A stretch of DNA of 62,932 bases, counting the filler. It is 5 parts of 5 records of this genome, joined end to end, with 100 filler letters (N's around TTAATTAATTAA, not from the genome) between each part and the next. Parts side by side here need not be neighbours in the genome. Positions count along the whole stretch, not along the records: positions 43,797 to 62,932 come from SRR31156797_107; 4 more parts are not named here. The stretch is one strand, 5' to 3'. The translations under genes were made by a program, and so were the position numbers. Every line of letters starts with the position of its first letter. The stretch's first letter is position 1. This document shows, piece after piece, positions 1 to 62,932 of this stretch. The notes under the pieces are model-generated. The model worked only from the letters and a program-made list of their open reading frames with translations, searched no databases and had not been told where the DNA came from.

Positions 1-14
1 CGGTAGCTAACTAC

Positions 15-46
15 CGGAGTCTTCGCTACCCGGAGTCTTCGCTACC
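15..46. repeat. Perfect 16-bp tandem duplication (CGGAGTCTTCGCTACC x2)
   Basis: Identical copies at 15-30 and 31-46. Confidence 0.85.
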
Positions 47-232
47 TGCTGCGTGACCTACTCCTCGATCTGCAAAAACTTCACTGATGATACATTCGGG
101 CCAAAACAACAACTCCACTTGCAAGACGCATTAAAGCCGGGACCAGATCACACTCCTTACACCCCTTGACCTGACACCCGGCTTGCTAAGCTTCAAGCAA
201 ACGCGCCTTTTCAGGCGCGCAGCGTACGACTA

Positions 233-1288
233 TTAGATGGTGTTACGAGAACCATCCCATTCGCCGAGTTCCTCTTCCTTTGTGTCACCAGCGCCGTCAA
301 CCACGCCGACAAAGGCAATCTGATCGGTAACAACTGGAGCATCCCAAGCACCTGCTGTTGTTGCGCCCATGGTTGCACTACCGACCTGGAACAGACCGAT
401 GAAACGGTTGTATTGGTCCGCAGTAACATGACGGTAAGACGGCACAGAGGTCATACCACCAAGCAGCTGAGCATTAAACAGGTTGGAAGAAGGACCAAAG
501 CCAACTGCCAGCAGAATTGGCACTTCTGTTCCATCCGGTACAGTGGTACCAGTTGAAGAAACAGCCCCAGCACCATCAGTAGCAGGTGCATAAGCCGCGT
601 CACCCCACGGACCAGGGCCGATTATACGCTCAATAGCACCTGACCAGTACGCGACCTGCGCTGTATCTGAAGGCGCAGCGCCATACCCGCACCCATTACC
701 CGCAGCACTGTTAAAAATATTACCAGGCACTACATTGTTACCGCGATCAGCTACCGTTGCCTGCAAAACACCGTTTGTAGGATCACATCCATTAGCAGCA
801 ACCCCCTCAGGCGTATCGAGAGCGTTGGCACCAGAAATATAGCGCAACTCAGTCATGCCGATTTCTTCCATCACCGTACCGGCCCCAGCTAAGAGCTGAC
901 CTGCTGAAATGTCACCACCCTCTACAGCAAAGATATCCCCATTTACAGTAGAACTATCATTAGGCAACAAGAGAGCATCGGAAGCGGCCGGAGTTCCAGC
1001 TACCGAGTAGCACAATGAATCCAGTTGATCAGGCAGGACGTTTTTCTGCAGAACACGGAAAGTACGAACACCTTTATTCAGTTCATCCATCATGGCCACA
1101 TGCGCCGCGGCAGAGGCACGGGCATCGGTATCCTGCAGGGCGATGGTAGCGGTACCGGCGATGGCCGCCAGGATAGCGACAACAACTAAGAGTTCGAGCA
1201 GAGTGAAACCACGCTGGTCAGCTTTCTTTTTTCTTGTTTCGAGTACGTACTGCAATTTTTCTACGAAAGCGTTCATTTTATCCTCCAT
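233..1288 (-). CDS. Large type IV pilin/pseudopilin-like protein with prepilin N-methylation motif
   Basis: Basic 27-aa leader ending QRG, then FTLLELLVVVAILAAIAG (G/F cleavage, E at +5); 351 aa, Gly/Ala/Thr-rich body. Confidence 0.9.
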   Translation of the reverse strand: MEDKMNAFVEKLQYVLETRKKKADQRGFTLLELLVVVAILAAIAGTATIALQDTDARASAAAHVAMMDELNKGVRTFRVLQKNVLPDQLDSLCYSVAGTPAASDALLLPNDSSTVNGDIFAVEGGDISAGQLLAGAGTVMEEIGMTELRYISGANALDTPEGVAANGCDPTNGVLQATVADRGNNVVPGNIFNSAAGNGCGYGAAPSDTAQVAYWSGAIERIIGPGPWGDAAYAPATDGAGAVSSTGTTVPDGTEVPILLAVGFGPSSNLFNAQLLGGMTSVPSYRHVTADQYNRFIGLFQVGSATMGATTAGAWDAPVVTDQIAFVGVVDGAGDTKEEELGEWDGSRNTI

Positions 1289-1464
1289 GGGATACGCTTG
1301 AAGTTCGGGCCTTTTCCCAACTCCTTGGGACCAATAACCGCAAATATATTAGTTGTTTTTATACTGCATATATGGCGGCATTCTACGACCCACTCGCGCT
1401 AACGCCTTGTTTGTAAACGGCATGACCGCTCGTCATCACCGATTCAACCCTTTATTAATCCTTC

Positions 1465-1677
1465 TCAGCCGACCTGCCTGGCCATTGTCTCATCGGCAGG
1501 CTTGGCATAATCAACAACAAACCGATATTGCTTACCGCAATGGATAATCACCTCTTTCTGGCCCCGACGGAGAATCTTCATCTCCAACCGGATATCGCCA
1601 TACCCGTCGTGACTGAACACCTCGCGGTATAACTGCTCAAACTGGTCGAGAACCTCTTTATTGGTCGATGCTTCCAT
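1465..1677 (-). CDS. Small hypothetical protein (70 aa), paralog of 2880-3254
   Basis: GAGGTGGAG SD-like sequence upstream; LYxx..HDGYGDIRLEMKILRRGQKEVIIHCGKQYRF aligns with the N-terminus of 2880-3254. Confidence 0.8.
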   Translation of the reverse strand: MEASTNKEVLDQFEQLYREVFSHDGYGDIRLEMKILRRGQKEVIIHCGKQYRFVVDYAKPADETMARQVG

Positions 1678-1804
1678 CGCCGCTCCACCTCAATCGCCCC
1701 TAGCTTTCGCTTCACTCAAACTGACGGCAGCACAAGGGCTTTTCATAAGTCTCTGTTGTATTAGTTGAGCAAAGTTTTTTTATGCTTCCCTAATATTTGA
1801 CCAC

Positions 1805-1846
1805 AATATACCTGCACAGAATTTTTGGGCTGTGACCAGCGTCACA
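1805..1846 (-). promoter_or_regulatory. Perfect CRP-type site TGTGA-N6-TCACA (1831-1846) with candidate -10 TATATT (1810-1805); class II activator geometry for the pilin unit
   Basis: TGTGACCAGCGTCACA; centre lies about 41 nt upstream of the inferred minus-strand start site; Crp gene is divergent. Confidence 0.8.
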
Positions 1847-2078
1847 GAACGGCAAAAAACGACAAAAAACTCCCGACTAACATTATTAAATCTCCTACAG
1901 CACCAACTGACTGTTATTTAACACTTTAAAATAAACAACCTGACCAGCCGCAAAAACATCAAATAAATTTTGGCATTGACAACTTTATACGGTTCGTCTA
2001 AACGTGGAGCCTTGTGTAATTGGTAACCTTGTAACCACCAGAACGTATTCATCCAATAAAGGAAGAGGTTGAGTAACA

Positions 2079-2840
2079 ATGGAGTGTATATCAAATAGTA
2101 CGTACTTGACCCAAAATGTGCATGGGCTATGTGACGAAGATAAGGACCGGTTGCTTAGGTCCCCTTTGCTTAAAGAACTTGCTCCTGCGCTAAAGATGCA
2201 GTTGCTCGAAATGGGGCAAATACAAACACTGAAAAGAAATGAGATGCTCTTTTTGGATGGGGATAAGGTCCGGGGGTTTTACTTTATCCTGTCTGGTAAA
2301 ATCAAAGAATACTATCCAACCAGCGAGGGGGATGAATGCCTGCGCAGAATTCTGTTTCCCGGCAACTATATATCGCTACACAAGGTCTTTGAGCGTGAAA
2401 GCACATATACATATTACGGAGAGGTTATCTGCCGGATGCGTTGTTTTTTCCTGAGATCCAGGGACTTTACTCACCTTATGACTACCGAGCCGCCCCTGGC
2501 CATGGTAGTGGCGGAAATACTCTCCAACCATGTTGAACACTCATACCGGCACAACTGCCTGTGCAGAAAGACTTTAGCCATATCCAGAGTGGCAGGATAT
2601 CTCCTGAAAAAAAATCTCCAAATTTGCCAGAATGAAATGTGTTTTTACGAATGCAAACACCCCTCTTTCCAGGCTGACCTCCGCCCTCTCAACCTTGCCG
2701 CCATGGATGTATGCCTGGCCAGGGAAACTTTTTCCAGGGCACTTTCCGCTCTCCAGGAAAAAGGGCATATCAAGGTGAACAACGGTATTGCAGATATTCT
2801 CAACCTTGATGAACTCAAAAAAATCAGCGGTGCCATATAA
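2079..2840 (+). CDS. Crp/Fnr-family transcriptional regulator, Cys-rich
   Basis: cNMP-barrel pattern LFLDGD..GFYFILSGKIK; HTH recognition helix ARETFSRAL; 11 Cys. Confidence 0.9.
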   Translation: MECISNSTYLTQNVHGLCDEDKDRLLRSPLLKELAPALKMQLLEMGQIQTLKRNEMLFLDGDKVRGFYFILSGKIKEYYPTSEGDECLRRILFPGNYISLHKVFERESTYTYYGEVICRMRCFFLRSRDFTHLMTTEPPLAMVVAEILSNHVEHSYRHNCLCRKTLAISRVAGYLLKKNLQICQNEMCFYECKHPSFQADLRPLNLAAMDVCLARETFSRALSALQEKGHIKVNNGIADILNLDELKKISGAI

Positions 2841-2879
2841 CAGGACCATGCAGAACAACAGCATACACAATACCTATTT

Positions 2880-3254
2880 ATGAATGATACAAACCTCCAG
2901 TTTTTACAGCAATTCCTTACTCTTTACCAGGATCTGATAGAGCATGAAGGCTACAGTGATATTGAAATAAACATCAGGCTAGTCAAAGGGAGAGGCAAGG
3001 AAGTTCGACTTAGGTGTGGGCCTGAATACCGATACTTAATCCCGACCCCGAAAAAGGGTGAGCGCAGAAAATACACAGTCATTGACTCTGCCGCATTAAC
3101 TGGCGGTTATACCGGTCCTGAGCGTCGCTGCGGAAAAGACCGTCGTGACAATGACAGCCAGCGACGCCAAGATAATGACCCTCGCCACTTTAAACTGGAG
3201 CGACGGGTTAGCAGCGACAGACGCTCCAACAGAGGCAGACGCCACGACGACTGA
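2880..3254 (+). CDS. Hypothetical protein: paralog of 1465-1677 plus Arg-rich ERR/DRR tail
   Basis: LYQDLIEHEGYSDIEINIRLVKGRGKEVRLRCGPEYRY, then YTGPERRCGKDRR..QRR..LERRVSSDRRSNRGRR. Confidence 0.75.
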   Translation: MNDTNLQFLQQFLTLYQDLIEHEGYSDIEINIRLVKGRGKEVRLRCGPEYRYLIPTPKKGERRKYTVIDSAALTGGYTGPERRCGKDRRDNDSQRRQDNDPRHFKLERRVSSDRRSNRGRRHDD

Positions 3255-3303
3255 GCATGAGCGATCGCAACCCAAGCTTATTGCCAAACATACTCCTTAC
3301 ACT

Positions 3304-3573
3304 ATGAAAGTCAAAACACGTTACACCTTATTTACCGTCCTGCTTGCGCTTGGTCTTATGATTTTCCTGCTTGGTTCCCGACAGATAATAAAGACCTACC
3401 AGCGAGAAAATATCTTAATGGAAACCGTCACCATTGGCCGCAGCTTGACAGATGAGCATGAGCAGTTGGAAAAACAGCGTGGCCTGAAGAATGGGATGTT
3501 TGACGTGCTTATCCAAGTTGCTGGCATATCCGTTATCATAGGTAGTTGTGTAATTTTGACCAAGAGAACCTGA
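3304..3573 (+). CDS. Small two-TM membrane protein
   Basis: ATG at 3304 inside the listed ORF; two hydrophobic segments (TLFTVLLALGLMIFLLG; VLIQVAGISVIIGSCVIL). Confidence 0.6.
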   Translation: MKVKTRYTLFTVLLALGLMIFLLGSRQIIKTYQRENILMETVTIGRSLTDEHEQLEKQRGLKNGMFDVLIQVAGISVIIGSCVILTKRT

Positions 3574-3606
3574 CGAAGTTCCTTATTGCTCTTCCACGGT
3601 AAGATT

Positions 3607-4779
3607 ATGTTTAAAAAAAACAAACAAGATTTCAATCCCTTTGAGGAGATTCAGGCCATCATAGGTTCTGCTATCCTGCTAAGAGCAAGCGATGTACACA
3701 TTGAACCTTTTCACGAGATCATACGAGTCCGTTTCAGGGTAGATGGTATCTTGATAAAGCACTGCGTACTGCCTGTAGCAAAAAAAGATGAGATAACAGC
3801 CATTATAAAAGTAATGGCTGCTCTTGACTCTACACTTAAACGTGATGCGCAGGATGGAAAGATTAAATATCAACACAATGACACCTTTATCGAGATACGT
3901 GTTTCGGTACTGCCTTTTAAATACGGCGAAAAAATCGTTCTCCGCATCCAGAATATCCAGAAAATCGAATTAAAACTCGACACGCTGGGAATGCAGCAGA
4001 GCTTCCAGCCTGAGGTGCAAGAGATACTCTCTGCCAGACAAGGAATGATTCTGGTCACAGGGTCCACAGGAAGTGGAAAGACAACCACTATATACTCGGC
4101 GCTTGATCATATCAGCTCAGACGAACTGAATATCATGACGGTTGAAGATCCCATCGAGTATGAAATTCCTGGATTTATCCAAATTCAGTTATCCAGAGAA
4201 ATTGACATGACGTATGCCGACGTTCTGAAAGCTGCGTTAAGGCAAGATCCTGACGTACTTGTGATTGGCGAGATACGTGATACCGAGACTGCAAGAATTG
4301 CTGTGCGCGCAGCACTTACCGGGCATTTAGTATTGGCCTCACTGCACACGAACGATGCCATTGACACCATAGTCCGGTTATTGGAAATGGGGATCGAGCC
4401 TTATCTGATTGCTGCAGCAGTTAAACTAATCACCTACCAGCGCCTGATTCGAGTGCTGTGCAGCAATTGCAAGAAGTCAGCTGAAGTGAGCGGGGAGTAT
4501 GCCGGCATTATAGGACTGGAACCGTGCGAACCAGTTTATTGTGCGGCTGGATGTAAACAATGCTGTAATACAGGATACCTTGGACGCAAACCGATTTTTG
4601 AGGTGCTTATTGTGGATGAACAAGTTGTAGAAATAATGGCCACCAGCAACAAAAGTTTTGAACTGCGTCATCGATTACAAGCACAGCTTCAATCCGTCCT
4701 GCCAGTACAAGCAAGAGACAAGATACGAGAAGGCAGCACCTCTTGTGAGGAGATAATTAAAAGTGGTATTTTTCGGTGA
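3607..4779 (+). CDS. GspE/PilB-family assembly ATPase lacking the N-terminal domain
   Basis: ASDVHIEP, Walker A GSTGSGKTTT, TVEDPIE, LRQDPD, GEIRD, TGHLV.SLHTND, tetracysteine CSNC..CKQC. Confidence 0.92.
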   Translation: MFKKNKQDFNPFEEIQAIIGSAILLRASDVHIEPFHEIIRVRFRVDGILIKHCVLPVAKKDEITAIIKVMAALDSTLKRDAQDGKIKYQHNDTFIEIRVSVLPFKYGEKIVLRIQNIQKIELKLDTLGMQQSFQPEVQEILSARQGMILVTGSTGSGKTTTIYSALDHISSDELNIMTVEDPIEYEIPGFIQIQLSREIDMTYADVLKAALRQDPDVLVIGEIRDTETARIAVRAALTGHLVLASLHTNDAIDTIVRLLEMGIEPYLIAAAVKLITYQRLIRVLCSNCKKSAEVSGEYAGIIGLEPCEPVYCAAGCKQCCNTGYLGRKPIFEVLIVDEQVVEIMATSNKSFELRHRLQAQLQSVLPVQARDKIREGSTSCEEIIKSGIFR

Positions 4780-4884
4780 CAAATGAAAAGTGTTTCCAAG
4801 TAACTCAACAACACTCAGCCGCTTTACCCACTTCTGCCTAACACCCCCGCCTTAACAATTTTAGCTGCAGTGTATTTTTTTAGA

Positions 4885-4913
4885 TTGACACAACATCCAC
4901 TTCAAGCTATTCT
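4885..4913 (+). promoter_or_regulatory. sigma70 promoter TTGACA-N17-TATTCT
   Basis: Consensus -35, 17-nt spacer and near-consensus -10; no ORF follows for more than 500 nt. Confidence 0.7.
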
Positions 4914-4919
4914 ATCTTT

Positions 4920-5100
4920 GGTCACGACATAGACCACGTCATCGATCCCTGCAGCCCCTCGCACCTTCTCCTCGTTGATGCAGGGGCTGCAACCTTTCCA
5001 CTTTAGCAGCTATGTAAGCATTCTGTTTGTACTGCTGCTACATGATTCATGCACAGAGAATCCCCTACACTTCTCCTCAGTGGGGGACTCTCCTTTTTCT
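4920..5100 (+). ncRNA. Candidate small RNA with three hairpins, two carrying CUUCUCCUC, ending in a U-rich terminator
   Basis: Stems 4950-4959/4982-4991, 5004-5010/5034-5040 and about 5056-5092 followed by CTTTTTCT; upstream promoter. Confidence 0.55.
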
Positions 5101-5459
5101 ATTTCCACCTGTTTCTCTTAACCGATAATATTACAGTCGTCTTTATCCTCACCCCAAAAGCAACTCACCACTATTACGGTGGGCCTAAAAAAATACACAA
5201 ATACCTGTAGAGCAGGGCAACAAACAAATAATATTAGGCAACATCAACAATATCTTGCGACCCTAACTTTATACTTGCCTCACCAATTACATGTGGAGTA
5301 GACTCCTGCTAGATGATTAACTACTATTCGGATTTTTGCTATGAAGATAAACAAGAGGAGAAAGGATCTAATTGGAAAAAATGCTGTTGACAAAAGAATC
5401 CCATCAAAAACGACTTTACTCATAAAAATGGGATATTCAAAAAAACTGCGGTGTACTTT

Positions 5460-5900
5460 ATGAACACACACAGAGTGACCAAAGTCAGCGCAAATCATTT
5501 CAATGAAATTATGATGGCAGTGACCACCTGGGGTAAAGTAGATATTGCAATTCAAACACAGGCGATGGCTTTATGTGTACGCCGACGTCTCCCGGTGGAA
5601 AAATTGAAAAGCAATGGTGAGTATCGATTTATTCGAGGGGATATTTATCCACTTGGTGGAAATATTGGCGCTCAACATATCGAATCAATATCTTTTCTTG
5701 ATGACGAAAAGGTTCTGGAGCCAACCTGTGCTATAGCTTTCTTTGACCACTTCGGTTCCTGTATCTTCAAAGTACTCCCCAAAAAGGACGAACAGCAGCA
5801 CCTTAATCCGGAACAGAGAGAATATTTCAGAACACTGCGAGATAGAATAGCCGGACAACAAGAGCATGGCTGCTGCTCCTTATCCAAGAAACGAACATGA
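5460..5900 (+). CDS. ChuX/HutX-like (heme carrier family) protein, divergent
   Basis: Pattern TTWGKV..IESISFL..IAFFDHFGSCIFKV..LNPEQREYF resembles the HutX/ChuX family; recognised by eye. Confidence 0.65.
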   Translation: MNTHRVTKVSANHFNEIMMAVTTWGKVDIAIQTQAMALCVRRRLPVEKLKSNGEYRFIRGDIYPLGGNIGAQHIESISFLDDEKVLEPTCAIAFFDHFGSCIFKVLPKKDEQQHLNPEQREYFRTLRDRIAGQQEHGCCSLSKKRT

Positions 5901-6292
5901 CAGAAAGCGCCAGAGAAAGACGAAATCATAGCCGGGTAAGCCTCAAAGCTTCAGAACAACTCTCAGGCATAATATACAGGACAGGCAAAGTCTCAGCTTC
6001 TAAGCCCTGCATAATCTCTGAAGTAAGCATGGCTGGAATGAAACTCTCCATTGATAACGATCAAGCTTTTGCCAATGGACATACCTTAACATTGAAAGGA
6101 CTGCAGACAACCTCCGGTATTACAGTCGGGGAAAACATACTGCTTGAGGTTGGCTGGAGCTACCAACACCACGGTTCTGGGAAGACTGTTTATGGCTGCC
6201 GGTTTATCACCATTTCCAGAAAAACTCAGGAAAGCATTGCTGTTCTCATGGAGCAGCAGGCGGCAAACTGCCATCAAAAGAGATCTTGCTGA
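5897..6292 (+). CDS. PilZ-domain protein
   Basis: ERRNHSRV (RxxxR), ISEVSMAGM (ExSxxG variant), YGCRF; ATGA overlap with upstream gene. Confidence 0.8.
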   Translation: MTESARERRNHSRVSLKASEQLSGIIYRTGKVSASKPCIISEVSMAGMKLSIDNDQAFANGHTLTLKGLQTTSGITVGENILLEVGWSYQHHGSGKTVYGCRFITISRKTQESIAVLMEQQAANCHQKRSC

Positions 6293-6814
6293 CATTGCTG
6301 CGAGCAATTACCAGTTACTCCAGAGAGCATTCTCTCAGAGGCTAAAAGTTATAACAAAAAGGGACGGTTAGGCTACATGAAAAAGACTGCTTTACCAAAT
6401 GTAGGCATTGCTAATTTTATAACTCTTGATTAGAAATAGAGGGTGCTATGTTAACTATCACTGCTGCACTGGCGATGAACACCCTGTTACCAGTAGTGTT
6501 GTGGCACTTTTTCTACTTTCCCCACGCAACCCCTTGCATACGTGCCTCGTTTACGGCTCCTGTTGGTTACCATTCCTTCTGCTGAAACATGCAGATATCT
6601 TATCATTCATTTCAAACCCAAAAAATATCTTTGGTTGCTGTAACTATAACCTATTACTTAGCGCTATTAGCCAAGATTTCTCATAAACATTATATCAACT
6701 TGTCAAATTACACACAATTTATGTATGTTATGCAACCCCACGAGGAGTTTAAAGTTTCACACAATGTTCATGAGAAATCCGGGTTAGACATTGGCTTTGC
6801 CTGCCCTCCTGGGC

Positions 6815-6847
6815 AAAAAAAATCGAGCCTGCAAGAGGCCCGATTTT
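6815..6847 (-). terminator. Intrinsic terminator of the porin gene
   Basis: Minus strand AAAATCGGGCCT-CTTGC-AGGCTCGATTTTTTTT. Confidence 0.75.
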
Positions 6848-6882
6848 CGGAGTAACAAATGGTGTTTTATTCTAACTATAAA

Positions 6883-8130
6883 TTAAAATTTTACTTCAAG
6901 CATTGCGTAGGTACCGAAATAACCATCTTCTTCCACGCCGGCTGCATTTAAACGACCGTCAAAACTAGGTGCAAGGTAGCCAGCGTACCAGGAGAAAGTA
7001 CACCCTTTAGATATGCTGTATTCCATTACACCGGAAACTTCGACTAAGTCGTAGAGACGGCTTTCATCGGCAACAGTACCGTCGTTACCATCTGCATCAA
7101 GGTATACCAGGTTCCCTGTAAGGGTGAGGGCTTCAGTTACAGCGTAACCGGCTCTGAGGCCAGCCCAGTAGTTATCAAATCCGCCTTCTCCAAATAAAAC
7201 CTTGGTAATTGGTTCGCCGGCACCGATCATAACAAACCCCTGATCATCGTCAGCGACAAAACCATCTTTAGTAAAACCAAGATCCAGGGCCAGGGTCAGA
7301 GCGTCCATGGTGTAGCTACCGCGGATATATCCACCCCATGCGTCATCATCGCCAGAGCCCTGTTGTTCGTCAAGGACTACGCCATTTTCAGCGAACGCAA
7401 ATTCACCTTCCAGGCCGAACCCTGCCATGGTGCCATTAAAAAAGATAGAGCCCCAGAAACCATCGCTGTTGCCGTTATCGGTTTCAACCGTAGCACCATC
7501 AGCATCTACGTAGCTATCAACACGGTCATCGGTGTCGTACGCAGCGATAGCACCAAAGGTCCAGTTTTCAACACTGGAAACAGTTATTGCAGCACCCATG
7601 CGGTATGCGTCATTATCTTCTGAAACGTCCTGAGCTATGTCAGAGACCTGACCTTCAGACTGTACCTCGAGAAATGGAAAAACCTCGATGCCATTTGCAG
7701 CATAGATACCTTTAAAACCGGCAAGTCCCATATCGTCGTATACAAAACCATTACCATAAGTAGAACGATATTTACCCGCTTCGAGGGTAAACGAATCGGT
7801 GAAAGGAATACCGATGTATGCTTTATCAACATAGATGTTGTCGTCAGCAGAAATGTCGGTTTCGCCATTGAATTTTTCTTCTGCCAGACGAATACGGCCA
7901 TGCACGTATGATCCGCCGGCTGAGGTGCCGCGAACTTCAAAACGTACACGGGAATCCATGGTCATACTGTCATCAGCATCGCTATTACCGAAATCTTCTT
8001 TATCTTTATAGATAACACGGGCACGAGCATTACCTGTAATTTTCACACCGGAGTTGTCATCCATTTCAGCAGCGGTCGCGATGCTGCTTGCCATAAGAAG
8101 CGCAACACCAGTAGCGAGTACTTTTTTCAT
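6883..8130 (-). CDS. Major outer-membrane porin-like beta-barrel protein
   Basis: Signal peptide MKKVLATGVALLMASSIATA; alternating aromatic beta strands; C-terminal YAMLEVKF; own terminator. Confidence 0.85.
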   Translation of the reverse strand: MKKVLATGVALLMASSIATAAEMDDNSGVKITGNARARVIYKDKEDFGNSDADDSMTMDSRVRFEVRGTSAGGSYVHGRIRLAEEKFNGETDISADDNIYVDKAYIGIPFTDSFTLEAGKYRSTYGNGFVYDDMGLAGFKGIYAANGIEVFPFLEVQSEGQVSDIAQDVSEDNDAYRMGAAITVSSVENWTFGAIAAYDTDDRVDSYVDADGATVETDNGNSDGFWGSIFFNGTMAGFGLEGEFAFAENGVVLDEQQGSGDDDAWGGYIRGSYTMDALTLALDLGFTKDGFVADDDQGFVMIGAGEPITKVLFGEGGFDNYWAGLRAGYAVTEALTLTGNLVYLDADGNDGTVADESRLYDLVEVSGVMEYSISKGCTFSWYAGYLAPSFDGRLNAAGVEEDGYFGTYAMLEVKF

Positions 8131-8312
8131 CTTTTCCTCTAATTCTTAAATTTATTTTGGGTTAGCCCTGAACAAACATTATTCACTTCACCTAAAAAAA
8201 TTGACTATACGGACAAACCAACCAGGGAGTCAAGTTTTTTTTACTATGTTTAAACTTTTTTACTTATCTAAACTTATTTTCAACTCATAACAAAGTATCC
8301 TACCCTTTATCG

Positions 8313-10468
8313 TTACGCCTCAGTCATCTTAAACATTCCTATGGTCTGTTCGAGATGGGCGGCTTGTTTGGTGAGCTGGCTTGAAATCCGGGAGGTTTCA
8401 TCTGCACTGGTAGCTGTATGTTGAACGACGCTGCCCACCTCTTCCAGTTCATGTGTAATATTTTCTATTTCCCTGGTCTGTGCTCCCGACGAATCTGATA
8501 TCTTATCCATTTCAAAAGTGATTTGATGAATAACGGTAACTATCCTTTCAAGCGATACAAACGCCTTTTCTACCCGGTCAGTGCCATATGCCACTTTTTG
8601 CAGCGTTTCTTCCACAAGACGATGACTTTCCTGGACAGATTCTGTGCTTTGCGCTGCAAGGCTGCGAATTTCTTCCGCGACAACTGCAAACCCCAGCCCC
8701 TGCTTCCCAGCTCTTGATGCCTCAATAGTGGCATTCAAAGCAAGGAGTTTTGTTTGGTCAGCGATATCACGGATAATCCTGACCATGTTGCCCCCCTGCT
8801 CGACGCATCAATTCCTTCCATGGCTTCGACCATAGCCTGCATTTCCACCTTACTTTCATTTGCCAACTCTGAGGCACGAAGGGCAATTTTATCAGCTTCA
8901 TTGGCACTTTTTGCATTCTCAGCCGTCTTTGTTGAAATCATACCTACAGTACCAAGTAGAGTATGAAGCGATCCTGCCTGATCTTCGGTCAGTTTTGAGA
9001 GATTTCTATTTGCTGCATTGATATGCTCAGTATCGGTTTTTACATTCTGTGCCGAGGTTTTCACATTATTAAGAAGGGCACTGAGGCGGTTAACTATTTG
9101 CTCAAACGCCATACCCATGACATCTTCCTTGCAGGCAGATTTTGCTGCGACTTGAAGATCCCCTTCGGCTATTTGGGCAGCAACCATGGTTTTTGCATAA
9201 AAGTGATCTATTAAATCGTGAAACGCACTCCCCATTTCACCGAGTTCATCGGTCCGCTGCCTCACGACATCCAATGATTCCTTATCTTTATCATCAATCG
9301 TTACATTCCCGGTAGAAAATCGCGTTGCTATTACTGAGAGAAAATGAATTGGCGGTACAATGTTTCGAGCAATTTTAATGCTTGCAACTACCCCAATAAC
9401 CAACGAAACCAATAATAGAAAAACAAGGAAGACACTTGCCTTCACTTGATATGATTGCATTTGCTCCATTTGTGAAATTCTTATGCCTGTAACAATAGCT
9501 GCTAGCTCCTGCTCCCGTTCAGTCATTGACTCTGCTCATGGATGAATTAAGCTGATAATACTGTTTGAAAGTATGCAGGTAGGACGATGTAGTCTCCTCT
9601 ATTTGTTTAAATAGCTTTGCTTCGCGACCACTTGAAAAAAAAACTCTTCATCTGGGGCAGTGAAGTGCCCATGGTCGCATTTTTGTCAATAGCTAAGAGT
9701 TTTTCCATATCAGTTATCAGGCCGCTGCCGCTGGCATCGTCCTGATACAGGACAAAATCCTTCGCCATCTCCTGAAAACCTAGTGGTTTGTTGATCAAGA
9801 TTGCTATCCATTCCTTTTTTGACGCAACTTTCTCAAATTTTTCAGTAAGTGTTTTTATCCTTTTGAGATGTTGCCCTTTTTCCTCTACAGCATACTGTTG
9901 GAATAAGGAATCCCGCTTTGAGATGAGTTTTTTCCTTGTTCGCTTGACAAATTTTTCAAGCGAAAGAGCTTTTCCCAGAATGAGGGTTGATTGTTTTCTC
10001 AGTTCATCGGTGAGCTGGATTCCCATCCGGAATTTTTCCAGGTACAACTTAAAACTCTTGTCATAATTCCCCACGGCATTGAGAATTTGTTCAAGGGAAG
10101 ATTGCTCTTTTTCCGGAATCCCTTTTGCTGCAATTTCCGCAGTGACTGCAGCAAGGTTTTCTTTTAATTTCTCATAGTCTCCAAGGGGATTATTTTCAGA
10201 GGTATTTCCTGCTGCAGCCTCATTGCCGTTGGCTCACGGCGCCTTAATGATTCTCTTCTTACCAGCCAATTTTGGGCAGCCTGCTGTGATTGAACACCTA
10301 TTGTTGCCACCTGTTCCAACCCTTCCCAGACAGCACTCTTCTGACTCATCATGTAGTAAGAGTATAGAGTACAGGCACTTATCAACAACATACAAGTGAG
10401 CAAAATTGAAAAGGCACAGGTACCTTGTGAATAATTTTGTAATTTCTACCAGTTGATGTCTTATTCAT
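8313..10468 (-). pseudogene. Methyl-accepting chemotaxis protein broken by several frameshifts
   Basis: Co-oriented fragments 10164-10403 (TM), 9607-10074, 8735-9526 (TM-HAMP) and 8313-8786 ([33 protein letters not shown]). Confidence 0.8.
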
Positions 10469-10742
10469 TATCAAAGAGTGAGCAATGTTTTAATAAAAAG
10501 TTTTTTGTCACAGTACTTTTGAGAGTTCTTGACAGAATGGAATTATCCATGCTGTAAGCGATAGCTGACAAGTGCAGCCAGCAAGGGGCAAATGCAAAGA
10601 GCAAGGCTTAAACCACAGGTTATGGAAACGATAAAAAAAGATACAAATCACGTGACCAAGCGTTAAAGCGAGATGCCTTCATTTTGGTTGCAAAGGCATT
10701 ATATTGATGTAAGAAGAGTTACGTAGAAGAAAAAGCATTTGA

Positions 10743-13052
10743 TCATACAACAACATCCTGATCAAAATCATGACAATAGCTATAGAATTGCTTTTCCGGG
10801 CCTGGTTTTGCCCAATAATAACCTTGCCCTGTATCACAGCCTAACGATTGCAGCAACGCCATGGTATGTTCATCTTCTATACCTTCCGCCACTGTTTCGA
10901 TATTCAGGCTTTGCGCCATTTGTATAATAGCGGTTACGATGGCCTGATCCTGCTTGCTGGAAGTCATTGATCCTATAAAAGATCTATCTATCTTGAGTTT
11001 TGTGATTTCAAAATCTTTCAAATAATTCAGATTGGAATAACCAGTACCGAAATCGTCGATGGCAAAACGCACATCAACCGCTCTTAACTTTGCTAAATCT
11101 TCTTTAATTTCGGAAGTGTTTTGCAAAAACAGTGACTCTGTGAATTCCAGCTCAATGAGTTTTCCAGGCACCCCGTAGCGCTTCATTGCAGACAACACTG
11201 TATCTGCGATGGTACCGCGTGTAATCTGCAATGGTGAAATATTGATCGCAACCACCATCTCTTTTCCCCGGTTCCATTGTGCACACATTCTACAGGCCTG
11301 ATCAATAACCCATTCCCCCATCTCAATAATTTGTCCGCTTCGCTCTGCCAAAGGGATAAAGAGGACTGGTGAGAGAATACCTTTTTGTGGATGGTTCCAG
11401 CGAATCAGGGACTCTGCCCCACAAATTTCCCCATTGTGCAGGCTAATCTGTGGTTGAAAATACAGTTCCATTTGATCCTTGGTAATTGCTGATCGCAGCT
11501 CTGAAACTAATTTCGAGGATTCAACCACCAAATTTCCCATCTTCTCATTGAAAAAATGAAAATTGTTTCTTCCTTTCTCCTTAGCTTTAAAAAGGGCGAT
11601 ATCCGTCTTCCTGCAAAGACCATCAAAATCTTTACCATCATCAGGTACAAGAGTAATCCCCATGGACGCGGTGGAGACTATCTGTGAGCCATCAATTTCC
11701 ATGGGCAGCTTAACAGCCTCAATAATTTTTAAAGCAAGAGCAGTTACATCCTCACGGCAGGTGATATTCTCTGTCATAATTAGAAACTCATCTCCTCCCA
11801 GACGGCAAATAGAGTCCTCAGCCTTAAGGAGGTTTTTAAGACACTCTGTAAGACGCTTGAGGCACTCGTCTCCGACATGATGGCCAAGTGACTCATTAAT
11901 GGTCTTAAAATCATCAAGGTCAAGAAACATCAGGCAAAATTTATTGCCGGAATGAAGTGTCCGCTTGAGTAACACCTGGAAACGCTCTTTCGCCAAATAG
12001 CGGTTAGGCAAGCCGGTGAGGGGGTCAAAATTTGCAAGCTCGTGTATCTTTCCCCTCTCTTTTTTTCCTCTGTGACTGTCGAGATGAATTACGTTATCTA
12101 TACAAACATTGTTACCGCCCGCCTGCTTTACCACATAGGCCTGTTCATCTGCGCACTTGAGCAAAAGATCTATGGGGAGACCATCTTCCGGCTCAACGCC
12201 AGTGACATAGGAAATACCAATGGACAAGGTGGTATTGTGGGTTAACTCACTATGAAAAAGGGTCCGTATCCGCTCACCAACTGATTTTGCCTGCCTAACA
12301 TCTGCACCCGGAAGAATAATTGCAAACTCGTCGCCTCCCATACGGATTGGGATATCATGGTTGAGACGGCATGCCATGGTGAGGCACTCTGCAAGCCACA
12401 CCAGGAGTTCGTCTCCAATGGAATGGCCCAAAGTATCATTAACGGTTTTAAAGTGATCACAATCTATATATATAAGACTGACCTGTTGAGAAACTTCATG
12501 CTCACCCCATACTGCAGCAAGTTCTTCCAGGTAGCGGCGATTAAACAAACCAGTAAGCGGATCAGTCAAAGCTACTTTCTCCAGCTTTGAATAGTCGGAA
12601 CTAATCTGATTAATTCTGTTACGAATGCGCTCCTCTCTATGGCTAATATGGTGACTCATCCATGTGAGATTACGCAGCAGCGTTACAAATGGGTCCTCAT
12701 TCTCTTTTTGATTTGAGAGGTTGAACCATACGGAATAATCACCTTTTTTAACTGCTTCACAGAACCTGGCAATTGCCAGGAGATCCTTATTTATAAGGTG
12801 ATGAGCAATCCATCTTGAAAATGGCACGATGAGGCAAACAAAAAAAAGGGGCACTGCGAGATAGAAATTTTCGCCGGGAAGCAGCCAGCCCTTTTCTATA
12901 AAAACTCCTGTAGCAGCCATTGGTACAAAAAGAAAAATCACAAGAAATATGGCCATCCTCGCAGTTATGCCCAGAGTACAAATTTCTATCCTTTCTTTAT
13001 TTTCCGGCTTATTTTTCTGCCAGTCTACACTTTTCATAACTTGTGCCTGCAT
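10743..13052 (-). CDS. Membrane-bound diguanylate cyclase/phosphodiesterase, TM-HAMP-like-GGDEF-GGDEF-EAL
   Basis: DPLTGL.NRR and RMGGDEF; DPLTGLPNR and RLGGDEF; ESLIRW, IDDFGTGYS, EGIE. Confidence 0.92.
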   Translation of the reverse strand: MQAQVMKSVDWQKNKPENKERIEICTLGITARMAIFLVIFLFVPMAATGVFIEKGWLLPGENFYLAVPLFFVCLIVPFSRWIAHHLINKDLLAIARFCEAVKKGDYSVWFNLSNQKENEDPFVTLLRNLTWMSHHISHREERIRNRINQISSDYSKLEKVALTDPLTGLFNRRYLEELAAVWGEHEVSQQVSLIYIDCDHFKTVNDTLGHSIGDELLVWLAECLTMACRLNHDIPIRMGGDEFAIILPGADVRQAKSVGERIRTLFHSELTHNTTLSIGISYVTGVEPEDGLPIDLLLKCADEQAYVVKQAGGNNVCIDNVIHLDSHRGKKERGKIHELANFDPLTGLPNRYLAKERFQVLLKRTLHSGNKFCLMFLDLDDFKTINESLGHHVGDECLKRLTECLKNLLKAEDSICRLGGDEFLIMTENITCREDVTALALKIIEAVKLPMEIDGSQIVSTASMGITLVPDDGKDFDGLCRKTDIALFKAKEKGRNNFHFFNEKMGNLVVESSKLVSELRSAITKDQMELYFQPQISLHNGEICGAESLIRWNHPQKGILSPVLFIPLAERSGQIIEMGEWVIDQACRMCAQWNRGKEMVVAINISPLQITRGTIADTVLSAMKRYGVPGKLIELEFTESLFLQNTSEIKEDLAKLRAVDVRFAIDDFGTGYSNLNYLKDFEITKLKIDRSFIGSMTSSKQDQAIVTAIIQMAQSLNIETVAEGIEDEHTMALLQSLGCDTGQGYYWAKPGPEKQFYSYCHDFDQDVVV

Positions 13053-13454
13053 TTACACCACAATAAACCCAAGACAAACTAACTCAGGCCCTCCATATAG
13101 AGATAGGCGCTTCTAACTTTCCTCACAAAGGTACCTCCACTTGTAACCTTAACAGCCATGGTTACAGTCAACGATTTCCTTTTTCCTTATTACCGTTTGA
13201 GTTGCCAGTTCCTGAAACGGCCTACAAAGATTAGGCAACCCGTAAAAAACAAGACCCTCATAATACAACAAGCCCGGCCCATGTCAAGTTAACTTTATTA
13301 GCTGAAACTAAAAAACAAACCCAAGCATACCCTGACCAGACAATCATCCCGCCATTCTCTGGTCACGTTGACTAAGACCCTTTATACATGCTCTAAGCCT
13401 TCCTTACCCCAGCCCGAATTTATCATGGGCATTTTGTCATTTTATTATGAGAAA

Positions 13455-14251
13455 TCAAAGTGATGTCGGATGCATATTGCTCGATAACGGTTTTATATGT
13501 TCCGGCCCTGTCGATTCCGACGGCTTTGATGTTCTTTATCTGCTTTGGGGAAAGCTTCTGAAAAAATGATTCCAGCGAAGTCTTTTCTTTCCCTCGGCCA
13601 GATGGAGAACCTCGCCGGTTTCACCGTTAATGACAACGGTCATGTACTGGTGACCTTTGCCTATGGATTTTTCGTCAATCAAAATGACGCGCAGCATATC
13701 AAGGTCTGGGGCAGGAAGATGTTTGGCCAGTATTCGTTTATCCCACCTTCTGGCTGTACTGGTAGAGATGGGGAGAAAAACAGGAGCCTTATTCACAGGC
13801 ATGAAGCGACATAATCTGCAGACATAGTGCATTAGGCGCTTGGTTGCATGAGCATAGCTGCCAATCCCAGGTGGATGCAGGGTAAAATAACTTTTGCAAC
13901 CGCTGCAGTAGCCTTGCAGTGCCTCGTAGAGGATCTGCACCAGATTGACTGGGCCTATAGGGAGATCATATGCGCTTTGCATGACTTTTTTGTTCACGGA
14001 GGCTTTTCGGATACAGTGAGGGCAGTAAATTTTGAGTCTCTTATCTCGATGAATTTTGACAACAGCAATAGTCGGTGTCACCTGAATTTGCTGGATGACC
14101 CAACCCGTAAAATCATTTAAATTAGGTAGTGAGGCGTGGCTGGACATAACTGAAAACCTTTATCAATCAAATGATGTGAGAAATTATCTGATATGACAAA
14201 GATTTCAGCCAGTCAACCCCTCTCTATTTTCCGCAACTATGACAAAGACCC
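13455..14251 (-). mobile_element. Truncated, frameshifted ISL3-family insertion sequence remnant
   Basis: ORF 13536-14147 has CPHC..CSGC zinc finger and LIDEKSIGKGHQY; continues in another frame as KAVGIDRAGTYKTVI to about 13455; GGGTCTTTGTC end at 14251. Confidence 0.8.
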
Positions 14252-14381
14252 ACAAAATCAATAAAAAGGTTACAGCGCCCTCTGGAATATAAATAGCGTT
14301 GCCAAGGCAAGCTTGACGCTACAGCTTAAGGCTGATTACCGTCAAAAAAGATTGTTTAATACACTCGCACCATCAATCTGA

Positions 14382-15206
14382 CTAAAGATAAATTCGACTT
14401 TCCTGCTTTAGCATATCTGCTTCAGTCGTTTGATGCATACCCAGTTTATGCTGCCAGCTTTTGGACAGATCGTTTACTTTCAATGCACCATCAGGGCAAT
14501 TTGAGACACAGGCCATGCAACAGATACATCTAGAGGGATCAGCCACCCCGGTTTCTGCCTTGATGGCCTGAGTCGGGCAACGCGCTTCGCACTCACCGCA
14601 CAGGGAACACTCCTCGCAGTTCCGCGTCGGTAGTTGGGTGACAACTTTGAATCTAAATGATTCGATCATGTCAAGGTAGGATTCTTCCGCATCCGCGTGT
14701 TCAAATTCTCCAAGGATTTCTGAATCTTCTCCGCACAGACGTTTGTATGTTTTTTGGGCAAATGTCCGCGCTACACGAAAATCTGATTCCTTCGGCCGTC
14801 CAATCATGGCGCGCCACCCCTCATGGATATTGAAGGTGTGAGCAGCCGGAAACTCGGCAGAAGAGACAACCACGAAGTTGCTTTTCCGAAGAAGCTCTCT
14901 GGTTGAAAAATGGGCCGGATTGATTTCAAATCCCCCAAATGTAAAAAACATGGCGCACCTCTTGCCACCGCCGTCAAGGCTAAGCAGCCACTCCCTGACC
15001 ACCCGTGGAGCACGCCAGGAATGCACCGGCATGCCAAACACAAACGAGTCGTAGGCCTCAGTGTCAATACCTCCTTTCCGGTCCTCGTATGCTGTAATTT
15101 GAATTTTCGTTACATCCACCCCTTGCTCTTGAAGCCCCCTTGCTACAATCTCTGAAATGATGGCAGTGTTTCCAGTGGCTGAAAAATACACGACTGCTGT
15201 TTTCAT
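14382..15206 (-). CDS. EFR1-family flavodoxin-ferredoxin fusion
   Basis: YFSATGNT flavodoxin loop; CSLCGECEARCP and CICCMACVSNCP. Confidence 0.88.
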   Translation of the reverse strand: MKTAVVYFSATGNTAIISEIVARGLQEQGVDVTKIQITAYEDRKGGIDTEAYDSFVFGMPVHSWRAPRVVREWLLSLDGGGKRCAMFFTFGGFEINPAHFSTRELLRKSNFVVVSSAEFPAAHTFNIHEGWRAMIGRPKESDFRVARTFAQKTYKRLCGEDSEILGEFEHADAEESYLDMIESFRFKVVTQLPTRNCEECSLCGECEARCPTQAIKAETGVADPSRCICCMACVSNCPDGALKVNDLSKSWQHKLGMHQTTEADMLKQESRIYL

Positions 15207-15266
15207 GTGATCATCCTCATTTTCTAAAATATCATAAAAAAACTGTAAGATATTGATTATCTATAG

Positions 15267-16154
15267 CTATTTTAAATTCTTAATATGCAGACTCTTAAAC
15301 TGATACCTACCCTTGCTCTCAACAATGTGCCCTAAGCCTGGAAACGGGAAGTGAAAGCATGAAACCAAGGTATTGGTATTGGCGGCCTGCCCTGCAATCC
15401 CGACTCGAGTTTTGACAGCAAAATCTGGGTTGACGTCAACTGCAGGACACCACTCGGGATACTTGATATGTAGCGGTTGAAGGAAGGTGTCTCCCGTCAC
15501 TATGAGCGCCTCTTCTTCAGAGAAAATATGTATCACCTGATGGCCTGGCGTATGCCCAGATGCCGGCATAGCTTCAATTCCTGGTGCGATTTCTATTTGC
15601 TCGTCAATGGTTTGAATCTGCTTTTTTAATTTTGGCAAGCACTGCTCTGCATACCATACAACAGCAGCACTGTGGGCCTCATCCTTGCCTGCAAATTTTA
15701 ATGCCACCAAAGGATCCGAATTCCAGAATTCCCACTCCGATTTTGACATCAAAATTCTCGCATTGCTGAAAATGGATTTCCCCTCTTGGCATACAGTGCC
15801 GCCAATGTGGTCAGGGTGGGCATGGGTTAACAAAACGATGTCGATATCAACAGGATCTATGTCTATTCTTTTTAGGTTTTCAGGCACCATCCCGGTAAAG
15901 GGATTAAATGTCCCAAGTCCGGTATCAATTAATACTGTGTGCGTACCGGTTTCAACTAAGATGCAGGAATAGTCGCTGACCCACTCCTTCCATGTTCCAA
16001 CACTTAAACCACTCGGCTTTAAAGCTGCATTTAGTTCACCTTCGGGGACAGCTGGGAAAAGAAGGTGGGTTGGATCCTGGTATTTATATATCCCGTCATG
16101 CAGCGCATGACATCGGAACTCCCCAACATTGAATTGGTAGACGCCCTTGTTCAT
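15267..16154 (-). CDS. MBL-fold metallo-hydrolase (AHL-lactonase/MPH-like)
   Basis: LIDTG, THAHPDHIGG, GHTPGH, TGD, HFPFPG. Confidence 0.9.
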   Translation of the reverse strand: MNKGVYQFNVGEFRCHALHDGIYKYQDPTHLLFPAVPEGELNAALKPSGLSVGTWKEWVSDYSCILVETGTHTVLIDTGLGTFNPFTGMVPENLKRIDIDPVDIDIVLLTHAHPDHIGGTVCQEGKSIFSNARILMSKSEWEFWNSDPLVALKFAGKDEAHSAAVVWYAEQCLPKLKKQIQTIDEQIEIAPGIEAMPASGHTPGHQVIHIFSEEEALIVTGDTFLQPLHIKYPEWCPAVDVNPDFAVKTRVGIAGQAANTNTLVSCFHFPFPGLGHIVESKGRYQFKSLHIKNLK

Positions 16155-16287
16155 ACCCTCTCTCTTTCATAAGTAGCCCAGAGTGCGCTGTCAGCGCGAT
16201 GAAATAGCTTAGACAACCACAACAACATAATAATATTAAGCTTTAAAATATTCATTTCATAAGCTAAATTAATCGGTTCTGGTTCAA

Positions 16288-16328
16288 TTGCTGCATTATT
16301 GTTTAGTGACTAAACAATAATGCAGCAA
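16288..16328. promoter_or_regulatory. Perfect 20-bp inverted repeat with 1-nt spacer; probable MarR operator
   Basis: TTGCTGCATTATTGTTTAGT-G-ACTAAACAATAATGCAGCAA between marR and the hydrolase; CTAAACA half-site also at 16922-16928. Confidence 0.65.
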
Positions 16329-16424
16329 CAGTCAAGAAAAAACCAAGGTATCAAATAAATAATCTATCTCGTGAATGTGCAGTTTCGAACTACGATAGAA
16401 ATTTCGAAATGCTTCCGAATCGGG

Positions 16425-16901
16425 TTACGGCTGCCCTGACAATGCTTGGTCGCAGAAAGATTCCAAAACCATGAGAAATTGTTCTATAAAATCTACTTGA
16501 TTTTGCGTGGCATTTTCCAGTAGATCCACTAATGGAAAATGCATCTTGGCATGAAAGGCGTGGTGGCCTTCGAAAGCTTTATGGCCTTCTTCGGAAAGTT
16601 TTAAAAATATGGTCTTATCATTGTCAACTTCTTTCATTTTAATGATGAGCTTCTTTTTAACAAGCTTGGCAATTACCTGGGAGACGGCCCCTTTGGTAAC
16701 CCCTTGCTTTTTAGCTAATTCAGTAACATTGATACCTGGGTTCAATCCAATAGCATTGATTGTGTGGATTTCAGATGGGTAAAGAGGGTAGGAAGTTCCG
16801 TAATTTCTTGGGATTTTTTCAACCCTGCTTAGCTTATTGGCAATTCTGTGGAAATTTTCATCCAGTTGCTTTGCTTTGATTTCATGCTCAATCTTATTCA
16901 T
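16425..16901 (-). CDS. MarR-family transcriptional regulator
   Basis: INVTELAKKQGVTKGAVSQVIAKLVKKKLI..DNDK..LKLSEEG winged-helix pattern. Confidence 0.9.
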   Translation of the reverse strand: MNKIEHEIKAKQLDENFHRIANKLSRVEKIPRNYGTSYPLYPSEIHTINAIGLNPGINVTELAKKQGVTKGAVSQVIAKLVKKKLIIKMKEVDNDKTIFLKLSEEGHKAFEGHHAFHAKMHFPLVDLLENATQNQVDFIEQFLMVLESFCDQALSGQP

Positions 16902-17175
16902 AGAGCAAGTATAAAAAGTTGCTAAACAAAATCAACCATAAAAGATTCTGGACAAAAAAATGGAAATAGTTTTTTCGCGCTGTCGAGAAACGTACGTTTT
17001 TCTTGCGGACTAAAAAATACTGTTTATCTTGGACATATCATTTTCCAACATGCATATGAGGAAGGCGCGGTACTAACGCTCAACCCATCGTGCTAAAGAC
17101 AGACTCATTTTATAACCCTATCTGTAACGTCCCGAGTGATTATCCACCAAAAATGAGTTATCCTTTGTTCCGTGC

Positions 17176-17275
17176 NNNNNNNNNNNNNNNNNNNNNNNNN
17201 NNNNNNNNNNNNNNNNNNNTTAATTAATTAANNNNNNNNNNNNNNNNNNNNNNNNNNNNNNNNNNNNNNNNNNNN
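17176..17275. other. Artificial contig linker
   Basis: N44-TTAATTAATTAA-N44 (stops in all six frames); base composition changes sharply. Confidence 0.98.
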
Positions 17276-17733
17276 GCTATTAGCATCTCCACCTGTATTT
17301 GTCCAAGTAGCCGTTATTGTATCTCCTATTTTATAAGCTCCTCCAGATCCACTTGCTCCACTTATACTAATATTTCCATCAGTTACTGTTGGACTATCAT
17401 TATCTACTGTTGCATTTGTTGTATCAGCTGTAGTAGTACTACCATTTGCTGATGTAGCGGTTACTGACACATTCAGAGATGTACTGTCGATACTGCCGCC
17501 ACCATCTTCTGTTATTGTATAAGTAGCCGTCCACGTGTCGCTGCTGTTACTAGCTGAGACAGACCCTCCACCACCAAAAGCACTAAAATCAACCGTTACA
17601 CCTGTTATTGTATCACTGTTATTATCACCACTACCTGTATTATCCCATGTAGCTGTAACAGTGTCTCCTATTTTATAAGCTCCACTAGTTCCACTTGCTC
17701 CGCTTATACTAATATTTCCATCTGTAACTGTTG
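17276..17733 (-). repeat. Intragenic repeat with 342-bp period
   Basis: CTTATACTAATATTTCCATC and CTCCTATTTTATAAGCTCC each recur 342 nt apart. Confidence 0.85.
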
Positions 17734-18268
17734 GCCCCGAAGAAGGTGCAACAATATTACTTAAACCTATATGAGAAATATTAAAACTATCTGAAGATAC
17801 AAATGAAAAAGCAACTGTAATTTCTATTTTTTTTACTTGGGTTACTGGCATAGTTGTATCGTTATCAAAAATATCTTCAACATTTTGATCAGACCCAGTC
17901 ATGCTTTTTGCAGCATTCAATGTCATCGTTTGAGTTGTATCATCATTCTTTGTAAACTTAACTTGCATACTGGTTGACATTTCAATACTTCCAAAAGACT
18001 TCAAATATAAATAATCCACATCAAAGTAGGCGGCATTTACTCCATCAGCTTGTATCGTTATCTCTGTGATTGACGTTGGAGGATATACATCAGTTCCATC
18101 CTGATTCATACTATTGGTAATTACCATGTAGGTATTATTGCCCAGAGTTGCAAAACCACTTCCACCACTATCATTTGCACCTATACTTCCAAAATTATAT
18201 GTAGTTCCATATAATCTAGATGACAAAACTATTATGAATATAATATACAAACTTATATATTTCTTCAA
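17276..18268 (-). CDS. Secreted Ser/Thr/Gly-rich repeat adhesin, 3' end cut by the contig edge
   Basis: Signal peptide; 114-aa repeat PTVTDGNISISGASG..AYKIGDT.TATW.NTG; TTG start 8 nt after AGGAGG. Confidence 0.8.
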
Positions 18269-18765
18269 TTTTGCCACCTCCTATTATGTTTATTAATAGA
18301 TCTATTAATGGGCAGTTTTTTCATACCATTCTCATCCATATTACAAATCTACCTCCTATTATTTTATTTTTATATTTATTATTAATCTTTTTAAGTTCGT
18401 TTTTTCTGCTAGATGCGTAGGTAGCTTTTTTATCTAATTAATAAATATTTAAATCTGCTTTTTCATTTCAGCTTTTCTTACGTTTAATTCAGTTCCTTAT
18501 TTAAACAAGTAAAAGTCGTGCAGCTTGTAAATACTACACAAATAATATTTAAGAGTAGTTCTATCGCTCCTTGATTTTTGCTTTGTAGTCACTAAATGAC
18601 CAAATTTTCTTTAATTCACAGAATATCACTTCTATACTTCAACTCATACAAATATATACAGATTTTTTAAGTAAATTTGTCATTAGTTTTTCCTTGCTAC
18701 ATAGCATAATCGTCTTCTCTAACAAAATTTAAGTTATTTTCTTTCCTCTATATTATTTAAATTTC

Positions 18766-21465
18766 TTACCATGCTTTAACTATATTTATAAACACACCTT
18801 TTGATTTATAATCAAGATTTGTTAAATCATCGTTGAATTCAGCAAAATTATATCCAATACCCATTTTTAAACTGTTTGGAAATCTTTTATATATCCCAAA
18901 TTGAGTACCGTGTTTCTCATCTTCCGCCAAATCATTAGTTAAATATTTATACTCACCTGTTAGATCAAGAGTTTTATTAAATCGATAATTTAATTTTGCA
19001 ATATAAAGCCAAGTATTGCTGTCGTACCATTCATCGTCACCCTCTACAAGCATTACTTCTGCTTTTTTGTAGCCGATTTTTTCTCCAAATTGCCATTTAG
19101 AATTTATATCGTATATACCTTCTATTGCGAAGACATTGGCTTTTTCACCTTGATAACTATCTTCGTCATAGTTTGAATCGATCTCTTCATAATAGGTATA
19201 TTTAGATAGTAGATTTAATCTATCATGATTTACAGGTCTATATGCTAATCCAAATGCTCCTTTAATATATTTTTCTGTCTCAATATCACTTTCAACTGTT
19301 CTACTGAAGTCACCCTCTAAAAGATATCTTAGATTTTCATTTTGCTTCCATTCGATATCTGTTGTGAAGATATTTTGAGTTAAAGAATTATTACCGCTAT
19401 CTTTTCTATGTTCAGCTTTGATTTTTTTCTTTAATCTTTCACCTTTATAGCTTGTACCAGCAGTAATTATATCTCTTTCTGTTTCTCCACCTGATTTTTG
19501 TTTTACATCACTTTTAGTATAATCAAGTGATAAAACCCATTTTTCTGCCGGGATATAGTCTACTCCTACTACACTGCTTTGCGATGTTTCGCTATTCGTT
19601 TCGCCTGTTTGCAGTTCACCATAGAGATCTGTTCTTTCGTTTAATGCAGTCTTTGTTCCTAAAGTATTAGTTGTGTCCATTCCGTTAGAATCAGAGAATG
19701 ATCGCTCAACACCAGTGTAAATTTCACTTTTTTCATTAAGCATGTAACCTGTTTCTAACTTCATCATGTTCTTTTGATTACCTGCTCCTACTTCGCCGTT
19801 AACTCTCCATTTATTATGAGTGATGTTAGTTCCTAATTTAGCTAAGTTATTTGCCTTGTCTTCTGAGTTAGCCAGAGTAACTTGTTGACTAGCATAGACT
19901 TCTTTGTTTTCTGTCAACATATAGCTAAGTCCTAATGCACCGGTTAAATCAGTTTCCTGATTATCATCATCTGATTTATCAGTATCAACTTCATACTCCA
20001 GTTCTGATTTTAGAGTTAATTTATCAGATTGTTTTTTATTACTTGCTACTGTAAAAAGATCTGTTTCCTCAGCTTCTCTTACTTTTTTATCATAAGTAAA
20101 TTTAGAATCAGTACTATATACTTCACCACTTAATTCTAATCCATAATTTTTTTCATCTTCTGAAGTAAGACTAGTACCATTTGAGAAACCCTCTTCTTTA
20201 AATGTATAGTAAGTTGAAACTTTTTTAGTTTCATCTATTTTTCTCTCTAGCTCAACACTCCAAGCATTAGGATTTTCATCATTAGTGAAAATAGTTTCCT
20301 GTTCATAATTTAAGCCACCATCTGTTGAAAGAGAACTTTCAGTTAATTCATTTTTTGAAGTTGCAAAACCAGTTTTGAATTTTGTTTTTTCTGATTCGTG
20401 TGTCCAATCTAAACCATAGATTTCATAAGTTTCGCCATCATCTTGCTTATTTTTAATATAATCAGCAGTTAGTTTATTTTCATCATTTGCTTTAATACTA
20501 GTTTCCAAACCGTAATTTTCATCATCTGGATCAGATGAATCAAGTTCATAATCATAATTGGCAACTAAATAATATGTATCATAGCCATCAAAACCCTCTA
20601 TCATTGAATCAGAAAAATAAGCATTAATATTTTTGTTTAAAACGATTCTACCACTTGTATAACTTATCTCATAATCATCACCTTGAATAAGGCTAAGCGA
20701 ATTAAGTACTCTATCAGTAGTAGCATCTCTTAATTCAACTTTGATAGTTTCACTATCAATTAGGATATCATCGTTATTTAGGTAATAAAGCATTCCACCC
20801 GTTGATTCAATAGTATCAGTTGCTGTTAAGCTATCCGGACTATTTGTGAATGCGTTTAATCCAAGCTTATCACCTGAATAAGTAGTGTTTAATCCATATG
20901 ATGATTTGTTATATGAGATAAGGTTATTTTCATTAAAATTAACCCTATAATTTCCCCATAAAAGTCTAAATTTTTCTGACTCCAAAGCAACATATAGTTT
21001 CCCTGATGTAGCGACATCTTTTACTTTGGCAGAATCATCTCCATAAACCGGATAATATTCTTCCGGATCGATCTTCTCAAAGATGCTATTTTTTTCTCTT
21101 TCAGTTAAATTATTGAATACTTTGTCAAGTTCGTTTTCCTCTGTGTCTAGCCAAGTTGTTAATAAAAACTTTCCTTTAATCTTTCCCTTTAGATATAAAT
21201 TGATCCTTCCCTTTGAATAGTGCTCTTTGTAATCAGTAGAATCTTCAATTAATTCAATATCGCCGTCGTTCTTATTGATCCCTGAATAGACTTCGGCAAA
21301 TCCCACAAAAAAATACTCTTCAAAGAATGGAACAGTTTCGACACTAGTACTGTTTACTGTCGAATCACTCTCTTTTTGCTTGTTATCTGGCATAGTGTCA
21401 GCGTTTACATTCAACTGTAAAACTGCCAAAATCGCAAGCAAAGCAATAATTTTTCTTTTTCTCAT
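18766..21465 (-). CDS. Large outer-membrane beta-barrel protein of unknown function
   Basis: Signal peptide; LYLKGKIKGKFLLT and YYPVYGDDS motifs; many amphipathic strands; C-terminal GVFINIVKAW. Confidence 0.8.
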   Translation of the reverse strand: MRKRKIIALLAILAVLQLNVNADTMPDNKQKESDSTVNSTSVETVPFFEEYFFVGFAEVYSGINKNDGDIELIEDSTDYKEHYSKGRINLYLKGKIKGKFLLTTWLDTEENELDKVFNNLTEREKNSIFEKIDPEEYYPVYGDDSAKVKDVATSGKLYVALESEKFRLLWGNYRVNFNENNLISYNKSSYGLNTTYSGDKLGLNAFTNSPDSLTATDTIESTGGMLYYLNNDDILIDSETIKVELRDATTDRVLNSLSLIQGDDYEISYTSGRIVLNKNINAYFSDSMIEGFDGYDTYYLVANYDYELDSSDPDDENYGLETSIKANDENKLTADYIKNKQDDGETYEIYGLDWTHESEKTKFKTGFATSKNELTESSLSTDGGLNYEQETIFTNDENPNAWSVELERKIDETKKVSTYYTFKEEGFSNGTSLTSEDEKNYGLELSGEVYSTDSKFTYDKKVREAEETDLFTVASNKKQSDKLTLKSELEYEVDTDKSDDDNQETDLTGALGLSYMLTENKEVYASQQVTLANSEDKANNLAKLGTNITHNKWRVNGEVGAGNQKNMMKLETGYMLNEKSEIYTGVERSFSDSNGMDTTNTLGTKTALNERTDLYGELQTGETNSETSQSSVVGVDYIPAEKWVLSLDYTKSDVKQKSGGETERDIITAGTSYKGERLKKKIKAEHRKDSGNNSLTQNIFTTDIEWKQNENLRYLLEGDFSRTVESDIETEKYIKGAFGLAYRPVNHDRLNLLSKYTYYEEIDSNYDEDSYQGEKANVFAIEGIYDINSKWQFGEKIGYKKAEVMLVEGDDEWYDSNTWLYIAKLNYRFNKTLDLTGEYKYLTNDLAEDEKHGTQFGIYKRFPNSLKMGIGYNFAEFNDDLTNLDYKSKGVFINIVKAW

Positions 21466-21874
21466 ACTCCCTACCTCTCATCCTAAATTTTGTTAATGAA
21501 ACTACAAAAAAATCAGTAAACTGATTTACTTAAATTTTTATAGAAAAAATATAAATTGCATTAATTCAAAACAATATATCCTGATATTATACTGAATCAA
21601 TACAACTATATAATGATATAGTAAATTAGTAGATTTGTCAACAACTTTACTATATTATTACGCTGTAAAGAGTCTATTAAAGTAATTACTCTAAATGACA
21701 TTTGTTGATGAGTTAGAATTTTTTAATAACTTCAACTTAATTGGTGTTAATTCAAGATTGAATTCATTGTATTTAAAATAGCCTTATTGATCGATAATGT
21801 AGTTATAAGTTTAGAAAAATCATTTCATATTAAAAGCTTATTTTAAAATAAAGGATAGTTAATAATAATATATT

Positions 21875-21897
21875 AAGGTTGAATAAAAGTTGAATTT
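21875..21897. promoter_or_regulatory. 23-bp box with 11-bp direct repeat, copy 1
   Basis: AAGGTTGAATAAAAGTTGAATTT, identical to 23242-23264. Confidence 0.65.
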
Positions 21898-22012
21898 TAA
21901 AAATATACTTAAATATTATTATATAATAGAAAAGTTTCATAAAGGTATCAAAAATAAATAAATTTGGATATTTACAATGATATGCGTAAATATTCGCATA
22001 AATAATTTTTTT

Positions 22013-22063
22013 GCCACAGATGAACACGGATAAATCTGATTTTAAATACCTAAAATCTGCGGC
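22013..22063. repeat. REP-like palindromic element
   Basis: GCCACAGATGAACACGGAT...ATCTGCGGC; imperfect inverted ends, GC-richer than its surroundings. Confidence 0.45.
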
Positions 22064-22096
22064 TAAATGTTTTTAAAGCCATTATTTTTGTAGTTC

Positions 22097-22156
22097 ATTA
22101 TAATATGAAAAATCCCCTTGAAATATTTATTTCAAGGGGATTTTTCATATTATAAT
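22097..22156. terminator. Perfect 29-bp inverted repeat; bidirectional terminator after the tail-collar gene
   Basis: ATTATAATATGAAAAATCCCCTTGAAATA-TT-TATTTCAAGGGGATTTTTCATATTATAAT. Confidence 0.8.
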
Positions 22157-22160
22157 ATTA

Positions 22161-22760
22161 TTATCGATTTCTCGGAGGGAAAGTCCCTTCTAATGCAATT
22201 ATATAATTTACTACTAATGATGGTTGAATATTATTATGATAACCTGAATTTCCATTTTGCTCAATATCAACATTGATATCTATATTAGTTTTTAAGGAGC
22301 AATCAGCATCTTCGTGTGCATATACATTGACATCAACAGCGGTTGTTCTTCCGGCTTTTCCATTAACATTTGCTAAAACTGCATCTTTTGGGTTTGGTGT
22401 TGTGGCCGCTTTTTCAGTTGCTCCTATAGATGCAGTTGAGGCCGATTTGTTTACACTATGAGTATGTGCAGGCATTTCATTGATATCTAGCTGAACAGTT
22501 TCCGTACCTATCTTTGCACCAATTGGAAATCGACTTAAGCCAGGTCCCTGTCCAAAATGCATAGGCACTCTTCCTCTTAAATCTGGAAGAGCAAAATTTG
22601 TTCTCCCATCACCTCCAAAATTTAGCCCTATAACAGCATACAACGCTTGGTTTTCTGATATAGGTATTAATTGACCGTTACAAAATGCCCACCCTTCAGG
22701 TGCGTAATCCCCCGCAAACATTCTTATTTCACCTAAAAAGGCTTCTGTAAATTGACTCAT
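22161..22760 (-). CDS. Phage tail-collar domain protein (microcystin-dependent protein-like)
   Basis: FLGEIRMFAG.YAPEGWAFCNGQLIPISENQALY..FALPDLRGRVPMH.GQGPGLS..MPAHTH..HNNIQP.L.VNYIIALEG.FP. Confidence 0.92.
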   Translation of the reverse strand: MSQFTEAFLGEIRMFAGDYAPEGWAFCNGQLIPISENQALYAVIGLNFGGDGRTNFALPDLRGRVPMHFGQGPGLSRFPIGAKIGTETVQLDINEMPAHTHSVNKSASTASIGATEKAATTPNPKDAVLANVNGKAGRTTAVDVNVYAHEDADCSLKTNIDINVDIEQNGNSGYHNNIQPSLVVNYIIALEGTFPPRNR

Positions 22761-23241
22761 TTAATTCAACTCCTTAGTTATATTTTGTAATTCACAAATT
22801 AATGTAATTCGTGAAAAGTAAACCTAAATGAATTTCATATTATAAATATACTATATCCAAATTAATAAATCAAGACATATTTTTGAAAATATTTTTTAAA
22901 TTCAAAATAAAGTCTGTTTATAAGTTGTTTTAAACGCTATAAATTTATACAATTAGACAATTAAAAGATAAAAAAATAACTTGATTTAAATATGTAAGTT
23001 GGTTTTATTTTGACGATAATTAATCAATTTTTAAGCATTTTGTTAATAAAAGCATAAATAAGGTTATTTTACAAAAAATATAACACTAGATCTTTTTGAT
23101 GTTAATTGATCATAAAATAATAATTAGGAGTTACTTGAATTAAAAAAAAAGAAAAATGTTATAAAATTTTGAATTTAATAAATATTTTTATTTTTCATAA
23201 AAACTAATTTTAAATTCTTAACAAATTTAGTTTATAATATA

Positions 23242-23264
23242 AAGGTTGAATAAAAGTTGAATTT
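23242..23264. promoter_or_regulatory. 23-bp box with 11-bp direct repeat, copy 2
   Basis: AAGGTTGAATAAAAGTTGAATTT. Confidence 0.65.
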
Positions 23265-23281
23265 ATGAAAAAATTGTAAAT

Positions 23282-23316
23282 AAAAAAAGAGCCTTTAGAA
23301 TTGCCAAAGACCCTTT
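23282..23316 (-). terminator. Intrinsic terminator after the response regulator
   Basis: Minus strand AAAGGGTCTTTGG-CAAT-TCTAAAGGCTCTTTTTTT. Confidence 0.6.
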
Positions 23317-23350
23317 AAGTGTTATTTTTCGTGAAAACACACTAAAATTT

Positions 23351-24028
23351 CTATTTTTTTAAACAATAACCCAAATTTTTGTAATTTTCCAGGTTGTTAT
23401 TTAATGTTTTAATTTTCTTTTTTAATTTAGATAAATATCCCTCTAAATTTTTATTTCCCGGTTTGTATGATTGATTCCATATTTTCATATAGATTTTTTC
23501 CTTATTAAGGATAAGTCCTTGATTAATTACAAATAACTCTAGTATTTCTCTCTCTTTATTAGTTAATGGAATTTTATCTCCGGAATTTTCGATGACATAT
23601 GACTGCTCGAAGTTAACGAGCATATTTTTATACCATACTCTTTCTAGTTGATTATTATCCTCATCTCTTTTAAGTAGATTGTTGATTCTTAATAGCAGCT
23701 CTTCGTCATTGAATGGTTTTTTGATATAATCATCAGCTCCAATTTTAAGCCCTTTATTAACTGAGTCTTGTTCTGTTAATTCAGTTAAAAGAATGATTTT
23801 GGGAATTCCGTAAGTTTCAGGACTTCTTTTTACAAATGAAACTATATCATATCCACTCATTCCGGGGAGATTGATATCGACAATTAATAAGGTATATAGA
23901 GTTTTTTTCATATTCTTTAGTGCAACTTCTCCACATTCAAATGCATCTATTGAGAAGCCGTTTTTGGCGAGTATATCAGCAACATATTGTTTTGTTATTA
24001 AGTTATCTTCTATTAGTGCTATATTCAT
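23351..24028 (-). CDS. OmpR/PhoB-family response regulator
   Basis: LIED, IVDINLPGMSG, GADDYIKKPF, LTNKEREIL, GYCL. Confidence 0.92.
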   Translation of the reverse strand: MNIALIEDNLITKQYVADILAKNGFSIDAFECGEVALKNMKKTLYTLLIVDINLPGMSGYDIVSFVKRSPETYGIPKIILLTELTEQDSVNKGLKIGADDYIKKPFNDEELLLRINNLLKRDEDNNQLERVWYKNMLVNFEQSYVIENSGDKIPLTNKEREILELFVINQGLILNKEKIYMKIWNQSYKPGNKNLEGYLSKLKKKIKTLNNNLENYKNLGYCLKK

Positions 24029-25229
24029 GATAATAATCCCTTTCTATGCGATCAATCTCATCTTTAAATAGTTTGAGATTTTTTTTAATTAAGATATTAT
24101 TTTCTTTTGCAACTGAATCATCGATATAGTGTAGTAGGGTGAGAAGTCTGGTTTCATTAAGTACACCACTTCCGCTTTTAAGATTGTGAGTAAGAGATTT
24201 GATAGTTGAGAAATCTCTTTCTTCAAAGGCAGAACCTAGAGTTTTAAATTTTGCTTTTAGATCTTTTAAAAATAACTCATAATATTTTTCCTTATTTTTT
24301 CGTTCTTTTTTATTTATTCTATAAGTATAAAAATACCGTTCAAAAATACTGGAAAAAAATTCAAAGTTTGTAATGTTATCTATATATTCATTAAAAAGTG
24401 ATCTGTCAAAATCAAAAATATTTTGTTTGTCATGAATGCAGACTTTTAAAGTGTCTTTGGATATATATTTTGCCAGATAAGCTCTCAATGCTTTACTTTC
24501 GTTTTGAAGTAAATCATTGCTTACCAAAATAGCGTGGAAGTTATTATTTTTAAGAAGTTCAAGTCCTAAATCAGCATTTTTTACAGCATTAAACTCTATA
24601 TCCATAAATTTGAAAAATTGAGTTAAAATTCTTAAATTAACAGAATTATTATCAATAACTAAAATATTTAAATTTTCATATTTTGTAATAGAAAATTTGT
24701 TTCTTGATTTTTCATATTCTGTTAGCTCAAGTATTTCAGCATTAAATTTTATATTAAAGCTTAGTTTTTTGGAATCATAAAATTCTAATTGCGTTTCATT
24801 ATTATTTTGAGTACTTGACAGAAAAATTAATAAGTTATCATATTTTTTTAGCAAATTGATATTAGTATTATATATTTTCTCAGAAATAAAAATAAAATAC
24901 TGAGTCGAATCATCATCAATAAACTCAGTAAACTCCTGAATTGAGTTAAAAGTAAAATAATCGAGACTATGCTTATCCAATAATTCAATAAGTTTATTTT
25001 GATTATTATCTTCTAAATGTGAAATAATAATAATTTCCGTTTGTGATAGATCAAAGTTAATGCTTATAGGCTCTTTTTTTATCAAAATAGTTTCAAGTTG
25101 TTTTTGCAGATATTTAATTACTCTAAAACATTCATCTTTCTGTTTCTCGTTCATTTGAAGACCAAGTTCAGAGAATAATTTAATTGAGTCAATTATTGTG
25201 TTAATTTCTTTATTTTTAGCTTCAGTCAT
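24003..25229 (-). CDS. Degenerate receiver plus Hpt domain protein
   Basis: ILVIDNNSVNLRIL receiver start with ILVS at the phospho-Asp position; Hpt motif LTHNLKSGSG. Confidence 0.7.
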   Translation of the reverse strand: MTEAKNKEINTIIDSIKLFSELGLQMNEKQKDECFRVIKYLQKQLETILIKKEPISINFDLSQTEIIIISHLEDNNQNKLIELLDKHSLDYFTFNSIQEFTEFIDDDSTQYFIFISEKIYNTNINLLKKYDNLLIFLSSTQNNNETQLEFYDSKKLSFNIKFNAEILELTEYEKSRNKFSITKYENLNILVIDNNSVNLRILTQFFKFMDIEFNAVKNADLGLELLKNNNFHAILVSNDLLQNESKALRAYLAKYISKDTLKVCIHDKQNIFDFDRSLFNEYIDNITNFEFFSSIFERYFYTYRINKKERKNKEKYYELFLKDLKAKFKTLGSAFEERDFSTIKSLTHNLKSGSGVLNETRLLTLLHYIDDSVAKENNILIKKNLKLFKDEIDRIERDYYHEYSTNRR

Positions 25230-25556
25230 AATATAGTCCCTTTTTGATTTTATCTAACTTAAACATTATATAAAATTTTACTAAAAACATCAATGACTCA
25301 ATAATTGTTGGTGTTTTAATTACTTGAAATCACATGATTAAAGCTCTTTTTTTATAAAAATAGTTAAAAAAATCAAAAAAAGTAAACAAGTCTGAAATAA
25401 ATTTTTTCAGACTTTATTTATAACACTTAGCTAGTCAGATAAGCATTAGGCTATTATTTTTGTAATTCATTATATAATCAACTGCAAAACTCATCGCATA
25501 ATACCATATAGGGGTACCCCTCGTGGCATTACTGTAAACTTAAGAAATTAATTTGT

Positions 25557-25656
25557 NNNNNNNNNNNNNNNNNNNNNNNNNNNNNNNNNNNNNNNNNNNN
25601 TTAATTAATTAANNNNNNNNNNNNNNNNNNNNNNNNNNNNNNNNNNNNNNNNNNNN
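25557..25656. other. Artificial contig linker
   Basis: N44-TTAATTAATTAA-N44. Confidence 0.98.
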
Positions 25657-26967
25657 AACAGGCATAGAATCAAATCCAGATTCATTTACACCAGAGTTAA
25701 TTAACACTCTTACTAATGGAATTGTAAATACAAGAACAAACCCTGCACCTAACATAACTTTTGATGATTCACTTAAAGCTTCTTTCATCTCTTTGAATTC
25801 CATTCTGTGTAAGAAATAAGTTACGATTGCAACAAAAATCAAAATACCACCTGGTAAATACAAAGGAGTAATAGAATAACCTAACCCTTCACCTAAAATA
25901 TCTTTAAATGGAATAACCCAAGATGTAACAAATGCTTTTGCTTCTGATGAAACTCTTGTTAAAACAAGGATTAATGCAACTAATACATAAGGAATCCAAG
26001 CTTTTGCTAAAGACATATCAGATTTAATTGTTAATGAATCTAATTTTACTTCAAGTTTTGAAACCCAATGAACTGGCCATTCTTCTTTTGGAGCAAAATC
26101 CCAAGTATCTTTAGGAAGTAAAAAACCTTTTTTTGCTGCTAAAGTTACTAAAGGAAGCCCAACTAATGCACCAATAAGAGATGGGAATTCAGCACCCAAG
26201 AAAATACCAGTTAAAGCATAAGGAATTGTAAAACAAAGACCACCAAAAATTGCGAAAGGTATAATTGATAAACCTTCTGTCCAAGACTTATTTCTACCAA
26301 AAAATCTAGTTAACATAATTGTCATAAATAAAGGAATTAATGTTCCCGTTATTGCATGAATAATAGCTACTTCACTAGTAATGATTTGTAAATATGTATC
26401 CCAGTTAGAACCTACATTTTCTAAAGTTTTAGCTATCCCCTCAGAATCTAAACCTTTATTTACACCAATTAAAATAGGTGTTCCAACTGCTCCAAATGAC
26501 ACAGGTGTTGATTGAATCATCATCCCAACCATAACCGCTGCCATTGCAGGGAAACCAATTGCGACCATAAGTGGTGCTGCAATTGCTGCTGGAGTACCAA
26601 AACCTGAGGCTCCTTCAATAAAAGAACCAAATAGCCATGCAATAATAATTACTTGAACTCTTCTATCTGGGCTAATATTATTAAACCCTTCTCTAATAAC
26701 TCTAATAGCACCTGAATGTTTTAGTGTATTTAGTAATAAAATTGCACCAAAAATAATCCATAAAACTGCTATAGTAATAAGTAAACCTTGAATTGTAGAT
26801 GCTAATACTCTGTTAAAAGTTACATCCCAAATATAGATTGCTACAAGTGAAGTAACAATATAAACAACTGGCATTGCTTTTTTAGCAGGGAGTCTTAACC
26901 CTACTAATAAAACAGCCGCAACCAATATTGGTAAAGCAGCAAAAAAAGCTTGCGTACCTAATTCCAT
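25657..26967 (-). CDS. lctP: L-lactate permease (3' truncated)
   Basis: [39 protein letters not shown]; many TM helices. Confidence 0.92.
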
Positions 26968-27165
26968 AATAACTCCTTCTTTTAATCACTGAAAATGATA
27001 GAGCAAGGAAATGATAATGATATGATAAAATAGCAAGAATGTAGCAATTATTTAATAAATTTTAATTTTTTGAATTAAAGTAACATATAAATCTAACATT
27101 TTGTGAAAGCTAATAATTAAGATAAAATACTATAATGTCAAATAAAAAATAGGATTTTTTAAATC

Positions 27166-27657
27166 ATGGGAAGAGAGTTATCATATTTTATTACCAGTCT
27201 ACTTAGATGGGGAATATTTTTTGGTATTTTATATTTAATATTTACAAATTTTGGAACATTTTTGATTATATTATTTGTATTAGTTGCAATAGCATATTAT
27301 GTATTTTATCAATTTAAAAAGAAACTTAGACAAAATAGTAGTGGGTTTAGATTTACCTTTAATGGTCAAGATTTTTCAAAAGCAAATACAGGTTTCAATT
27401 CAAGCGATTTTGATTTTGAACAATTCCAAGAGCAATTTAGAAGAGGGAATTTTGGTTCACAACAAACTTCTTTTTCAGAAATATCAAAAGCAAAAGATTT
27501 TTTTGGTTTTACAAGTGAGCCAACAAAAGAAGAAATAAAAAAGAGATATAAAGAGCTTGCAAGAAAATACCATCCAGATATCAATGACCAAGATGATACG
27601 ATGATGCAACAGCTAAATCATTATAAAGATGTACTTTTAAAAGCCTATGGCAATTAA
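27166..27657 (+). CDS. Membrane protein with C-terminal DnaJ domain
   Basis: Two N-terminal TM helices; EIKKRYKELARKYHPD. Confidence 0.88.
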   Translation: MGRELSYFITSLLRWGIFFGILYLIFTNFGTFLIILFVLVAIAYYVFYQFKKKLRQNSSGFRFTFNGQDFSKANTGFNSSDFDFEQFQEQFRRGNFGSQQTSFSEISKAKDFFGFTSEPTKEEIKKRYKELARKYHPDINDQDDTMMQQLNHYKDVLLKAYGN

Positions 27658-27690
27658 AATAAAAAATTAAGATTATTAGGATATTTAAAA

Positions 27691-28611
27691 GTGAATATAT
27701 TTTTTAAACTTGTATTATCTAGTTTTATATTTAGTCAGTTTCTTCTAGCAAATATTCAAGAAGAAAATGCCCTTGACAAAAATACTAAGGATGATAAAAC
27801 TCAACAAATAAAAAAAGAAGCTTTATTAATTGGATACTACGGTAGACCAAATACAAAATCTTTAGGTATATTAGGTCAAAGCAATATAAATGACTTAGTA
27901 AAAAAAATGAAAGAGAAAAAAAAGTATTTTGAAAATGAATTAGATAATAAAATAGATGTAAAAATGGCATTTCATATTATCTATGGTCTTGCTACTTCAG
28001 AACCAGGTAGAAGAAACACTTATATGTTAAGATTATCTGAAAAAAGTCTAATGCCATACATAAAAATGGCTCAAGAAGAAGACTTTGAAGTAATAATTGA
28101 TTTACAGATGGGTACAAACACTCCAGTAGAAGCGTTAAAACCTGTACTTAAGTACTTAAAGTATGAGCATGTCCACTTAGCTCTAGATCCAGAGTTTAAA
28201 ATACCTAAGCATAGAAGATATCCCCCTGGTAAATATATTGGTCATATTTATGCTGAAGATTTAAATGCAGCTCAAGAGATGATAAATAACTATGTTATTG
28301 AAAACAATTTAGAAAAAAAACAACTTATAGTTCATATGTTCCATAAAAGAATGTTAAGAAAAAAAGAAGAAGTAAAAAAATATGATAATGTTGAATTGAT
28401 ATATAATATTGATGGACATGGAGACCCTGCTGTAAAAATAAAAATTTACAATTCATTATATAAAAATGAAGAGAAGCAGATTGCAGACAGTGGTTTTAAA
28501 ATATTTTATCACGCAGACACAAGAATAATGACTCCTAAAGAGATATTAGGTTGGGAACCAGCAAATGGAAGACAAATACAAATACAACCTATATATATAA
28601 ACTATCAATAA
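27691..28611 (+). CDS. Secreted hypothetical protein
   Basis: Signal peptide; conserved-looking motifs GYYGRP, IDLQMG, HLALDPEF, IDGHG, GFKIFY. Confidence 0.7.
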   Translation: MNIFFKLVLSSFIFSQFLLANIQEENALDKNTKDDKTQQIKKEALLIGYYGRPNTKSLGILGQSNINDLVKKMKEKKKYFENELDNKIDVKMAFHIIYGLATSEPGRRNTYMLRLSEKSLMPYIKMAQEEDFEVIIDLQMGTNTPVEALKPVLKYLKYEHVHLALDPEFKIPKHRRYPPGKYIGHIYAEDLNAAQEMINNYVIENNLEKKQLIVHMFHKRMLRKKEEVKKYDNVELIYNIDGHGDPAVKIKIYNSLYKNEEKQIADSGFKIFYHADTRIMTPKEILGWEPANGRQIQIQPIYINYQ

Positions 28612-28638
28612 TATCTTCACAAAAAGAGAAAACTGTTT

Positions 28639-30699
28639 TTAATTTTTTCTTTTTCTTCTAGCACATAAAAATCCTATATCATAGTGTTGATAACTTGGAT
28701 TATTGTAAAATGTCATTTGTGAGTTTGAAATTTTAAAATATGAAGGGTCATTAAAATTCCAAGAACCACCTTTTAAGTAGTTATAATCATTGTTATCTAA
28801 TGTTGATGTCCAAACCCAAACATTACCAACCATATCACTTACACCAAACTTTGAATTACCTTGTGGAAACATCCCTATTTCTGTTGTTTTATTTAATTGA
28901 TTCATCCCATTGTTACAATAATTTTTATTCCAAGTATTACCCCAAGGATAAACTCTTTTTTTGTCTCCAGCATTTGCTACATATTCCCATTGATTTTTAC
29001 TAGGGATAAAATATTCATATTGTGAATCAATTTCCGATAAATATTTACAAAAAGCAATTGCTTCATAATAAGTAATATACACAATAGGCTGCAACTCACT
29101 GTTGAAGTCTTCTTTTTTTAATACTTTTCCAAACTTCTTTTTAAAATAAACGGATTCCTTTTCTAACATAGAACTATATTTTTCATCAAGACTGTGAATT
29201 TTGTTATCAATAAGCCAAACTTTTGATTCAATATTATTCCAATATTTAGGATTGTCATAACCGCCAGCTAAAATAAACTCCTCGTACCACTTATTTGTGA
29301 TTACATATTTGCTAAACTCTATATTCTCATTTGGAATTTTTATGAACTCTTTTGGGTCAATATCTCCATCATAAAGAGGAACTATATTATCTGAAAAATC
29401 TGTTTTATATACAGGAAGTGAATCAATTTGTACATTTTCTACTATTTCATTATTTGATTTCAGAAACTCAAATGCACTTATCCGATAAAACTTGTTTTCT
29501 AACCAATATTTTCCTTGCTCTGTGCTAAAAATATTTTTTAATACTTTAAAGTTTTTTTCCAAAACTGAGAAAACTAACTCCTTTTCCTTTGGTAAGATAT
29601 TTATATTTTTTAATATTTCATCTTTATGAAATGTTTCATTTTGAATAAAACTTATAACTTGCCTAGCTATAGAATCACTTTTTACCAGTAAATTATGAAA
29701 CTCTTTAAATAGTTCTTCCATCACACAAGAAATTGAAAAAAGTGAAAAGATTTTTTTCTCTTCTAATTGTGTATTTGGATTCAACCTTATATATATTTTA
29801 GAAGATATTTTGATTCTATTTATTAGTTTTGTTACAAGTCGTGGTGTTAAATTTGGTAAAAAAGAGATTGAGTAAATTACATTTTTAATATTTTCATCTA
29901 ATGGCTTTCCGGATACACTCTTCAAATGAATATTATCTAACAGTTCATTTATTTTTCCAGAAAATGAAGGGAGATAAAATGGAAGATTAACTGTTTTATT
30001 TAAATAATCATTACTATTTTTTATATTCGTTTTTAATTGCTCTTCAAGTTGTTTTTCATCAGCTGCTAAAACAAAAGAGAAACCTTTTAAATTAAACACT
30101 AAGTTTATACTTTCTAAAACTTTAAGACTATTTTTAGAGCTACATTTGTCCAAGTTATCAATATAGACAATAAACAATATATCCTTTTCAATCAAAAGTT
30201 TTTCAAGCTTTTTCAATAAATCATAAATCTCCAAAAGATACTTATCAATATTTGAGTGTTCAGGATTTTGTGTTTGTGATTGTGTTTTGCTTGTAAGCGA
30301 TAAAATCGCATATTTTATATACTTTATAAAATCAAACAGTTCTATTACAACATCTTCTTCTAGATGTACTTGTTGCTCTTGAATAGATTGTTCAATTATT
30401 TCCAATATATCAATTAGAGGATTGTCATTTTCTTCATATTTCCAAATATCATAAAAAGCATTTATTACTCTTTTTCCACCTTTTACACTTTGAACACTGT
30501 TAACGAGAAAATTAAGTAAAGATGTCTTTCCCTTGCCCCATTCACCATAAATTCCTATTGTAAAAGGTGATGGTGTCTCAAGGATAGATTCACTTAAAAC
30601 TTCTGCATAAATATCAAAATCCAATGTATCATATTTTATTTTTTCTATAGCACTGTCGTTTATTAAACTAAATTGCGTTTCTTCTTTTATTTCTAACAT
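28639..30699 (-). CDS. KAP-family P-loop NTPase fused to an FGE-sulfatase (CLec-fold) domain
   Basis: IGIYGEWGKGKTS, IDNLDKC, YLNKTVNLPF, TPR; C-terminal QWEY..YPWG..DMVGNVWVW..KGGSW..IGF. Confidence 0.88.
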   Translation of the reverse strand: MLEIKEETQFSLINDSAIEKIKYDTLDFDIYAEVLSESILETPSPFTIGIYGEWGKGKTSLLNFLVNSVQSVKGGKRVINAFYDIWKYEENDNPLIDILEIIEQSIQEQQVHLEEDVVIELFDFIKYIKYAILSLTSKTQSQTQNPEHSNIDKYLLEIYDLLKKLEKLLIEKDILFIVYIDNLDKCSSKNSLKVLESINLVFNLKGFSFVLAADEKQLEEQLKTNIKNSNDYLNKTVNLPFYLPSFSGKINELLDNIHLKSVSGKPLDENIKNVIYSISFLPNLTPRLVTKLINRIKISSKIYIRLNPNTQLEEKKIFSLFSISCVMEELFKEFHNLLVKSDSIARQVISFIQNETFHKDEILKNINILPKEKELVFSVLEKNFKVLKNIFSTEQGKYWLENKFYRISAFEFLKSNNEIVENVQIDSLPVYKTDFSDNIVPLYDGDIDPKEFIKIPNENIEFSKYVITNKWYEEFILAGGYDNPKYWNNIESKVWLIDNKIHSLDEKYSSMLEKESVYFKKKFGKVLKKEDFNSELQPIVYITYYEAIAFCKYLSEIDSQYEYFIPSKNQWEYVANAGDKKRVYPWGNTWNKNYCNNGMNQLNKTTEIGMFPQGNSKFGVSDMVGNVWVWTSTLDNNDYNYLKGGSWNFNDPSYFKISNSQMTFYNNPSYQHYDIGFLCARRKRKN

Positions 30700-30816
30700 A
30701 CTCCACCTTTAAAAAGAAAAAGTATATCATAAATTATTTAATAATTTATTTAGTTTTTTATTATTTATATAAATAGTATACAATTAGTATAAGTTTTAAA
30801 AATTATTTGAAAAAGA

Positions 30817-31497
30817 TTAGATTTCTATACTTGCTTTTATCTCTTTTATTATCTTAGACCAATCTTTTATAAATATTTTATAAGATTCTTTTTTTTTATC
30901 ATCGTATGATAAGTATGTTCTTATATAACTTCTTTTTTTTGCCATGGAATCAAATATTATATTGTTACATTTACTTAATCCAAATACTTTAAGTTTTTCA
31001 AAATGGGGATACTTACTTTTTGTTTTTGAAAAATCAAATACAGTATCTTTTAGTCTATCTTCATCAACACCTGTAGTTATAAATAGAAGGTTTGAGTTTA
31101 ACTCATAAATATTTGTTGCAGAGATTAAACATCCAGTATGGTCTAAATATGGATTTTCACCTGTAGGTAAGATTATAAGTTTTGATTTTTTTATCAGTTT
31201 TAATATTGTTTTATCTATAAAAAAACATCCAGCTAAATCAACAACAACAACTTTTGAATCTTGTATTTTTTTATCTTGTTTAAAATTATATGTCAAGTAT
31301 GTATGCTCATAGAATTTTGCAGTTCCAGATATAGCTGAACCTTGATCATTTGTTATATATGGAACATTAAACTCTTTAGCCAATCCTAATGCAATTACAG
31401 ACTTTCCTATCCCACCTTTATAACCTGCTGTAAATATAACAATTTTGTCATTTAATGCATTGATTAAATTACTATTTAGACTAAATATGTTTTTCAT
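30817..31497 (-). CDS. ParA/MinD-like ATPase
   Basis: Deviant Walker A KGGIGKS; VVVDLAG; IILPT. Confidence 0.75.
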   Translation of the reverse strand: MKNIFSLNSNLINALNDKIVIFTAGYKGGIGKSVIALGLAKEFNVPYITNDQGSAISGTAKFYEHTYLTYNFKQDKKIQDSKVVVVDLAGCFFIDKTILKLIKKSKLIILPTGENPYLDHTGCLISATNIYELNSNLLFITTGVDEDRLKDTVFDFSKTKSKYPHFEKLKVFGLSKCNNIIFDSMAKKRSYIRTYLSYDDKKKESYKIFIKDWSKIIKEIKASIEI

Positions 31498-31622
31498 GTT
31501 TCCCTACACCTCATTATCAACTTTTTATAATGAAAAGTATTATACTATTTTTGATTTAAACTAACTTTAAAAATTATTTAGTAATAATTTATTTCATTAT
31601 TGAAAATACGGAGACAAAAAAA

Positions 31623-32696
31623 GTGAATTTTGAAAATTATAATAAAATATACCAAGAGATACTTGATGATGAAAACAATGAAATCTCAGCAAATTATCTT
31701 TTAAATAAATATGAAATAAAACATGATGAAGAGTTAATAAATATACTCAATCAAATTAAAAAAAACGAATACATAAGTAGCGACAATATGGCTATAAATA
31801 AGCTTATATCTGAACTCGATGAAGATGAAGAGTTACTTGATATCAATGAAATAATTGATATAAAAGAAAAAGTTATTTCAGATGATTTTGAAAGTACTTT
31901 TGATTTTGTTGCAACTGAAAATAAAAAAGAAGAAATAGAAGAAAATAATATTAATGAAAAAAAAGTAAAAAATAATATTTTAAAAGAAAAGCTTACAAAC
32001 ATGTATGCTTTAAAAGAAAATATTAATCTAAAATATACAATACCTTTTTTAATTATATTTTTAATATCTATAACTTATTTTGGTACATCTAAAACCACAT
32101 CACAAACTTCAGAAAACACTATTGAGAAAGTCACAGAAAATTCAAATAATACTTTTAAAGAAAAAGTTGTTGCAAATGAACATAGTATAACTCCAAAAGA
32201 GATACAAAACACCAATATAATCAAAACTCAAGAACCTACAGTTGATACAAGTAATGGAAACACAGAAGAAACAATATCAGCAAATATTGATAATATTGTT
32301 GAAAATCAAATTGAAGATGAAATAATACAAACTAATGACGATAATGAAATTGAAGCTAAGTTAAACCATATTCAAACATATGAAATCACATATGAAATTG
32401 GAGACAGAAATACAAGTAATGAAGAGGAAAAACAAATAGCCAAAGCTGAAGCAATAATGAACCAAGAACCACCAGCTGCTACAGCTTTAGAAACTCCTAC
32501 ACTTGACTCTTTAAATGATATAGATAACTATATAAATGAACTATCTTATAAAGATGGAAAACTTTTATATAACAATAATGAATACGCTGAAGATGACCAG
32601 CTATTTGGTTTTAAAATTTACAAACTAACTTCTTTATATGTTAAATTTGAAGATGAAAAAAACCATATTAGAAAAAGAGTTTTATTTAAAAATTAA
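31623..32696 (+). CDS. Acidic single-TM protein with a small C-terminal beta domain
   Basis: TM IPFLIIFLISITYFG; low-complexity E/N/T linker; C-terminal YNNNEYAEDDQLFGFKIYKLTSLYVKF. Confidence 0.7.
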   Translation: MNFENYNKIYQEILDDENNEISANYLLNKYEIKHDEELINILNQIKKNEYISSDNMAINKLISELDEDEELLDINEIIDIKEKVISDDFESTFDFVATENKKEEIEENNINEKKVKNNILKEKLTNMYALKENINLKYTIPFLIIFLISITYFGTSKTTSQTSENTIEKVTENSNNTFKEKVVANEHSITPKEIQNTNIIKTQEPTVDTSNGNTEETISANIDNIVENQIEDEIIQTNDDNEIEAKLNHIQTYEITYEIGDRNTSNEEEKQIAKAEAIMNQEPPAATALETPTLDSLNDIDNYINELSYKDGKLLYNNNEYAEDDQLFGFKIYKLTSLYVKFEDEKNHIRKRVLFKN

Positions 32697-32707
32697 AAAG
32701 GATAAAA

Positions 32708-33112
32708 ATGAAAAAATTAATAATATTTGGGATTTTGGCTGTAATATTTACTGGATGCTCAATAAACAAACAACCTGAACCTGAAAATAAAGTTGCTAAC
32801 GAAACTATTGTAGAAGAAGAAGCAAATACAAAAAAAGAAGAAATAGTAACTGAGGCTAAAAAAGTAAAATATATTCCATTTACTTTTTATAAAATTGTTC
32901 CAGATAAAATTGAAGTTTTTCCATATAGTAGACTTTATAGTATAAATACAATTGATGATAAAAAACTAACTAACTCATTTTATGTGAAAGGAAATTACAT
33001 AAGAATAGAGAAAATCTACTTATCAGAAATAGGAGATAAGTATGGGAAAATTGTAGGTAAGAACTTATTGGTTTCTATGGATGACTTAGAAGAGAGTGAC
33101 AGAAAAGAATAA
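32708..33112 (+). CDS. Lipoprotein of unknown function
   Basis: MKKLIIFGILAVIFTG-C lipobox; AAGGA SD. Confidence 0.8.
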   Translation: MKKLIIFGILAVIFTGCSINKQPEPENKVANETIVEEEANTKKEEIVTEAKKVKYIPFTFYKIVPDKIEVFPYSRLYSINTIDDKKLTNSFYVKGNYIRIEKIYLSEIGDKYGKIVGKNLLVSMDDLEESDRKE

Positions 33113-33236
33113 GTAAGTATTCTACCTAGTTATTTACTTATTTAAGGTTGACATAATAATTATAAATAAACGAATTGTTGTAATATTTTTAATATTTTTA
33201 ATCATTCTATTTAGCTATATAATTTATCTAAATAGA

Positions 33237-33932
33237 ATGATTATAAATCTAAACAATAACATAAAAGCTAAAGACGAACTTTACAAAATACAAATTAACA
33301 ATAGAATAAAAGAGATTGATCAGTTAAACTCACAGTTAACTGATCTGCATCAAGTACTAAATATTGGATTAGATTTATCTACTAAAAACAATGTTTTTTT
33401 AGATACAAAACTAAATGAAAAAGAAAAAAATTTTATTTTGGATTCGATTCCTAGTTCTCCACCTTTGGAAAAAGTTTTTGTTACATCAAACTTTGGCTAT
33501 AGAATTCATCCTTTATATAATGAGTCTCGCCTTCATTCTGGTATTGACCTAAGAGCAAAGATAGGTACAAATGTTTATGCTACAGCAGACGGTATCGTAT
33601 CAAAAGTAAGAAAAAATGACCCCGGTGGTTACGGAAAGATGATAAGAATAATTCACAATTATGGGTTTGAATCAATTTATGCTCATTTAGATTTTGTAAA
33701 TGTAAATGTAGGCGATATTATAAAAAAAGGAACATTAATAGGATTAAGTGGGAATACAGGCGACAGTAATGGTCCACATCTACACTATGAAATAAGATAT
33801 TTAAATAAGTATTTAAACCCACAAAGTTTTTTGTATTGGAATAAAAAAACATTTGACACTATTTTTACAAAAAACCAAGAAAAAATACATTGGAAAGATT
33901 TAATCTTTCTAATAAAAGAACAAAAATATTAA
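33237..33932 (+). CDS. M23-family metallopeptidase (Csd1-like); true N-terminus uncertain
   Basis: HSGID, GYGK, YAHL, GNTG.SNGPHLHYE. Confidence 0.9.
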   Translation: MIINLNNNIKAKDELYKIQINNRIKEIDQLNSQLTDLHQVLNIGLDLSTKNNVFLDTKLNEKEKNFILDSIPSSPPLEKVFVTSNFGYRIHPLYNESRLHSGIDLRAKIGTNVYATADGIVSKVRKNDPGGYGKMIRIIHNYGFESIYAHLDFVNVNVGDIIKKGTLIGLSGNTGDSNGPHLHYEIRYLNKYLNPQSFLYWNKKTFDTIFTKNQEKIHWKDLIFLIKEQKY

Positions 33933-33941
33933 AGGAAATAT

Positions 33942-34607
33942 ATGTTTTCTAATGAAGATAAATATCAAAATTTATTAGCTCAACTTCACGAATTAAATAG
34001 ACAAAACTTGCTAAATGATAATGAAAAAAATGAAGAATTAATTCAAAAAATAGATTATCTAAACTCAATCATAGAAGAAAAAAAAGAAGAGAAAACAAAT
34101 AATTCTCTTCTTTATAAGATTTTATATCTTCTAATAGGTATATCACTGTTTAATACTATATTGTGCATCTTTATAATATTTAATCAAAACCCAGAAAAAG
34201 AAACACAAAAAGAGATTTTAAGTGAAATAACACAACAAATTGAAAATATAGATATAAATAGCAAAGAGATAATTGAAACTTCTACAATAGAACCTCCAGA
34301 GATAAAAGAAGAGGAACCAAAAGAAGAGATTCAAGAGCCACTTACAGAAGAGGAAAAAATACCTGACAATGCAATATCTTTTAATCAAGAAGTAATAGAA
34401 GAACCAAAAGATGAAAGCTATGAAGAGATGAAACCAATCATCAAAAAAGACACTATCTATTCATGCGAAGATGACAACTATACAAAAATCTACAAAATCC
34501 CCTACACAGTAGAGATAAAAGGAAAACTATATGAAGATAGATTTGTTTTTATACTTCAAAATGATAATGGAACTAGAAAGTGTATGATTAATAAGAATGA
34601 TATGTAG
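33942..34607 (+). CDS. Coiled-coil, single-TM acidic hypothetical protein
   Basis: AAGGA SD; TM ILYLLIGISLFNTILCIFII; E/P-rich linker; two Cys in the C-terminal domain. Confidence 0.7.
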   Translation: MFSNEDKYQNLLAQLHELNRQNLLNDNEKNEELIQKIDYLNSIIEEKKEEKTNNSLLYKILYLLIGISLFNTILCIFIIFNQNPEKETQKEILSEITQQIENIDINSKEIIETSTIEPPEIKEEEPKEEIQEPLTEEEKIPDNAISFNQEVIEEPKDESYEEMKPIIKKDTIYSCEDDNYTKIYKIPYTVEIKGKLYEDRFVFILQNDNGTRKCMINKNDM

Positions 34608-34627
34608 AGGTTAGGATTATAAAATAT

Positions 34628-35055
34628 TTATAATCCTAGCCATCTTTTCCAAAAAGGTTTTAAAATGCCATCTTCATTAAAGCATGATTTACCTTTTCTC
34701 ACTTCTTTCATACTTTTAGGTGAACAATGTGCTAATGAACGATTAAATACTCTTCTATAAATTTTTCTCTTGTATCTTCTGCAAACTGGATTGACTTTGA
34801 TTCTTTTAAAGGACTTTGATATTTAATTTTTGCTAAAGTAAATATATCTTTAACAGGCATTTCATAAAAATGAAATTCTTCTATACTATATGCATTTATA
34901 AGTGGAGTTAAATCTACTATTGGACTTCTTTCAATTCTAAGTTTTTTTAAATTTGGAAATTGATCAATACACTCTAATGATTTTAGATTACTAAAGCTTC
35001 ATTATTTTCTCCCAATATAAAAAATGTTACTTTTACCTTTTCACTATCTTTCATA
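34628..35055 (-). pseudogene. Degraded LRR-protein paralog (absent from the ORF track)
   Basis: Reads SNLKSLECIDQFPNLKKLRIERSPIVDLTPL.. and, after a frameshift, HCSPKSMKEVRKGKSCFNEDGILKPFWKRWLGL*, matching the C-terminus at 35860. Confidence 0.75.
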
Positions 35056-35060
35056 TTTGT

Positions 35061-35858
35061 TTATGCTACTACATAAACTTTATTTGTATAAATTTCACTA
35101 ATTGCCTTCAATGTTTCATCTGCAATTCTTGTATTTGTAACTATTTTTTTACTTTTTTTAAGCTCTTTAGCTAATTCATAAAAAAGTTTTATTTTTGATT
35201 GTAATTTTCCATCTTTAAAAATACATTTTTGTTTAGAGTTATCTTCTATATTAATCAAATAACATTCAGCACTATTAGATGCTAAATCATTTTTAAAATT
35301 TCCTATAAGATGCAATTTATAAGATGCACTATCTGGAAAATTGATTTCATCGTATTTTAAAGAGTATTTTGTGTGATCTTTATTTAAATTAATTGAAAGA
35401 TAATATAAAAGATGTCCTTGACCTTCTTTCACTCCATCTACAAAACTTCCTTCATATTTAAACCCACTTCTCTCTTGGGATAATGTCCCTTTCCCATGAA
35501 ACTTATCATCCTTCCAATAGCCTTCATACTTTAGTCTTAATTTAGATTCTAAGATTCCATAACCATTTCTTGTTCCATTTTTTATTGCACCTTGATATCT
35601 TGCATTAAACCCTATAATAAATCCCATTTCAATATCATGTTTATTAAATTCAAATTTTCCAGTTTGATGATTGTATTCCAAGGGAGGCAATCCTATATAT
35701 TCATAATATATCTTTCCCTTCCCATTTGCTTCAGTATAATTTTGTTCATCATATACTTTTCCATCATCTAGAACAATTTTTTCTACTTTTAAAAAACTAA
35801 GATCCATTGAATACAATGATAGTATTAAAAATAAATTAGTTAATAGTATTTTTTTCAT
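35061..35858 (-). CDS. Secreted MORN-repeat protein
   Basis: Signal peptide; YQGAIKNGTRNGYG, YEGYWKDDKFHGKG, YEGSFVDGVKEGQG. Confidence 0.85.
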   Translation of the reverse strand: MKKILLTNLFLILSLYSMDLSFLKVEKIVLDDGKVYDEQNYTEANGKGKIYYEYIGLPPLEYNHQTGKFEFNKHDIEMGFIIGFNARYQGAIKNGTRNGYGILESKLRLKYEGYWKDDKFHGKGTLSQERSGFKYEGSFVDGVKEGQGHLLYYLSINLNKDHTKYSLKYDEINFPDSASYKLHLIGNFKNDLASNSAECYLINIEDNSKQKCIFKDGKLQSKIKLFYELAKELKKSKKIVTNTRIADETLKAISEIYTNKVYVVA

Positions 35859-35859
35859 A

Positions 35860-36877
35860 TTAAATTCCTAACAATCTTTTCCACCAAGATTTTAATGTTC
35901 CATCTTTTTCATAGCAGCTTTTTCCTTCTATTATATCCTCCTCATTTTTTGGAGAACACCATTTAAGTGGTGTATTTATTGCAGTAAACGTTAAATACTT
36001 TGGATCTATATTTGCCATTATTCCACTTGCATCTGTCACTTGTGTACCTGATATATTAAGTATATTTAGCTTATGCAGTTTTTTTAAAATAGTTATATCT
36101 TTTATATTTGTTTTATTTAAAAATAGATGTTCTATATTTGGGAAGTTTATTATAAAATCAATATTTGTTATAAACTTATTATTTCTTAAGCTTAATCTTT
36201 CAAGTTTTTTAAGATTTGTTAATGTATTCATATCTTGTTCTGTAACAGTTCTAGTAGGACTAAAGTTTGTTAGATTAATAAAATTATTAATCATTTGGAA
36301 ATTTTTAACTTTTATATTTCCTAATCCTAAATATTCTAAGTTTGTTAAATCTTTTATTTGAGAAATATCTATGGTATCAATATCTTTCATATAACCATAT
36401 GACAAACTTTGTAAAGTTTTAATATTATTTATTGGAGATAAATCTGAAACCTGTGTACTATAAAGATCTAAATCTTCTAAATACTTTAAATCTTTTAAAG
36501 CAGATAAATCACTTACAGGATTACCATCAAGATTTAGCTCTTTTAATTTTGTAAGATGTTTTAAAACTGAAATATCTTTTACTTTACTTCGTGGAAGAGA
36601 GAGAAGTAAGGCTTGTAAAAAACTTTAAAGGAGATAAATCGGTAACATTATAAATATCTGCATCAGCTGAAAAATATTTACTACCAGTTCTAGCATAAAG
36701 ATATGCACACATATCTTTATCATGTTTTATCGATTTATATTTTGCAATAGCTTCAAATGTAATTTTTTGGGAAGGTGTTGGATTATTACACATCTGCATA
36801 AACTCTTCTTCATTTGCTAAATCTCCTGCAAATAAAAAAGAACTGTAAATAAAAAATCCTAAAATTATTTTTTTCAT
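35860..36877 (-). pseudogene. Secreted internalin-type LRR protein split by a frameshift in a CT dinucleotide run
   Basis: ORF 36584-36877 (signal peptide, DLSPLKFF) continues in another frame as SLPRSKVKDISVLKHLTKLK and joins 35860-36405; adding one CT at 36596-36604 restores the frame. Confidence 0.8.
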
Positions 36878-36963
36878 CGTTTTGCTCCAACTCTTTGTAA
36901 AAACTCTTTCACTTCTTTATGTAGCCAACGTCTGCTAGTAGAGTGAGATTCTATAGTCCTAAC
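36874..36963 (-). CDS. 3' end of an upstream gene coupled to the LRR gene
   Basis: Open frame VRTIESHSTSRRWLHKEVKEFLQRVGAKR* with ATGA overlap. Confidence 0.45.
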   Translation of the reverse strand, partial: VRTIESHSTSRRWLHKEVKEFLQRVGAKR

Positions 36964-36964
36964 C

Positions 36965-37064
36965 NNNNNNNNNNNNNNNNNNNNNNNNNNNNNNNNNNNN
37001 NNNNNNNNTTAATTAATTAANNNNNNNNNNNNNNNNNNNNNNNNNNNNNNNNNNNNNNNNNNNN
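36965..37064. other. Artificial contig linker
   Basis: N44-TTAATTAATTAA-N44. Confidence 0.98.
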
Positions 37065-37424
37065 AAGGCCAATCACAGTAAAACACCAGTCAATGACGAA
37101 CACTGATCTGGAAAAATGCTCAAACCGGGTTGCAAATAATACAATTATAATAATAGAAATTGTAGCCAAAGCAGAAGCTTTGACAATATCAATGATGTCT
37201 TTCAAACTGGTGTACCGCCACATGCCCCGGTAGACATCAAAAAGATAAAAACAGATTAGCTTAAACATCAGCACATAGGCTGACGTCTCGAAAAATCTTT
37301 GACTGGCCCAGTCCGGGATATTAAAATCGTAACGGATCAGATGCGCCATGTAATAGCTGACGGTCAGGATCAAAAGGTCAACGGCAAGTGTTAGAAGGAA
37401 ATTACTGGATAACTTAATTTTCAT
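37065..37424 (-). CDS. CapD/PglF-type polysaccharide biosynthesis protein, N-terminal membrane part (truncated)
   Basis: D..SYYMAHLIRYD..YRGMWRYTSLKD..SRSVFVIDW. Confidence 0.85.
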
Positions 37425-37633
37425 TGGAACAAAACACACCTCAACTCATCAGACTTTCATAAATTTGGACTATGAAACAAGAGCCCTTGACCACAACAAT
37501 GATAGTTTCCTTGACTTTCCGTACCGCATCCAACAGGATGACCAACCCGTTGTACCATCTTAACACGCCGACAAAAAGAGCAAAGTCTTCAAATAGTATA
37601 AAAATCAGTCCAAGAATATTAAGGGAGCTATAA

Positions 37634-39667
37634 TTACCAGGAATATCGAAGTGTAACACCAGCAGTAAACCCTGGGTTTCGGGTCACAGAATAGAGACCG
37701 GGTGTTTTATATTTATTGTCAAACAAATTCTTTGCAAACAGGCTTACATCAAAGGGGAAATAGTTTCTTATCCTCAGATTGAGATCCATCACCCAGGCCT
37801 GTCCACATGACAGGGTTTCATCTTCCACAGGGGAATAAATGCTCTGGCTGCCAAAATATCTGAGTTCCGGCACAAGGGATAAATTCCGGTTGATATCCCA
37901 AACCGCTTTCACCGTTCCCATGATATCCGGGCCAGTCTCATAGGCATGGGATAACTCAAGGTAGTGTTCTAATAATACATTACCCTCTTTATCATAGATG
38001 GTGTATTCTTTATGATAATACGTTTCATCAGTCCCTGAATTGTTCAGCAATGTCAGATTTGCGCACAGCGTCAAATTTTGGAAAAACTGATGTTCCACTT
38101 CCAGTTCCAGGCCATATATATCCTGACTGTTTGGACTTGAAAGGCCATATCCTGCATACCGGTCCTCAACAACATGATTCTCTATTACGTTTCGAAACAG
38201 GGTGGCAGCCGCCCGTGTTCCCATATGTTTCCATGAAAGTCCTAAATTCAAGCTAGTTATCTTTTCAAGCCCCGAGCCAGACTCCTCTTTCAGCTGGCGG
38301 GCAAAAGGAGTCCTATAGCCGGTACTGAAAATTCCTTTAAGGATGAACTTTTCTATGTTCCAGGCAAACCCAGTAGTATAGCTGATTTCATCCTCATAGG
38401 CGCTGTGGTTATCATAACGAGCACCAGCCCAGATTTCCACAAAATTAAACTTATGACGGTATTGTCCAAAAACAGAAAACAAATCATTGGAAAAATTAGG
38501 TTGTTCAAGCTCGGGTAAACGAAGATAGCCTTCATCTGTATCTGCTAAAAACGTTTGGAAAAAACCATCCCACACAGGAACCTGGTCATACTGATCAGAT
38601 CTCAAGGAGATCCCTGTGGTTAAAAGCGCCTTGGAAAGAAAAAATGACCTGTCGTAAATCAATTCGGCAAATATTGAAGATTCCTTCCGGTCAAAGGGGA
38701 TGTCTATAATGGAATAATCCAGGGACTTTCCGGACAGGTAGCCTGTAAAGCGCACCCCAGAATCCTGGTCAAAGGATTTTACAGCTTCAAGCTTTACCGT
38801 ATGCCGGGTTGATACAGCCTGCTCTTCCCAAGTAAAATCGCCAGCCCAGTCAGAAACCGTATATGCGTTAAGGCTGTCTGAAAGCTGCAATGAAAGCGTG
38901 AGCCAGTTTTCATAGGTTATGCTCCCGTAAAAACTTACAAAATGGGAATCGTCCACATTTTTACTCCCATACCGATTTTCAGGAAGGGCGGGTTCAATGC
39001 CGTCATTCCAGAAACGAACAATATTTGTTTCAGGGCCGTCTTCTTCTGCAAACCGCCCTGAAACAGAAGCAAACCCTGACCATCTGTCTTTTTCACATCC
39101 ATAGTTCAGGTAGACGTCCCCTGAACTATCGCCTGAAGATAAGTTAAGGCCGCTTTCAAAACCGTTAACATCCTTACCTGTGAGGGGAACAAGATTAACA
39201 ACCCCGGAAAAAGCATCCGGCCCCCACAACACAGAACTGCCCCCCCGTATCACTTCAATGCGCTTTACGGCGGCAAGACTTGTTTCATAATCCATATAGT
39301 TTTCGGATTTCACCACACCGGACCCCATGGGCACTGTATCAAAAAGAATCAAGGCGGAATTGGCAACACCTCTCAGAAAATACGTGCTGGATCTTTCAGT
39401 CTGATTTATATGAAATCCGGGTGTTCCTTCAAGGGCCTGTGAAAGGGTCACTGCATTGTTGTATTCAAACTCCTGCCTTGTGATAACATCAACAATGGCC
39501 GGCGCACTCCAGGCAGCCTCTTCTTTTCTGGAGGCAATGGACAGCATCTCTATATCCTCGCCCACAAACATGAGCATGGTATTTGATGCCCATGCCCAGG
39601 ACGCCAAAAAACAAATCCCGGCGGAAAATAAAATGATTATGGCTGTTTTAAGTTTACCTATCAACAT
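37634..39667 (-). CDS. TonB-dependent receptor
   Basis: Plug motifs IASRKEE..APAIVDVIT..LRG..VKRIEVIRGGSSVLWG; C-terminal NLFDNKY..GVTLRYSW. Confidence 0.92.
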   Translation of the reverse strand: MLIGKLKTAIIILFSAGICFLASWAWASNTMLMFVGEDIEMLSIASRKEEAAWSAPAIVDVITRQEFEYNNAVTLSQALEGTPGFHINQTERSSTYFLRGVANSALILFDTVPMGSGVVKSENYMDYETSLAAVKRIEVIRGGSSVLWGPDAFSGVVNLVPLTGKDVNGFESGLNLSSGDSSGDVYLNYGCEKDRWSGFASVSGRFAEEDGPETNIVRFWNDGIEPALPENRYGSKNVDDSHFVSFYGSITYENWLTLSLQLSDSLNAYTVSDWAGDFTWEEQAVSTRHTVKLEAVKSFDQDSGVRFTGYLSGKSLDYSIIDIPFDRKESSIFAELIYDRSFFLSKALLTTGISLRSDQYDQVPVWDGFFQTFLADTDEGYLRLPELEQPNFSNDLFSVFGQYRHKFNFVEIWAGARYDNHSAYEDEISYTTGFAWNIEKFILKGIFSTGYRTPFARQLKEESGSGLEKITSLNLGLSWKHMGTRAAATLFRNVIENHVVEDRYAGYGLSSPNSQDIYGLELEVEHQFFQNLTLCANLTLLNNSGTDETYYHKEYTIYDKEGNVLLEHYLELSHAYETGPDIMGTVKAVWDINRNLSLVPELRYFGSQSIYSPVEDETLSCGQAWVMDLNLRIRNYFPFDVSLFAKNLFDNKYKTPGLYSVTRNPGFTAGVTLRYSW

Positions 39668-39674
39668 CCCACCT

Positions 39675-41030
39675 TTACTGGTCTGGTTCCATATTTTTCA
39701 GCAGCACCCTGAATTTGGAACGGCTTATGCCCAAAAGCTTTGCTGCATATGTCTGGTTGTTGCCGGATTTATCCAATGCCTGTTTTACAAGACTCATCTG
39801 AACCGTCTGCAACGGGATGCCGTTGGACGGGAGCCTGATTACCGTTTGCTGAGAAGAGTTGACCGGCTGAGCCACCTGTAGAAAAGACAACGTCTGGGAA
39901 GTAATTTTTTGTGTATCCCTGGTCAATATCAGACAGCGTTCAAGGACGTTGGCAAGCTCCCTGACGTTTCCCGGCCAAGGGTATTCCATAAGCTTGGCTC
40001 TGGCACCTTCACTGAGTTGGTGTTCTGCACCAAAGGAAAATGTAGTGATAATATGCTTTGCAAGCGGGACAATATCTTCTTTTCTAAGACGCAGCGGCGG
40101 AATTTCAATGGGAAATACATTGATTCTGTAATAGAGATCCTGACGAAATTTTTTATTCACAATCATTTGGCCAAGGTTCTGGTTGGTCGCACAGATGACC
40201 CTGACGTCAACAGGGATCTCTTCATTGCCCCCAACTCTTTGAATTTTTTTCTCCTGCAGGGCCCGTAAAAGCTTGCCCTGGGAATTCAGGGGCATATCCC
40301 CTATCTCATCAAGGAATAGGGTACCGGCGTCAGAAAACTCAAACCGGCCACGGGTCCGGGCAGATGCGCCGGTAAAGGCACCTTTTTCATATCCGAACAA
40401 CTCTGACTCCACAAGATGGGAAGAAATGGCTGCGCAGTTTACTGCCACAAATCTCTTATCGCATCTATGGCTTTTGTTGTGAATATAATTTGCAAGCACC
40501 TCTTTGCCTGTTCCCGACTCCCCTAAAATCAACACCGCAGTATCCACTGTGGCCACATTATCTGCTAAAGCCACCACGTCCTGCATTGCCTTTGATTTAT
40601 AAATAAGATTCTTTGACTTATTTGCCCCGGAAAGGACCTGTTTCATTTCCTGGTTTTCGGTTATCAACCGGGATAAGTTTATTGCCTTTTCAACGGCCAA
40701 ATAAATTTTTGCTGAGTCAAAGGGTTTGGTTATATAATCGCATGCGCCTTGTTGCATCATTTCCACGGCTGATTCAATGGTTGCAAAAGCAGTAATGAAA
40801 ATTACGGGCGTTAAAATATGTTTCTCCCGCATTTTGCTGATAAGCTGTCTGCCGTCCATGACAGGCATTTTAATATCTGAGATTATTAAATCATAGCTGT
40901 TATGCTCCAGCATTTCAAGCGCATTGGCACCATCAACAGCTTTATGGGTTTTCATACCCTTTCTTTCAAGCATCATTGAAAGAAGGTTTCTTAATTTTTC
41001 TTCGTCATCAACTATTAATATCTGTGTCAT
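39675..41030 (-). CDS. NtrC-family sigma54-dependent response regulator
   Basis: VDDE, SDIKMP, GESGTGKE, ESELFGYEKGAFTGA, WPGNVREL, Fis HTH. Confidence 0.95.
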   Translation of the reverse strand: MTQILIVDDEEKLRNLLSMMLERKGMKTHKAVDGANALEMLEHNSYDLIISDIKMPVMDGRQLISKMREKHILTPVIFITAFATIESAVEMMQQGACDYITKPFDSAKIYLAVEKAINLSRLITENQEMKQVLSGANKSKNLIYKSKAMQDVVALADNVATVDTAVLILGESGTGKEVLANYIHNKSHRCDKRFVAVNCAAISSHLVESELFGYEKGAFTGASARTRGRFEFSDAGTLFLDEIGDMPLNSQGKLLRALQEKKIQRVGGNEEIPVDVRVICATNQNLGQMIVNKKFRQDLYYRINVFPIEIPPLRLRKEDIVPLAKHIITTFSFGAEHQLSEGARAKLMEYPWPGNVRELANVLERCLILTRDTQKITSQTLSFLQVAQPVNSSQQTVIRLPSNGIPLQTVQMSLVKQALDKSGNNQTYAAKLLGISRSKFRVLLKNMEPDQ

Positions 41031-42465
41031 AAACTTTTAACACCTCTGGTTCCCGAATATTTGAAAACAATGTTACGCAAAAGCAGCATCCACCGCCTTT
41101 TGGAGATTCTATACTTATGTTTCCACCGTGGGCTTTTATTGCCTGATCGGCAAAAGCAAGTCCCAGGCCTGTTCCAGTTGACTTGGTGGTAAAAAAAGGT
41201 TCAAAAATCTTAAGCTTTTTATCCTGGCTGATGCCCGGCCCCTGATCTTGAACAAAAAGCTCCCACTTGTGTGCAGTTTTATCCATCTTATGATGTTCCA
41301 CCACGCTTATTATGACCACACCTTTATTATCATTGGCCTCACAGGCGTTTGAAATGATATTTCCTATTCCTCGCGCAAGCAGGTCAAAATCAGCCTGGGC
41401 CTCAAACTTGGATTCAGGAATTCTGCAGTCCAGTTTAACGCCGGTAGTTGATGATTGGATATCAAATCCCATGACGATCTGTTCCATCAACTGGTTTAAA
41501 TTTACCTTTTCAAACTGTGGTTTTGCAGGCTTTGAAAACATTAAAAAACTTTCAATAAGGTGATTCAAGCGAACAATTTCCTCCTCTGCATAGCTTAAAA
41601 GCAAATTATCGTCCGGAATATTAAATTCAGACTTAATCAATTCAAGGGAGGACTTAATAATTCCCAAAGGATTTTTAACCTCATGGGCGATCATCATTGA
41701 AAACTTACCCACTTCTACCAAAGCCTGTTGCCTGGTCAGTTTTTCGTATGTACGCACAAGGGTTTTACGGCCCTGGGCCAAAGAATCAAGCATGTTGTTG
41801 AAAGCCTGACTCAACCGGATGATTTCTGGGGTGGTGCCGGGGGCAGCCCGCACATCTCGGTTGCCCATTGACACCTTTCTGGCTGTAGCCGCAAGAGAAA
41901 CAATGGGAGCCACAAGGGATCTTGAAATAAAATAAAAAATCAGGCAGGAAACGAAAATAAAAGCAAGGGTGCTAACAAACACCTGATTTTTCATTGTATT
42001 TATAAGTTCAGAGATACCCTGGACCGAATAAGTTATCTTCACTTCCCCTATGATTTCCGAAGCTTTATTTTTTTCCGTTTCTCCGACCCAAGTCAGGGTT
42101 TCCTGGCTGGTTGATGAAAAAACACTTTTGTTGATCTGTTCAAAGGGGCCGGGTAAAATCCGGTTTCCCTCGGCAAGGGTATTTTTGTTTTGGTCCAAAA
42201 TTGCGACGGCTGTAACATCATTTTCTTTAAGCATATTCTCTACCAACCCCTGAAGCAGATGTTTTTCTCCGATCAACAAACCAAGTTCGCAGTTCAAAGC
42301 CAGGTACTGGGTCATGAAATCAATACGCTGGTGAAAGCGCTTAGTAACAAAATTGCTGATCATAAATATTCCAAGCCACCCTAAAATCAAAGTGGTCAGT
42401 GTGATCAGTATCACTGCCGCCGAAAGAAGACGCGCATGGATGCTAATATTTCTAAAAGCCAACAT
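41008..42465 (-). CDS. HAMP-domain sensor histidine kinase
   Basis: Two TM helices, HAMP, AHEVKNPL, NACEA, DQGPGI, FEPFFTTK.TGTGLGL. Confidence 0.95.
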   Translation of the reverse strand: MLAFRNISIHARLLSAAVILITLTTLILGWLGIFMISNFVTKRFHQRIDFMTQYLALNCELGLLIGEKHLLQGLVENMLKENDVTAVAILDQNKNTLAEGNRILPGPFEQINKSVFSSTSQETLTWVGETEKNKASEIIGEVKITYSVQGISELINTMKNQVFVSTLAFIFVSCLIFYFISRSLVAPIVSLAATARKVSMGNRDVRAAPGTTPEIIRLSQAFNNMLDSLAQGRKTLVRTYEKLTRQQALVEVGKFSMMIAHEVKNPLGIIKSSLELIKSEFNIPDDNLLLSYAEEEIVRLNHLIESFLMFSKPAKPQFEKVNLNQLMEQIVMGFDIQSSTTGVKLDCRIPESKFEAQADFDLLARGIGNIISNACEANDNKGVVIISVVEHHKMDKTAHKWELFVQDQGPGISQDKKLKIFEPFFTTKSTGTGLGLAFADQAIKAHGGNISIESPKGGGCCFCVTLFSNIREPEVLKVYDTDINS

Positions 42466-43445
42466 TATTCTTTAACGCGGATTCCTATTTTTTTTGCGAT
42501 TCTCTGGTTAACAATGGTTTTAAACACAGGAGTCTCAGCCACCCATTCACCTGATTCGAGAAACGCTTTTATTTTGAATGCTGCCTGCCTTCCTAATGCT
42601 TCATAATCAAATTCAAAGGAAAAAACCGCACCAGACAGGGTAAAAAAAGAGTTATAACCGATCACGCCCGTGCCCTGATAAATTCCCTGTTTGATTACAT
42701 ACTGAATAATTTTTTTGGAAATAACTGTCTGGTCCGGAATCATCCAAATGGCATCGATTTTCCTTGTCTGAGCTTTAAGTTGTTGGAAAATCTTTTTTTT
42801 TGAGTCTACTTTTATGGGAATTATTTCAAAAGAATGATTTAAGGCTGCGGCCTTCGCCTGATCATAGAATTTCTGATTAAATCTTGCATCGAACAAAATA
42901 CCAATAGCGCCAAGATTTTCAAAATGCCGATCAATCTCTTTGACCTGGATGCCAACGGGTATTTTTAAAGCAATGCCCTTGGCATCATCCGGCAATCCTG
43001 TGCAATTTTCCGGATCAAGGATGGCAGTGTATACTTTAGAAGATTGAATACTTGTTATTTCCCAAATAAAAACAGCCGCCTCAGGACCTATAGCTGTAAT
43101 CAGTTTATAATTCTTCAGTGTGAGTTGATGCAGGACGTTGTCCTGAATTGATTTTGTTTCAGGGTCAAGAATAAAAATATCAACATCCAGTTGAACTTCT
43201 TGGGATTTAGCTTTGATCCCATCACCGACTTGGATATATGGTTTAATTTTTTTTGAAATAACAACGGCTATACGATCATCACCTTTACCGCCATCAGCCA
43301 GGCATGGGTGGTGAAACAAGCAGGGGCACAAACCTATACAAATTATTAAAAAGAGACAACGTGCCCCCCTGGGCATGGATATCCCAAGACATTTCATAGT
43401 CCTGCCATGGCATACCCTTATTATCTCAAACAATTTTTCAGCCAA
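42465..43445 (-). CDS. ABC_sub_bind-type periplasmic binding protein
   Basis: ITAIGPEA, IGILFD, DAIWMIPDQTV, DYEALGRQAA, IVNQRIAKKIGI; start codon uncertain. Confidence 0.8.
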   Translation of the reverse strand: MAEKLFEIIRVCHGRTMKCLGISMPRGARCLFLIICIGLCPCLFHHPCLADGGKGDDRIAVVISKKIKPYIQVGDGIKAKSQEVQLDVDIFILDPETKSIQDNVLHQLTLKNYKLITAIGPEAAVFIWEITSIQSSKVYTAILDPENCTGLPDDAKGIALKIPVGIQVKEIDRHFENLGAIGILFDARFNQKFYDQAKAAALNHSFEIIPIKVDSKKKIFQQLKAQTRKIDAIWMIPDQTVISKKIIQYVIKQGIYQGTGVIGYNSFFTLSGAVFSFEFDYEALGRQAAFKIKAFLESGEWVAETPVFKTIVNQRIAKKIGIRVKE

Positions 43446-43515
43446 GTAAATTACCCGAATTCCATGTTAAATTATTAAAAGCCTGTGCATACACTAATTT
43501 ATTGGTACCAGGATT

Positions 43516-43696
43516 TCAAGACCTGCGTACGATAGCCTCCCACCATTGCTCCTTGCCCAGGAACCAATCAATAATTTTTTCCATGGCAACGGCAAAGGCC
43601 TCATTGGATGAAAAACCAAGGATTTGACGTATCTAATCCGAACTTATGGTCCGGGTTCATCCTTGAATTTGGACAAATTCCCTAAAAACTGGATTA
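43516..43696 (-). pseudogene. Possible degraded 3' end of dTDP-glucose 4,6-dehydratase (rmlB-like)
   Basis: Out-of-frame pieces EFVQ / KDEPG / ILGFSSNEAFAVAMEKIIDWFLGKEQWWEAI* resemble the RmlB C-terminus. Confidence 0.4.
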
Positions 43697-43796
43697 NNNN
43701 NNNNNNNNNNNNNNNNNNNNNNNNNNNNNNNNNNNNNNNNTTAATTAATTAANNNNNNNNNNNNNNNNNNNNNNNNNNNNNNNNNNNNNNNNNNNN
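43697..43796. other. Artificial contig linker
   Basis: N44-TTAATTAATTAA-N44. Confidence 0.98.
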
Positions 43797-45461
43797 GGGC
43801 AGGGTCAGCATGATCATGGGGATGATATTCATGACCATCCCTAAAATCAGGTAAAGAACCAGGATCAGGACGAAAAGTACATAACGGGAGACATTCAGAC
43901 CCTCCAGAAAACCGGCCAGTTCCATGGGAATCTGGGTGAGGGTGACAAAATTCCCCAGGATGGTCACCCCGATGAGGATGGTCAGGATCATGGTGGACAT
44001 TTCAATGCCCCCGATCAACGCCTCCAAAAGCCCTTTCCAGGAAAACTCCTTGGACAGGGCGGCGATGACGAGAGCGCCGATGGCGCCGACCCCTCCCGCC
44101 TCCGTGGGGGTCACAAGGCCCGAGTAGATGCCCCCGATGACCACGCAGAAGAGCAGAAACACCTGCCACACATCTTTGAGGGATGCGATCTTCTCCGAAA
44201 GGGTTGATGGGGCTGCCGCGGGCCCCAGGTTCGGGTTCATTCGGCATCGGATGTAGACCGTGACGGCAAAGAGTACCATGAGCAGAAAACCGGGGATCAT
44301 GCCGGCCATGAAGAGCTGGCCCACGGACTGTTCGGTGATGATGCCGTAGGCGATGAACCCGATACTGGGGGGGATCAAAATGCCTAAGGTTCCGCCTGCC
44401 GCCACCGATCCGGTGGCCAGTGCGTCGTCGTAATGATATTTCTTCATTTCGGGAAGGGAGACGGAACTCATGGTGGCGGCCGTGGCCATGCTGTCTCCGC
44501 AGATGGCCGCGAAACCGCCGCACCCGAGAACCGTGCCCACGGCCAGCCCCCCCGGCATCTGACCGAACCAGGCGTGAGATGCCTTGTAAAGGGAACGGCT
44601 GACCCCCGCCTTGAGGCACAGAAGCCCCATAAGAATAAAAAACGGCACGACGCAAAGATAATACTCGCTCACGGAGTCATAGACGGAAATTCCGAGGGCG
44701 CCCATGGAAATTTTGAATCCCGTCAGGTACCAGAGGCCCAAAACCCCCGTCAGCCCCATGGAAAATGCGATGGGGAAGCCGAGCATCATCATGACCAGCA
44801 TGAGGAGCAGGAAAAGGAGGCCCGTGGTCATGCTGCCGAGCTTGATTGCGCCCAGTTTCAGCAGTACCGGAAAAATGAGAACGACTATGGAAACGGCCAG
44901 GATGGCCGAAAACCATAGCCATGGGTTCTTCTCGTTTTTCAGAATCTTACCGATATAGTTCAGCAGGTCTTCAAGGAGTACAAGGGTAATCAAAGCACAG
45001 CCGAAAGCGGCTATGAAATAGAAGGGATAGATGGGAATCTGGGTAACGCCCGCAGCCGATCCGTTTCCGAAAGCGTCCACGGTCCGAACCGCCAGCCGCC
45101 AGCTGATGAGAAAAAATAGAAAGGCGCCGAAAATTGAAAAAACCGCCCCGAAAAAAGTCTTTGTTTTGGGCGAAAACCGGCTGGTGACCAGATCAATGGC
45201 CACATGGCGCCGCCGGATCATGGTCTGCGCCAGACTCAGAAAGGTAATCACCACCAAAAGGAAGGTTTCATATTCCAGGATACCGGCCATGGGGCGGTTG
45301 AACCCCAGCCGCAGAATCAGGTCCAGAATGATCACGGCCGCCATGAACAGAGAAAGGACGGCGCTCAAATAACCGAGATATTTACTGATGGGGTGGATGA
45401 ACCGCTTCAAACCGGATGCCATGGACGCTAGAATATCGCCTACTCTGATGGCGCTTGACAT
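43797..45461 (-). CDS. TRAP transporter fused small and large permease (DctQM), 3' truncated
   Basis: DctQ HVAIDL; DctM VPFFILMG, AAGGTLGILIPPS, TPTEAG. Confidence 0.92.
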
Positions 45462-45526
45462 TTCACCTCCCGTTTATTGCCTTTTGTTCAAAGGTCGGAT
45501 TTTTCTTAGTCAAATGAGACTGCGGA

Positions 45527-46609
45527 TCACTGATTTGAAAGCCCACGCACCAATAAACGCTCCTGCCCCCATTCGATGAGATTTTTGGCGACCTCATCCC
45601 GGTCCGATTCGGCTCTTGCCGCCAGTTCGATCGCTTCGGAAGGGCATGTTATGACGCACACCCCGCAACCGATACAACGGTCGGGGGAAACACGGAAATT
45701 TTCATCCTCTTCAATGATTGCGTCCACGGGGCATCGTTCGTCACGGCATGTGCCGCAGGAAACGCAGCTGTCCGCATCGATAACCGCCACATATGGACTT
45801 CTGGCCAGGATGTAGGGCGCCTTGAATTCCTTCATGCTACGCAAGAGACCACAACAACAGGAGCAGCAATTGCAGATGAATCCGCCGATGGCTTCCTCCA
45901 CATTGTATGTGTTATGAACCAGGCCTTCTTTCTCGGTTTCATCGATTATTAATAACGCCTCTTCTTTGGTAATAATATCCCCGTCCAGATTAAAATAGTC
46001 GTAGGCGCCTTCCTCCATGGAATATTGAAGGCAATTTTTTAACGTATGCTCGCAACGATTTCCAAGAAGGCCCTGCTCCCTTCGGCAAATACAATCCTGC
46101 ACCCTGAATGAGTTCGCCTTCTTAATAATCTGACGAACATCTTCGTATTGGAGTATTTGAAGGTCTGTTTTAATCCCTTGGTTGACGGGAATTACCCGGG
46201 TCACATGGGGTCGGTGGCCTCCCAGTTTTTGGCTGAGGAACGGCAGGTACTCTTCAAAGAGTTCCGCCAGTTCTTTGGTGAGCCGTTCTCTCCGCTGAAA
46301 CTCGTATATCCCCACAACGAATGGAACCGATCGATACACTTGACGGCCGGCCATTTTGGAAGTCCCGATTTGACCTTTCCTGGCCATATCATCGAGAACG
46401 GTTCGCATCTCCACCAGCGGTTTTCCCAGACGCTCGGCGATCTCTTCGGCTGTTTCCGGGTCGGACCGCATTTTTAAGGCCATCTCGGCTTCATGGGGCG
46501 AAAATATGATTTGCAATATCCGCAGTTCAACCCCGCTTTCCGTAGCGGGAAAACCGTTGGGCAATTCATCGAGCTTCTTGGCCAGAAGCGTATAAATGTC
46601 TTTGTTCAT
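45527..46609 (-). CDS. Multi-cluster 4Fe-4S binding protein
   Basis: CICR, ICNCCSCCCG, CVSCGTC..RCP, CIGCGVCVITCP. Confidence 0.88.
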   Translation of the reverse strand: MNKDIYTLLAKKLDELPNGFPATESGVELRILQIIFSPHEAEMALKMRSDPETAEEIAERLGKPLVEMRTVLDDMARKGQIGTSKMAGRQVYRSVPFVVGIYEFQRRERLTKELAELFEEYLPFLSQKLGGHRPHVTRVIPVNQGIKTDLQILQYEDVRQIIKKANSFRVQDCICRREQGLLGNRCEHTLKNCLQYSMEEGAYDYFNLDGDIITKEEALLIIDETEKEGLVHNTYNVEEAIGGFICNCCSCCCGLLRSMKEFKAPYILARSPYVAVIDADSCVSCGTCRDERCPVDAIIEEDENFRVSPDRCIGCGVCVITCPSEAIELAARAESDRDEVAKNLIEWGQERLLVRGLSNQ

Positions 46610-46717
46610 GGTCCTTGCCTCTTTTGGAAACACCAAAGAAGTGCCGGCATCATCCCCGAGGATCCGCCGACACTTCCCGGATACCCTTTCCGACATCATT
46701 TTTTTAACGGCTTGTGC

Positions 46718-47797
46718 CTACTTCTGCCAGCTTTTCCCCCACCACGGAGCCGGTTTATGGGTGGCTTTCTTGACATCTTCCGCAAGGGCTTGAACCTTTT
46801 TCAGGATGGCCTCGCCGTCCACGCCCTTGGCACTCACCTGTTTGACCCAACCCTGGTAAACGGGCATGACCTTTTCTTTCCACTGCGCCTTTTGTTCCGG
46901 CGTCGGGTGATAGATGAAATCTCCCCGTTTTTTAAGGGCCCCTTCAACTTTCTGACCGTATTTGGCGAACACGTGTCCCACCAGAAGACCGATGGAAGGC
47001 GCCAGTTCTTCAAACACCTTTTGAACATCCGGCGGCAGAGATTTCCATTTGTCCAGATTCATGACGATGGGGTTCTGCCCGGCGGTAAAATTCAGCACCG
47101 TGTGGCTGTCGGTCACTTCCGTAAGACGAAAGGCCTTGAGGGCCACCCACGGGAAGGTGCAACCATCCAAAGCCCCCCGCTGAAGGCTCATGTAGAGATC
47201 CTCGATCTTGGTCATACGGGGTACGGCCCCCCATAATTTCACGCATTTAACGCTGGTGGCCGATCCGGGCCATACCTTTTTTCCAGCCAGATCCTGATAT
47301 TTTTCAATATGAACGCTTTTCATATCCAGATTGACCAGTTCGGTGGTATGAAACCCCAGAACTTTCAGCCCCCCGTATTCCTTTCTGATTTCAGGAATGG
47401 CCTGGAAAGCCCGGTAGTAAAGGTCCGCCACTTGGACGGCCGAATCGGTCATAAAGGGGAGAATAATCACCGTGGAGACGGGAAACTGGCTCTCCACGGT
47501 CCACAGGGCCATGGGCATGGCCATATCCGCCAGGCCGGTTTTCACCGCATCATAGGTCTGGGCCGCTTTTGCCAGGGTGCCGCCGGGAAACCATTTGAAT
47601 TTCACCTTTCCGTTGGTCCGTTCTTCGATGACCTTGGCGTAGGGCTCATAGGCTTCCTTGAACATGACATGTTGTGGCGGATACCAACTGGCCACCTTAA
47701 TCTCGATGACATCTTCGGCAATGGCCTGGCCTGCGATCATACCGCCAAAAATAAACCCAAACAACCCCAAAAAACATAATATTTTCTTAATGGCCAT
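46718..47797 (-). CDS. dctP: TRAP substrate-binding protein, DctP family
   Basis: Signal peptide; IEERTNGKVKF..PGGTL; LYMSLQRGALDG; MNLDKWKSLPPD. Confidence 0.9.
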   Translation of the reverse strand: MAIKKILCFLGLFGFIFGGMIAGQAIAEDVIEIKVASWYPPQHVMFKEAYEPYAKVIEERTNGKVKFKWFPGGTLAKAAQTYDAVKTGLADMAMPMALWTVESQFPVSTVIILPFMTDSAVQVADLYYRAFQAIPEIRKEYGGLKVLGFHTTELVNLDMKSVHIEKYQDLAGKKVWPGSATSVKCVKLWGAVPRMTKIEDLYMSLQRGALDGCTFPWVALKAFRLTEVTDSHTVLNFTAGQNPIVMNLDKWKSLPPDVQKVFEELAPSIGLLVGHVFAKYGQKVEGALKKRGDFIYHPTPEQKAQWKEKVMPVYQGWVKQVSAKGVDGEAILKKVQALAEDVKKATHKPAPWWGKSWQK

Positions 47798-47873
47798 GTC
47801 ATTTTCTCCTTTCATCTTCTTTAAATTTGGTTTTATGATGAGATAATCAAACCCTCGGTCCGAGGGAACGTCC

Positions 47874-48824
47874 CTAAGCCCCTCTAAATGCCTTCAGGGT
47901 TTTGATAATCCCTTTGTTTGTCCGCTCCCAGAACTCATTGGAGCCCGGCATTTCGTAATGATAAAAGCCCTTCCCGGTCTTGATTCCCAATTCGCCCTTA
48001 TTCACCTTCTTCCGAATGACTTCGGGTGGTTTATAGCCTGGATTCCCGGTTATTTCATGTAGGTACTTCAGGACATTGTATACCGTGTCCAATCCGCACA
48101 TATCAAGAAACTGTATGGGACCTACACTTGGCAACCGCAATCCGAACCCGTTTTTGACCACACTGTCCACATCCTCGGGCAAAGCAACCTTCTGTTCTAT
48201 CAGCGCCAAAGCCGCGTTGATCAGGGCAAATTGGAGATAATTATGAATAAATCCCGGCGTATCCTTACAGAATATGGGGTGCTTTCCGGTCATTTTCAAC
48301 AATTCAAATGCCAATCCCTTCGTCCCGGCAGACGTCTTTTCACCGCAGACGATTTCGACCATGGGACTCAGATGGGCCGGAATCGTCCAGTGAGCGGTTA
48401 TGGCCCTTTCAGGGGTCTTCATTTTAGCGGCTATCCGGTTGATACTCATGGAAGATGTATTGGATGCAATAATAATGTCCTTAGAGCAGAGCGCATCGCA
48501 TCTTGAAAAAACAGACTGCTTGGTCTCCATGTCTTCAGGAACGGCTTCCATAATAAAGTCTGCGTTCGAGACCGATCCTTCCCATTCCAGAGTCCGGGTG
48601 ATACGGTCTTGAGCGGTGACTGCCTCTCGTTCAGTCAGAATACCGCCTTCCACCATTTGCCGACAGTTCAGCGAGGTTTTCTTGGCCGCACGTTCGAGAG
48701 GCTTCTCCAGTATGTCCACGCCCGTCACTTCGTAACCGGACAGTGCAAACGAGAGGGCGATATCAGGACCCATTACACCCTGGCCCAGTACGGTCACCTT
48801 CCTGATATATTCAAGATCCTCCAT
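47874..48824 (-). CDS. 3-hydroxyacyl-CoA dehydrogenase family protein
   Basis: GQGVMG Rossmann motif, EAVPED, ASNTSS, HW..PA...VEIV, PGFIHN, KTGKGFY. Confidence 0.92.
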   Translation of the reverse strand: MEDLEYIRKVTVLGQGVMGPDIALSFALSGYEVTGVDILEKPLERAAKKTSLNCRQMVEGGILTEREAVTAQDRITRTLEWEGSVSNADFIMEAVPEDMETKQSVFSRCDALCSKDIIIASNTSSMSINRIAAKMKTPERAITAHWTIPAHLSPMVEIVCGEKTSAGTKGLAFELLKMTGKHPIFCKDTPGFIHNYLQFALINAALALIEQKVALPEDVDSVVKNGFGLRLPSVGPIQFLDMCGLDTVYNVLKYLHEITGNPGYKPPEVIRKKVNKGELGIKTGKGFYHYEMPGSNEFWERTNKGIIKTLKAFRGA

Positions 48825-48862
48825 TTGACATTCCTAATGAACAACGGATTTCGCGTCTGACC

Positions 48863-49747
48863 TTAACTTTTGATCCCAAGCCTTTGTTTTGCCTCATCCA
48901 CCGTGGCGATTTCCCGGCCCAGTTCACGGGCGATCCTGGCCATCCGCTCCACCAGTTGCGCATTGCTCTTGACCAATTCCCCTTTGCGGTAATAGATATT
49001 GTCTTCCATACCGGTCCGGATATTGGCCCCCTGGCACATGGCCATGATGGTGGAAGGCAACTGTTGCTTGCTGATGGTGATCACCTGCCAGGAAGACCCT
49101 TCCGGTATTACATCCACCATGTTGCTGATCATCTGGGGGCTTGCCGGCATCCCCCCCTTGATGCCCAGAACCAGGCTGTAATGGACAGGCTCCTTTAAAG
49201 CCCCCTGTCGAACCATCTCCTTTACATTCTCAATATGGCTGATGTCATAGCATTCGCATTCGACTGCAATATCCCTCTCATTGCACCTTTTGATAAATTC
49301 CATGTTCCATCTCAGGGGATTGTAAAAGGTCGTATCCGGAACATACCCGAACTGGAAGGTGCCGCAGTTGATGGTGAGCATATCCGGTTTGGGGGTGATG
49401 GTGGTCAATGCCATCCTTTCATCCTGGGTGGCCACCTCGAAAGTGCCGTCCTCCCGGTAAATACCTCCGATACCGTTGCCGATCTGCGTAATGATCGGGC
49501 ATTTGGCATTCACCGCGCTGATGACTTCATTGTAAACGTTCAAATCTCCGGTTGTTCTTCCCAGTTTATCGCGCACATGGATGTGGTGAACAGCGGCCCC
49601 GGCGTTGTAGCAGTCGTAGGCGTCCTGAGCAATTTCATCCGGCTGCTCCGGCAGGTTGGGGTTGACGCTTTTATCATGAAGCCCCCCCGTGGTAGCCACC
49701 GTAATGATCAGTTTTTCCATTCTGTCGATTTCGAGCGTTACTTTCAT
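48863..49747 (-). CDS. Beta-keto acid cleavage enzyme (DUF849/BKACE, Kce-like), copy 1
   Basis: IITVATTG..PNLPEQPDEI..AGAAVHHIHVRD..RTGMEDN..SNAQLVER. Confidence 0.92.
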   Translation of the reverse strand: MKVTLEIDRMEKLIITVATTGGLHDKSVNPNLPEQPDEIAQDAYDCYNAGAAVHHIHVRDKLGRTTGDLNVYNEVISAVNAKCPIITQIGNGIGGIYREDGTFEVATQDERMALTTITPKPDMLTINCGTFQFGYVPDTTFYNPLRWNMEFIKRCNERDIAVECECYDISHIENVKEMVRQGALKEPVHYSLVLGIKGGMPASPQMISNMVDVIPEGSSWQVITISKQQLPSTIMAMCQGANIRTGMEDNIYYRKGELVKSNAQLVERMARIARELGREIATVDEAKQRLGIKS

Positions 49748-49830
49748 TTGCAATTCTCCTTCCATTCCGGGTTGTAGCGAAATACTGTTTCCAAAAATAG
49801 ATATTTGCGACGGGTTTGCCCGACGTGTCA

Positions 49831-51738
49831 TCAATGGGTTTCAGGTACAGCCTTCAAACCCACATGTTTCCCAATAAAAATCCAAATAAGACCAAAAGCG
49901 CAGACCCCTAAAAACGCCAGCAACAAGTAATTTTCATGACAAATCAAATATGCCGTTCCCAAAGCGCCTGAAATGAAGGCCCCTAAACGCTCCACAGGAT
50001 TGAGTGGTCGGCGGAAATGCCCCACCAATCCGATGCCCAAAACCACTTGCACCAGAAACGTCAGGCAGAGGATCCAGAGACCGGTTCCAGAAATATGTGG
50101 GAATTCAAGGAGCTCGGGATTATAAACAAACACGAACGGCGTGATAAATGTGGGCCCCACAATTTTCATGGCTTCCGTACTTGTCTTGAAAAAGCTGCCC
50201 CCGGATATTTTGCAGGCAGCCAGACACCCCAGGGCCACGGGGGGGGATACGGTTGAAAAAATGGCGAAATAAAACACGAAAAAATGTGCAATCAACGCGG
50301 GGATACCCAGTTCCTGGAGAAAAGGCCCCACAGTGAGTGCCACCAGGAGATATGCCACCGGCGTGGGCAGACCCATGCCGGCGATGATGCAGATGATCAT
50401 GGTGATAACCAGGAGCAGAAAGATATTACTGGGGAGCACCATGCCGAAGTAAGTGCCCAGATTTGTAGCGATCTGGGTAATGCCGATCACCTGGGCAAAG
50501 CCGCCCACCCCGATGCCCAGCAGACTCAACAGGACCACCAGCCGAAGCCCTTCTCGTATATGGCCCGCCATTTCGCGGAGTTTAGGGCGGTATTTTTTTC
50601 CCTGGAACAGTGAGAGCACAAGGACCATCGGAATGCCGATAAGACCTGCCAGGGACGGACTGTAATAGAGCAGAAGAAGGGTCAGAACCAGACCGAAGGG
50701 GAGCAGAAAGGTGGGCAGCAGCCGGATGATGAGACGCCAGTCCACCTCCTCTTTCAGATAACCGATATTCTGAATTCTTGATGCCATCAAAATGGCGATG
50801 GTCGTGGTGGCGATATAGAGCACAGCCGGATAAACGGCGTTAAGAGCAACATCAATGTAAGGGATGTTGAGAACCGCCGCAATCATAAAGGCCGCCAGAC
50901 CCAGGATCGGAGGAACCAGTTGCCCGGATGTTGAGGAAATGGTTTCGATGGCTCCTGCCGTGGATTTTTTGAAGCCGTATTTGATCATCATGGGGATGGT
51001 GAGCTGTCCCGTGAGGGCGATGTTGGCGACCGCCTGTCCCATGACGGCTCCCACCGCCGTGCTCCCCATGATGGCCGGAAAGGCGGCCCCGCCTCTGACA
51101 TTTTTTCCAAAGGCTTTGCCAAGCTCCATCAAGAGAGAAAGCAGTCCCACCCCCAGCAGAAAGGTCGCAAAGAGTACCAAAAAATAAATCTTATCCGTCA
51201 GCAGGCCGATGAACCTGAAAAAGCCTTCCGTGGCATTCATCCCCAGATAGCTGATCACAAAGGAGGTACTGTACGGGGGATGCGCCAGAATCTTGATGGG
51301 TATTAAGTGGCCCCAGAGGAAGTATGAGATGGAAACCCCGATGATGGCGCCGAAGAGCCAGCCCCAGTGGACGGTAATGAGAAAAACGATGATGCCCACG
51401 AGAAGCCATCCAATGAATATGTCCAGATCCGTAATAAAAGGCTGCACCATTTGAAGTCTGTCGGCATTGACGGCGATATAGACGGTAACGCAAATGGAAA
51501 CGGCCAGCACGACCCAGGCCAAAAGGATTCTGAATGCACCGCCCAAAGAGGGCCCTGCCTCTCTTTTTTTCACGGAATTTCCGAGATGATCCACCGCGCT
51601 GATGACCACCACAAATGCCAGAAAGGTGGCGTAAAATATGGAAACGTCCTGAAAAAGATACAGCACGGAAATCCCCACATACACGGTGAGTACGATGGTC
51701 ATCACCAAAGAGATTTTTTCCAGCATGGCGGACATCAT
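49831..51738 (-). CDS. TAXI-type TRAP fused permease (4TM/12TM)
   Basis: GAIETISSTSGQLVPPILG; GMGLPT..AY; HFFVFYF..VSPPVA. Confidence 0.9.
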   Translation of the reverse strand: MMSAMLEKISLVMTIVLTVYVGISVLYLFQDVSIFYATFLAFVVVISAVDHLGNSVKKREAGPSLGGAFRILLAWVVLAVSICVTVYIAVNADRLQMVQPFITDLDIFIGWLLVGIIVFLITVHWGWLFGAIIGVSISYFLWGHLIPIKILAHPPYSTSFVISYLGMNATEGFFRFIGLLTDKIYFLVLFATFLLGVGLLSLLMELGKAFGKNVRGGAAFPAIMGSTAVGAVMGQAVANIALTGQLTIPMMIKYGFKKSTAGAIETISSTSGQLVPPILGLAAFMIAAVLNIPYIDVALNAVYPAVLYIATTTIAILMASRIQNIGYLKEEVDWRLIIRLLPTFLLPFGLVLTLLLLYYSPSLAGLIGIPMVLVLSLFQGKKYRPKLREMAGHIREGLRLVVLLSLLGIGVGGFAQVIGITQIATNLGTYFGMVLPSNIFLLLVITMIICIIAGMGLPTPVAYLLVALTVGPFLQELGIPALIAHFFVFYFAIFSTVSPPVALGCLAACKISGGSFFKTSTEAMKIVGPTFITPFVFVYNPELLEFPHISGTGLWILCLTFLVQVVLGIGLVGHFRRPLNPVERLGAFISGALGTAYLICHENYLLLAFLGVCAFGLIWIFIGKHVGLKAVPETH

Positions 51739-51852
51739 GCATTTCCTTTCGAACGGCTTTAAAAAAAAACTTTTAGAACCGAGTGTTGATCGGTTGAATC
51801 CCCAACTGATTCCAAACCTCCATCCCCCAGGATTCAATCAATGGTCATCCGC

Positions 51853-52947
51853 CTATTTCGGCATAATGAAAGGGGGGTAATCCTTTCGTTTGTCCCATAC
51901 GCCCAATTCCTTGAGGGCGCGGATAGCGCCGGGATGGGCATTTTCCTCGGTCAGACCGGATACCATCCCATCCAGATTCCAAACATATTTCCATACGGCA
52001 TGGTATTCCCTGATCTGGGGGACCGTCTTGGCCACCGCCATCACGTATCGATAGGCAAGGTCTTCCGGGAGACTTGGATGACAGGCAACAAAAACACGAT
52101 CGGCCCCTACGGTCAATTCGCCTGCCTGGTCTTTCAAACTACCCGCCGGAATCTTTTCCGCCTGGTACGTGGTGCCGTATTTCCCATTGATCTTCTCGAT
52201 GGCCCATGGATCAATGGAGATATAGTGCAACTTCCGGCCCGAAGCCTTGAGCTTGAGGTATACACTGGATGGAAGCCATTTTTTTGCGCCAGGCGCATTC
52301 CCCGCCACCATCCCCATACAAATGGCATCCACCTTCCCATCCAGAAGCGAGTCCGTCATTTTAGCGGGCCCAAGATAGAACAGCTTACTGTTCTTACGGT
52401 TGATGCCGTAGGCCACATTCAGGAACAGGGTCGCGTCCATGCCCCAATCCGACTGGGTTCTCAGCCCCAGGCCCACCTTCTTACCTTTAAGATCGGCAAT
52501 GGTTTTTATGGAAGGATCAAAGGTGATGTACCACATTCCCTGGGACGCGATTCCCTCGGACCAGAGCATTTTCCAGGCAATGGGAATCTTTACGGGCAAA
52601 AATTCCTTGAGCTCGGGCGTACCGCCGGCCACATAAGCCAGGGTAATGATGGTTTCTTCGGTGCCGAACACCGTATTCTTCCACCTTGCCTTGTTTTGCC
52701 CCATTTCCCTGATATTGTATAGGAAACCAGGCGTTTCCTGAGGCCTCAAAATAAACCCCCATTGATCGGCCTTTGCAATAAAATTGCCAAGGATGGTAAA
52801 CGCCATAAGGCTGCCATGGCCCATGGGTGCCTCCAGTTGGGTCAGAACATCCAGTTTTGGACCGGCGGTTGTTGTTCCCGGAAACATTGAAAGGCAAAAA
52901 AAGCCGAACAACAAAAAAGCCCCCATTTTTTTCATCCTGGAAATCAT
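51853..52947 (-). CDS. TAXI-family TRAP solute-binding protein
   Basis: Signal peptide; QETPG..NI; IKTIADLKGKKV; LLDGKVDA; HPGAIRALKELG. Confidence 0.88.
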   Translation of the reverse strand: MISRMKKMGAFLLFGFFCLSMFPGTTTAGPKLDVLTQLEAPMGHGSLMAFTILGNFIAKADQWGFILRPQETPGFLYNIREMGQNKARWKNTVFGTEETIITLAYVAGGTPELKEFLPVKIPIAWKMLWSEGIASQGMWYITFDPSIKTIADLKGKKVGLGLRTQSDWGMDATLFLNVAYGINRKNSKLFYLGPAKMTDSLLDGKVDAICMGMVAGNAPGAKKWLPSSVYLKLKASGRKLHYISIDPWAIEKINGKYGTTYQAEKIPAGSLKDQAGELTVGADRVFVACHPSLPEDLAYRYVMAVAKTVPQIREYHAVWKYVWNLDGMVSGLTEENAHPGAIRALKELGVWDKRKDYPPFIMPK

Positions 52948-53038
52948 GTCATCTCCTCCTAGTTTATCAGACGGTGGTTTGAGTTTGTTGGTCAATCTAT
53001 TCCTGAATTCCGGATCTTCCGGGCAGAACCCCGGTCTT

Positions 53039-53875
53039 TTACACCTCCTTCCTCTTCGCTAAATCCAAAATAACCCTGGCCTCATGGGGTGAAGCGATTT
53101 CCCGGCCGTATTCCTTAGCGATTCGAACGATACGTTCCACAAACTGGGCATTGCTCCTGGCCAGGATGCCCCGTTCGTAATACAGGTTGTCCTCCATGCC
53201 GAGCCTTATGTGCCCGCCCATGATAAGGGCCATCATGGACATGGGCAGGTGGAATCGGCCCATGCCGGTCACGGACCAGATGCTCCCTTCCGGTATCATT
53301 TCGGTCAGGTGCAGCAGGGATTTGGGCGTTGCCACGGCGCCGGAGGGCGTGCCCAGCACAAACTGGAAATATAGGGGGTCTGCTAATTTTCCCGCGGTTT
53401 TCATGGCAAGGGCGGTGGTGATCATACCCGAGTCGAAGACCTCTATTTCCGGCTTTACCGAAAGTCGTTCCATTTCGCGAGCGGCCAGATCCAGGAAATC
53501 CGGAGGATTGATGAAAACCCCGCCCCCCAGATTGATGGAACCGGCGTCAAAGGAAGCCATATCAGGCTTCAGTTCCAGAGACTTGAGACGGTCTTCCATG
53601 GGAAGATTCCTGCCGGCGATGCCGCTTGTGGTGAGGTTTACGATCACATCGGTCTTCTCCCGCAACGGTTCCACCACCTGTCTGAAAAGTTCCGGGTCCT
53701 GGGCCCCCAGGCCCGTCTCGGGATCCCGAACATGAATGTGCACCACGGCGGCCCCCGCCCTCCAGCATTCGATGGAAGACTGGACGATCTCTTCCGGCGT
53801 GTAGGGGATGTACGGGGCAATATCCCGCAGATTCCGGCTTCCGGTAATGGCGGCGTTAATGATTAATTTTTTCAT
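53039..53875 (-). CDS. Beta-keto acid cleavage enzyme (DUF849/BKACE), copy 2
   Basis: IINAAITG..IPYTPEEI..AGAAVVHIHVRD..KPEIEVFD..RLGMEDN. Confidence 0.92.
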   Translation of the reverse strand: MKKLIINAAITGSRNLRDIAPYIPYTPEEIVQSSIECWRAGAAVVHIHVRDPETGLGAQDPELFRQVVEPLREKTDVIVNLTTSGIAGRNLPMEDRLKSLELKPDMASFDAGSINLGGGVFINPPDFLDLAAREMERLSVKPEIEVFDSGMITTALAMKTAGKLADPLYFQFVLGTPSGAVATPKSLLHLTEMIPEGSIWSVTGMGRFHLPMSMMALIMGGHIRLGMEDNLYYERGILARSNAQFVERIVRIAKEYGREIASPHEARVILDLAKRKEV

Positions 53876-53935
53876 ATGTGGTCCCATCCCTTATCGAGGC
53901 CCCCTGAATGGGGTTGCCCTATTTTTTGTTTCGGC

Positions 53936-55381
53936 TCATCGCAATTCAAGGAAAAAATCGTCTTTTTGGATCTGAACCCTTGCCCCGTCTTTCCGCCCGG
54001 AAAGCTCCCGGATCAACGAGAGGATCGGCTTGTCTCCCCTGGGATAATCGTATTTTCCGGGCCCGGCAGCCAATACGTCATTTAACGCTTCCTGGTTGGA
54101 ACTCAATACCCTGAGAAGAAAGTCCTCATCGGAAAGGTCACTTCCAAATTCCCGGCGTAGCGCTTCAATGGATTTTTGAGGGGGTTCCCAATGCTCCAAT
54201 TCCTTTGCGCGGGGCATTTTCAGGATTTTATCCAGAACCGATTTTTCCACGGGCGCCGCCAGTTCGCCGTAGTGACCCAGAACATACTTGATGATCTCGT
54301 CGGTGACAATCCCGTACCGTTCTCCCCCGGTCTGGTTCAATATGGCCTGGGCCCCGATGTACTGGGAAAGGGGGGTCACCATAATGGGGAATCCCAACTC
54401 CTTTCGAATTTGAGCGATTTCCCCGAGCAGGGCATTCAGTTTGCCTTCAAGTCCCCTTCGGGTCAGCTCCGCCCTGTAGTTGCTCATCATACCGCCGGGA
54501 ACCTGATGCTCATATTGAAAAAGATCGTATTCCACGGGCGTGCCCTTGGGAAACCCCTCTCTTTGGGCGATATACCGAAAATGTTCGCTCATGTTTTTCA
54601 ACGCCTTTTCATCCATGTCGCTTGAAAACCCCATATGTCCAAGATTTTTAAGGATGTTTTCCGCGGACGGCTGGGACGGGCCGTTGGCCAGAGGGGAAAC
54701 CGCGGTGTGTACAATGGTGACGCCGAGCTTTACGGCTTCCAGATAGCAGATGGGGGATAGTCCGGTGGTGCAGTGGCCATGAATTTCAAGGGGGATCCCA
54801 TCAATTTTTTTGAGGACGGCCGGAACCAGGGTGCGGGTCCGCTCGGGGGTCAGCAGACCATCCACATCTTTGATGAAGATTCTGTCAGCCCCGGCCAATG
54901 CCATCTGTTTCGCTTTTTTTGCATAGTATTCGTCCGTATGGACCGGGCTGTAGGAGTAGATCAAGGCCACCATGGTGGTCAGACCAGCTGATTTCGACCA
55001 ATTGATGGCTTTTTTAATTTCTGCCATATCATGGCACGGATCATTGATCCGGATCAGTCCGGCCCCTGCTTTCGCCACGGTTTTGGCCCAGAATTCCGTC
55101 ACGGAATCGGGGATGTTTCCAAAATTCCGGAGCACGCCCCCCACGATAAGGGGTGTATTGGGCATGGCTTCGGACATGAGATGCAACCGTTCCCAGGGGT
55201 TTTCCCCCTGGTTTCGGATACACCAGTCCATGCTGATGAGAGCCATGAAGTCAAGGGCCTCAAATCCCACCTGATCTATGACAGGTGCGATGGGAAGCAT
55301 CATGGCCGTGGTCATTTGCCCATTCCAAAGACTCTGGTGGGCGTCCCTCAGTGTGGTGTCCACAAAGGCGATTTTGTTCAT
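53936..55381 (-). CDS. PycB/OadA-type carboxyltransferase subunit without biotinyl domain
   Basis: DTTLRDAHQSL, ENPWERL, IKDVDGLL, HGHCTTG, HQVPGGM, MVTPLSQ. Confidence 0.9.
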   Translation of the reverse strand: MNKIAFVDTTLRDAHQSLWNGQMTTAMMLPIAPVIDQVGFEALDFMALISMDWCIRNQGENPWERLHLMSEAMPNTPLIVGGVLRNFGNIPDSVTEFWAKTVAKAGAGLIRINDPCHDMAEIKKAINWSKSAGLTTMVALIYSYSPVHTDEYYAKKAKQMALAGADRIFIKDVDGLLTPERTRTLVPAVLKKIDGIPLEIHGHCTTGLSPICYLEAVKLGVTIVHTAVSPLANGPSQPSAENILKNLGHMGFSSDMDEKALKNMSEHFRYIAQREGFPKGTPVEYDLFQYEHQVPGGMMSNYRAELTRRGLEGKLNALLGEIAQIRKELGFPIMVTPLSQYIGAQAILNQTGGERYGIVTDEIIKYVLGHYGELAAPVEKSVLDKILKMPRAKELEHWEPPQKSIEALRREFGSDLSDEDFLLRVLSSNQEALNDVLAAGPGKYDYPRGDKPILSLIRELSGRKDGARVQIQKDDFFLELR

Positions 55382-56745
55382 GAGGTGCCGTCTCCTTGTT
55401 CACATAAGACCGTTTCCAGCCAACGTGTGTTGGTCTGTCCGCTCTTGAAATCGGGATGATTCATAATGCCTGAAAGAAATTCGATGTTGGTATCAATGCC
55501 GGTCACATGGAAATTGGAAAGGGCATGGGTCATCTTGGAGATGGTTTCTTCGCGGGTTTCCCCAACCACAATGAGTTTTCCCAGAAGAGAATCGTAATAG
55601 GGGGGCACAAGGTATCCTTCAAAACCATGGGTGTCCACCCGGATATCTTTTCCTCCGGGAACGACCCATTCCTTGATCCTCCCCGGAGAGGGTCTGAAGT
55701 CAGCCTCGGGGCACTCCGCATTGATACGGCACTCCATGGCATGCCCCGTTACTTGAATGTCGTCTTGATGGAATTGAAACCTTTCGCCGGCAGCCATTCG
55801 GATCTGTTCCGCCACCAGATCCACCCCGGTAATCATTTCCGTGACCGGGTGTTCCACCTGGATGCGCGTGTTCATTTCAAGGAAGTAGAATTTTTCCTCA
55901 TCCAGGTCCAGTACAAATTCAACGGTCCCGGCCGTTTTGTAACCGATGGATTGGGCGATGCGAACGGCGGCGCCGCACATCCGTTCCCTCATTTCCATTG
56001 AAACGGCGGTGGACGGCGCTTCTTCGATCACTTTTTGATAACGACGTTGAAGGGAACAATCCCGTTCAAACAGATGAACACAATGACCGTAACAATCCGC
56101 CATAATCTGCACCTCAATATGCCGGGCATTGGGAATGAAACGTTCCATGTAAAGCCGATCATCCCCAAATGCGGCTCTTGCTTCGGCGGACGCTTCTCTG
56201 AATACGGTTTCCATTTCCTCAGGCTTGTAAACCCTTTTCATCCCTTTTCCACCCCCTCCTGCGGCAGCCTTGAGCAGTATGGGAAATCCGATTTTTTCCG
56301 CCTCACGCCGGCCCTGCGCCAGGTCGGCAATCAATGGGGATCCGGGGATCAAGGGAATATCCAGATCCATGGCGGTATTTCGGGCTACCAGTTTGTCTCC
56401 CATTTGTCGAATGCTGTCGGGAGCGGGACCGATAAATGTCAAGCCGTTTCGGGCGCACCCTTCCCCCAGTTCGGGCTGTTCCGCCAGGAAACCATATCCG
56501 GGATGGATGGCATCGACCTCCGTCCCCAGCGCCGCCATAAGGATGGTATCCACATTCAGATAGCTTTTGAGGGGTTGGGGAGGGCCGATGCAGACGGCTC
56601 CGTCGGTCATTTGGGCCGCCAGGGTATCACGGTCCGCCTCTGACATGGCCAGCACTGTTTCGATTCCCAGTTTCCGGCAGGCCTTGATGATACGGACCGC
56701 GATTTCACCCCGATTGGCCACCAGAACCCGTGATATGGCTGCCAT
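55378..56745 (-). CDS. accC: Biotin carboxylase
   Basis: LVANRGEIA, HPGYGFLAE, GGGGKGM, RDCSLQRR.QK, FLEMNTRIQVEH. Confidence 0.95.
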   Translation of the reverse strand: MAAISRVLVANRGEIAVRIIKACRKLGIETVLAMSEADRDTLAAQMTDGAVCIGPPQPLKSYLNVDTILMAALGTEVDAIHPGYGFLAEQPELGEGCARNGLTFIGPAPDSIRQMGDKLVARNTAMDLDIPLIPGSPLIADLAQGRREAEKIGFPILLKAAAGGGGKGMKRVYKPEEMETVFREASAEARAAFGDDRLYMERFIPNARHIEVQIMADCYGHCVHLFERDCSLQRRYQKVIEEAPSTAVSMEMRERMCGAAVRIAQSIGYKTAGTVEFVLDLDEEKFYFLEMNTRIQVEHPVTEMITGVDLVAEQIRMAAGERFQFHQDDIQVTGHAMECRINAECPEADFRPSPGRIKEWVVPGGKDIRVDTHGFEGYLVPPYYDSLLGKLIVVGETREETISKMTHALSNFHVTGIDTNIEFLSGIMNHPDFKSGQTNTRWLETVLCEQGDGTS

Positions 56746-56750
56746 GGTTT

Positions 56751-57278
56751 TCAGCGCGCCTCCTTATCCGTTGGTTCAATCAGGAAAAGAACCTGGTTGT
56801 ACTCCACCAGTTGGCCATCGTCCGCGCAAATTCTGGCGATGCGGCCCCGTATACCCGCATGGATGGTGCTGAAAAGCTTCATCACTTCTATGATGCAGAC
56901 CGTGGTATCCTCGTCGACAATCTGATCCGGCTCCACAAAAGAAGGGTCCCCCGGTTTGGGAGACCTGTAGAAGGTGCCCAGCATGGGGGACCGGATGGGA
57001 ATAAGCCCTTCTATTTCAGTTACTACATCCTTAATGCCGTCATCTTTTTTTAGAACGTCATTTTCCGGGGGAAGGTCGCGCTGAACCGTTTTTTCGCCGT
57101 TTTTGGGCACGGCGGTTTGTGCCGGGGTCCATAAATCCGGTTCGCCCTCTGAAAGGTCGGAAATACCTCGTTTGTTCACAACGAGCTTGAGTTCACCCAT
57201 TTCGAGATGAAGCTGCTCATAGTGAGACTCATCCATGATTTTTAAAATCCGTAGAACATCTTCCTGAGTTAAATCCAT
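56751..57278 (-). CDS. accB: Biotin carboxyl carrier protein
   Basis: SPMLGTFYRSP..CIIEVMKL (biotinylated Lys); ATG 57278 lies downstream of the sigma54 promoter. Confidence 0.92.
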   Translation of the reverse strand: MDLTQEDVLRILKIMDESHYEQLHLEMGELKLVVNKRGISDLSEGEPDLWTPAQTAVPKNGEKTVQRDLPPENDVLKKDDGIKDVVTEIEGLIPIRSPMLGTFYRSPKPGDPSFVEPDQIVDEDTTVCIIEVMKLFSTIHAGIRGRIARICADDGQLVEYNQVLFLIEPTDKEAR

Positions 57279-57356
57279 AATTATCACCTGAAATCCATGT
57301 TGGTTGTAAACCCGAAATTGCGCTGTGGCTGGTGCAAAGCCAGATGCCATTCCAAC

Positions 57357-57372
57357 AGCAAGGAGTGTGCCA
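57357..57372 (-). promoter_or_regulatory. sigma54 -24/-12 promoter of the catabolic operon
   Basis: TGGCACACTCCTTGCT, GG-N10-GC. Confidence 0.85.
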
Positions 57373-57434
57373 TACATATAAAATAAAATGATTTCAGATG
57401 GTTGTTGAAAAATTATAAAAACGGTCATGGGAAA

Positions 57435-57604
57435 TGTCCTTTTTTTGGACATATTTCATGGAAAAGAGTGCTCAAACTTTGGACACCGGTCCATTTGATA
57501 GGTTGTTTCATACCCTATTTACCCCTAACCGGACCGTATGACGGTTTAAAACGCCCCTGCTTTGTTTGACACATGCCCAGGGAATGGTGTACAAATGTTG
57601 GACA
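57435..57604. promoter_or_regulatory. Three 17-bp activator sites, consensus TGTCCA-N5-TGGACA
   Basis: TGTCCTTTTTTTGGACA 57435-57451; TGCTCAAACTTTGGACA 57469-57485; TGTACAAATGTTGGACA 57588-57604. Confidence 0.75.
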
Positions 57605-57638
57605 GCGCATGGAAAAGGGGTTACCCGGGAGAATTATC

Positions 57639-59078
57639 ATGGGAAATAACGCAAGGGGACGGTTGAAGGAAATGGCTTCGGAAAAACATGTTCTGGATCT
57701 GGAAAATGCTGATAAATTTCTGCCGGTTCTGGAACTTATGCTGGATGAGGCGTACCTTGGCATTGTCTTCGTGGACCCCGATGGCGTCATCCGGTTCATG
57801 AATCGACAATACGAGGAGTTAATCGGTGTGGATCGCACGCAAACTTATGGAAAGCATATCACGGAATATTTCCCCGATTCCCGGCTTCCCATCGTGATTC
57901 GAACCAGGAAAGCCGAGCTGGGCTGGAAATACAATTACCGGGGAAGGGGCACATTGGTGGTGAACCGGATTCCCATCACCAAGGGTAACAAATTCATCGG
58001 CGCCATGACCCAGTGCATATTTCGGGATATTTCGGAACTGCGCGAAATGGCTCTCAAGTTGGATCTGTTGGAAACAAAGGTTCAAACCTACAAAAGGGCC
58101 GCCAGCGATTTGCTAACTCCGAAATACAACATTGACGATATCAAAGGGAACAGCCGGTCCATTGTGGACCTGAAGAACATGGCCCTCATGTATGCGCCCA
58201 CCGACAGTGCCGTCCTGATCACGGGAGAAACCGGAGCGGGCAAGGAGTTGTTTGCCCATGCCATTCATCATGCCGGCAACCGCAACGAAGGTCCTTTTGT
58301 GTGCGTTAACTGCGCTTCCATACCGGATGCGTTGCTGGAATCTGAACTCTTTGGATATGCGCCCGGAGCTTTTACCGGCGCCCAAAAAAAAGGTAAAATC
58401 GGGAAAATTGAACTGTCCCATGGCGGGACCCTTTTCCTCGATGAAATCGGCGAATTGCCTTTCAAAGCCCAGGCCAAGCTGTTGCGGGTTCTGGAGGAAA
58501 AGAGGGTGGAGAAAATCGGCGAAGTCCTCCCCTCCGAAATCGATTTCAGGCTCATTGCCGCCACCAATAGACCCCTTGATTTTCTCAAAAACCAGAAAAA
58601 TTTTCGCCAGGACCTTTTTCATCGGCTGTCGGCCATTTCCATCAGTATTCCATCTCTGAGAGAAAGGGTCGAGGATATTCCGCTCCTGGTTGAACATTTT
58701 CTTCAAAGAGGTCCCGGCCGTGGCATGAAAATAACGGAGAAAGCCATCCACGAAATGATGCGGTATGCCTGGCCGGGAAATGTGAGGGAGTTGCGGAACG
58801 CACTGGAGTTGGCCGTGTGCGTAGCCCAAAACGGGGATGCCATTGACGTGGATCATTTGCCGGGACATATCCATGCCTCAAAGGCCGAAACCCGGTCTAA
58901 AGAAGAGACTCAGGACCTGCATATGAAAGCTGAAATACGGACGAACGAAATTCAATTGATCAAAAACGCCCTGGGCAGTTGTGGGGGGAACAAAGTCCGG
59001 GCCGCAAAAATGTTGGGGATATCCAGATCCTCTCTATATAACAAACTCAAACGGTATGCCATACCAACGGCCCGCTAA
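57639..59078 (+). CDS. PAS-domain sigma54-dependent transcriptional activator
   Basis: PAS (GIVFVDPDG.I.FMN), GETGAGKE, ESELFGYAPGAFTGA, WPGNVREL, Fis HTH; divergent from the operon. Confidence 0.93.
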   Translation: MGNNARGRLKEMASEKHVLDLENADKFLPVLELMLDEAYLGIVFVDPDGVIRFMNRQYEELIGVDRTQTYGKHITEYFPDSRLPIVIRTRKAELGWKYNYRGRGTLVVNRIPITKGNKFIGAMTQCIFRDISELREMALKLDLLETKVQTYKRAASDLLTPKYNIDDIKGNSRSIVDLKNMALMYAPTDSAVLITGETGAGKELFAHAIHHAGNRNEGPFVCVNCASIPDALLESELFGYAPGAFTGAQKKGKIGKIELSHGGTLFLDEIGELPFKAQAKLLRVLEEKRVEKIGEVLPSEIDFRLIAATNRPLDFLKNQKNFRQDLFHRLSAISISIPSLRERVEDIPLLVEHFLQRGPGRGMKITEKAIHEMMRYAWPGNVRELRNALELAVCVAQNGDAIDVDHLPGHIHASKAETRSKEETQDLHMKAEIRTNEIQLIKNALGSCGGNKVRAAKMLGISRSSLYNKLKRYAIPTAR

Positions 59079-59497
59079 TGGCACGCGGCGCCGCGGAACG
59101 CCATGTTTATTCTCCCAATGCATTCAAGGTACGATTGTATCATAAAACACTTTTGTATCACAATCGAACATGATACAATATCCCACATTCTCTTTCTTAA
59201 ATGATTTCAAAGCATAACCTGTCGAAATTTAAATTTTTAGTTGCAAACCCTAAAGACTGTATGAAGTGATACCGGCAGCGCCCGGTTTCCATTGGAAACG
59301 CCTATGGAGCGTCTCTTCCGGTACGCCTTTTTCAAAAAGGGCGGCATATCCGGCGTTTGGTAATTCCGGGGTTTTTTGAGACACGATTGTATCATTGATC
59401 AGATGATGGCCATGAATTTTATGGGTAAATCCTGTAAAATTCGGTTAAATATCGCATGAAGAGGGTTTTTTGGTCCCATTTGCGCGCAAAGTCTGTT

Positions 59498-59513
59498 TGG
59501 CACGAAATCTGCT
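59498..59513 (+). promoter_or_regulatory. sigma54 -24/-12 promoter
   Basis: TGGCACGAAATCTGCT, GG-N10-GC, 38 nt before ATG 59552. Confidence 0.75.
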
Positions 59514-59551
59514 TGTTATCCTCTCAATTGTCTCCTTCAGGGGGTGTAAGG

Positions 59552-59770
59552 ATGAGGCCGTGTGATGAAAGTATCAAAAAAACCATCTCTCTTGCGGAAA
59601 TGATGGTGAAACTTGCCGATGAGGGGGATATGGTGCGTGAAGATAATGGTTGTGGTGTGCTTTATGGCGTTTTAAGGGATTCCGCTTTCAAGATCAGAAA
59701 ACTGGCGGAGGCCGAGAAGAATGCGCACATCAGAAAGGGTTGGTGGGAAGTCGATAAGGAAAAAAGGTGA
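59552..59770 (+). CDS. Small helical hypothetical protein
   Basis: MRPCDESIKK..LADEGD..REDNGCGVLYGVLRDSA; start reassigned downstream of the sigma54 promoter. Confidence 0.7.
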   Translation: MRPCDESIKKTISLAEMMVKLADEGDMVREDNGCGVLYGVLRDSAFKIRKLAEAEKNAHIRKGWWEVDKEKR

Positions 59771-59822
59771 AATCAATTCACTGGGATTATGGTATTTTGA
59801 ATTTGATTGGGGGTGGAGAATC

Positions 59823-60179
59823 ATGATGGGATTGGAAGAATTAAAGAAAGATAGTGCGCTTATTGATTCTATCGATTGGAGTATGACCCCTGAAGAAGCT
59901 GTAAGGCTTTATCTTGAATGGGGTAACAACTGGAGTAGGGGATACGAAATGGTGCGATCCAAGGAGGATGAGACCCACTATTTTGTTTTGAATACATGGG
60001 ACCAATCACCTCTAATTTACTTTATCAAAAGGGATTATGAGGGTGCCGTGGAACTGGCAAGAATTGAGTTTCCCGAAGAAATAAATAAAAACAAATATGA
60101 TATGCCTTTGTCCAACGGTGTTTATGCTGTGGATGGTGAGTTACGGAACTGGCTGAAAAAGGAATTGGATGTTGTGTAA
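59823..60179 (+). CDS. DVU0772-family protein (sulfate reducers)
   Basis: IDWSMTPEEAVRLYLEWGNNW motif; GGAG SD. Confidence 0.75.
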   Translation: MMGLEELKKDSALIDSIDWSMTPEEAVRLYLEWGNNWSRGYEMVRSKEDETHYFVLNTWDQSPLIYFIKRDYEGAVELARIEFPEEINKNKYDMPLSNGVYAVDGELRNWLKKELDVV

Positions 60180-60203
60180 TTTCTAATTATTATAGGAGAA
60201 ACC

Positions 60204-60377
60204 ATGGAGAATAAAATTCTTGAAGCGATGAAAAAGGCCGGTAAACCGGTAAGACCCGGAGAGGTTGCTGATATGATTGGAGAAGAGAGTAAGGACGTAT
60301 CAAAGGTCATCAGCAAATTGAAGAAGCGTGGGTCCGTTATTTCGCCCAAAAGATGCTATTATTCATTGCCTGATTGA
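60204..60377 (+). CDS. 57-aa winged-helix protein missed by the ORF track
   Basis: AGGAG SD; MENKILEAMKKAGKPVRPGEVADMIGEESKDVSKVISKLKKRGSVISPKRCYYSLPD*. Confidence 0.8.
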   Translation: MENKILEAMKKAGKPVRPGEVADMIGEESKDVSKVISKLKKRGSVISPKRCYYSLPD

Positions 60378-60393
60378 TATTTAGGAGAAGACA

Positions 60394-60597
60394 ATGGCAG
60401 AACCTGAACAAATGTACCAATGCCAGACCACAAACTGCGGGTATATATATGACCCCGATCGAGGTGACCGAAAAGGAAAAGTATCCAAAGGTACGTTTTT
60501 CAACGATTTATCCGAGGATTGGAAATGCCCCGTTTGCGGCGCCGGGAAAAAAATGTTCAAGCCGCTGGCTGGACCAGGATCGGCTGCAGAAGCCTAA
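60394..60597 (+). CDS. Rubredoxin (CxxxxC variant)
   Basis: YQCQTTNCGYIYDP..DWKCPVCGA. Confidence 0.92.
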   Translation: MAEPEQMYQCQTTNCGYIYDPDRGDRKGKVSKGTFFNDLSEDWKCPVCGAGKKMFKPLAGPGSAAEA

Positions 60598-60635
60598 TCA
60601 TTTATTTTTTTTTGAATCGGAGGAGGAATACATTT

Positions 60636-61208
60636 ATGGATCTGATGGGGAGTCAAACGGAAAAAAATCTATTGACCGCATTTGCCGGTGAATCCCAGGC
60701 GAGAAACCGTTACACCTATTTTGCCAGCAAAGCCAAAAAGGAAGGCTTTGTTCAAATATCATCTATCTTTGAAGAAACGGCCAACCAGGAAAAAGAGCAC
60801 GCCAAGAGACTATTCAAATTCCTTGAGGGCGGTGAGGTGGAAATTTCCGCTGCATTTCCTGCGGGCGTTATCGGTAGCACCCTTGAAAACCTCAAGGCAT
60901 CGGCCGCAGGCGAACACCATGAACATACGGAAATGTATCCGGAGTTCGCAGCCATGGCCCGTGATGAAGGATTTGAGGCCATCGCCGATGTTTTCATGGC
61001 CATTGCCGTGGCTGAAAAACAACATGAAAAGCGCTATAACGATCTGGCCGCGAACATTGAGGCGGATCGTGTATTTAAAAGGGACTCGGAAGAGGTGTGG
61101 CGATGCCGGAACTGCGGTTATATTCATGCAGGTGAGGAAGCCCCCCAGAGTTGCCCCGCATGCGCCCACCCACAGGCTCATTTTGAACTGCTGGGTGAAA
61201 ACTATTAG
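60636..61208 (+). CDS. rbr: Rubrerythrin
   Basis: AFAGESQARNRY, EKEHA, EKQHE, CRNCGY..CPACAH; GGAGGAGG SD. Confidence 0.96.
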   Translation: MDLMGSQTEKNLLTAFAGESQARNRYTYFASKAKKEGFVQISSIFEETANQEKEHAKRLFKFLEGGEVEISAAFPAGVIGSTLENLKASAAGEHHEHTEMYPEFAAMARDEGFEAIADVFMAIAVAEKQHEKRYNDLAANIEADRVFKRDSEEVWRCRNCGYIHAGEEAPQSCPACAHPQAHFELLGENY

Positions 61209-61324
61209 AACTGTCCGCTATTTTGTATTGTTGCACATTCCGGCATCATGGGTATGGGATGGCAAAAACGATCGTGAAAAGGTTTTAGCGCATTAATCAT
61301 AACGACAACCGTAAGGAGGATGAA

Positions 61325-61699
61325 ATGGCTGAAAAATTTGAGATCTATAAGTGCGAGGCATGCGGAAACATTGTTGAAGTCCTGCACGGCGGCAAAGGAG
61401 AATTGGTGTGCTGCGGTTCACCCATGAAACTTTTTAAAGAAAATACCGTCGATGCAGCCAAGGAAAAACATGTCCCGGTCGTTGAAAAGTCAGCCGGCGG
61501 CATAACCGTAAAGGTGGGCGAAGTGGCACATCCCATGGTGGAGAAACACTATATTGAATGGGTCGAAATCATTGCCGACGGAACTGTTTATCGAAAATTC
61601 TTAAATCCCGGTGATACGCCCGAAGCGACTTTCAACGTGACGGCGGATCGGGTGACGGCAAGAGAATATTGTACACTTCATGGCCTTTGGAAGGCTTAA
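61325..61699 (+). CDS. dfx: Desulfoferrodoxin (superoxide reductase)
   Basis: [28 protein letters not shown]. Confidence 0.96.
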
Positions 61700-61772
61700 T
61701 CGAACATTTTTAACAAAGCCTCCAAAAGGGTTTCTTAACAAAAATGCATTGTCAACATGAAAGGAGCCGCAT

Positions 61773-61958
61773 ATGTCAACTCCACAGCATTGCCCAGGTT
61801 TTGAGCAGGCTAAGCATTTAAAAGCCTTTACGTGTAAGTGTCCCAACTGCGAGCGGGAAAAGGAAATTTTTTCAGACGAATTTGACAAAGAGCATACCTG
61901 TTCCGGATGTGGAAAAATAATAGATTTTACCCAATGTACTCTTGATGCCGGCGTTTAG
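61773..61958 (+). CDS. Small Cys-rich zinc-ribbon-like protein
   Basis: AAGGAG SD; HCPG, CKCPNC, EIFSDE, CSGC. Confidence 0.75.
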   Translation: MSTPQHCPGFEQAKHLKAFTCKCPNCEREKEIFSDEFDKEHTCSGCGKIIDFTQCTLDAGV

Positions 61959-62184
61959 AGAATCCTCGGGTGTTCTTTCATAATCCGCCGGTTCCTCGCA
62001 ACAGACGCTGTTTCTGTTGTGAGATCCGGCGGTTATCAAAAGAGAATCTGAGATCTCGGATTTTATCCACTTTATCACGGAATCCATCAACGGCAAACGG
62101 TTGCCGATCCAATATCCCAACGGAATCCCACGAAACCGGACAAATATTTTCTCACATGGGCGCATATTCAGGGGGGAATATCCT

Positions 62185-62868
62185 TTGAAAGGACGTATCC
62201 GCAGGGAGCAGATTCTGGAAATTCTTTCCGGAAGCGATGTTGACGCCGGTCTGTGGGCATTAAGACGCATGCCCTCCGGAAAAGTCGTCAACGCCCTTTT
62301 TTCTTTCCTTTACAGCCAGGATGAAACCATCAAATGGCGTACTGTTACGGCCATGGGGCTTTTTGTCCAAGATATGGCCGACGGTGATATGGAAAAGGCC
62401 CGAACTGTTATGCGCCGTCTCATGTGGAATTTAAATGATGAATCGGGCGGCATTGGGTGGGGATCTCCAGAGGCCATGGGAGAGATCCTGGCCTGCCATG
62501 AAGGGCTCTCCGGGGAATATGCACCCATTTTACTCTCTTATGCAAATAAGGACGGTAATTACCTGGAACTGCCCATGTTGCAGAGGGGCCTGCTCTGGGG
62601 AATTGCAAGGCTTTCAGAGGAAAGACGCCATCTTGTAATCGGTTCAAAATCCCATTTTTTCCCCTATCTCGAATCAGAGGATCCCGCCGTCAGGGGGCAT
62701 GCCGTTCGCATTGTGGGATTGATCGGGGCAGAGGAGGACCGGCTCCGCCTTTCGCCTCTCATGGAGGATAAATCCTCCTATTCAACCTATCTTGATCATC
62801 GATGCGTGACGCGTCTCGTGGGAGAGACAGCCAGGGAGGCACTCATAAGCCTGGGAAAGCAACAATGA
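62185..62868 (+). CDS. DVU0298-family HEAT-repeat protein
   Basis: RRLMWNLNDESGGIGWGSPEAMGEI motif; start codon uncertain. Confidence 0.8.
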   Translation: MKGRIRREQILEILSGSDVDAGLWALRRMPSGKVVNALFSFLYSQDETIKWRTVTAMGLFVQDMADGDMEKARTVMRRLMWNLNDESGGIGWGSPEAMGEILACHEGLSGEYAPILLSYANKDGNYLELPMLQRGLLWGIARLSEERRHLVIGSKSHFFPYLESEDPAVRGHAVRIVGLIGAEEDRLRLSPLMEDKSSYSTYLDHRCVTRLVGETAREALISLGKQQ

Positions 62869-62896
62869 AAATTCACCAAATTTTGGACCTGTGCGG

Positions 62897-62924
62897 TTAG
62901 CCATTAGCAGTTAGCGTTTAGCTT
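62897..62924. repeat. Four tandem heptamers TTAGCNN
   Basis: TTAGCCA TTAGCAG TTAGCGT TTAGCTT. Confidence 0.7.
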
Positions 62925-62932
62925 TTGGAAAA

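Follow-up and report, generated by a model that had tools for sequence, protein, structure and literature searches.

A sigma-54-controlled operon linking a divergent biotin-dependent carboxylase to beta-keto-acid cleavage enzymes: a candidate breakdown route for imported organic acids

The window, that is the whole 62,932-nucleotide stretch of DNA analysed, is a string of joined contigs, and the part derived from SRR31156797_107 starts at position 43797, immediately behind a spacer of the form N...TTAATTAATTAA...N. The host is a sulfate-reducer-type bacterium, and the operon found here is conserved and controlled by sigma-54 (Table 1). Pfam and NCBIfam profiles bear out the gene content given in the original prediction: behind a sigma-54 promoter, all genes from the BCCP to DctQM lie on the minus strand, with spacing between a 4-nt overlap and a 65-nt gap. 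The interval 43797–59078 had been read as one co-oriented run; this holds for the genes named in it, but not for the PAS/sigma-54 activator, which lies divergently on the plus strand. The DctM domain of the last gene covers profile positions 1–337 of 413 (Pfam) and, as this gene is cut at the contig end, the operon may continue. Five more ORFs of at least 200 aa are present in the region on other frames, overlapping annotated genes.

Table 1. Features of the operon and its surroundings (positions along the window)
Feature	Position	Strand	Basis
Divergent sigma-54 enhancer-binding activator	57573..59078	+	Pfam: PAS sensor, AAA+ sigma-54 interaction domain, Fis-type HTH
Sigma-54 −24/−12 promoter TGGCACACTCCTTGCT	57357..57372	-	Exact consensus match
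AccB-like BCCP, 175 aa from ATG 57278	56751..57278	-	Pfam Biotin_lipoyl
Biotin carboxylase (BC), AccC/PycA type	55378..56745	-	Three Pfam BC domains
Stand-alone 5S/PycB/OadA-fold carboxyltransferase (CT), 481 aa, without fused BCCP	53936..55381	-	Pfam PYC_OADA and HMGL-like
BKACE1, Kce-like beta-keto-acid cleavage enzyme	53039..53887	-	Pfam BKACE, 323 bits
TAXI-family TRAP solute-binding protein	51853..52995	-	Pfam NMT1_3; TIGR02122 75.5, under cut-off 84.35
Fused TAXI-TRAP permease	49831..51837	-	TIGR02123 333, over cut-off 320.65; Pfam DctM
BKACE2, second divergent BKACE, start codon uncertain	48863..49834	-	Pfam BKACE, 304 bits
3-Hydroxyacyl dehydrogenase-family enzyme (HADH1)	47874..48824	-	Pfam 3HCDH_N and 3HCDH
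DctP-type TRAP solute-binding protein	46718..47815	-	Pfam DctP; NF037995 107, over cut-off 50
Cys-rich protein, C-terminal 2x[4Fe-4S] domain, between DctP and DctQM	45527..46699	-	Pfam Fer4 families
Fused DctQ-DctM TRAP permease, cut by contig end	43797..45461	-	Pfam DctQ and DctM
Artificial spacer at contig join: N run, TTAATTAATTAA, N run	43697..43796	none	

Nothing else in the window matches TGGCAC-N5-TTGCW exactly; 0.03 matches were expected, and at least one occurred in 3 of 100 shuffles. The promoter precedes the probable BCCP start by ∼80 nt and falls within the mechanically longest BCCP ORF, which runs from 57452 to 56751; as that ORF would swallow the promoter, the start at 57278 is likelier. 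The activator displays no receiver domain in Pfam; among NCBIfam models PrdR comes nearest to it, with 429 bits where the cut-off is 795. Its orthologues, with 56–86% identity, adjoin the operon in loci L012, L019, L020, L090, L094, L098, L099 and L113. Similar −24/−12 boxes occur upstream of the BCCP in 11 BKACE-linked relatives and were not found there in three Dehalococcoidia loci and L108, both surveys being made without a shuffle control. Control by a PAS activator and −24/−12 elements is conserved among BKACE-linked loci.

The BCCP scores 95.6 against TIGR00531 (cut-off 115.2) and its translation contains the biotinyl-lysine motif EVMKL; an orthologue is placed upstream of BC/CT in 22/22 genome loci. 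The biotin carboxylase exceeds the cut-off of NF006367 (651 against 597). Directly after the CT, a BKACE1 orthologue is encountered in all six Desulfobacterota genome loci and in 17/17 informative metagenome loci, making 23/23 overall; the informative metagenome loci are those with a CT of at least 74% identity and DNA downstream, L106 being on the same contig as L002. The adjacency holds over CT identities of 72–90%, in several Desulfobacterota families and many samples. The pair stays constant while its surroundings vary, but a dehydrogenase is invariably close by, as is a transporter of the TRAP or TAXI type. Two interchangeable sets are discernible: HADH1 with TAXI, and BKACE2, which in relatives accompanies DctPQM and a second dehydrogenase (HADH2). 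The operon of the L090 lineage also contains an aconitase-X-type dehydratase after the BKACE2/dehydrogenase/DctPQM genes. It is highly improbable that these are neighbouring genes with no shared pathway, such as an operon mosaic of unrelated functions. Such a mosaic would fit the variable order beyond the core and the displacement of the BC in some relatives (L094, L098, L099), but not the persistence of the CT–BKACE1 pair over this range of identities and families, the short intergenic gaps and the single promoter. Lack of co-occurrence had been named beforehand as one half of the outcome that would refute the original prediction; a BKACE lies directly downstream of the CT in every informative relative outside the Dehalococcoidia. 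This strict co-occurrence, together with the non-canonical character of the CT (see below), makes a functional carboxylase–BKACE link well supported.

Both BKACEs of the window fall under the cut-offs of all four curated NCBIfam BKACE models. BKACE1 comes closest to Kce of lysine fermentation (234 bits to 2Y7D; 324 bits to the Kce equivalog NF052387, under its cut-off of 382), with which the HxH and E-D-N motifs align. Kce has a Glu two places past the ITG motif, presumably linked to the amino group of its substrate, whereas BKACE1 has an Arg there; as stated earlier, no lysine-fermentation genes are present in the operon. BKACE1-like enzymes (54–71% identity) are common and mostly lack carboxylase linkage: matches at E ≤ 1e-50 occur in 115 of 401 Desulfobacterota genomes, and 10 close orthologues reside in unrelated contexts. 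Four BKACE1 positions are fixed in the carboxylase-linked copies and different in 28 'solo' homologues. BKACE2 is 37% identical to BKACE1 and carries an insertion after beta3 in the alignment. HADH1 scores under every NCBIfam cut-off and is equally near 3-hydroxybutyryl-CoA dehydrogenase (177 bits) and the free-acid dehydrogenase 4om8 (174 bits); it may just as well be an ordinary enzyme of the acyl-CoA dehydrogenase type. Within the Cys-rich protein, the Fer4 families span only residues ∼305–367; the protein probably starts at 46609, which gives 360 aa. Its orthologues show 90–92% identity in L090 and L115 and 61% in L104, and Atlas yielded no functional name for it.

The CT scores below the cut-offs of all PycB/OadA/5S NCBIfam models (PRK09282: 348.5 against 402). 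Its AF2 model (pLDDT 78) finds 5ks8, 1rqh and 2nx9 as top Foldseek matches (E ∼1e-32, TM 0.77). By sequence, the CT belongs to a clade separate from canonical PycB/OadA/5S, comprising more than 100 clusters of ∼481 aa with 54–92% identity. PycA/PycB of Methylobacillus flagellatus (5KS8), transcarboxylase 5S and OadA share its fold at ∼30% identity as well as its metal ligands (D13, K171, H201 and H203 in the alignment) and the Arg/Gln pair (R12 and Q16), and an AccC-like BC is likewise a separate subunit. There are also differences: here the BCCP is an AccB-like protein of its own rather than a CT-fused domain, the CT gene sits in a BKACE/TRAP operon and not among housekeeping genes, and three pocket motifs are replaced. 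Thus ATR, WGGATFD and LLRGQNLLGY become NGQ, MALISMD and VGGVLRNFGN, the replacements being nearly invariant within the clade. In addition, no Na+-pump subunits were seen. According to the available text of PMC9581989, the arginine of LLRGxN binds pyruvate/oxaloacetate and is required for activity. A different arginine, R85, is located two residues past strand beta3 in the CT model; it is kept in 20/20 BKACE-linked and 16/16 Dehalococcoidia CTs and is absent from those of the SDR-TRAP subgroup. On the model R85 might stand in for the canonical arginine, and the argument from a lost pyruvate site is therefore not decisive.

The loss of the canonical arginine position and the more hydrophobic replacements (VGGV, MALIS) raise the alternative that the substrate of the carboxylase is a neutral methyl ketone resembling butanone, 2-pentanone or acetophenone. 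The enzyme would then be a biotin-dependent counterpart of acetone/acetophenone carboxylase, with BKACE1 yielding acyl- or aroyl-CoA and acetoacetate and the transporters serving the other branch. Such chemistry would suit a BKACE directly downstream, and the nearest solved relatives of DctP, at only ∼100 bits, leave its ligand unconstrained. We consider this improbable: no version of the operon lacks a TRAP or TAXI system, and carboxylates are what such transporters import. Moreover, the conservation of R85 points to a substrate with an anionic group, and no alcohol dehydrogenase typical of secondary-alcohol/ketone pathways was seen.

More weight, though still on the unlikely side, is given to the trio of BCCP, BC and CT being a divergent three-subunit pyruvate carboxylase, co-induced for oxaloacetate supply (anaplerosis or gluconeogenesis) on ketogenic substrates. 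Imported 3-hydroxy acids would then pass through dehydrogenase and BKACE to acetyl-CoA-level products, and no intermediate would be handed from the carboxylase to BKACE1. The retained PycB/5S/OadA fold, metal ligands, R12 and Q16 are consistent with this, as is the distribution of R85, which is that expected of a substrate-binding arginine. A plain pyruvate carboxylase was named at the outset as the other half of the refuting outcome. The CT is, however, no canonical PycB: the cut-offs are missed, three motifs are replaced, among them the one with the pyruvate-binding arginine position, and a separate canonical-motif PYC_OADA paralogue, 32–33% identical to the CT, is present in 5/5 operon-bearing genomes. 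No BC gene adjoins this paralogue in the Desulfobacterota genomes, however, so that it need not be the ATP-dependent carboxylase. Anaplerosis alone does not readily account for the constant CT–BKACE1 adjacency or the shared sigma-54 control.

Further support for pyruvate comes from a single shallow Dehalococcoidia clade of 16 loci, in which BCCP-BC-CT stands alone and is the only part conserved across loci. BKACE is found in 0/5 of the Dehalococcoidia genomes with the trio, which supplies the sole PYC_OADA gene in all five. PEP carboxylase and GTP-PEPCK are each found in 0/5 of these genomes, and malic enzyme and a strong ATP-PEPCK match in G004 and G005 only (2/5 each); in two to three of the five, no candidate for a C3-to-C4 carboxylase other than the trio was found. 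Such a pattern would be expected of a housekeeping pyruvate carboxylase. The clade's CTs carry the same pocket motifs, including R85-N86 (16/16), and pyruvate hence stays a live substrate candidate. On the other hand, the clade represents one event and has its own fixed changes close to the ends of barrel strands, namely C116Y and C212Y. A quick tree places it nested inside the BKACE-linked diversity, which makes BKACE linkage the widespread state.

ObcA (4NNA) of oxalate biosynthesis is a distant BKACE-fold relative of BKACE1 (E 8e-15, 58 bits). ObcA uses oxaloacetate and acetyl-CoA, with acetoacetate formed; chemistry thus does not preclude a BKACE from taking the product of a pyruvate carboxylase. 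An ObcA-like oxalyl-CoA-forming route has no evident use in this operon, and the similarity is very weak.

The operon looks like an undescribed breakdown route for an imported keto or hydroxy acid. The preferred reading, to which we give close to an even chance, is that the carboxylase converts an imported keto acid into a beta-keto acid, from which BKACE1, using acetyl-CoA, forms acyl-CoA and acetoacetate. The sigma-54/PAS-activator-controlled operon would be catabolic, serving organic acids that enter via TRAP and TAXI transporters, as gene content suggests. Its invariant core would consist of a carboxylase made up of three proteins (AccB-like BCCP, AccC-like BC and the distinct CT) and dependent on ATP and biotin, with BKACE1 directly behind it. 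After uptake, an HADH-family dehydrogenase may oxidize a hydroxy group to a ketone. The CT, in which the enolate-stabilizing and metal-binding residues of the family are conserved, would then move CO2 from carboxybiotin to the carbon beside the ketone, producing a beta-keto (di)acid. BKACE1 would complete the sequence by the known reaction of its family, beta-keto acid plus acetyl-CoA to acyl-CoA plus acetoacetate. BKACE2, the second dehydrogenase and DctPQM, with the dehydratase in the L090 lineage, may constitute a parallel branch, with a 3-keto acid being formed and cleaved directly. By the carboxylase–BKACE1 route the substrate would gain access to CoA metabolism at the cost of one ATP, with no need of a CoA ligase. 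The earlier observation that no CoA ligase is in view stands within the window; the relatives L019 and L094 have a gene for an AMP-binding ligase at a distance of a few kb upstream.

Acetone and acetophenone carboxylases follow the same logic: ATP-dependent carboxylation beside a carbonyl gives a beta-keto acid that enters CoA metabolism. These enzymes are nonetheless biotin-independent and belong to another protein family, and it is a CoA ligase or transferase, instead of a BKACE, that activates their product. Dehydrogenase and BKACE pairs, as in the HADH-family gene adjoining a BKACE here, recur in carnitine, deoxyribonate and phloroglucinol catabolism; to our knowledge, and as far as the available parts of the sources go, these pathways operate without a biotin-dependent carboxylase. 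With such a pair, a hydroxy acid could be oxidized to the 3-keto acid, whose cleavage with acetyl-CoA would yield an acyl-CoA and acetoacetate. The pair of carnitine catabolism is said to have been reported by Bastard et al. in 2014. For deoxyribonate and phloroglucinol it is described in the accessible portions of 10.1101/205583 and PMC10470551, respectively. Within the literature searched, no paper was found that describes the combination of biotin carboxylase and BKACE, in agreement with the original prediction.

Acetoacetate is released by every BKACE turnover, which, with the gene order, would suit a reverse operation: the CT would decarboxylate a beta-keto acid, acetoacetate for instance, and carboxybiotin would drive ATP synthesis on the BC, conserving energy and pulling the BKACE reactions forward. 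Pyruvate carboxylase is reversible in vitro, but we know of no precedent, a sulfate reducer would forfeit carbon and reducing power with the ketone product, and no computed result speaks in favour of reverse operation, which is very unlikely. For the forward route preferred here, a methyl-keto acid offers an example that balances, given as an illustration and not as a result: levulinate would be carboxylated to 3-oxoadipate and cleaved to succinyl-CoA and acetoacetate.

The carboxylase genes lie on a single contig that opens at 43797, the first real base past the last of four artificial spacers (N run, TTAATTAATTAA, N run; at 17220, 25601, 37009 and 43741) by which at least five contigs are chained in the window. 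Eleven minus-strand genes are arranged head to tail, with spacing ranging from a 4-nt overlap to 65 nt. They encode a biotin carboxyl carrier protein (BCCP), a biotin carboxylase (BC), a carboxyltransferase (CT), two beta-keto-acid cleavage enzymes (BKACE1 and BKACE2), a 3-hydroxyacyl dehydrogenase-family protein (HADH1), an Fe-S protein and two transport systems. The last gene, for a fused DctQ-DctM permease, is cut by the contig edge (DctM profile positions 1–337 of 413), and for this reason the operon may be longer than what is seen. The motif TGGCAC-N5-TTGCW has its sole exact match in the window upstream of this run (0.03 matches expected; at least one in 3 of 100 shuffled sequences). An ATG at 57278, ∼80 nt past the site, yields a BCCP of normal length (175 aa); the longest reading frame, which reaches to 57452, would contain the promoter. 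The exact −24/−12 match and the adjoining gene for an enhancer-binding protein suggest an operon of the sigma-54-dependent type. The original prediction of a co-oriented gene run behind a sigma54 promoter is borne out by the family profiles and this sole match, and its statement that a Na-pump beta subunit is absent also holds, as neither the operon nor any relative examined has an OadB-like gene. A search of sequencing runs gave one match, probably the run of the source sample, and listed no RNA run. Downstream of the activator gene are rubrerythrin and desulfoferrodoxin genes, which serve in the oxidative-stress defence of many anaerobes and are unrelated to the operon.

Features of the window, with the operon genes in order of transcription
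Feature	Coordinates	Orientation	Basis
Operon genes (from the likely BCCP start, cut at the contig edge)	57278..43797	minus	
Sigma-54-type promoter match	57372..57357	operon strand	exact motif match
BCCP		minus	Pfam/NCBIfam
N-terminal segment of BCCP	57170-57278		
BC		minus	Pfam/NCBIfam
CT (HMGL-like/PYC_OADA, 481 aa)	55381..53936	minus	Pfam/NCBIfam
C-terminal segment of CT (residues ~435-481)	53936-54080		
BKACE1	53887..53039	minus	Pfam/NCBIfam
TAXI binding protein		minus	Pfam/NCBIfam
Fused TAXI-TRAP permease		minus	Pfam/NCBIfam
BKACE2	49834..48863	minus	Pfam/NCBIfam
HADH1		minus	Pfam/NCBIfam
DctP		minus	Pfam/NCBIfam
2x[4Fe-4S] cysteine-rich protein		minus	Pfam/NCBIfam
DctQM		minus	Pfam/NCBIfam
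PAS/sigma-54-AAA+/HTH activator gene	57573..59078	divergent from operon	Sigma54_activat + HTH_8 (Pfam)
Rubrerythrin and desulfoferrodoxin genes	60519-61699		
Two low-G+C contigs	17232-37008		
KAP/FGE-sulfatase-like fusion gene (low-G+C part)	28639-30699		
TonB-dependent receptor region (separate contig)	37634-43445		

CT combines an HMGL-like TIM barrel with a PYC_OADA funnel domain (PF00682 and PF02436, both above cut-offs). Its AlphaFold model, based on a 15-sequence alignment (mean pLDDT 78), retrieves 5ks8, 1rqh and 2nx9 in Foldseek at TM 0.76–0.78 and 29–32% identity, and its sequence is about equidistant from OadA (2NX9, 242 bits), PycB (5KS8, 235 bits) and transcarboxylase 5S (1RQB, 209 bits). 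CT remains under every curated NCBIfam cut-off for PycB, OadA and 5S proteins, scoring at best 348.5 against 402 (PRK09282), followed by 323.8/718, 323.6/756.5, 312.7/734 and 240.5/827. A large-database search revealed more than 100 clusters of relatives of ∼481 aa (54–92% identity), all with automatic names only, which stem from Desulfobacteraceae, Desulfarculus, Dehalococcoidia and other Chloroflexota; Protein Atlas holds generic names only for CT and the Fe-S protein. A fused BCCP was found in none of the best 120 relatives (347–499 aa, in a search covering lengths to 842 aa), and CT itself has no biotinyl domain. The protein belongs to the PycB/5S fold family and is not filed as a pyruvate carboxylase or an OadA, because two defining features of those groups were looked for and are missing from it; a third, the pyruvate-binding arginine, is absent from its canonical position but might be replaced from nearby.

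The carboxyl-transfer machinery of CT is intact and its substrate site is altered. The metal ligands D13, K171, H201 and H203 (the lysine is carbamylated in the family) and R12 and Q16 of the RDxxQS motif do not vary among 15 of 15 clade members and line up with their counterparts in the solved enzymes; the roles of these residues are described in PMC9581989 and PMC10653868. The motif ATR, common to the solved pyruvate/oxaloacetate enzymes, is replaced by NGQ in CT, WGGATFD by MALISMD and LLRGQNLLGY by VGGVLRNFGN. For the arginine of LLRGxN, the points of reference are Arg621 of R. etli pyruvate carboxylase and Arg606 of the L. lactis enzyme. Arg606 contacts pyruvate/oxaloacetate and is needed for activity, according to PMC9581989. 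The aligned position is V80 in CT (V, T or A across the clade); the modelled strand beta3 (L78–V83) is arginine-free, with R85 two residues beyond. Among CTs pulled by motif search from 48 loci, with sequences shorter than 470 aa dropped, all 20 BKACE-linked and all 16 Dehalococcoidia proteins have R85-N86, and five members of a subgroup at 66–67% identity have Ile-Gly instead. R85 might stand in for the canonical arginine. At its C terminus, CT ends in a short helix and a beta-hairpin of low pLDDT whose sequence, judged by eye, is similar to the N-terminal stretch of the BCCP from the same operon, and because of this resemblance it may be a BC-docking element.

Neighbourhoods were counted in 50 loci of this clade of more than 100 clusters: 22 on one-genome-per-species contigs, with CT at 72–81% identity, and 28 in metagenomes. 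A BKACE1 orthologue (63–89% identity) lies directly 3' of CT in six of six Desulfobacterota-type genome loci, apparently split in one of them (L003), and the same six also have a dehydrogenase gene as well as TRAP or TAXI transport genes. Six of the metagenome contigs extend no further than the CT gene and are uninformative. Wherever CT is at least 74% identical and downstream DNA is available, BKACE1 comes next (17 of 17, a count that includes L106, a duplicate of L002, and the near-copies L098/L099 and L101/L112). The original prediction had named a plain pyruvate carboxylase without co-occurring BKACE genes elsewhere as the outcome that would speak against it, and on co-occurrence the 6 genome and 17 metagenome loci show the reverse. 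Five further metagenome loci, those of the 66–67% subgroup, combine short-chain dehydrogenases, BCCP-BC-CT and TRAP genes without BKACE. The carboxylase–BKACE system is rare, since CT at 70% identity or more occurs in just two of 401 sampled Desulfobacterota genomes (G009 and G010), both already known. BKACE1-like genes are common, with a match at E ≤ 1e-50 in 115 of the 401. Ten further genomes harbour BKACE1 orthologues of 66–71% identity in unrelated neighbourhoods and without such a carboxylase, and no common theme was found among their neighbours (AtuA, Glu/Leu-type dehydrogenase, aminotransferase, HAD and others). Y29, A91, I148 and A159 are fixed differences between 18 distinct carboxylase-linked BKACE1 proteins and 28 distinct 'solo' homologues, in a set chosen by the TGSR/HxHxR pattern, homologues without it being outside the sample.

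All 16 Dehalococcoidia loci contain BCCP-BC-CT only, and no further ORF cluster recurs around more than 4 of the 16. These loci bear on the alternative that the carboxylase trio is a plain pyruvate carboxylase, which we consider plausible, though less probable than the reading proposed below. None of five complete Dehalococcoidia genomes has a BKACE, and in each of them the trio CT is the only PYC_OADA gene, its coordinates coinciding with the loci. PEP carboxylase and GTP-PEPCK are each found in none of the five; a strong ATP-PEPCK match and malic enzyme are limited to G004 and G005, G001 showing a weak composite ATP-PEPCK match, and the trio is the only C3-to-C4 carboxylase candidate found in two or three of these genomes. 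Such a pattern has the look of a housekeeping pyruvate carboxylase, and the Dehalococcoidia CTs share the pocket motifs of the window CT. However, in a quick maximum-likelihood tree (SH-aLRT support, midpoint root; 49 rows after removal of 5 duplicates) the 16 proteins form one shallow clade (support 99) nested inside the BKACE-linked diversity (support 99) and hence count as one event. Fixed changes, among them C116Y and C212Y, also set this clade apart from every one of the 20 BKACE-linked CTs; C116 is located in the loop just past barrel strand beta4 of the CT model. Furthermore, five of the five operon-bearing Desulfobacterota genomes searched also hold a canonical-motif PYC_OADA gene, 32–33% identical to CT, whose product keeps ATR, WGGATFD, LLRGQNxVGY and KDMAG; no BC gene adjoins this paralogue in the loci examined. 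In G009 a gene for a beta-class carbonic anhydrase comes after the paralogue (L121, 5110–5949). If the trio were a pyruvate carboxylase after all, it would still be of note, on a smaller scale, as a three-subunit form with a rebuilt substrate site and as the sole candidate for an anaplerotic carboxylase among a group of Dehalococcoidia.

Across the BKACE-linked relatives the CT-BKACE1 pair is constant, with BCCP always just upstream; BC lies between BCCP and CT except in L002, L094–L096, L098 and L099, where it is displaced. Two accessory sets accompany this core: HADH1 with the TAXI system in loci L001, L012, L093, L094 and L097, and BKACE2 with DctP/DctQM and a second dehydrogenase (HADH2, just 30–34% identical to HADH1) in L019, L020, L090, L098, L099 and L104. 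Both sets occur together in the window, L115 and L002. Orthologues of the Fe-S protein recur in L090, L115 and L104, 11 BKACE-linked loci have sigma-54-type boxes upstream of BCCP, and orthologues of the PAS activator (56–86% identity) adjoin the operon in at least eight. The closest long contig, L090 (CT 90% identical), has an aconitase-X-family protein in the fused swivel-plus-catalytic form after DctQM, followed by a second HADH-family gene (17595–20449), and its gene order may show what could follow the cut DctQM of the window. The nearest model to this aconitase-X protein is cis-3-hydroxy-L-proline dehydratase, with 224 bits where the cut-off is 700. The AcnX gene of L019 (19983–21308) is on the far side of the activator gene, and the second HADH gene of that locus is within the operon. 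An aconitase-X-family protein is thus found near the operon in two lineages; the window contig stops short of that point.

The remaining operon proteins are assigned with varying precision. BC has three Pfam BC domains and exceeds the cut-off of NF006367 (651.1 against 597), falling just under the accC equivalog TIGR00514 (624.8 against 626.5). BKACE1 and BKACE2 score 323.6 and 304.3 bits against a PF05853 cut-off of 24.8, and their HxH and E-D-N motifs, the zinc/catalytic motifs of the family, align to Kce 2Y7D. Both fall short of the models for Kce (324 and 272 against 382), 3-oxoadipate BKACE (229 and 167 against 350) and 3,5-dioxohexanoate BKACE (215 and 189 against 430), and they are classed as members of the family and, by these scores, as none of its four curated subtypes. 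The TRAP systems are recognized by TIGR02123 (333.3 against 320.65), NF037995 (107 against 50) and, for DctQ and DctM, Pfam; the TAXI binding protein is accepted at Pfam level only (TIGR02122, 75.5 against 84.35). The nearest solved relatives of the binding proteins, 7nr2 for DctP at ∼100 bits and a match of ∼26 bits for the TAXI protein, are by these scores too remote to hint at a ligand. HADH1 is as near to CoA-ester as to free-acid dehydrogenases.

Gene content, the conserved CT-BKACE1 adjacency, conserved regulation, and a CT with intact carboxyl-transfer machinery and an altered substrate site form the observed basis of the mechanism proposed here. In its most far-reaching form, to which we give somewhat less than even chances, the 481-aa 'GGVLRNFG' CTs would represent a new non-pyruvate biotin-dependent keto-acid carboxylase that together with BKACE1 provides an unknown 'carboxylate, then cleave' route. 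Along with the IRSKSLTSFN clade, the SDR-TRAP subgroup and the Lys-to-Glu 585-aa forms, they would belong to a series of unexplored TRAP-linked 5S-type clades of anaerobes. In the mechanism itself, likewise held at somewhat less than even chances, a hydroxy or keto acid would be imported by TRAP or TAXI, raised to the ketone level by a dehydrogenase and given a carboxyl group beside its carbonyl, BC consuming ATP, and BKACE1 would convert the beta-keto (di)acid and acetyl-CoA into an acyl-CoA and acetoacetate. A keto acid that is not beta-cleavable would in this way become a beta-keto diacid for one ATP, and a Claisen-type transfer onto acetyl-CoA would then bring it into CoA metabolism without a CoA ligase. 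Levulinate may serve as an example of a methyl-keto acid, as it would balance via 3-oxoadipate to succinyl-CoA and acetoacetate, although no result points to it specifically. The reaction type of the BKACE family reportedly goes back to Bastard et al. (2014). Formation of acyl-CoA and acetoacetate is given as the established type in PMC11961710.

Three other ideas were discarded. Acetoacetate as the carboxylase substrate would, in a paper balance, give 3-oxoglutarate, which with acetyl-CoA returns malonyl-CoA and acetoacetate, nothing being consumed. Oxaloacetate as the BKACE1 substrate would yield oxalyl-CoA and bring no net advantage over the known ways of cleaving pyruvate. The Arg of BKACE1 in place of a Glu (Glu14 in Kce) was dropped as a sign of an anionic substrate, as ITGSR also occurs in 'solo' homologues of unrelated context and the position varies among solved BKACEs.

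The system is conserved and mechanistically suggestive; all of its parts come from known families and the combination appears not to have been described. To our knowledge, the substrates of biotin-dependent carboxylases with a 5S/PycB-type CT are all 2-oxo acids (pyruvate/oxaloacetate and 2-oxoglutarate), and we are aware of physiological roles for few BKACEs. No natural pathway pairing a BKACE with a biotin-dependent carboxylase was found in the titles, abstracts and texts searched. A carboxylase partner is absent from the titles and abstracts of the BKACE literature examined, and 'carboxylase', 'biotin' and 'TRAP' are absent from the main text of a NetSyn preprint on BKACE contexts, whose supplementary tables could contain such contexts. 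If the proposal is true, the chemistry of an old enzyme family would extend to a new class of substrates, BKACEs would gain a defined upstream partner, and a low-ATP organic-acid route would be added to anaerobic carbon cycling in sulfate-reducing sediments. The CT-BKACE pair is also of a type employed in designed CO2-fixing cycles; PMC11961710 describes one such cycle, which centres on a BKACE reaction that it terms new to nature.

Several other groups of carboxyltransferases came to light. A sister clade in six Desulfobacterota genomes (L043–L048, e.g. L046 308–6840), 50–52% identical to CT, has the pocket motif LIRSKSLTSFN, keeps ATR and is encoded in DctP-DctQ-DctM-BCCP-BC-CT operons without BKACE; it is a further uncharacterised TRAP-linked biotin carboxylase. 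PYC_OADA proteins of ∼585 aa, 46–48% identical to CT (L032, L034–L039, L041 and L042), carry Glu for the carbamylated lysine (IEDA(S/G)G vs IKD) together with further pocket changes. The 66–67% subgroup (L107–L111, e.g. L108 4856–15746) is devoid of R85 (GGVLIGFG). Its loci have no BKACE; they also encode a nitroreductase, a TauE-like exporter and a TRAP system, along with two or three short-chain dehydrogenases.

Elsewhere in the window, two contigs have a G+C content of 24–31%, as opposed to 42–54% in the rest, and may derive from a different organism; a binning error is one way in which this could have come about. This low-G+C part includes a gene for a 686-aa protein in which an FGE-sulfatase-like domain is fused to a KAP-family P-loop NTPase. 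A separate contig encodes a TonB-dependent receptor (Plug domain) and an ABC-type substrate-binding protein, along with two ORFs that, by translation only, resemble a response-regulator-type activator and a sensor kinase.
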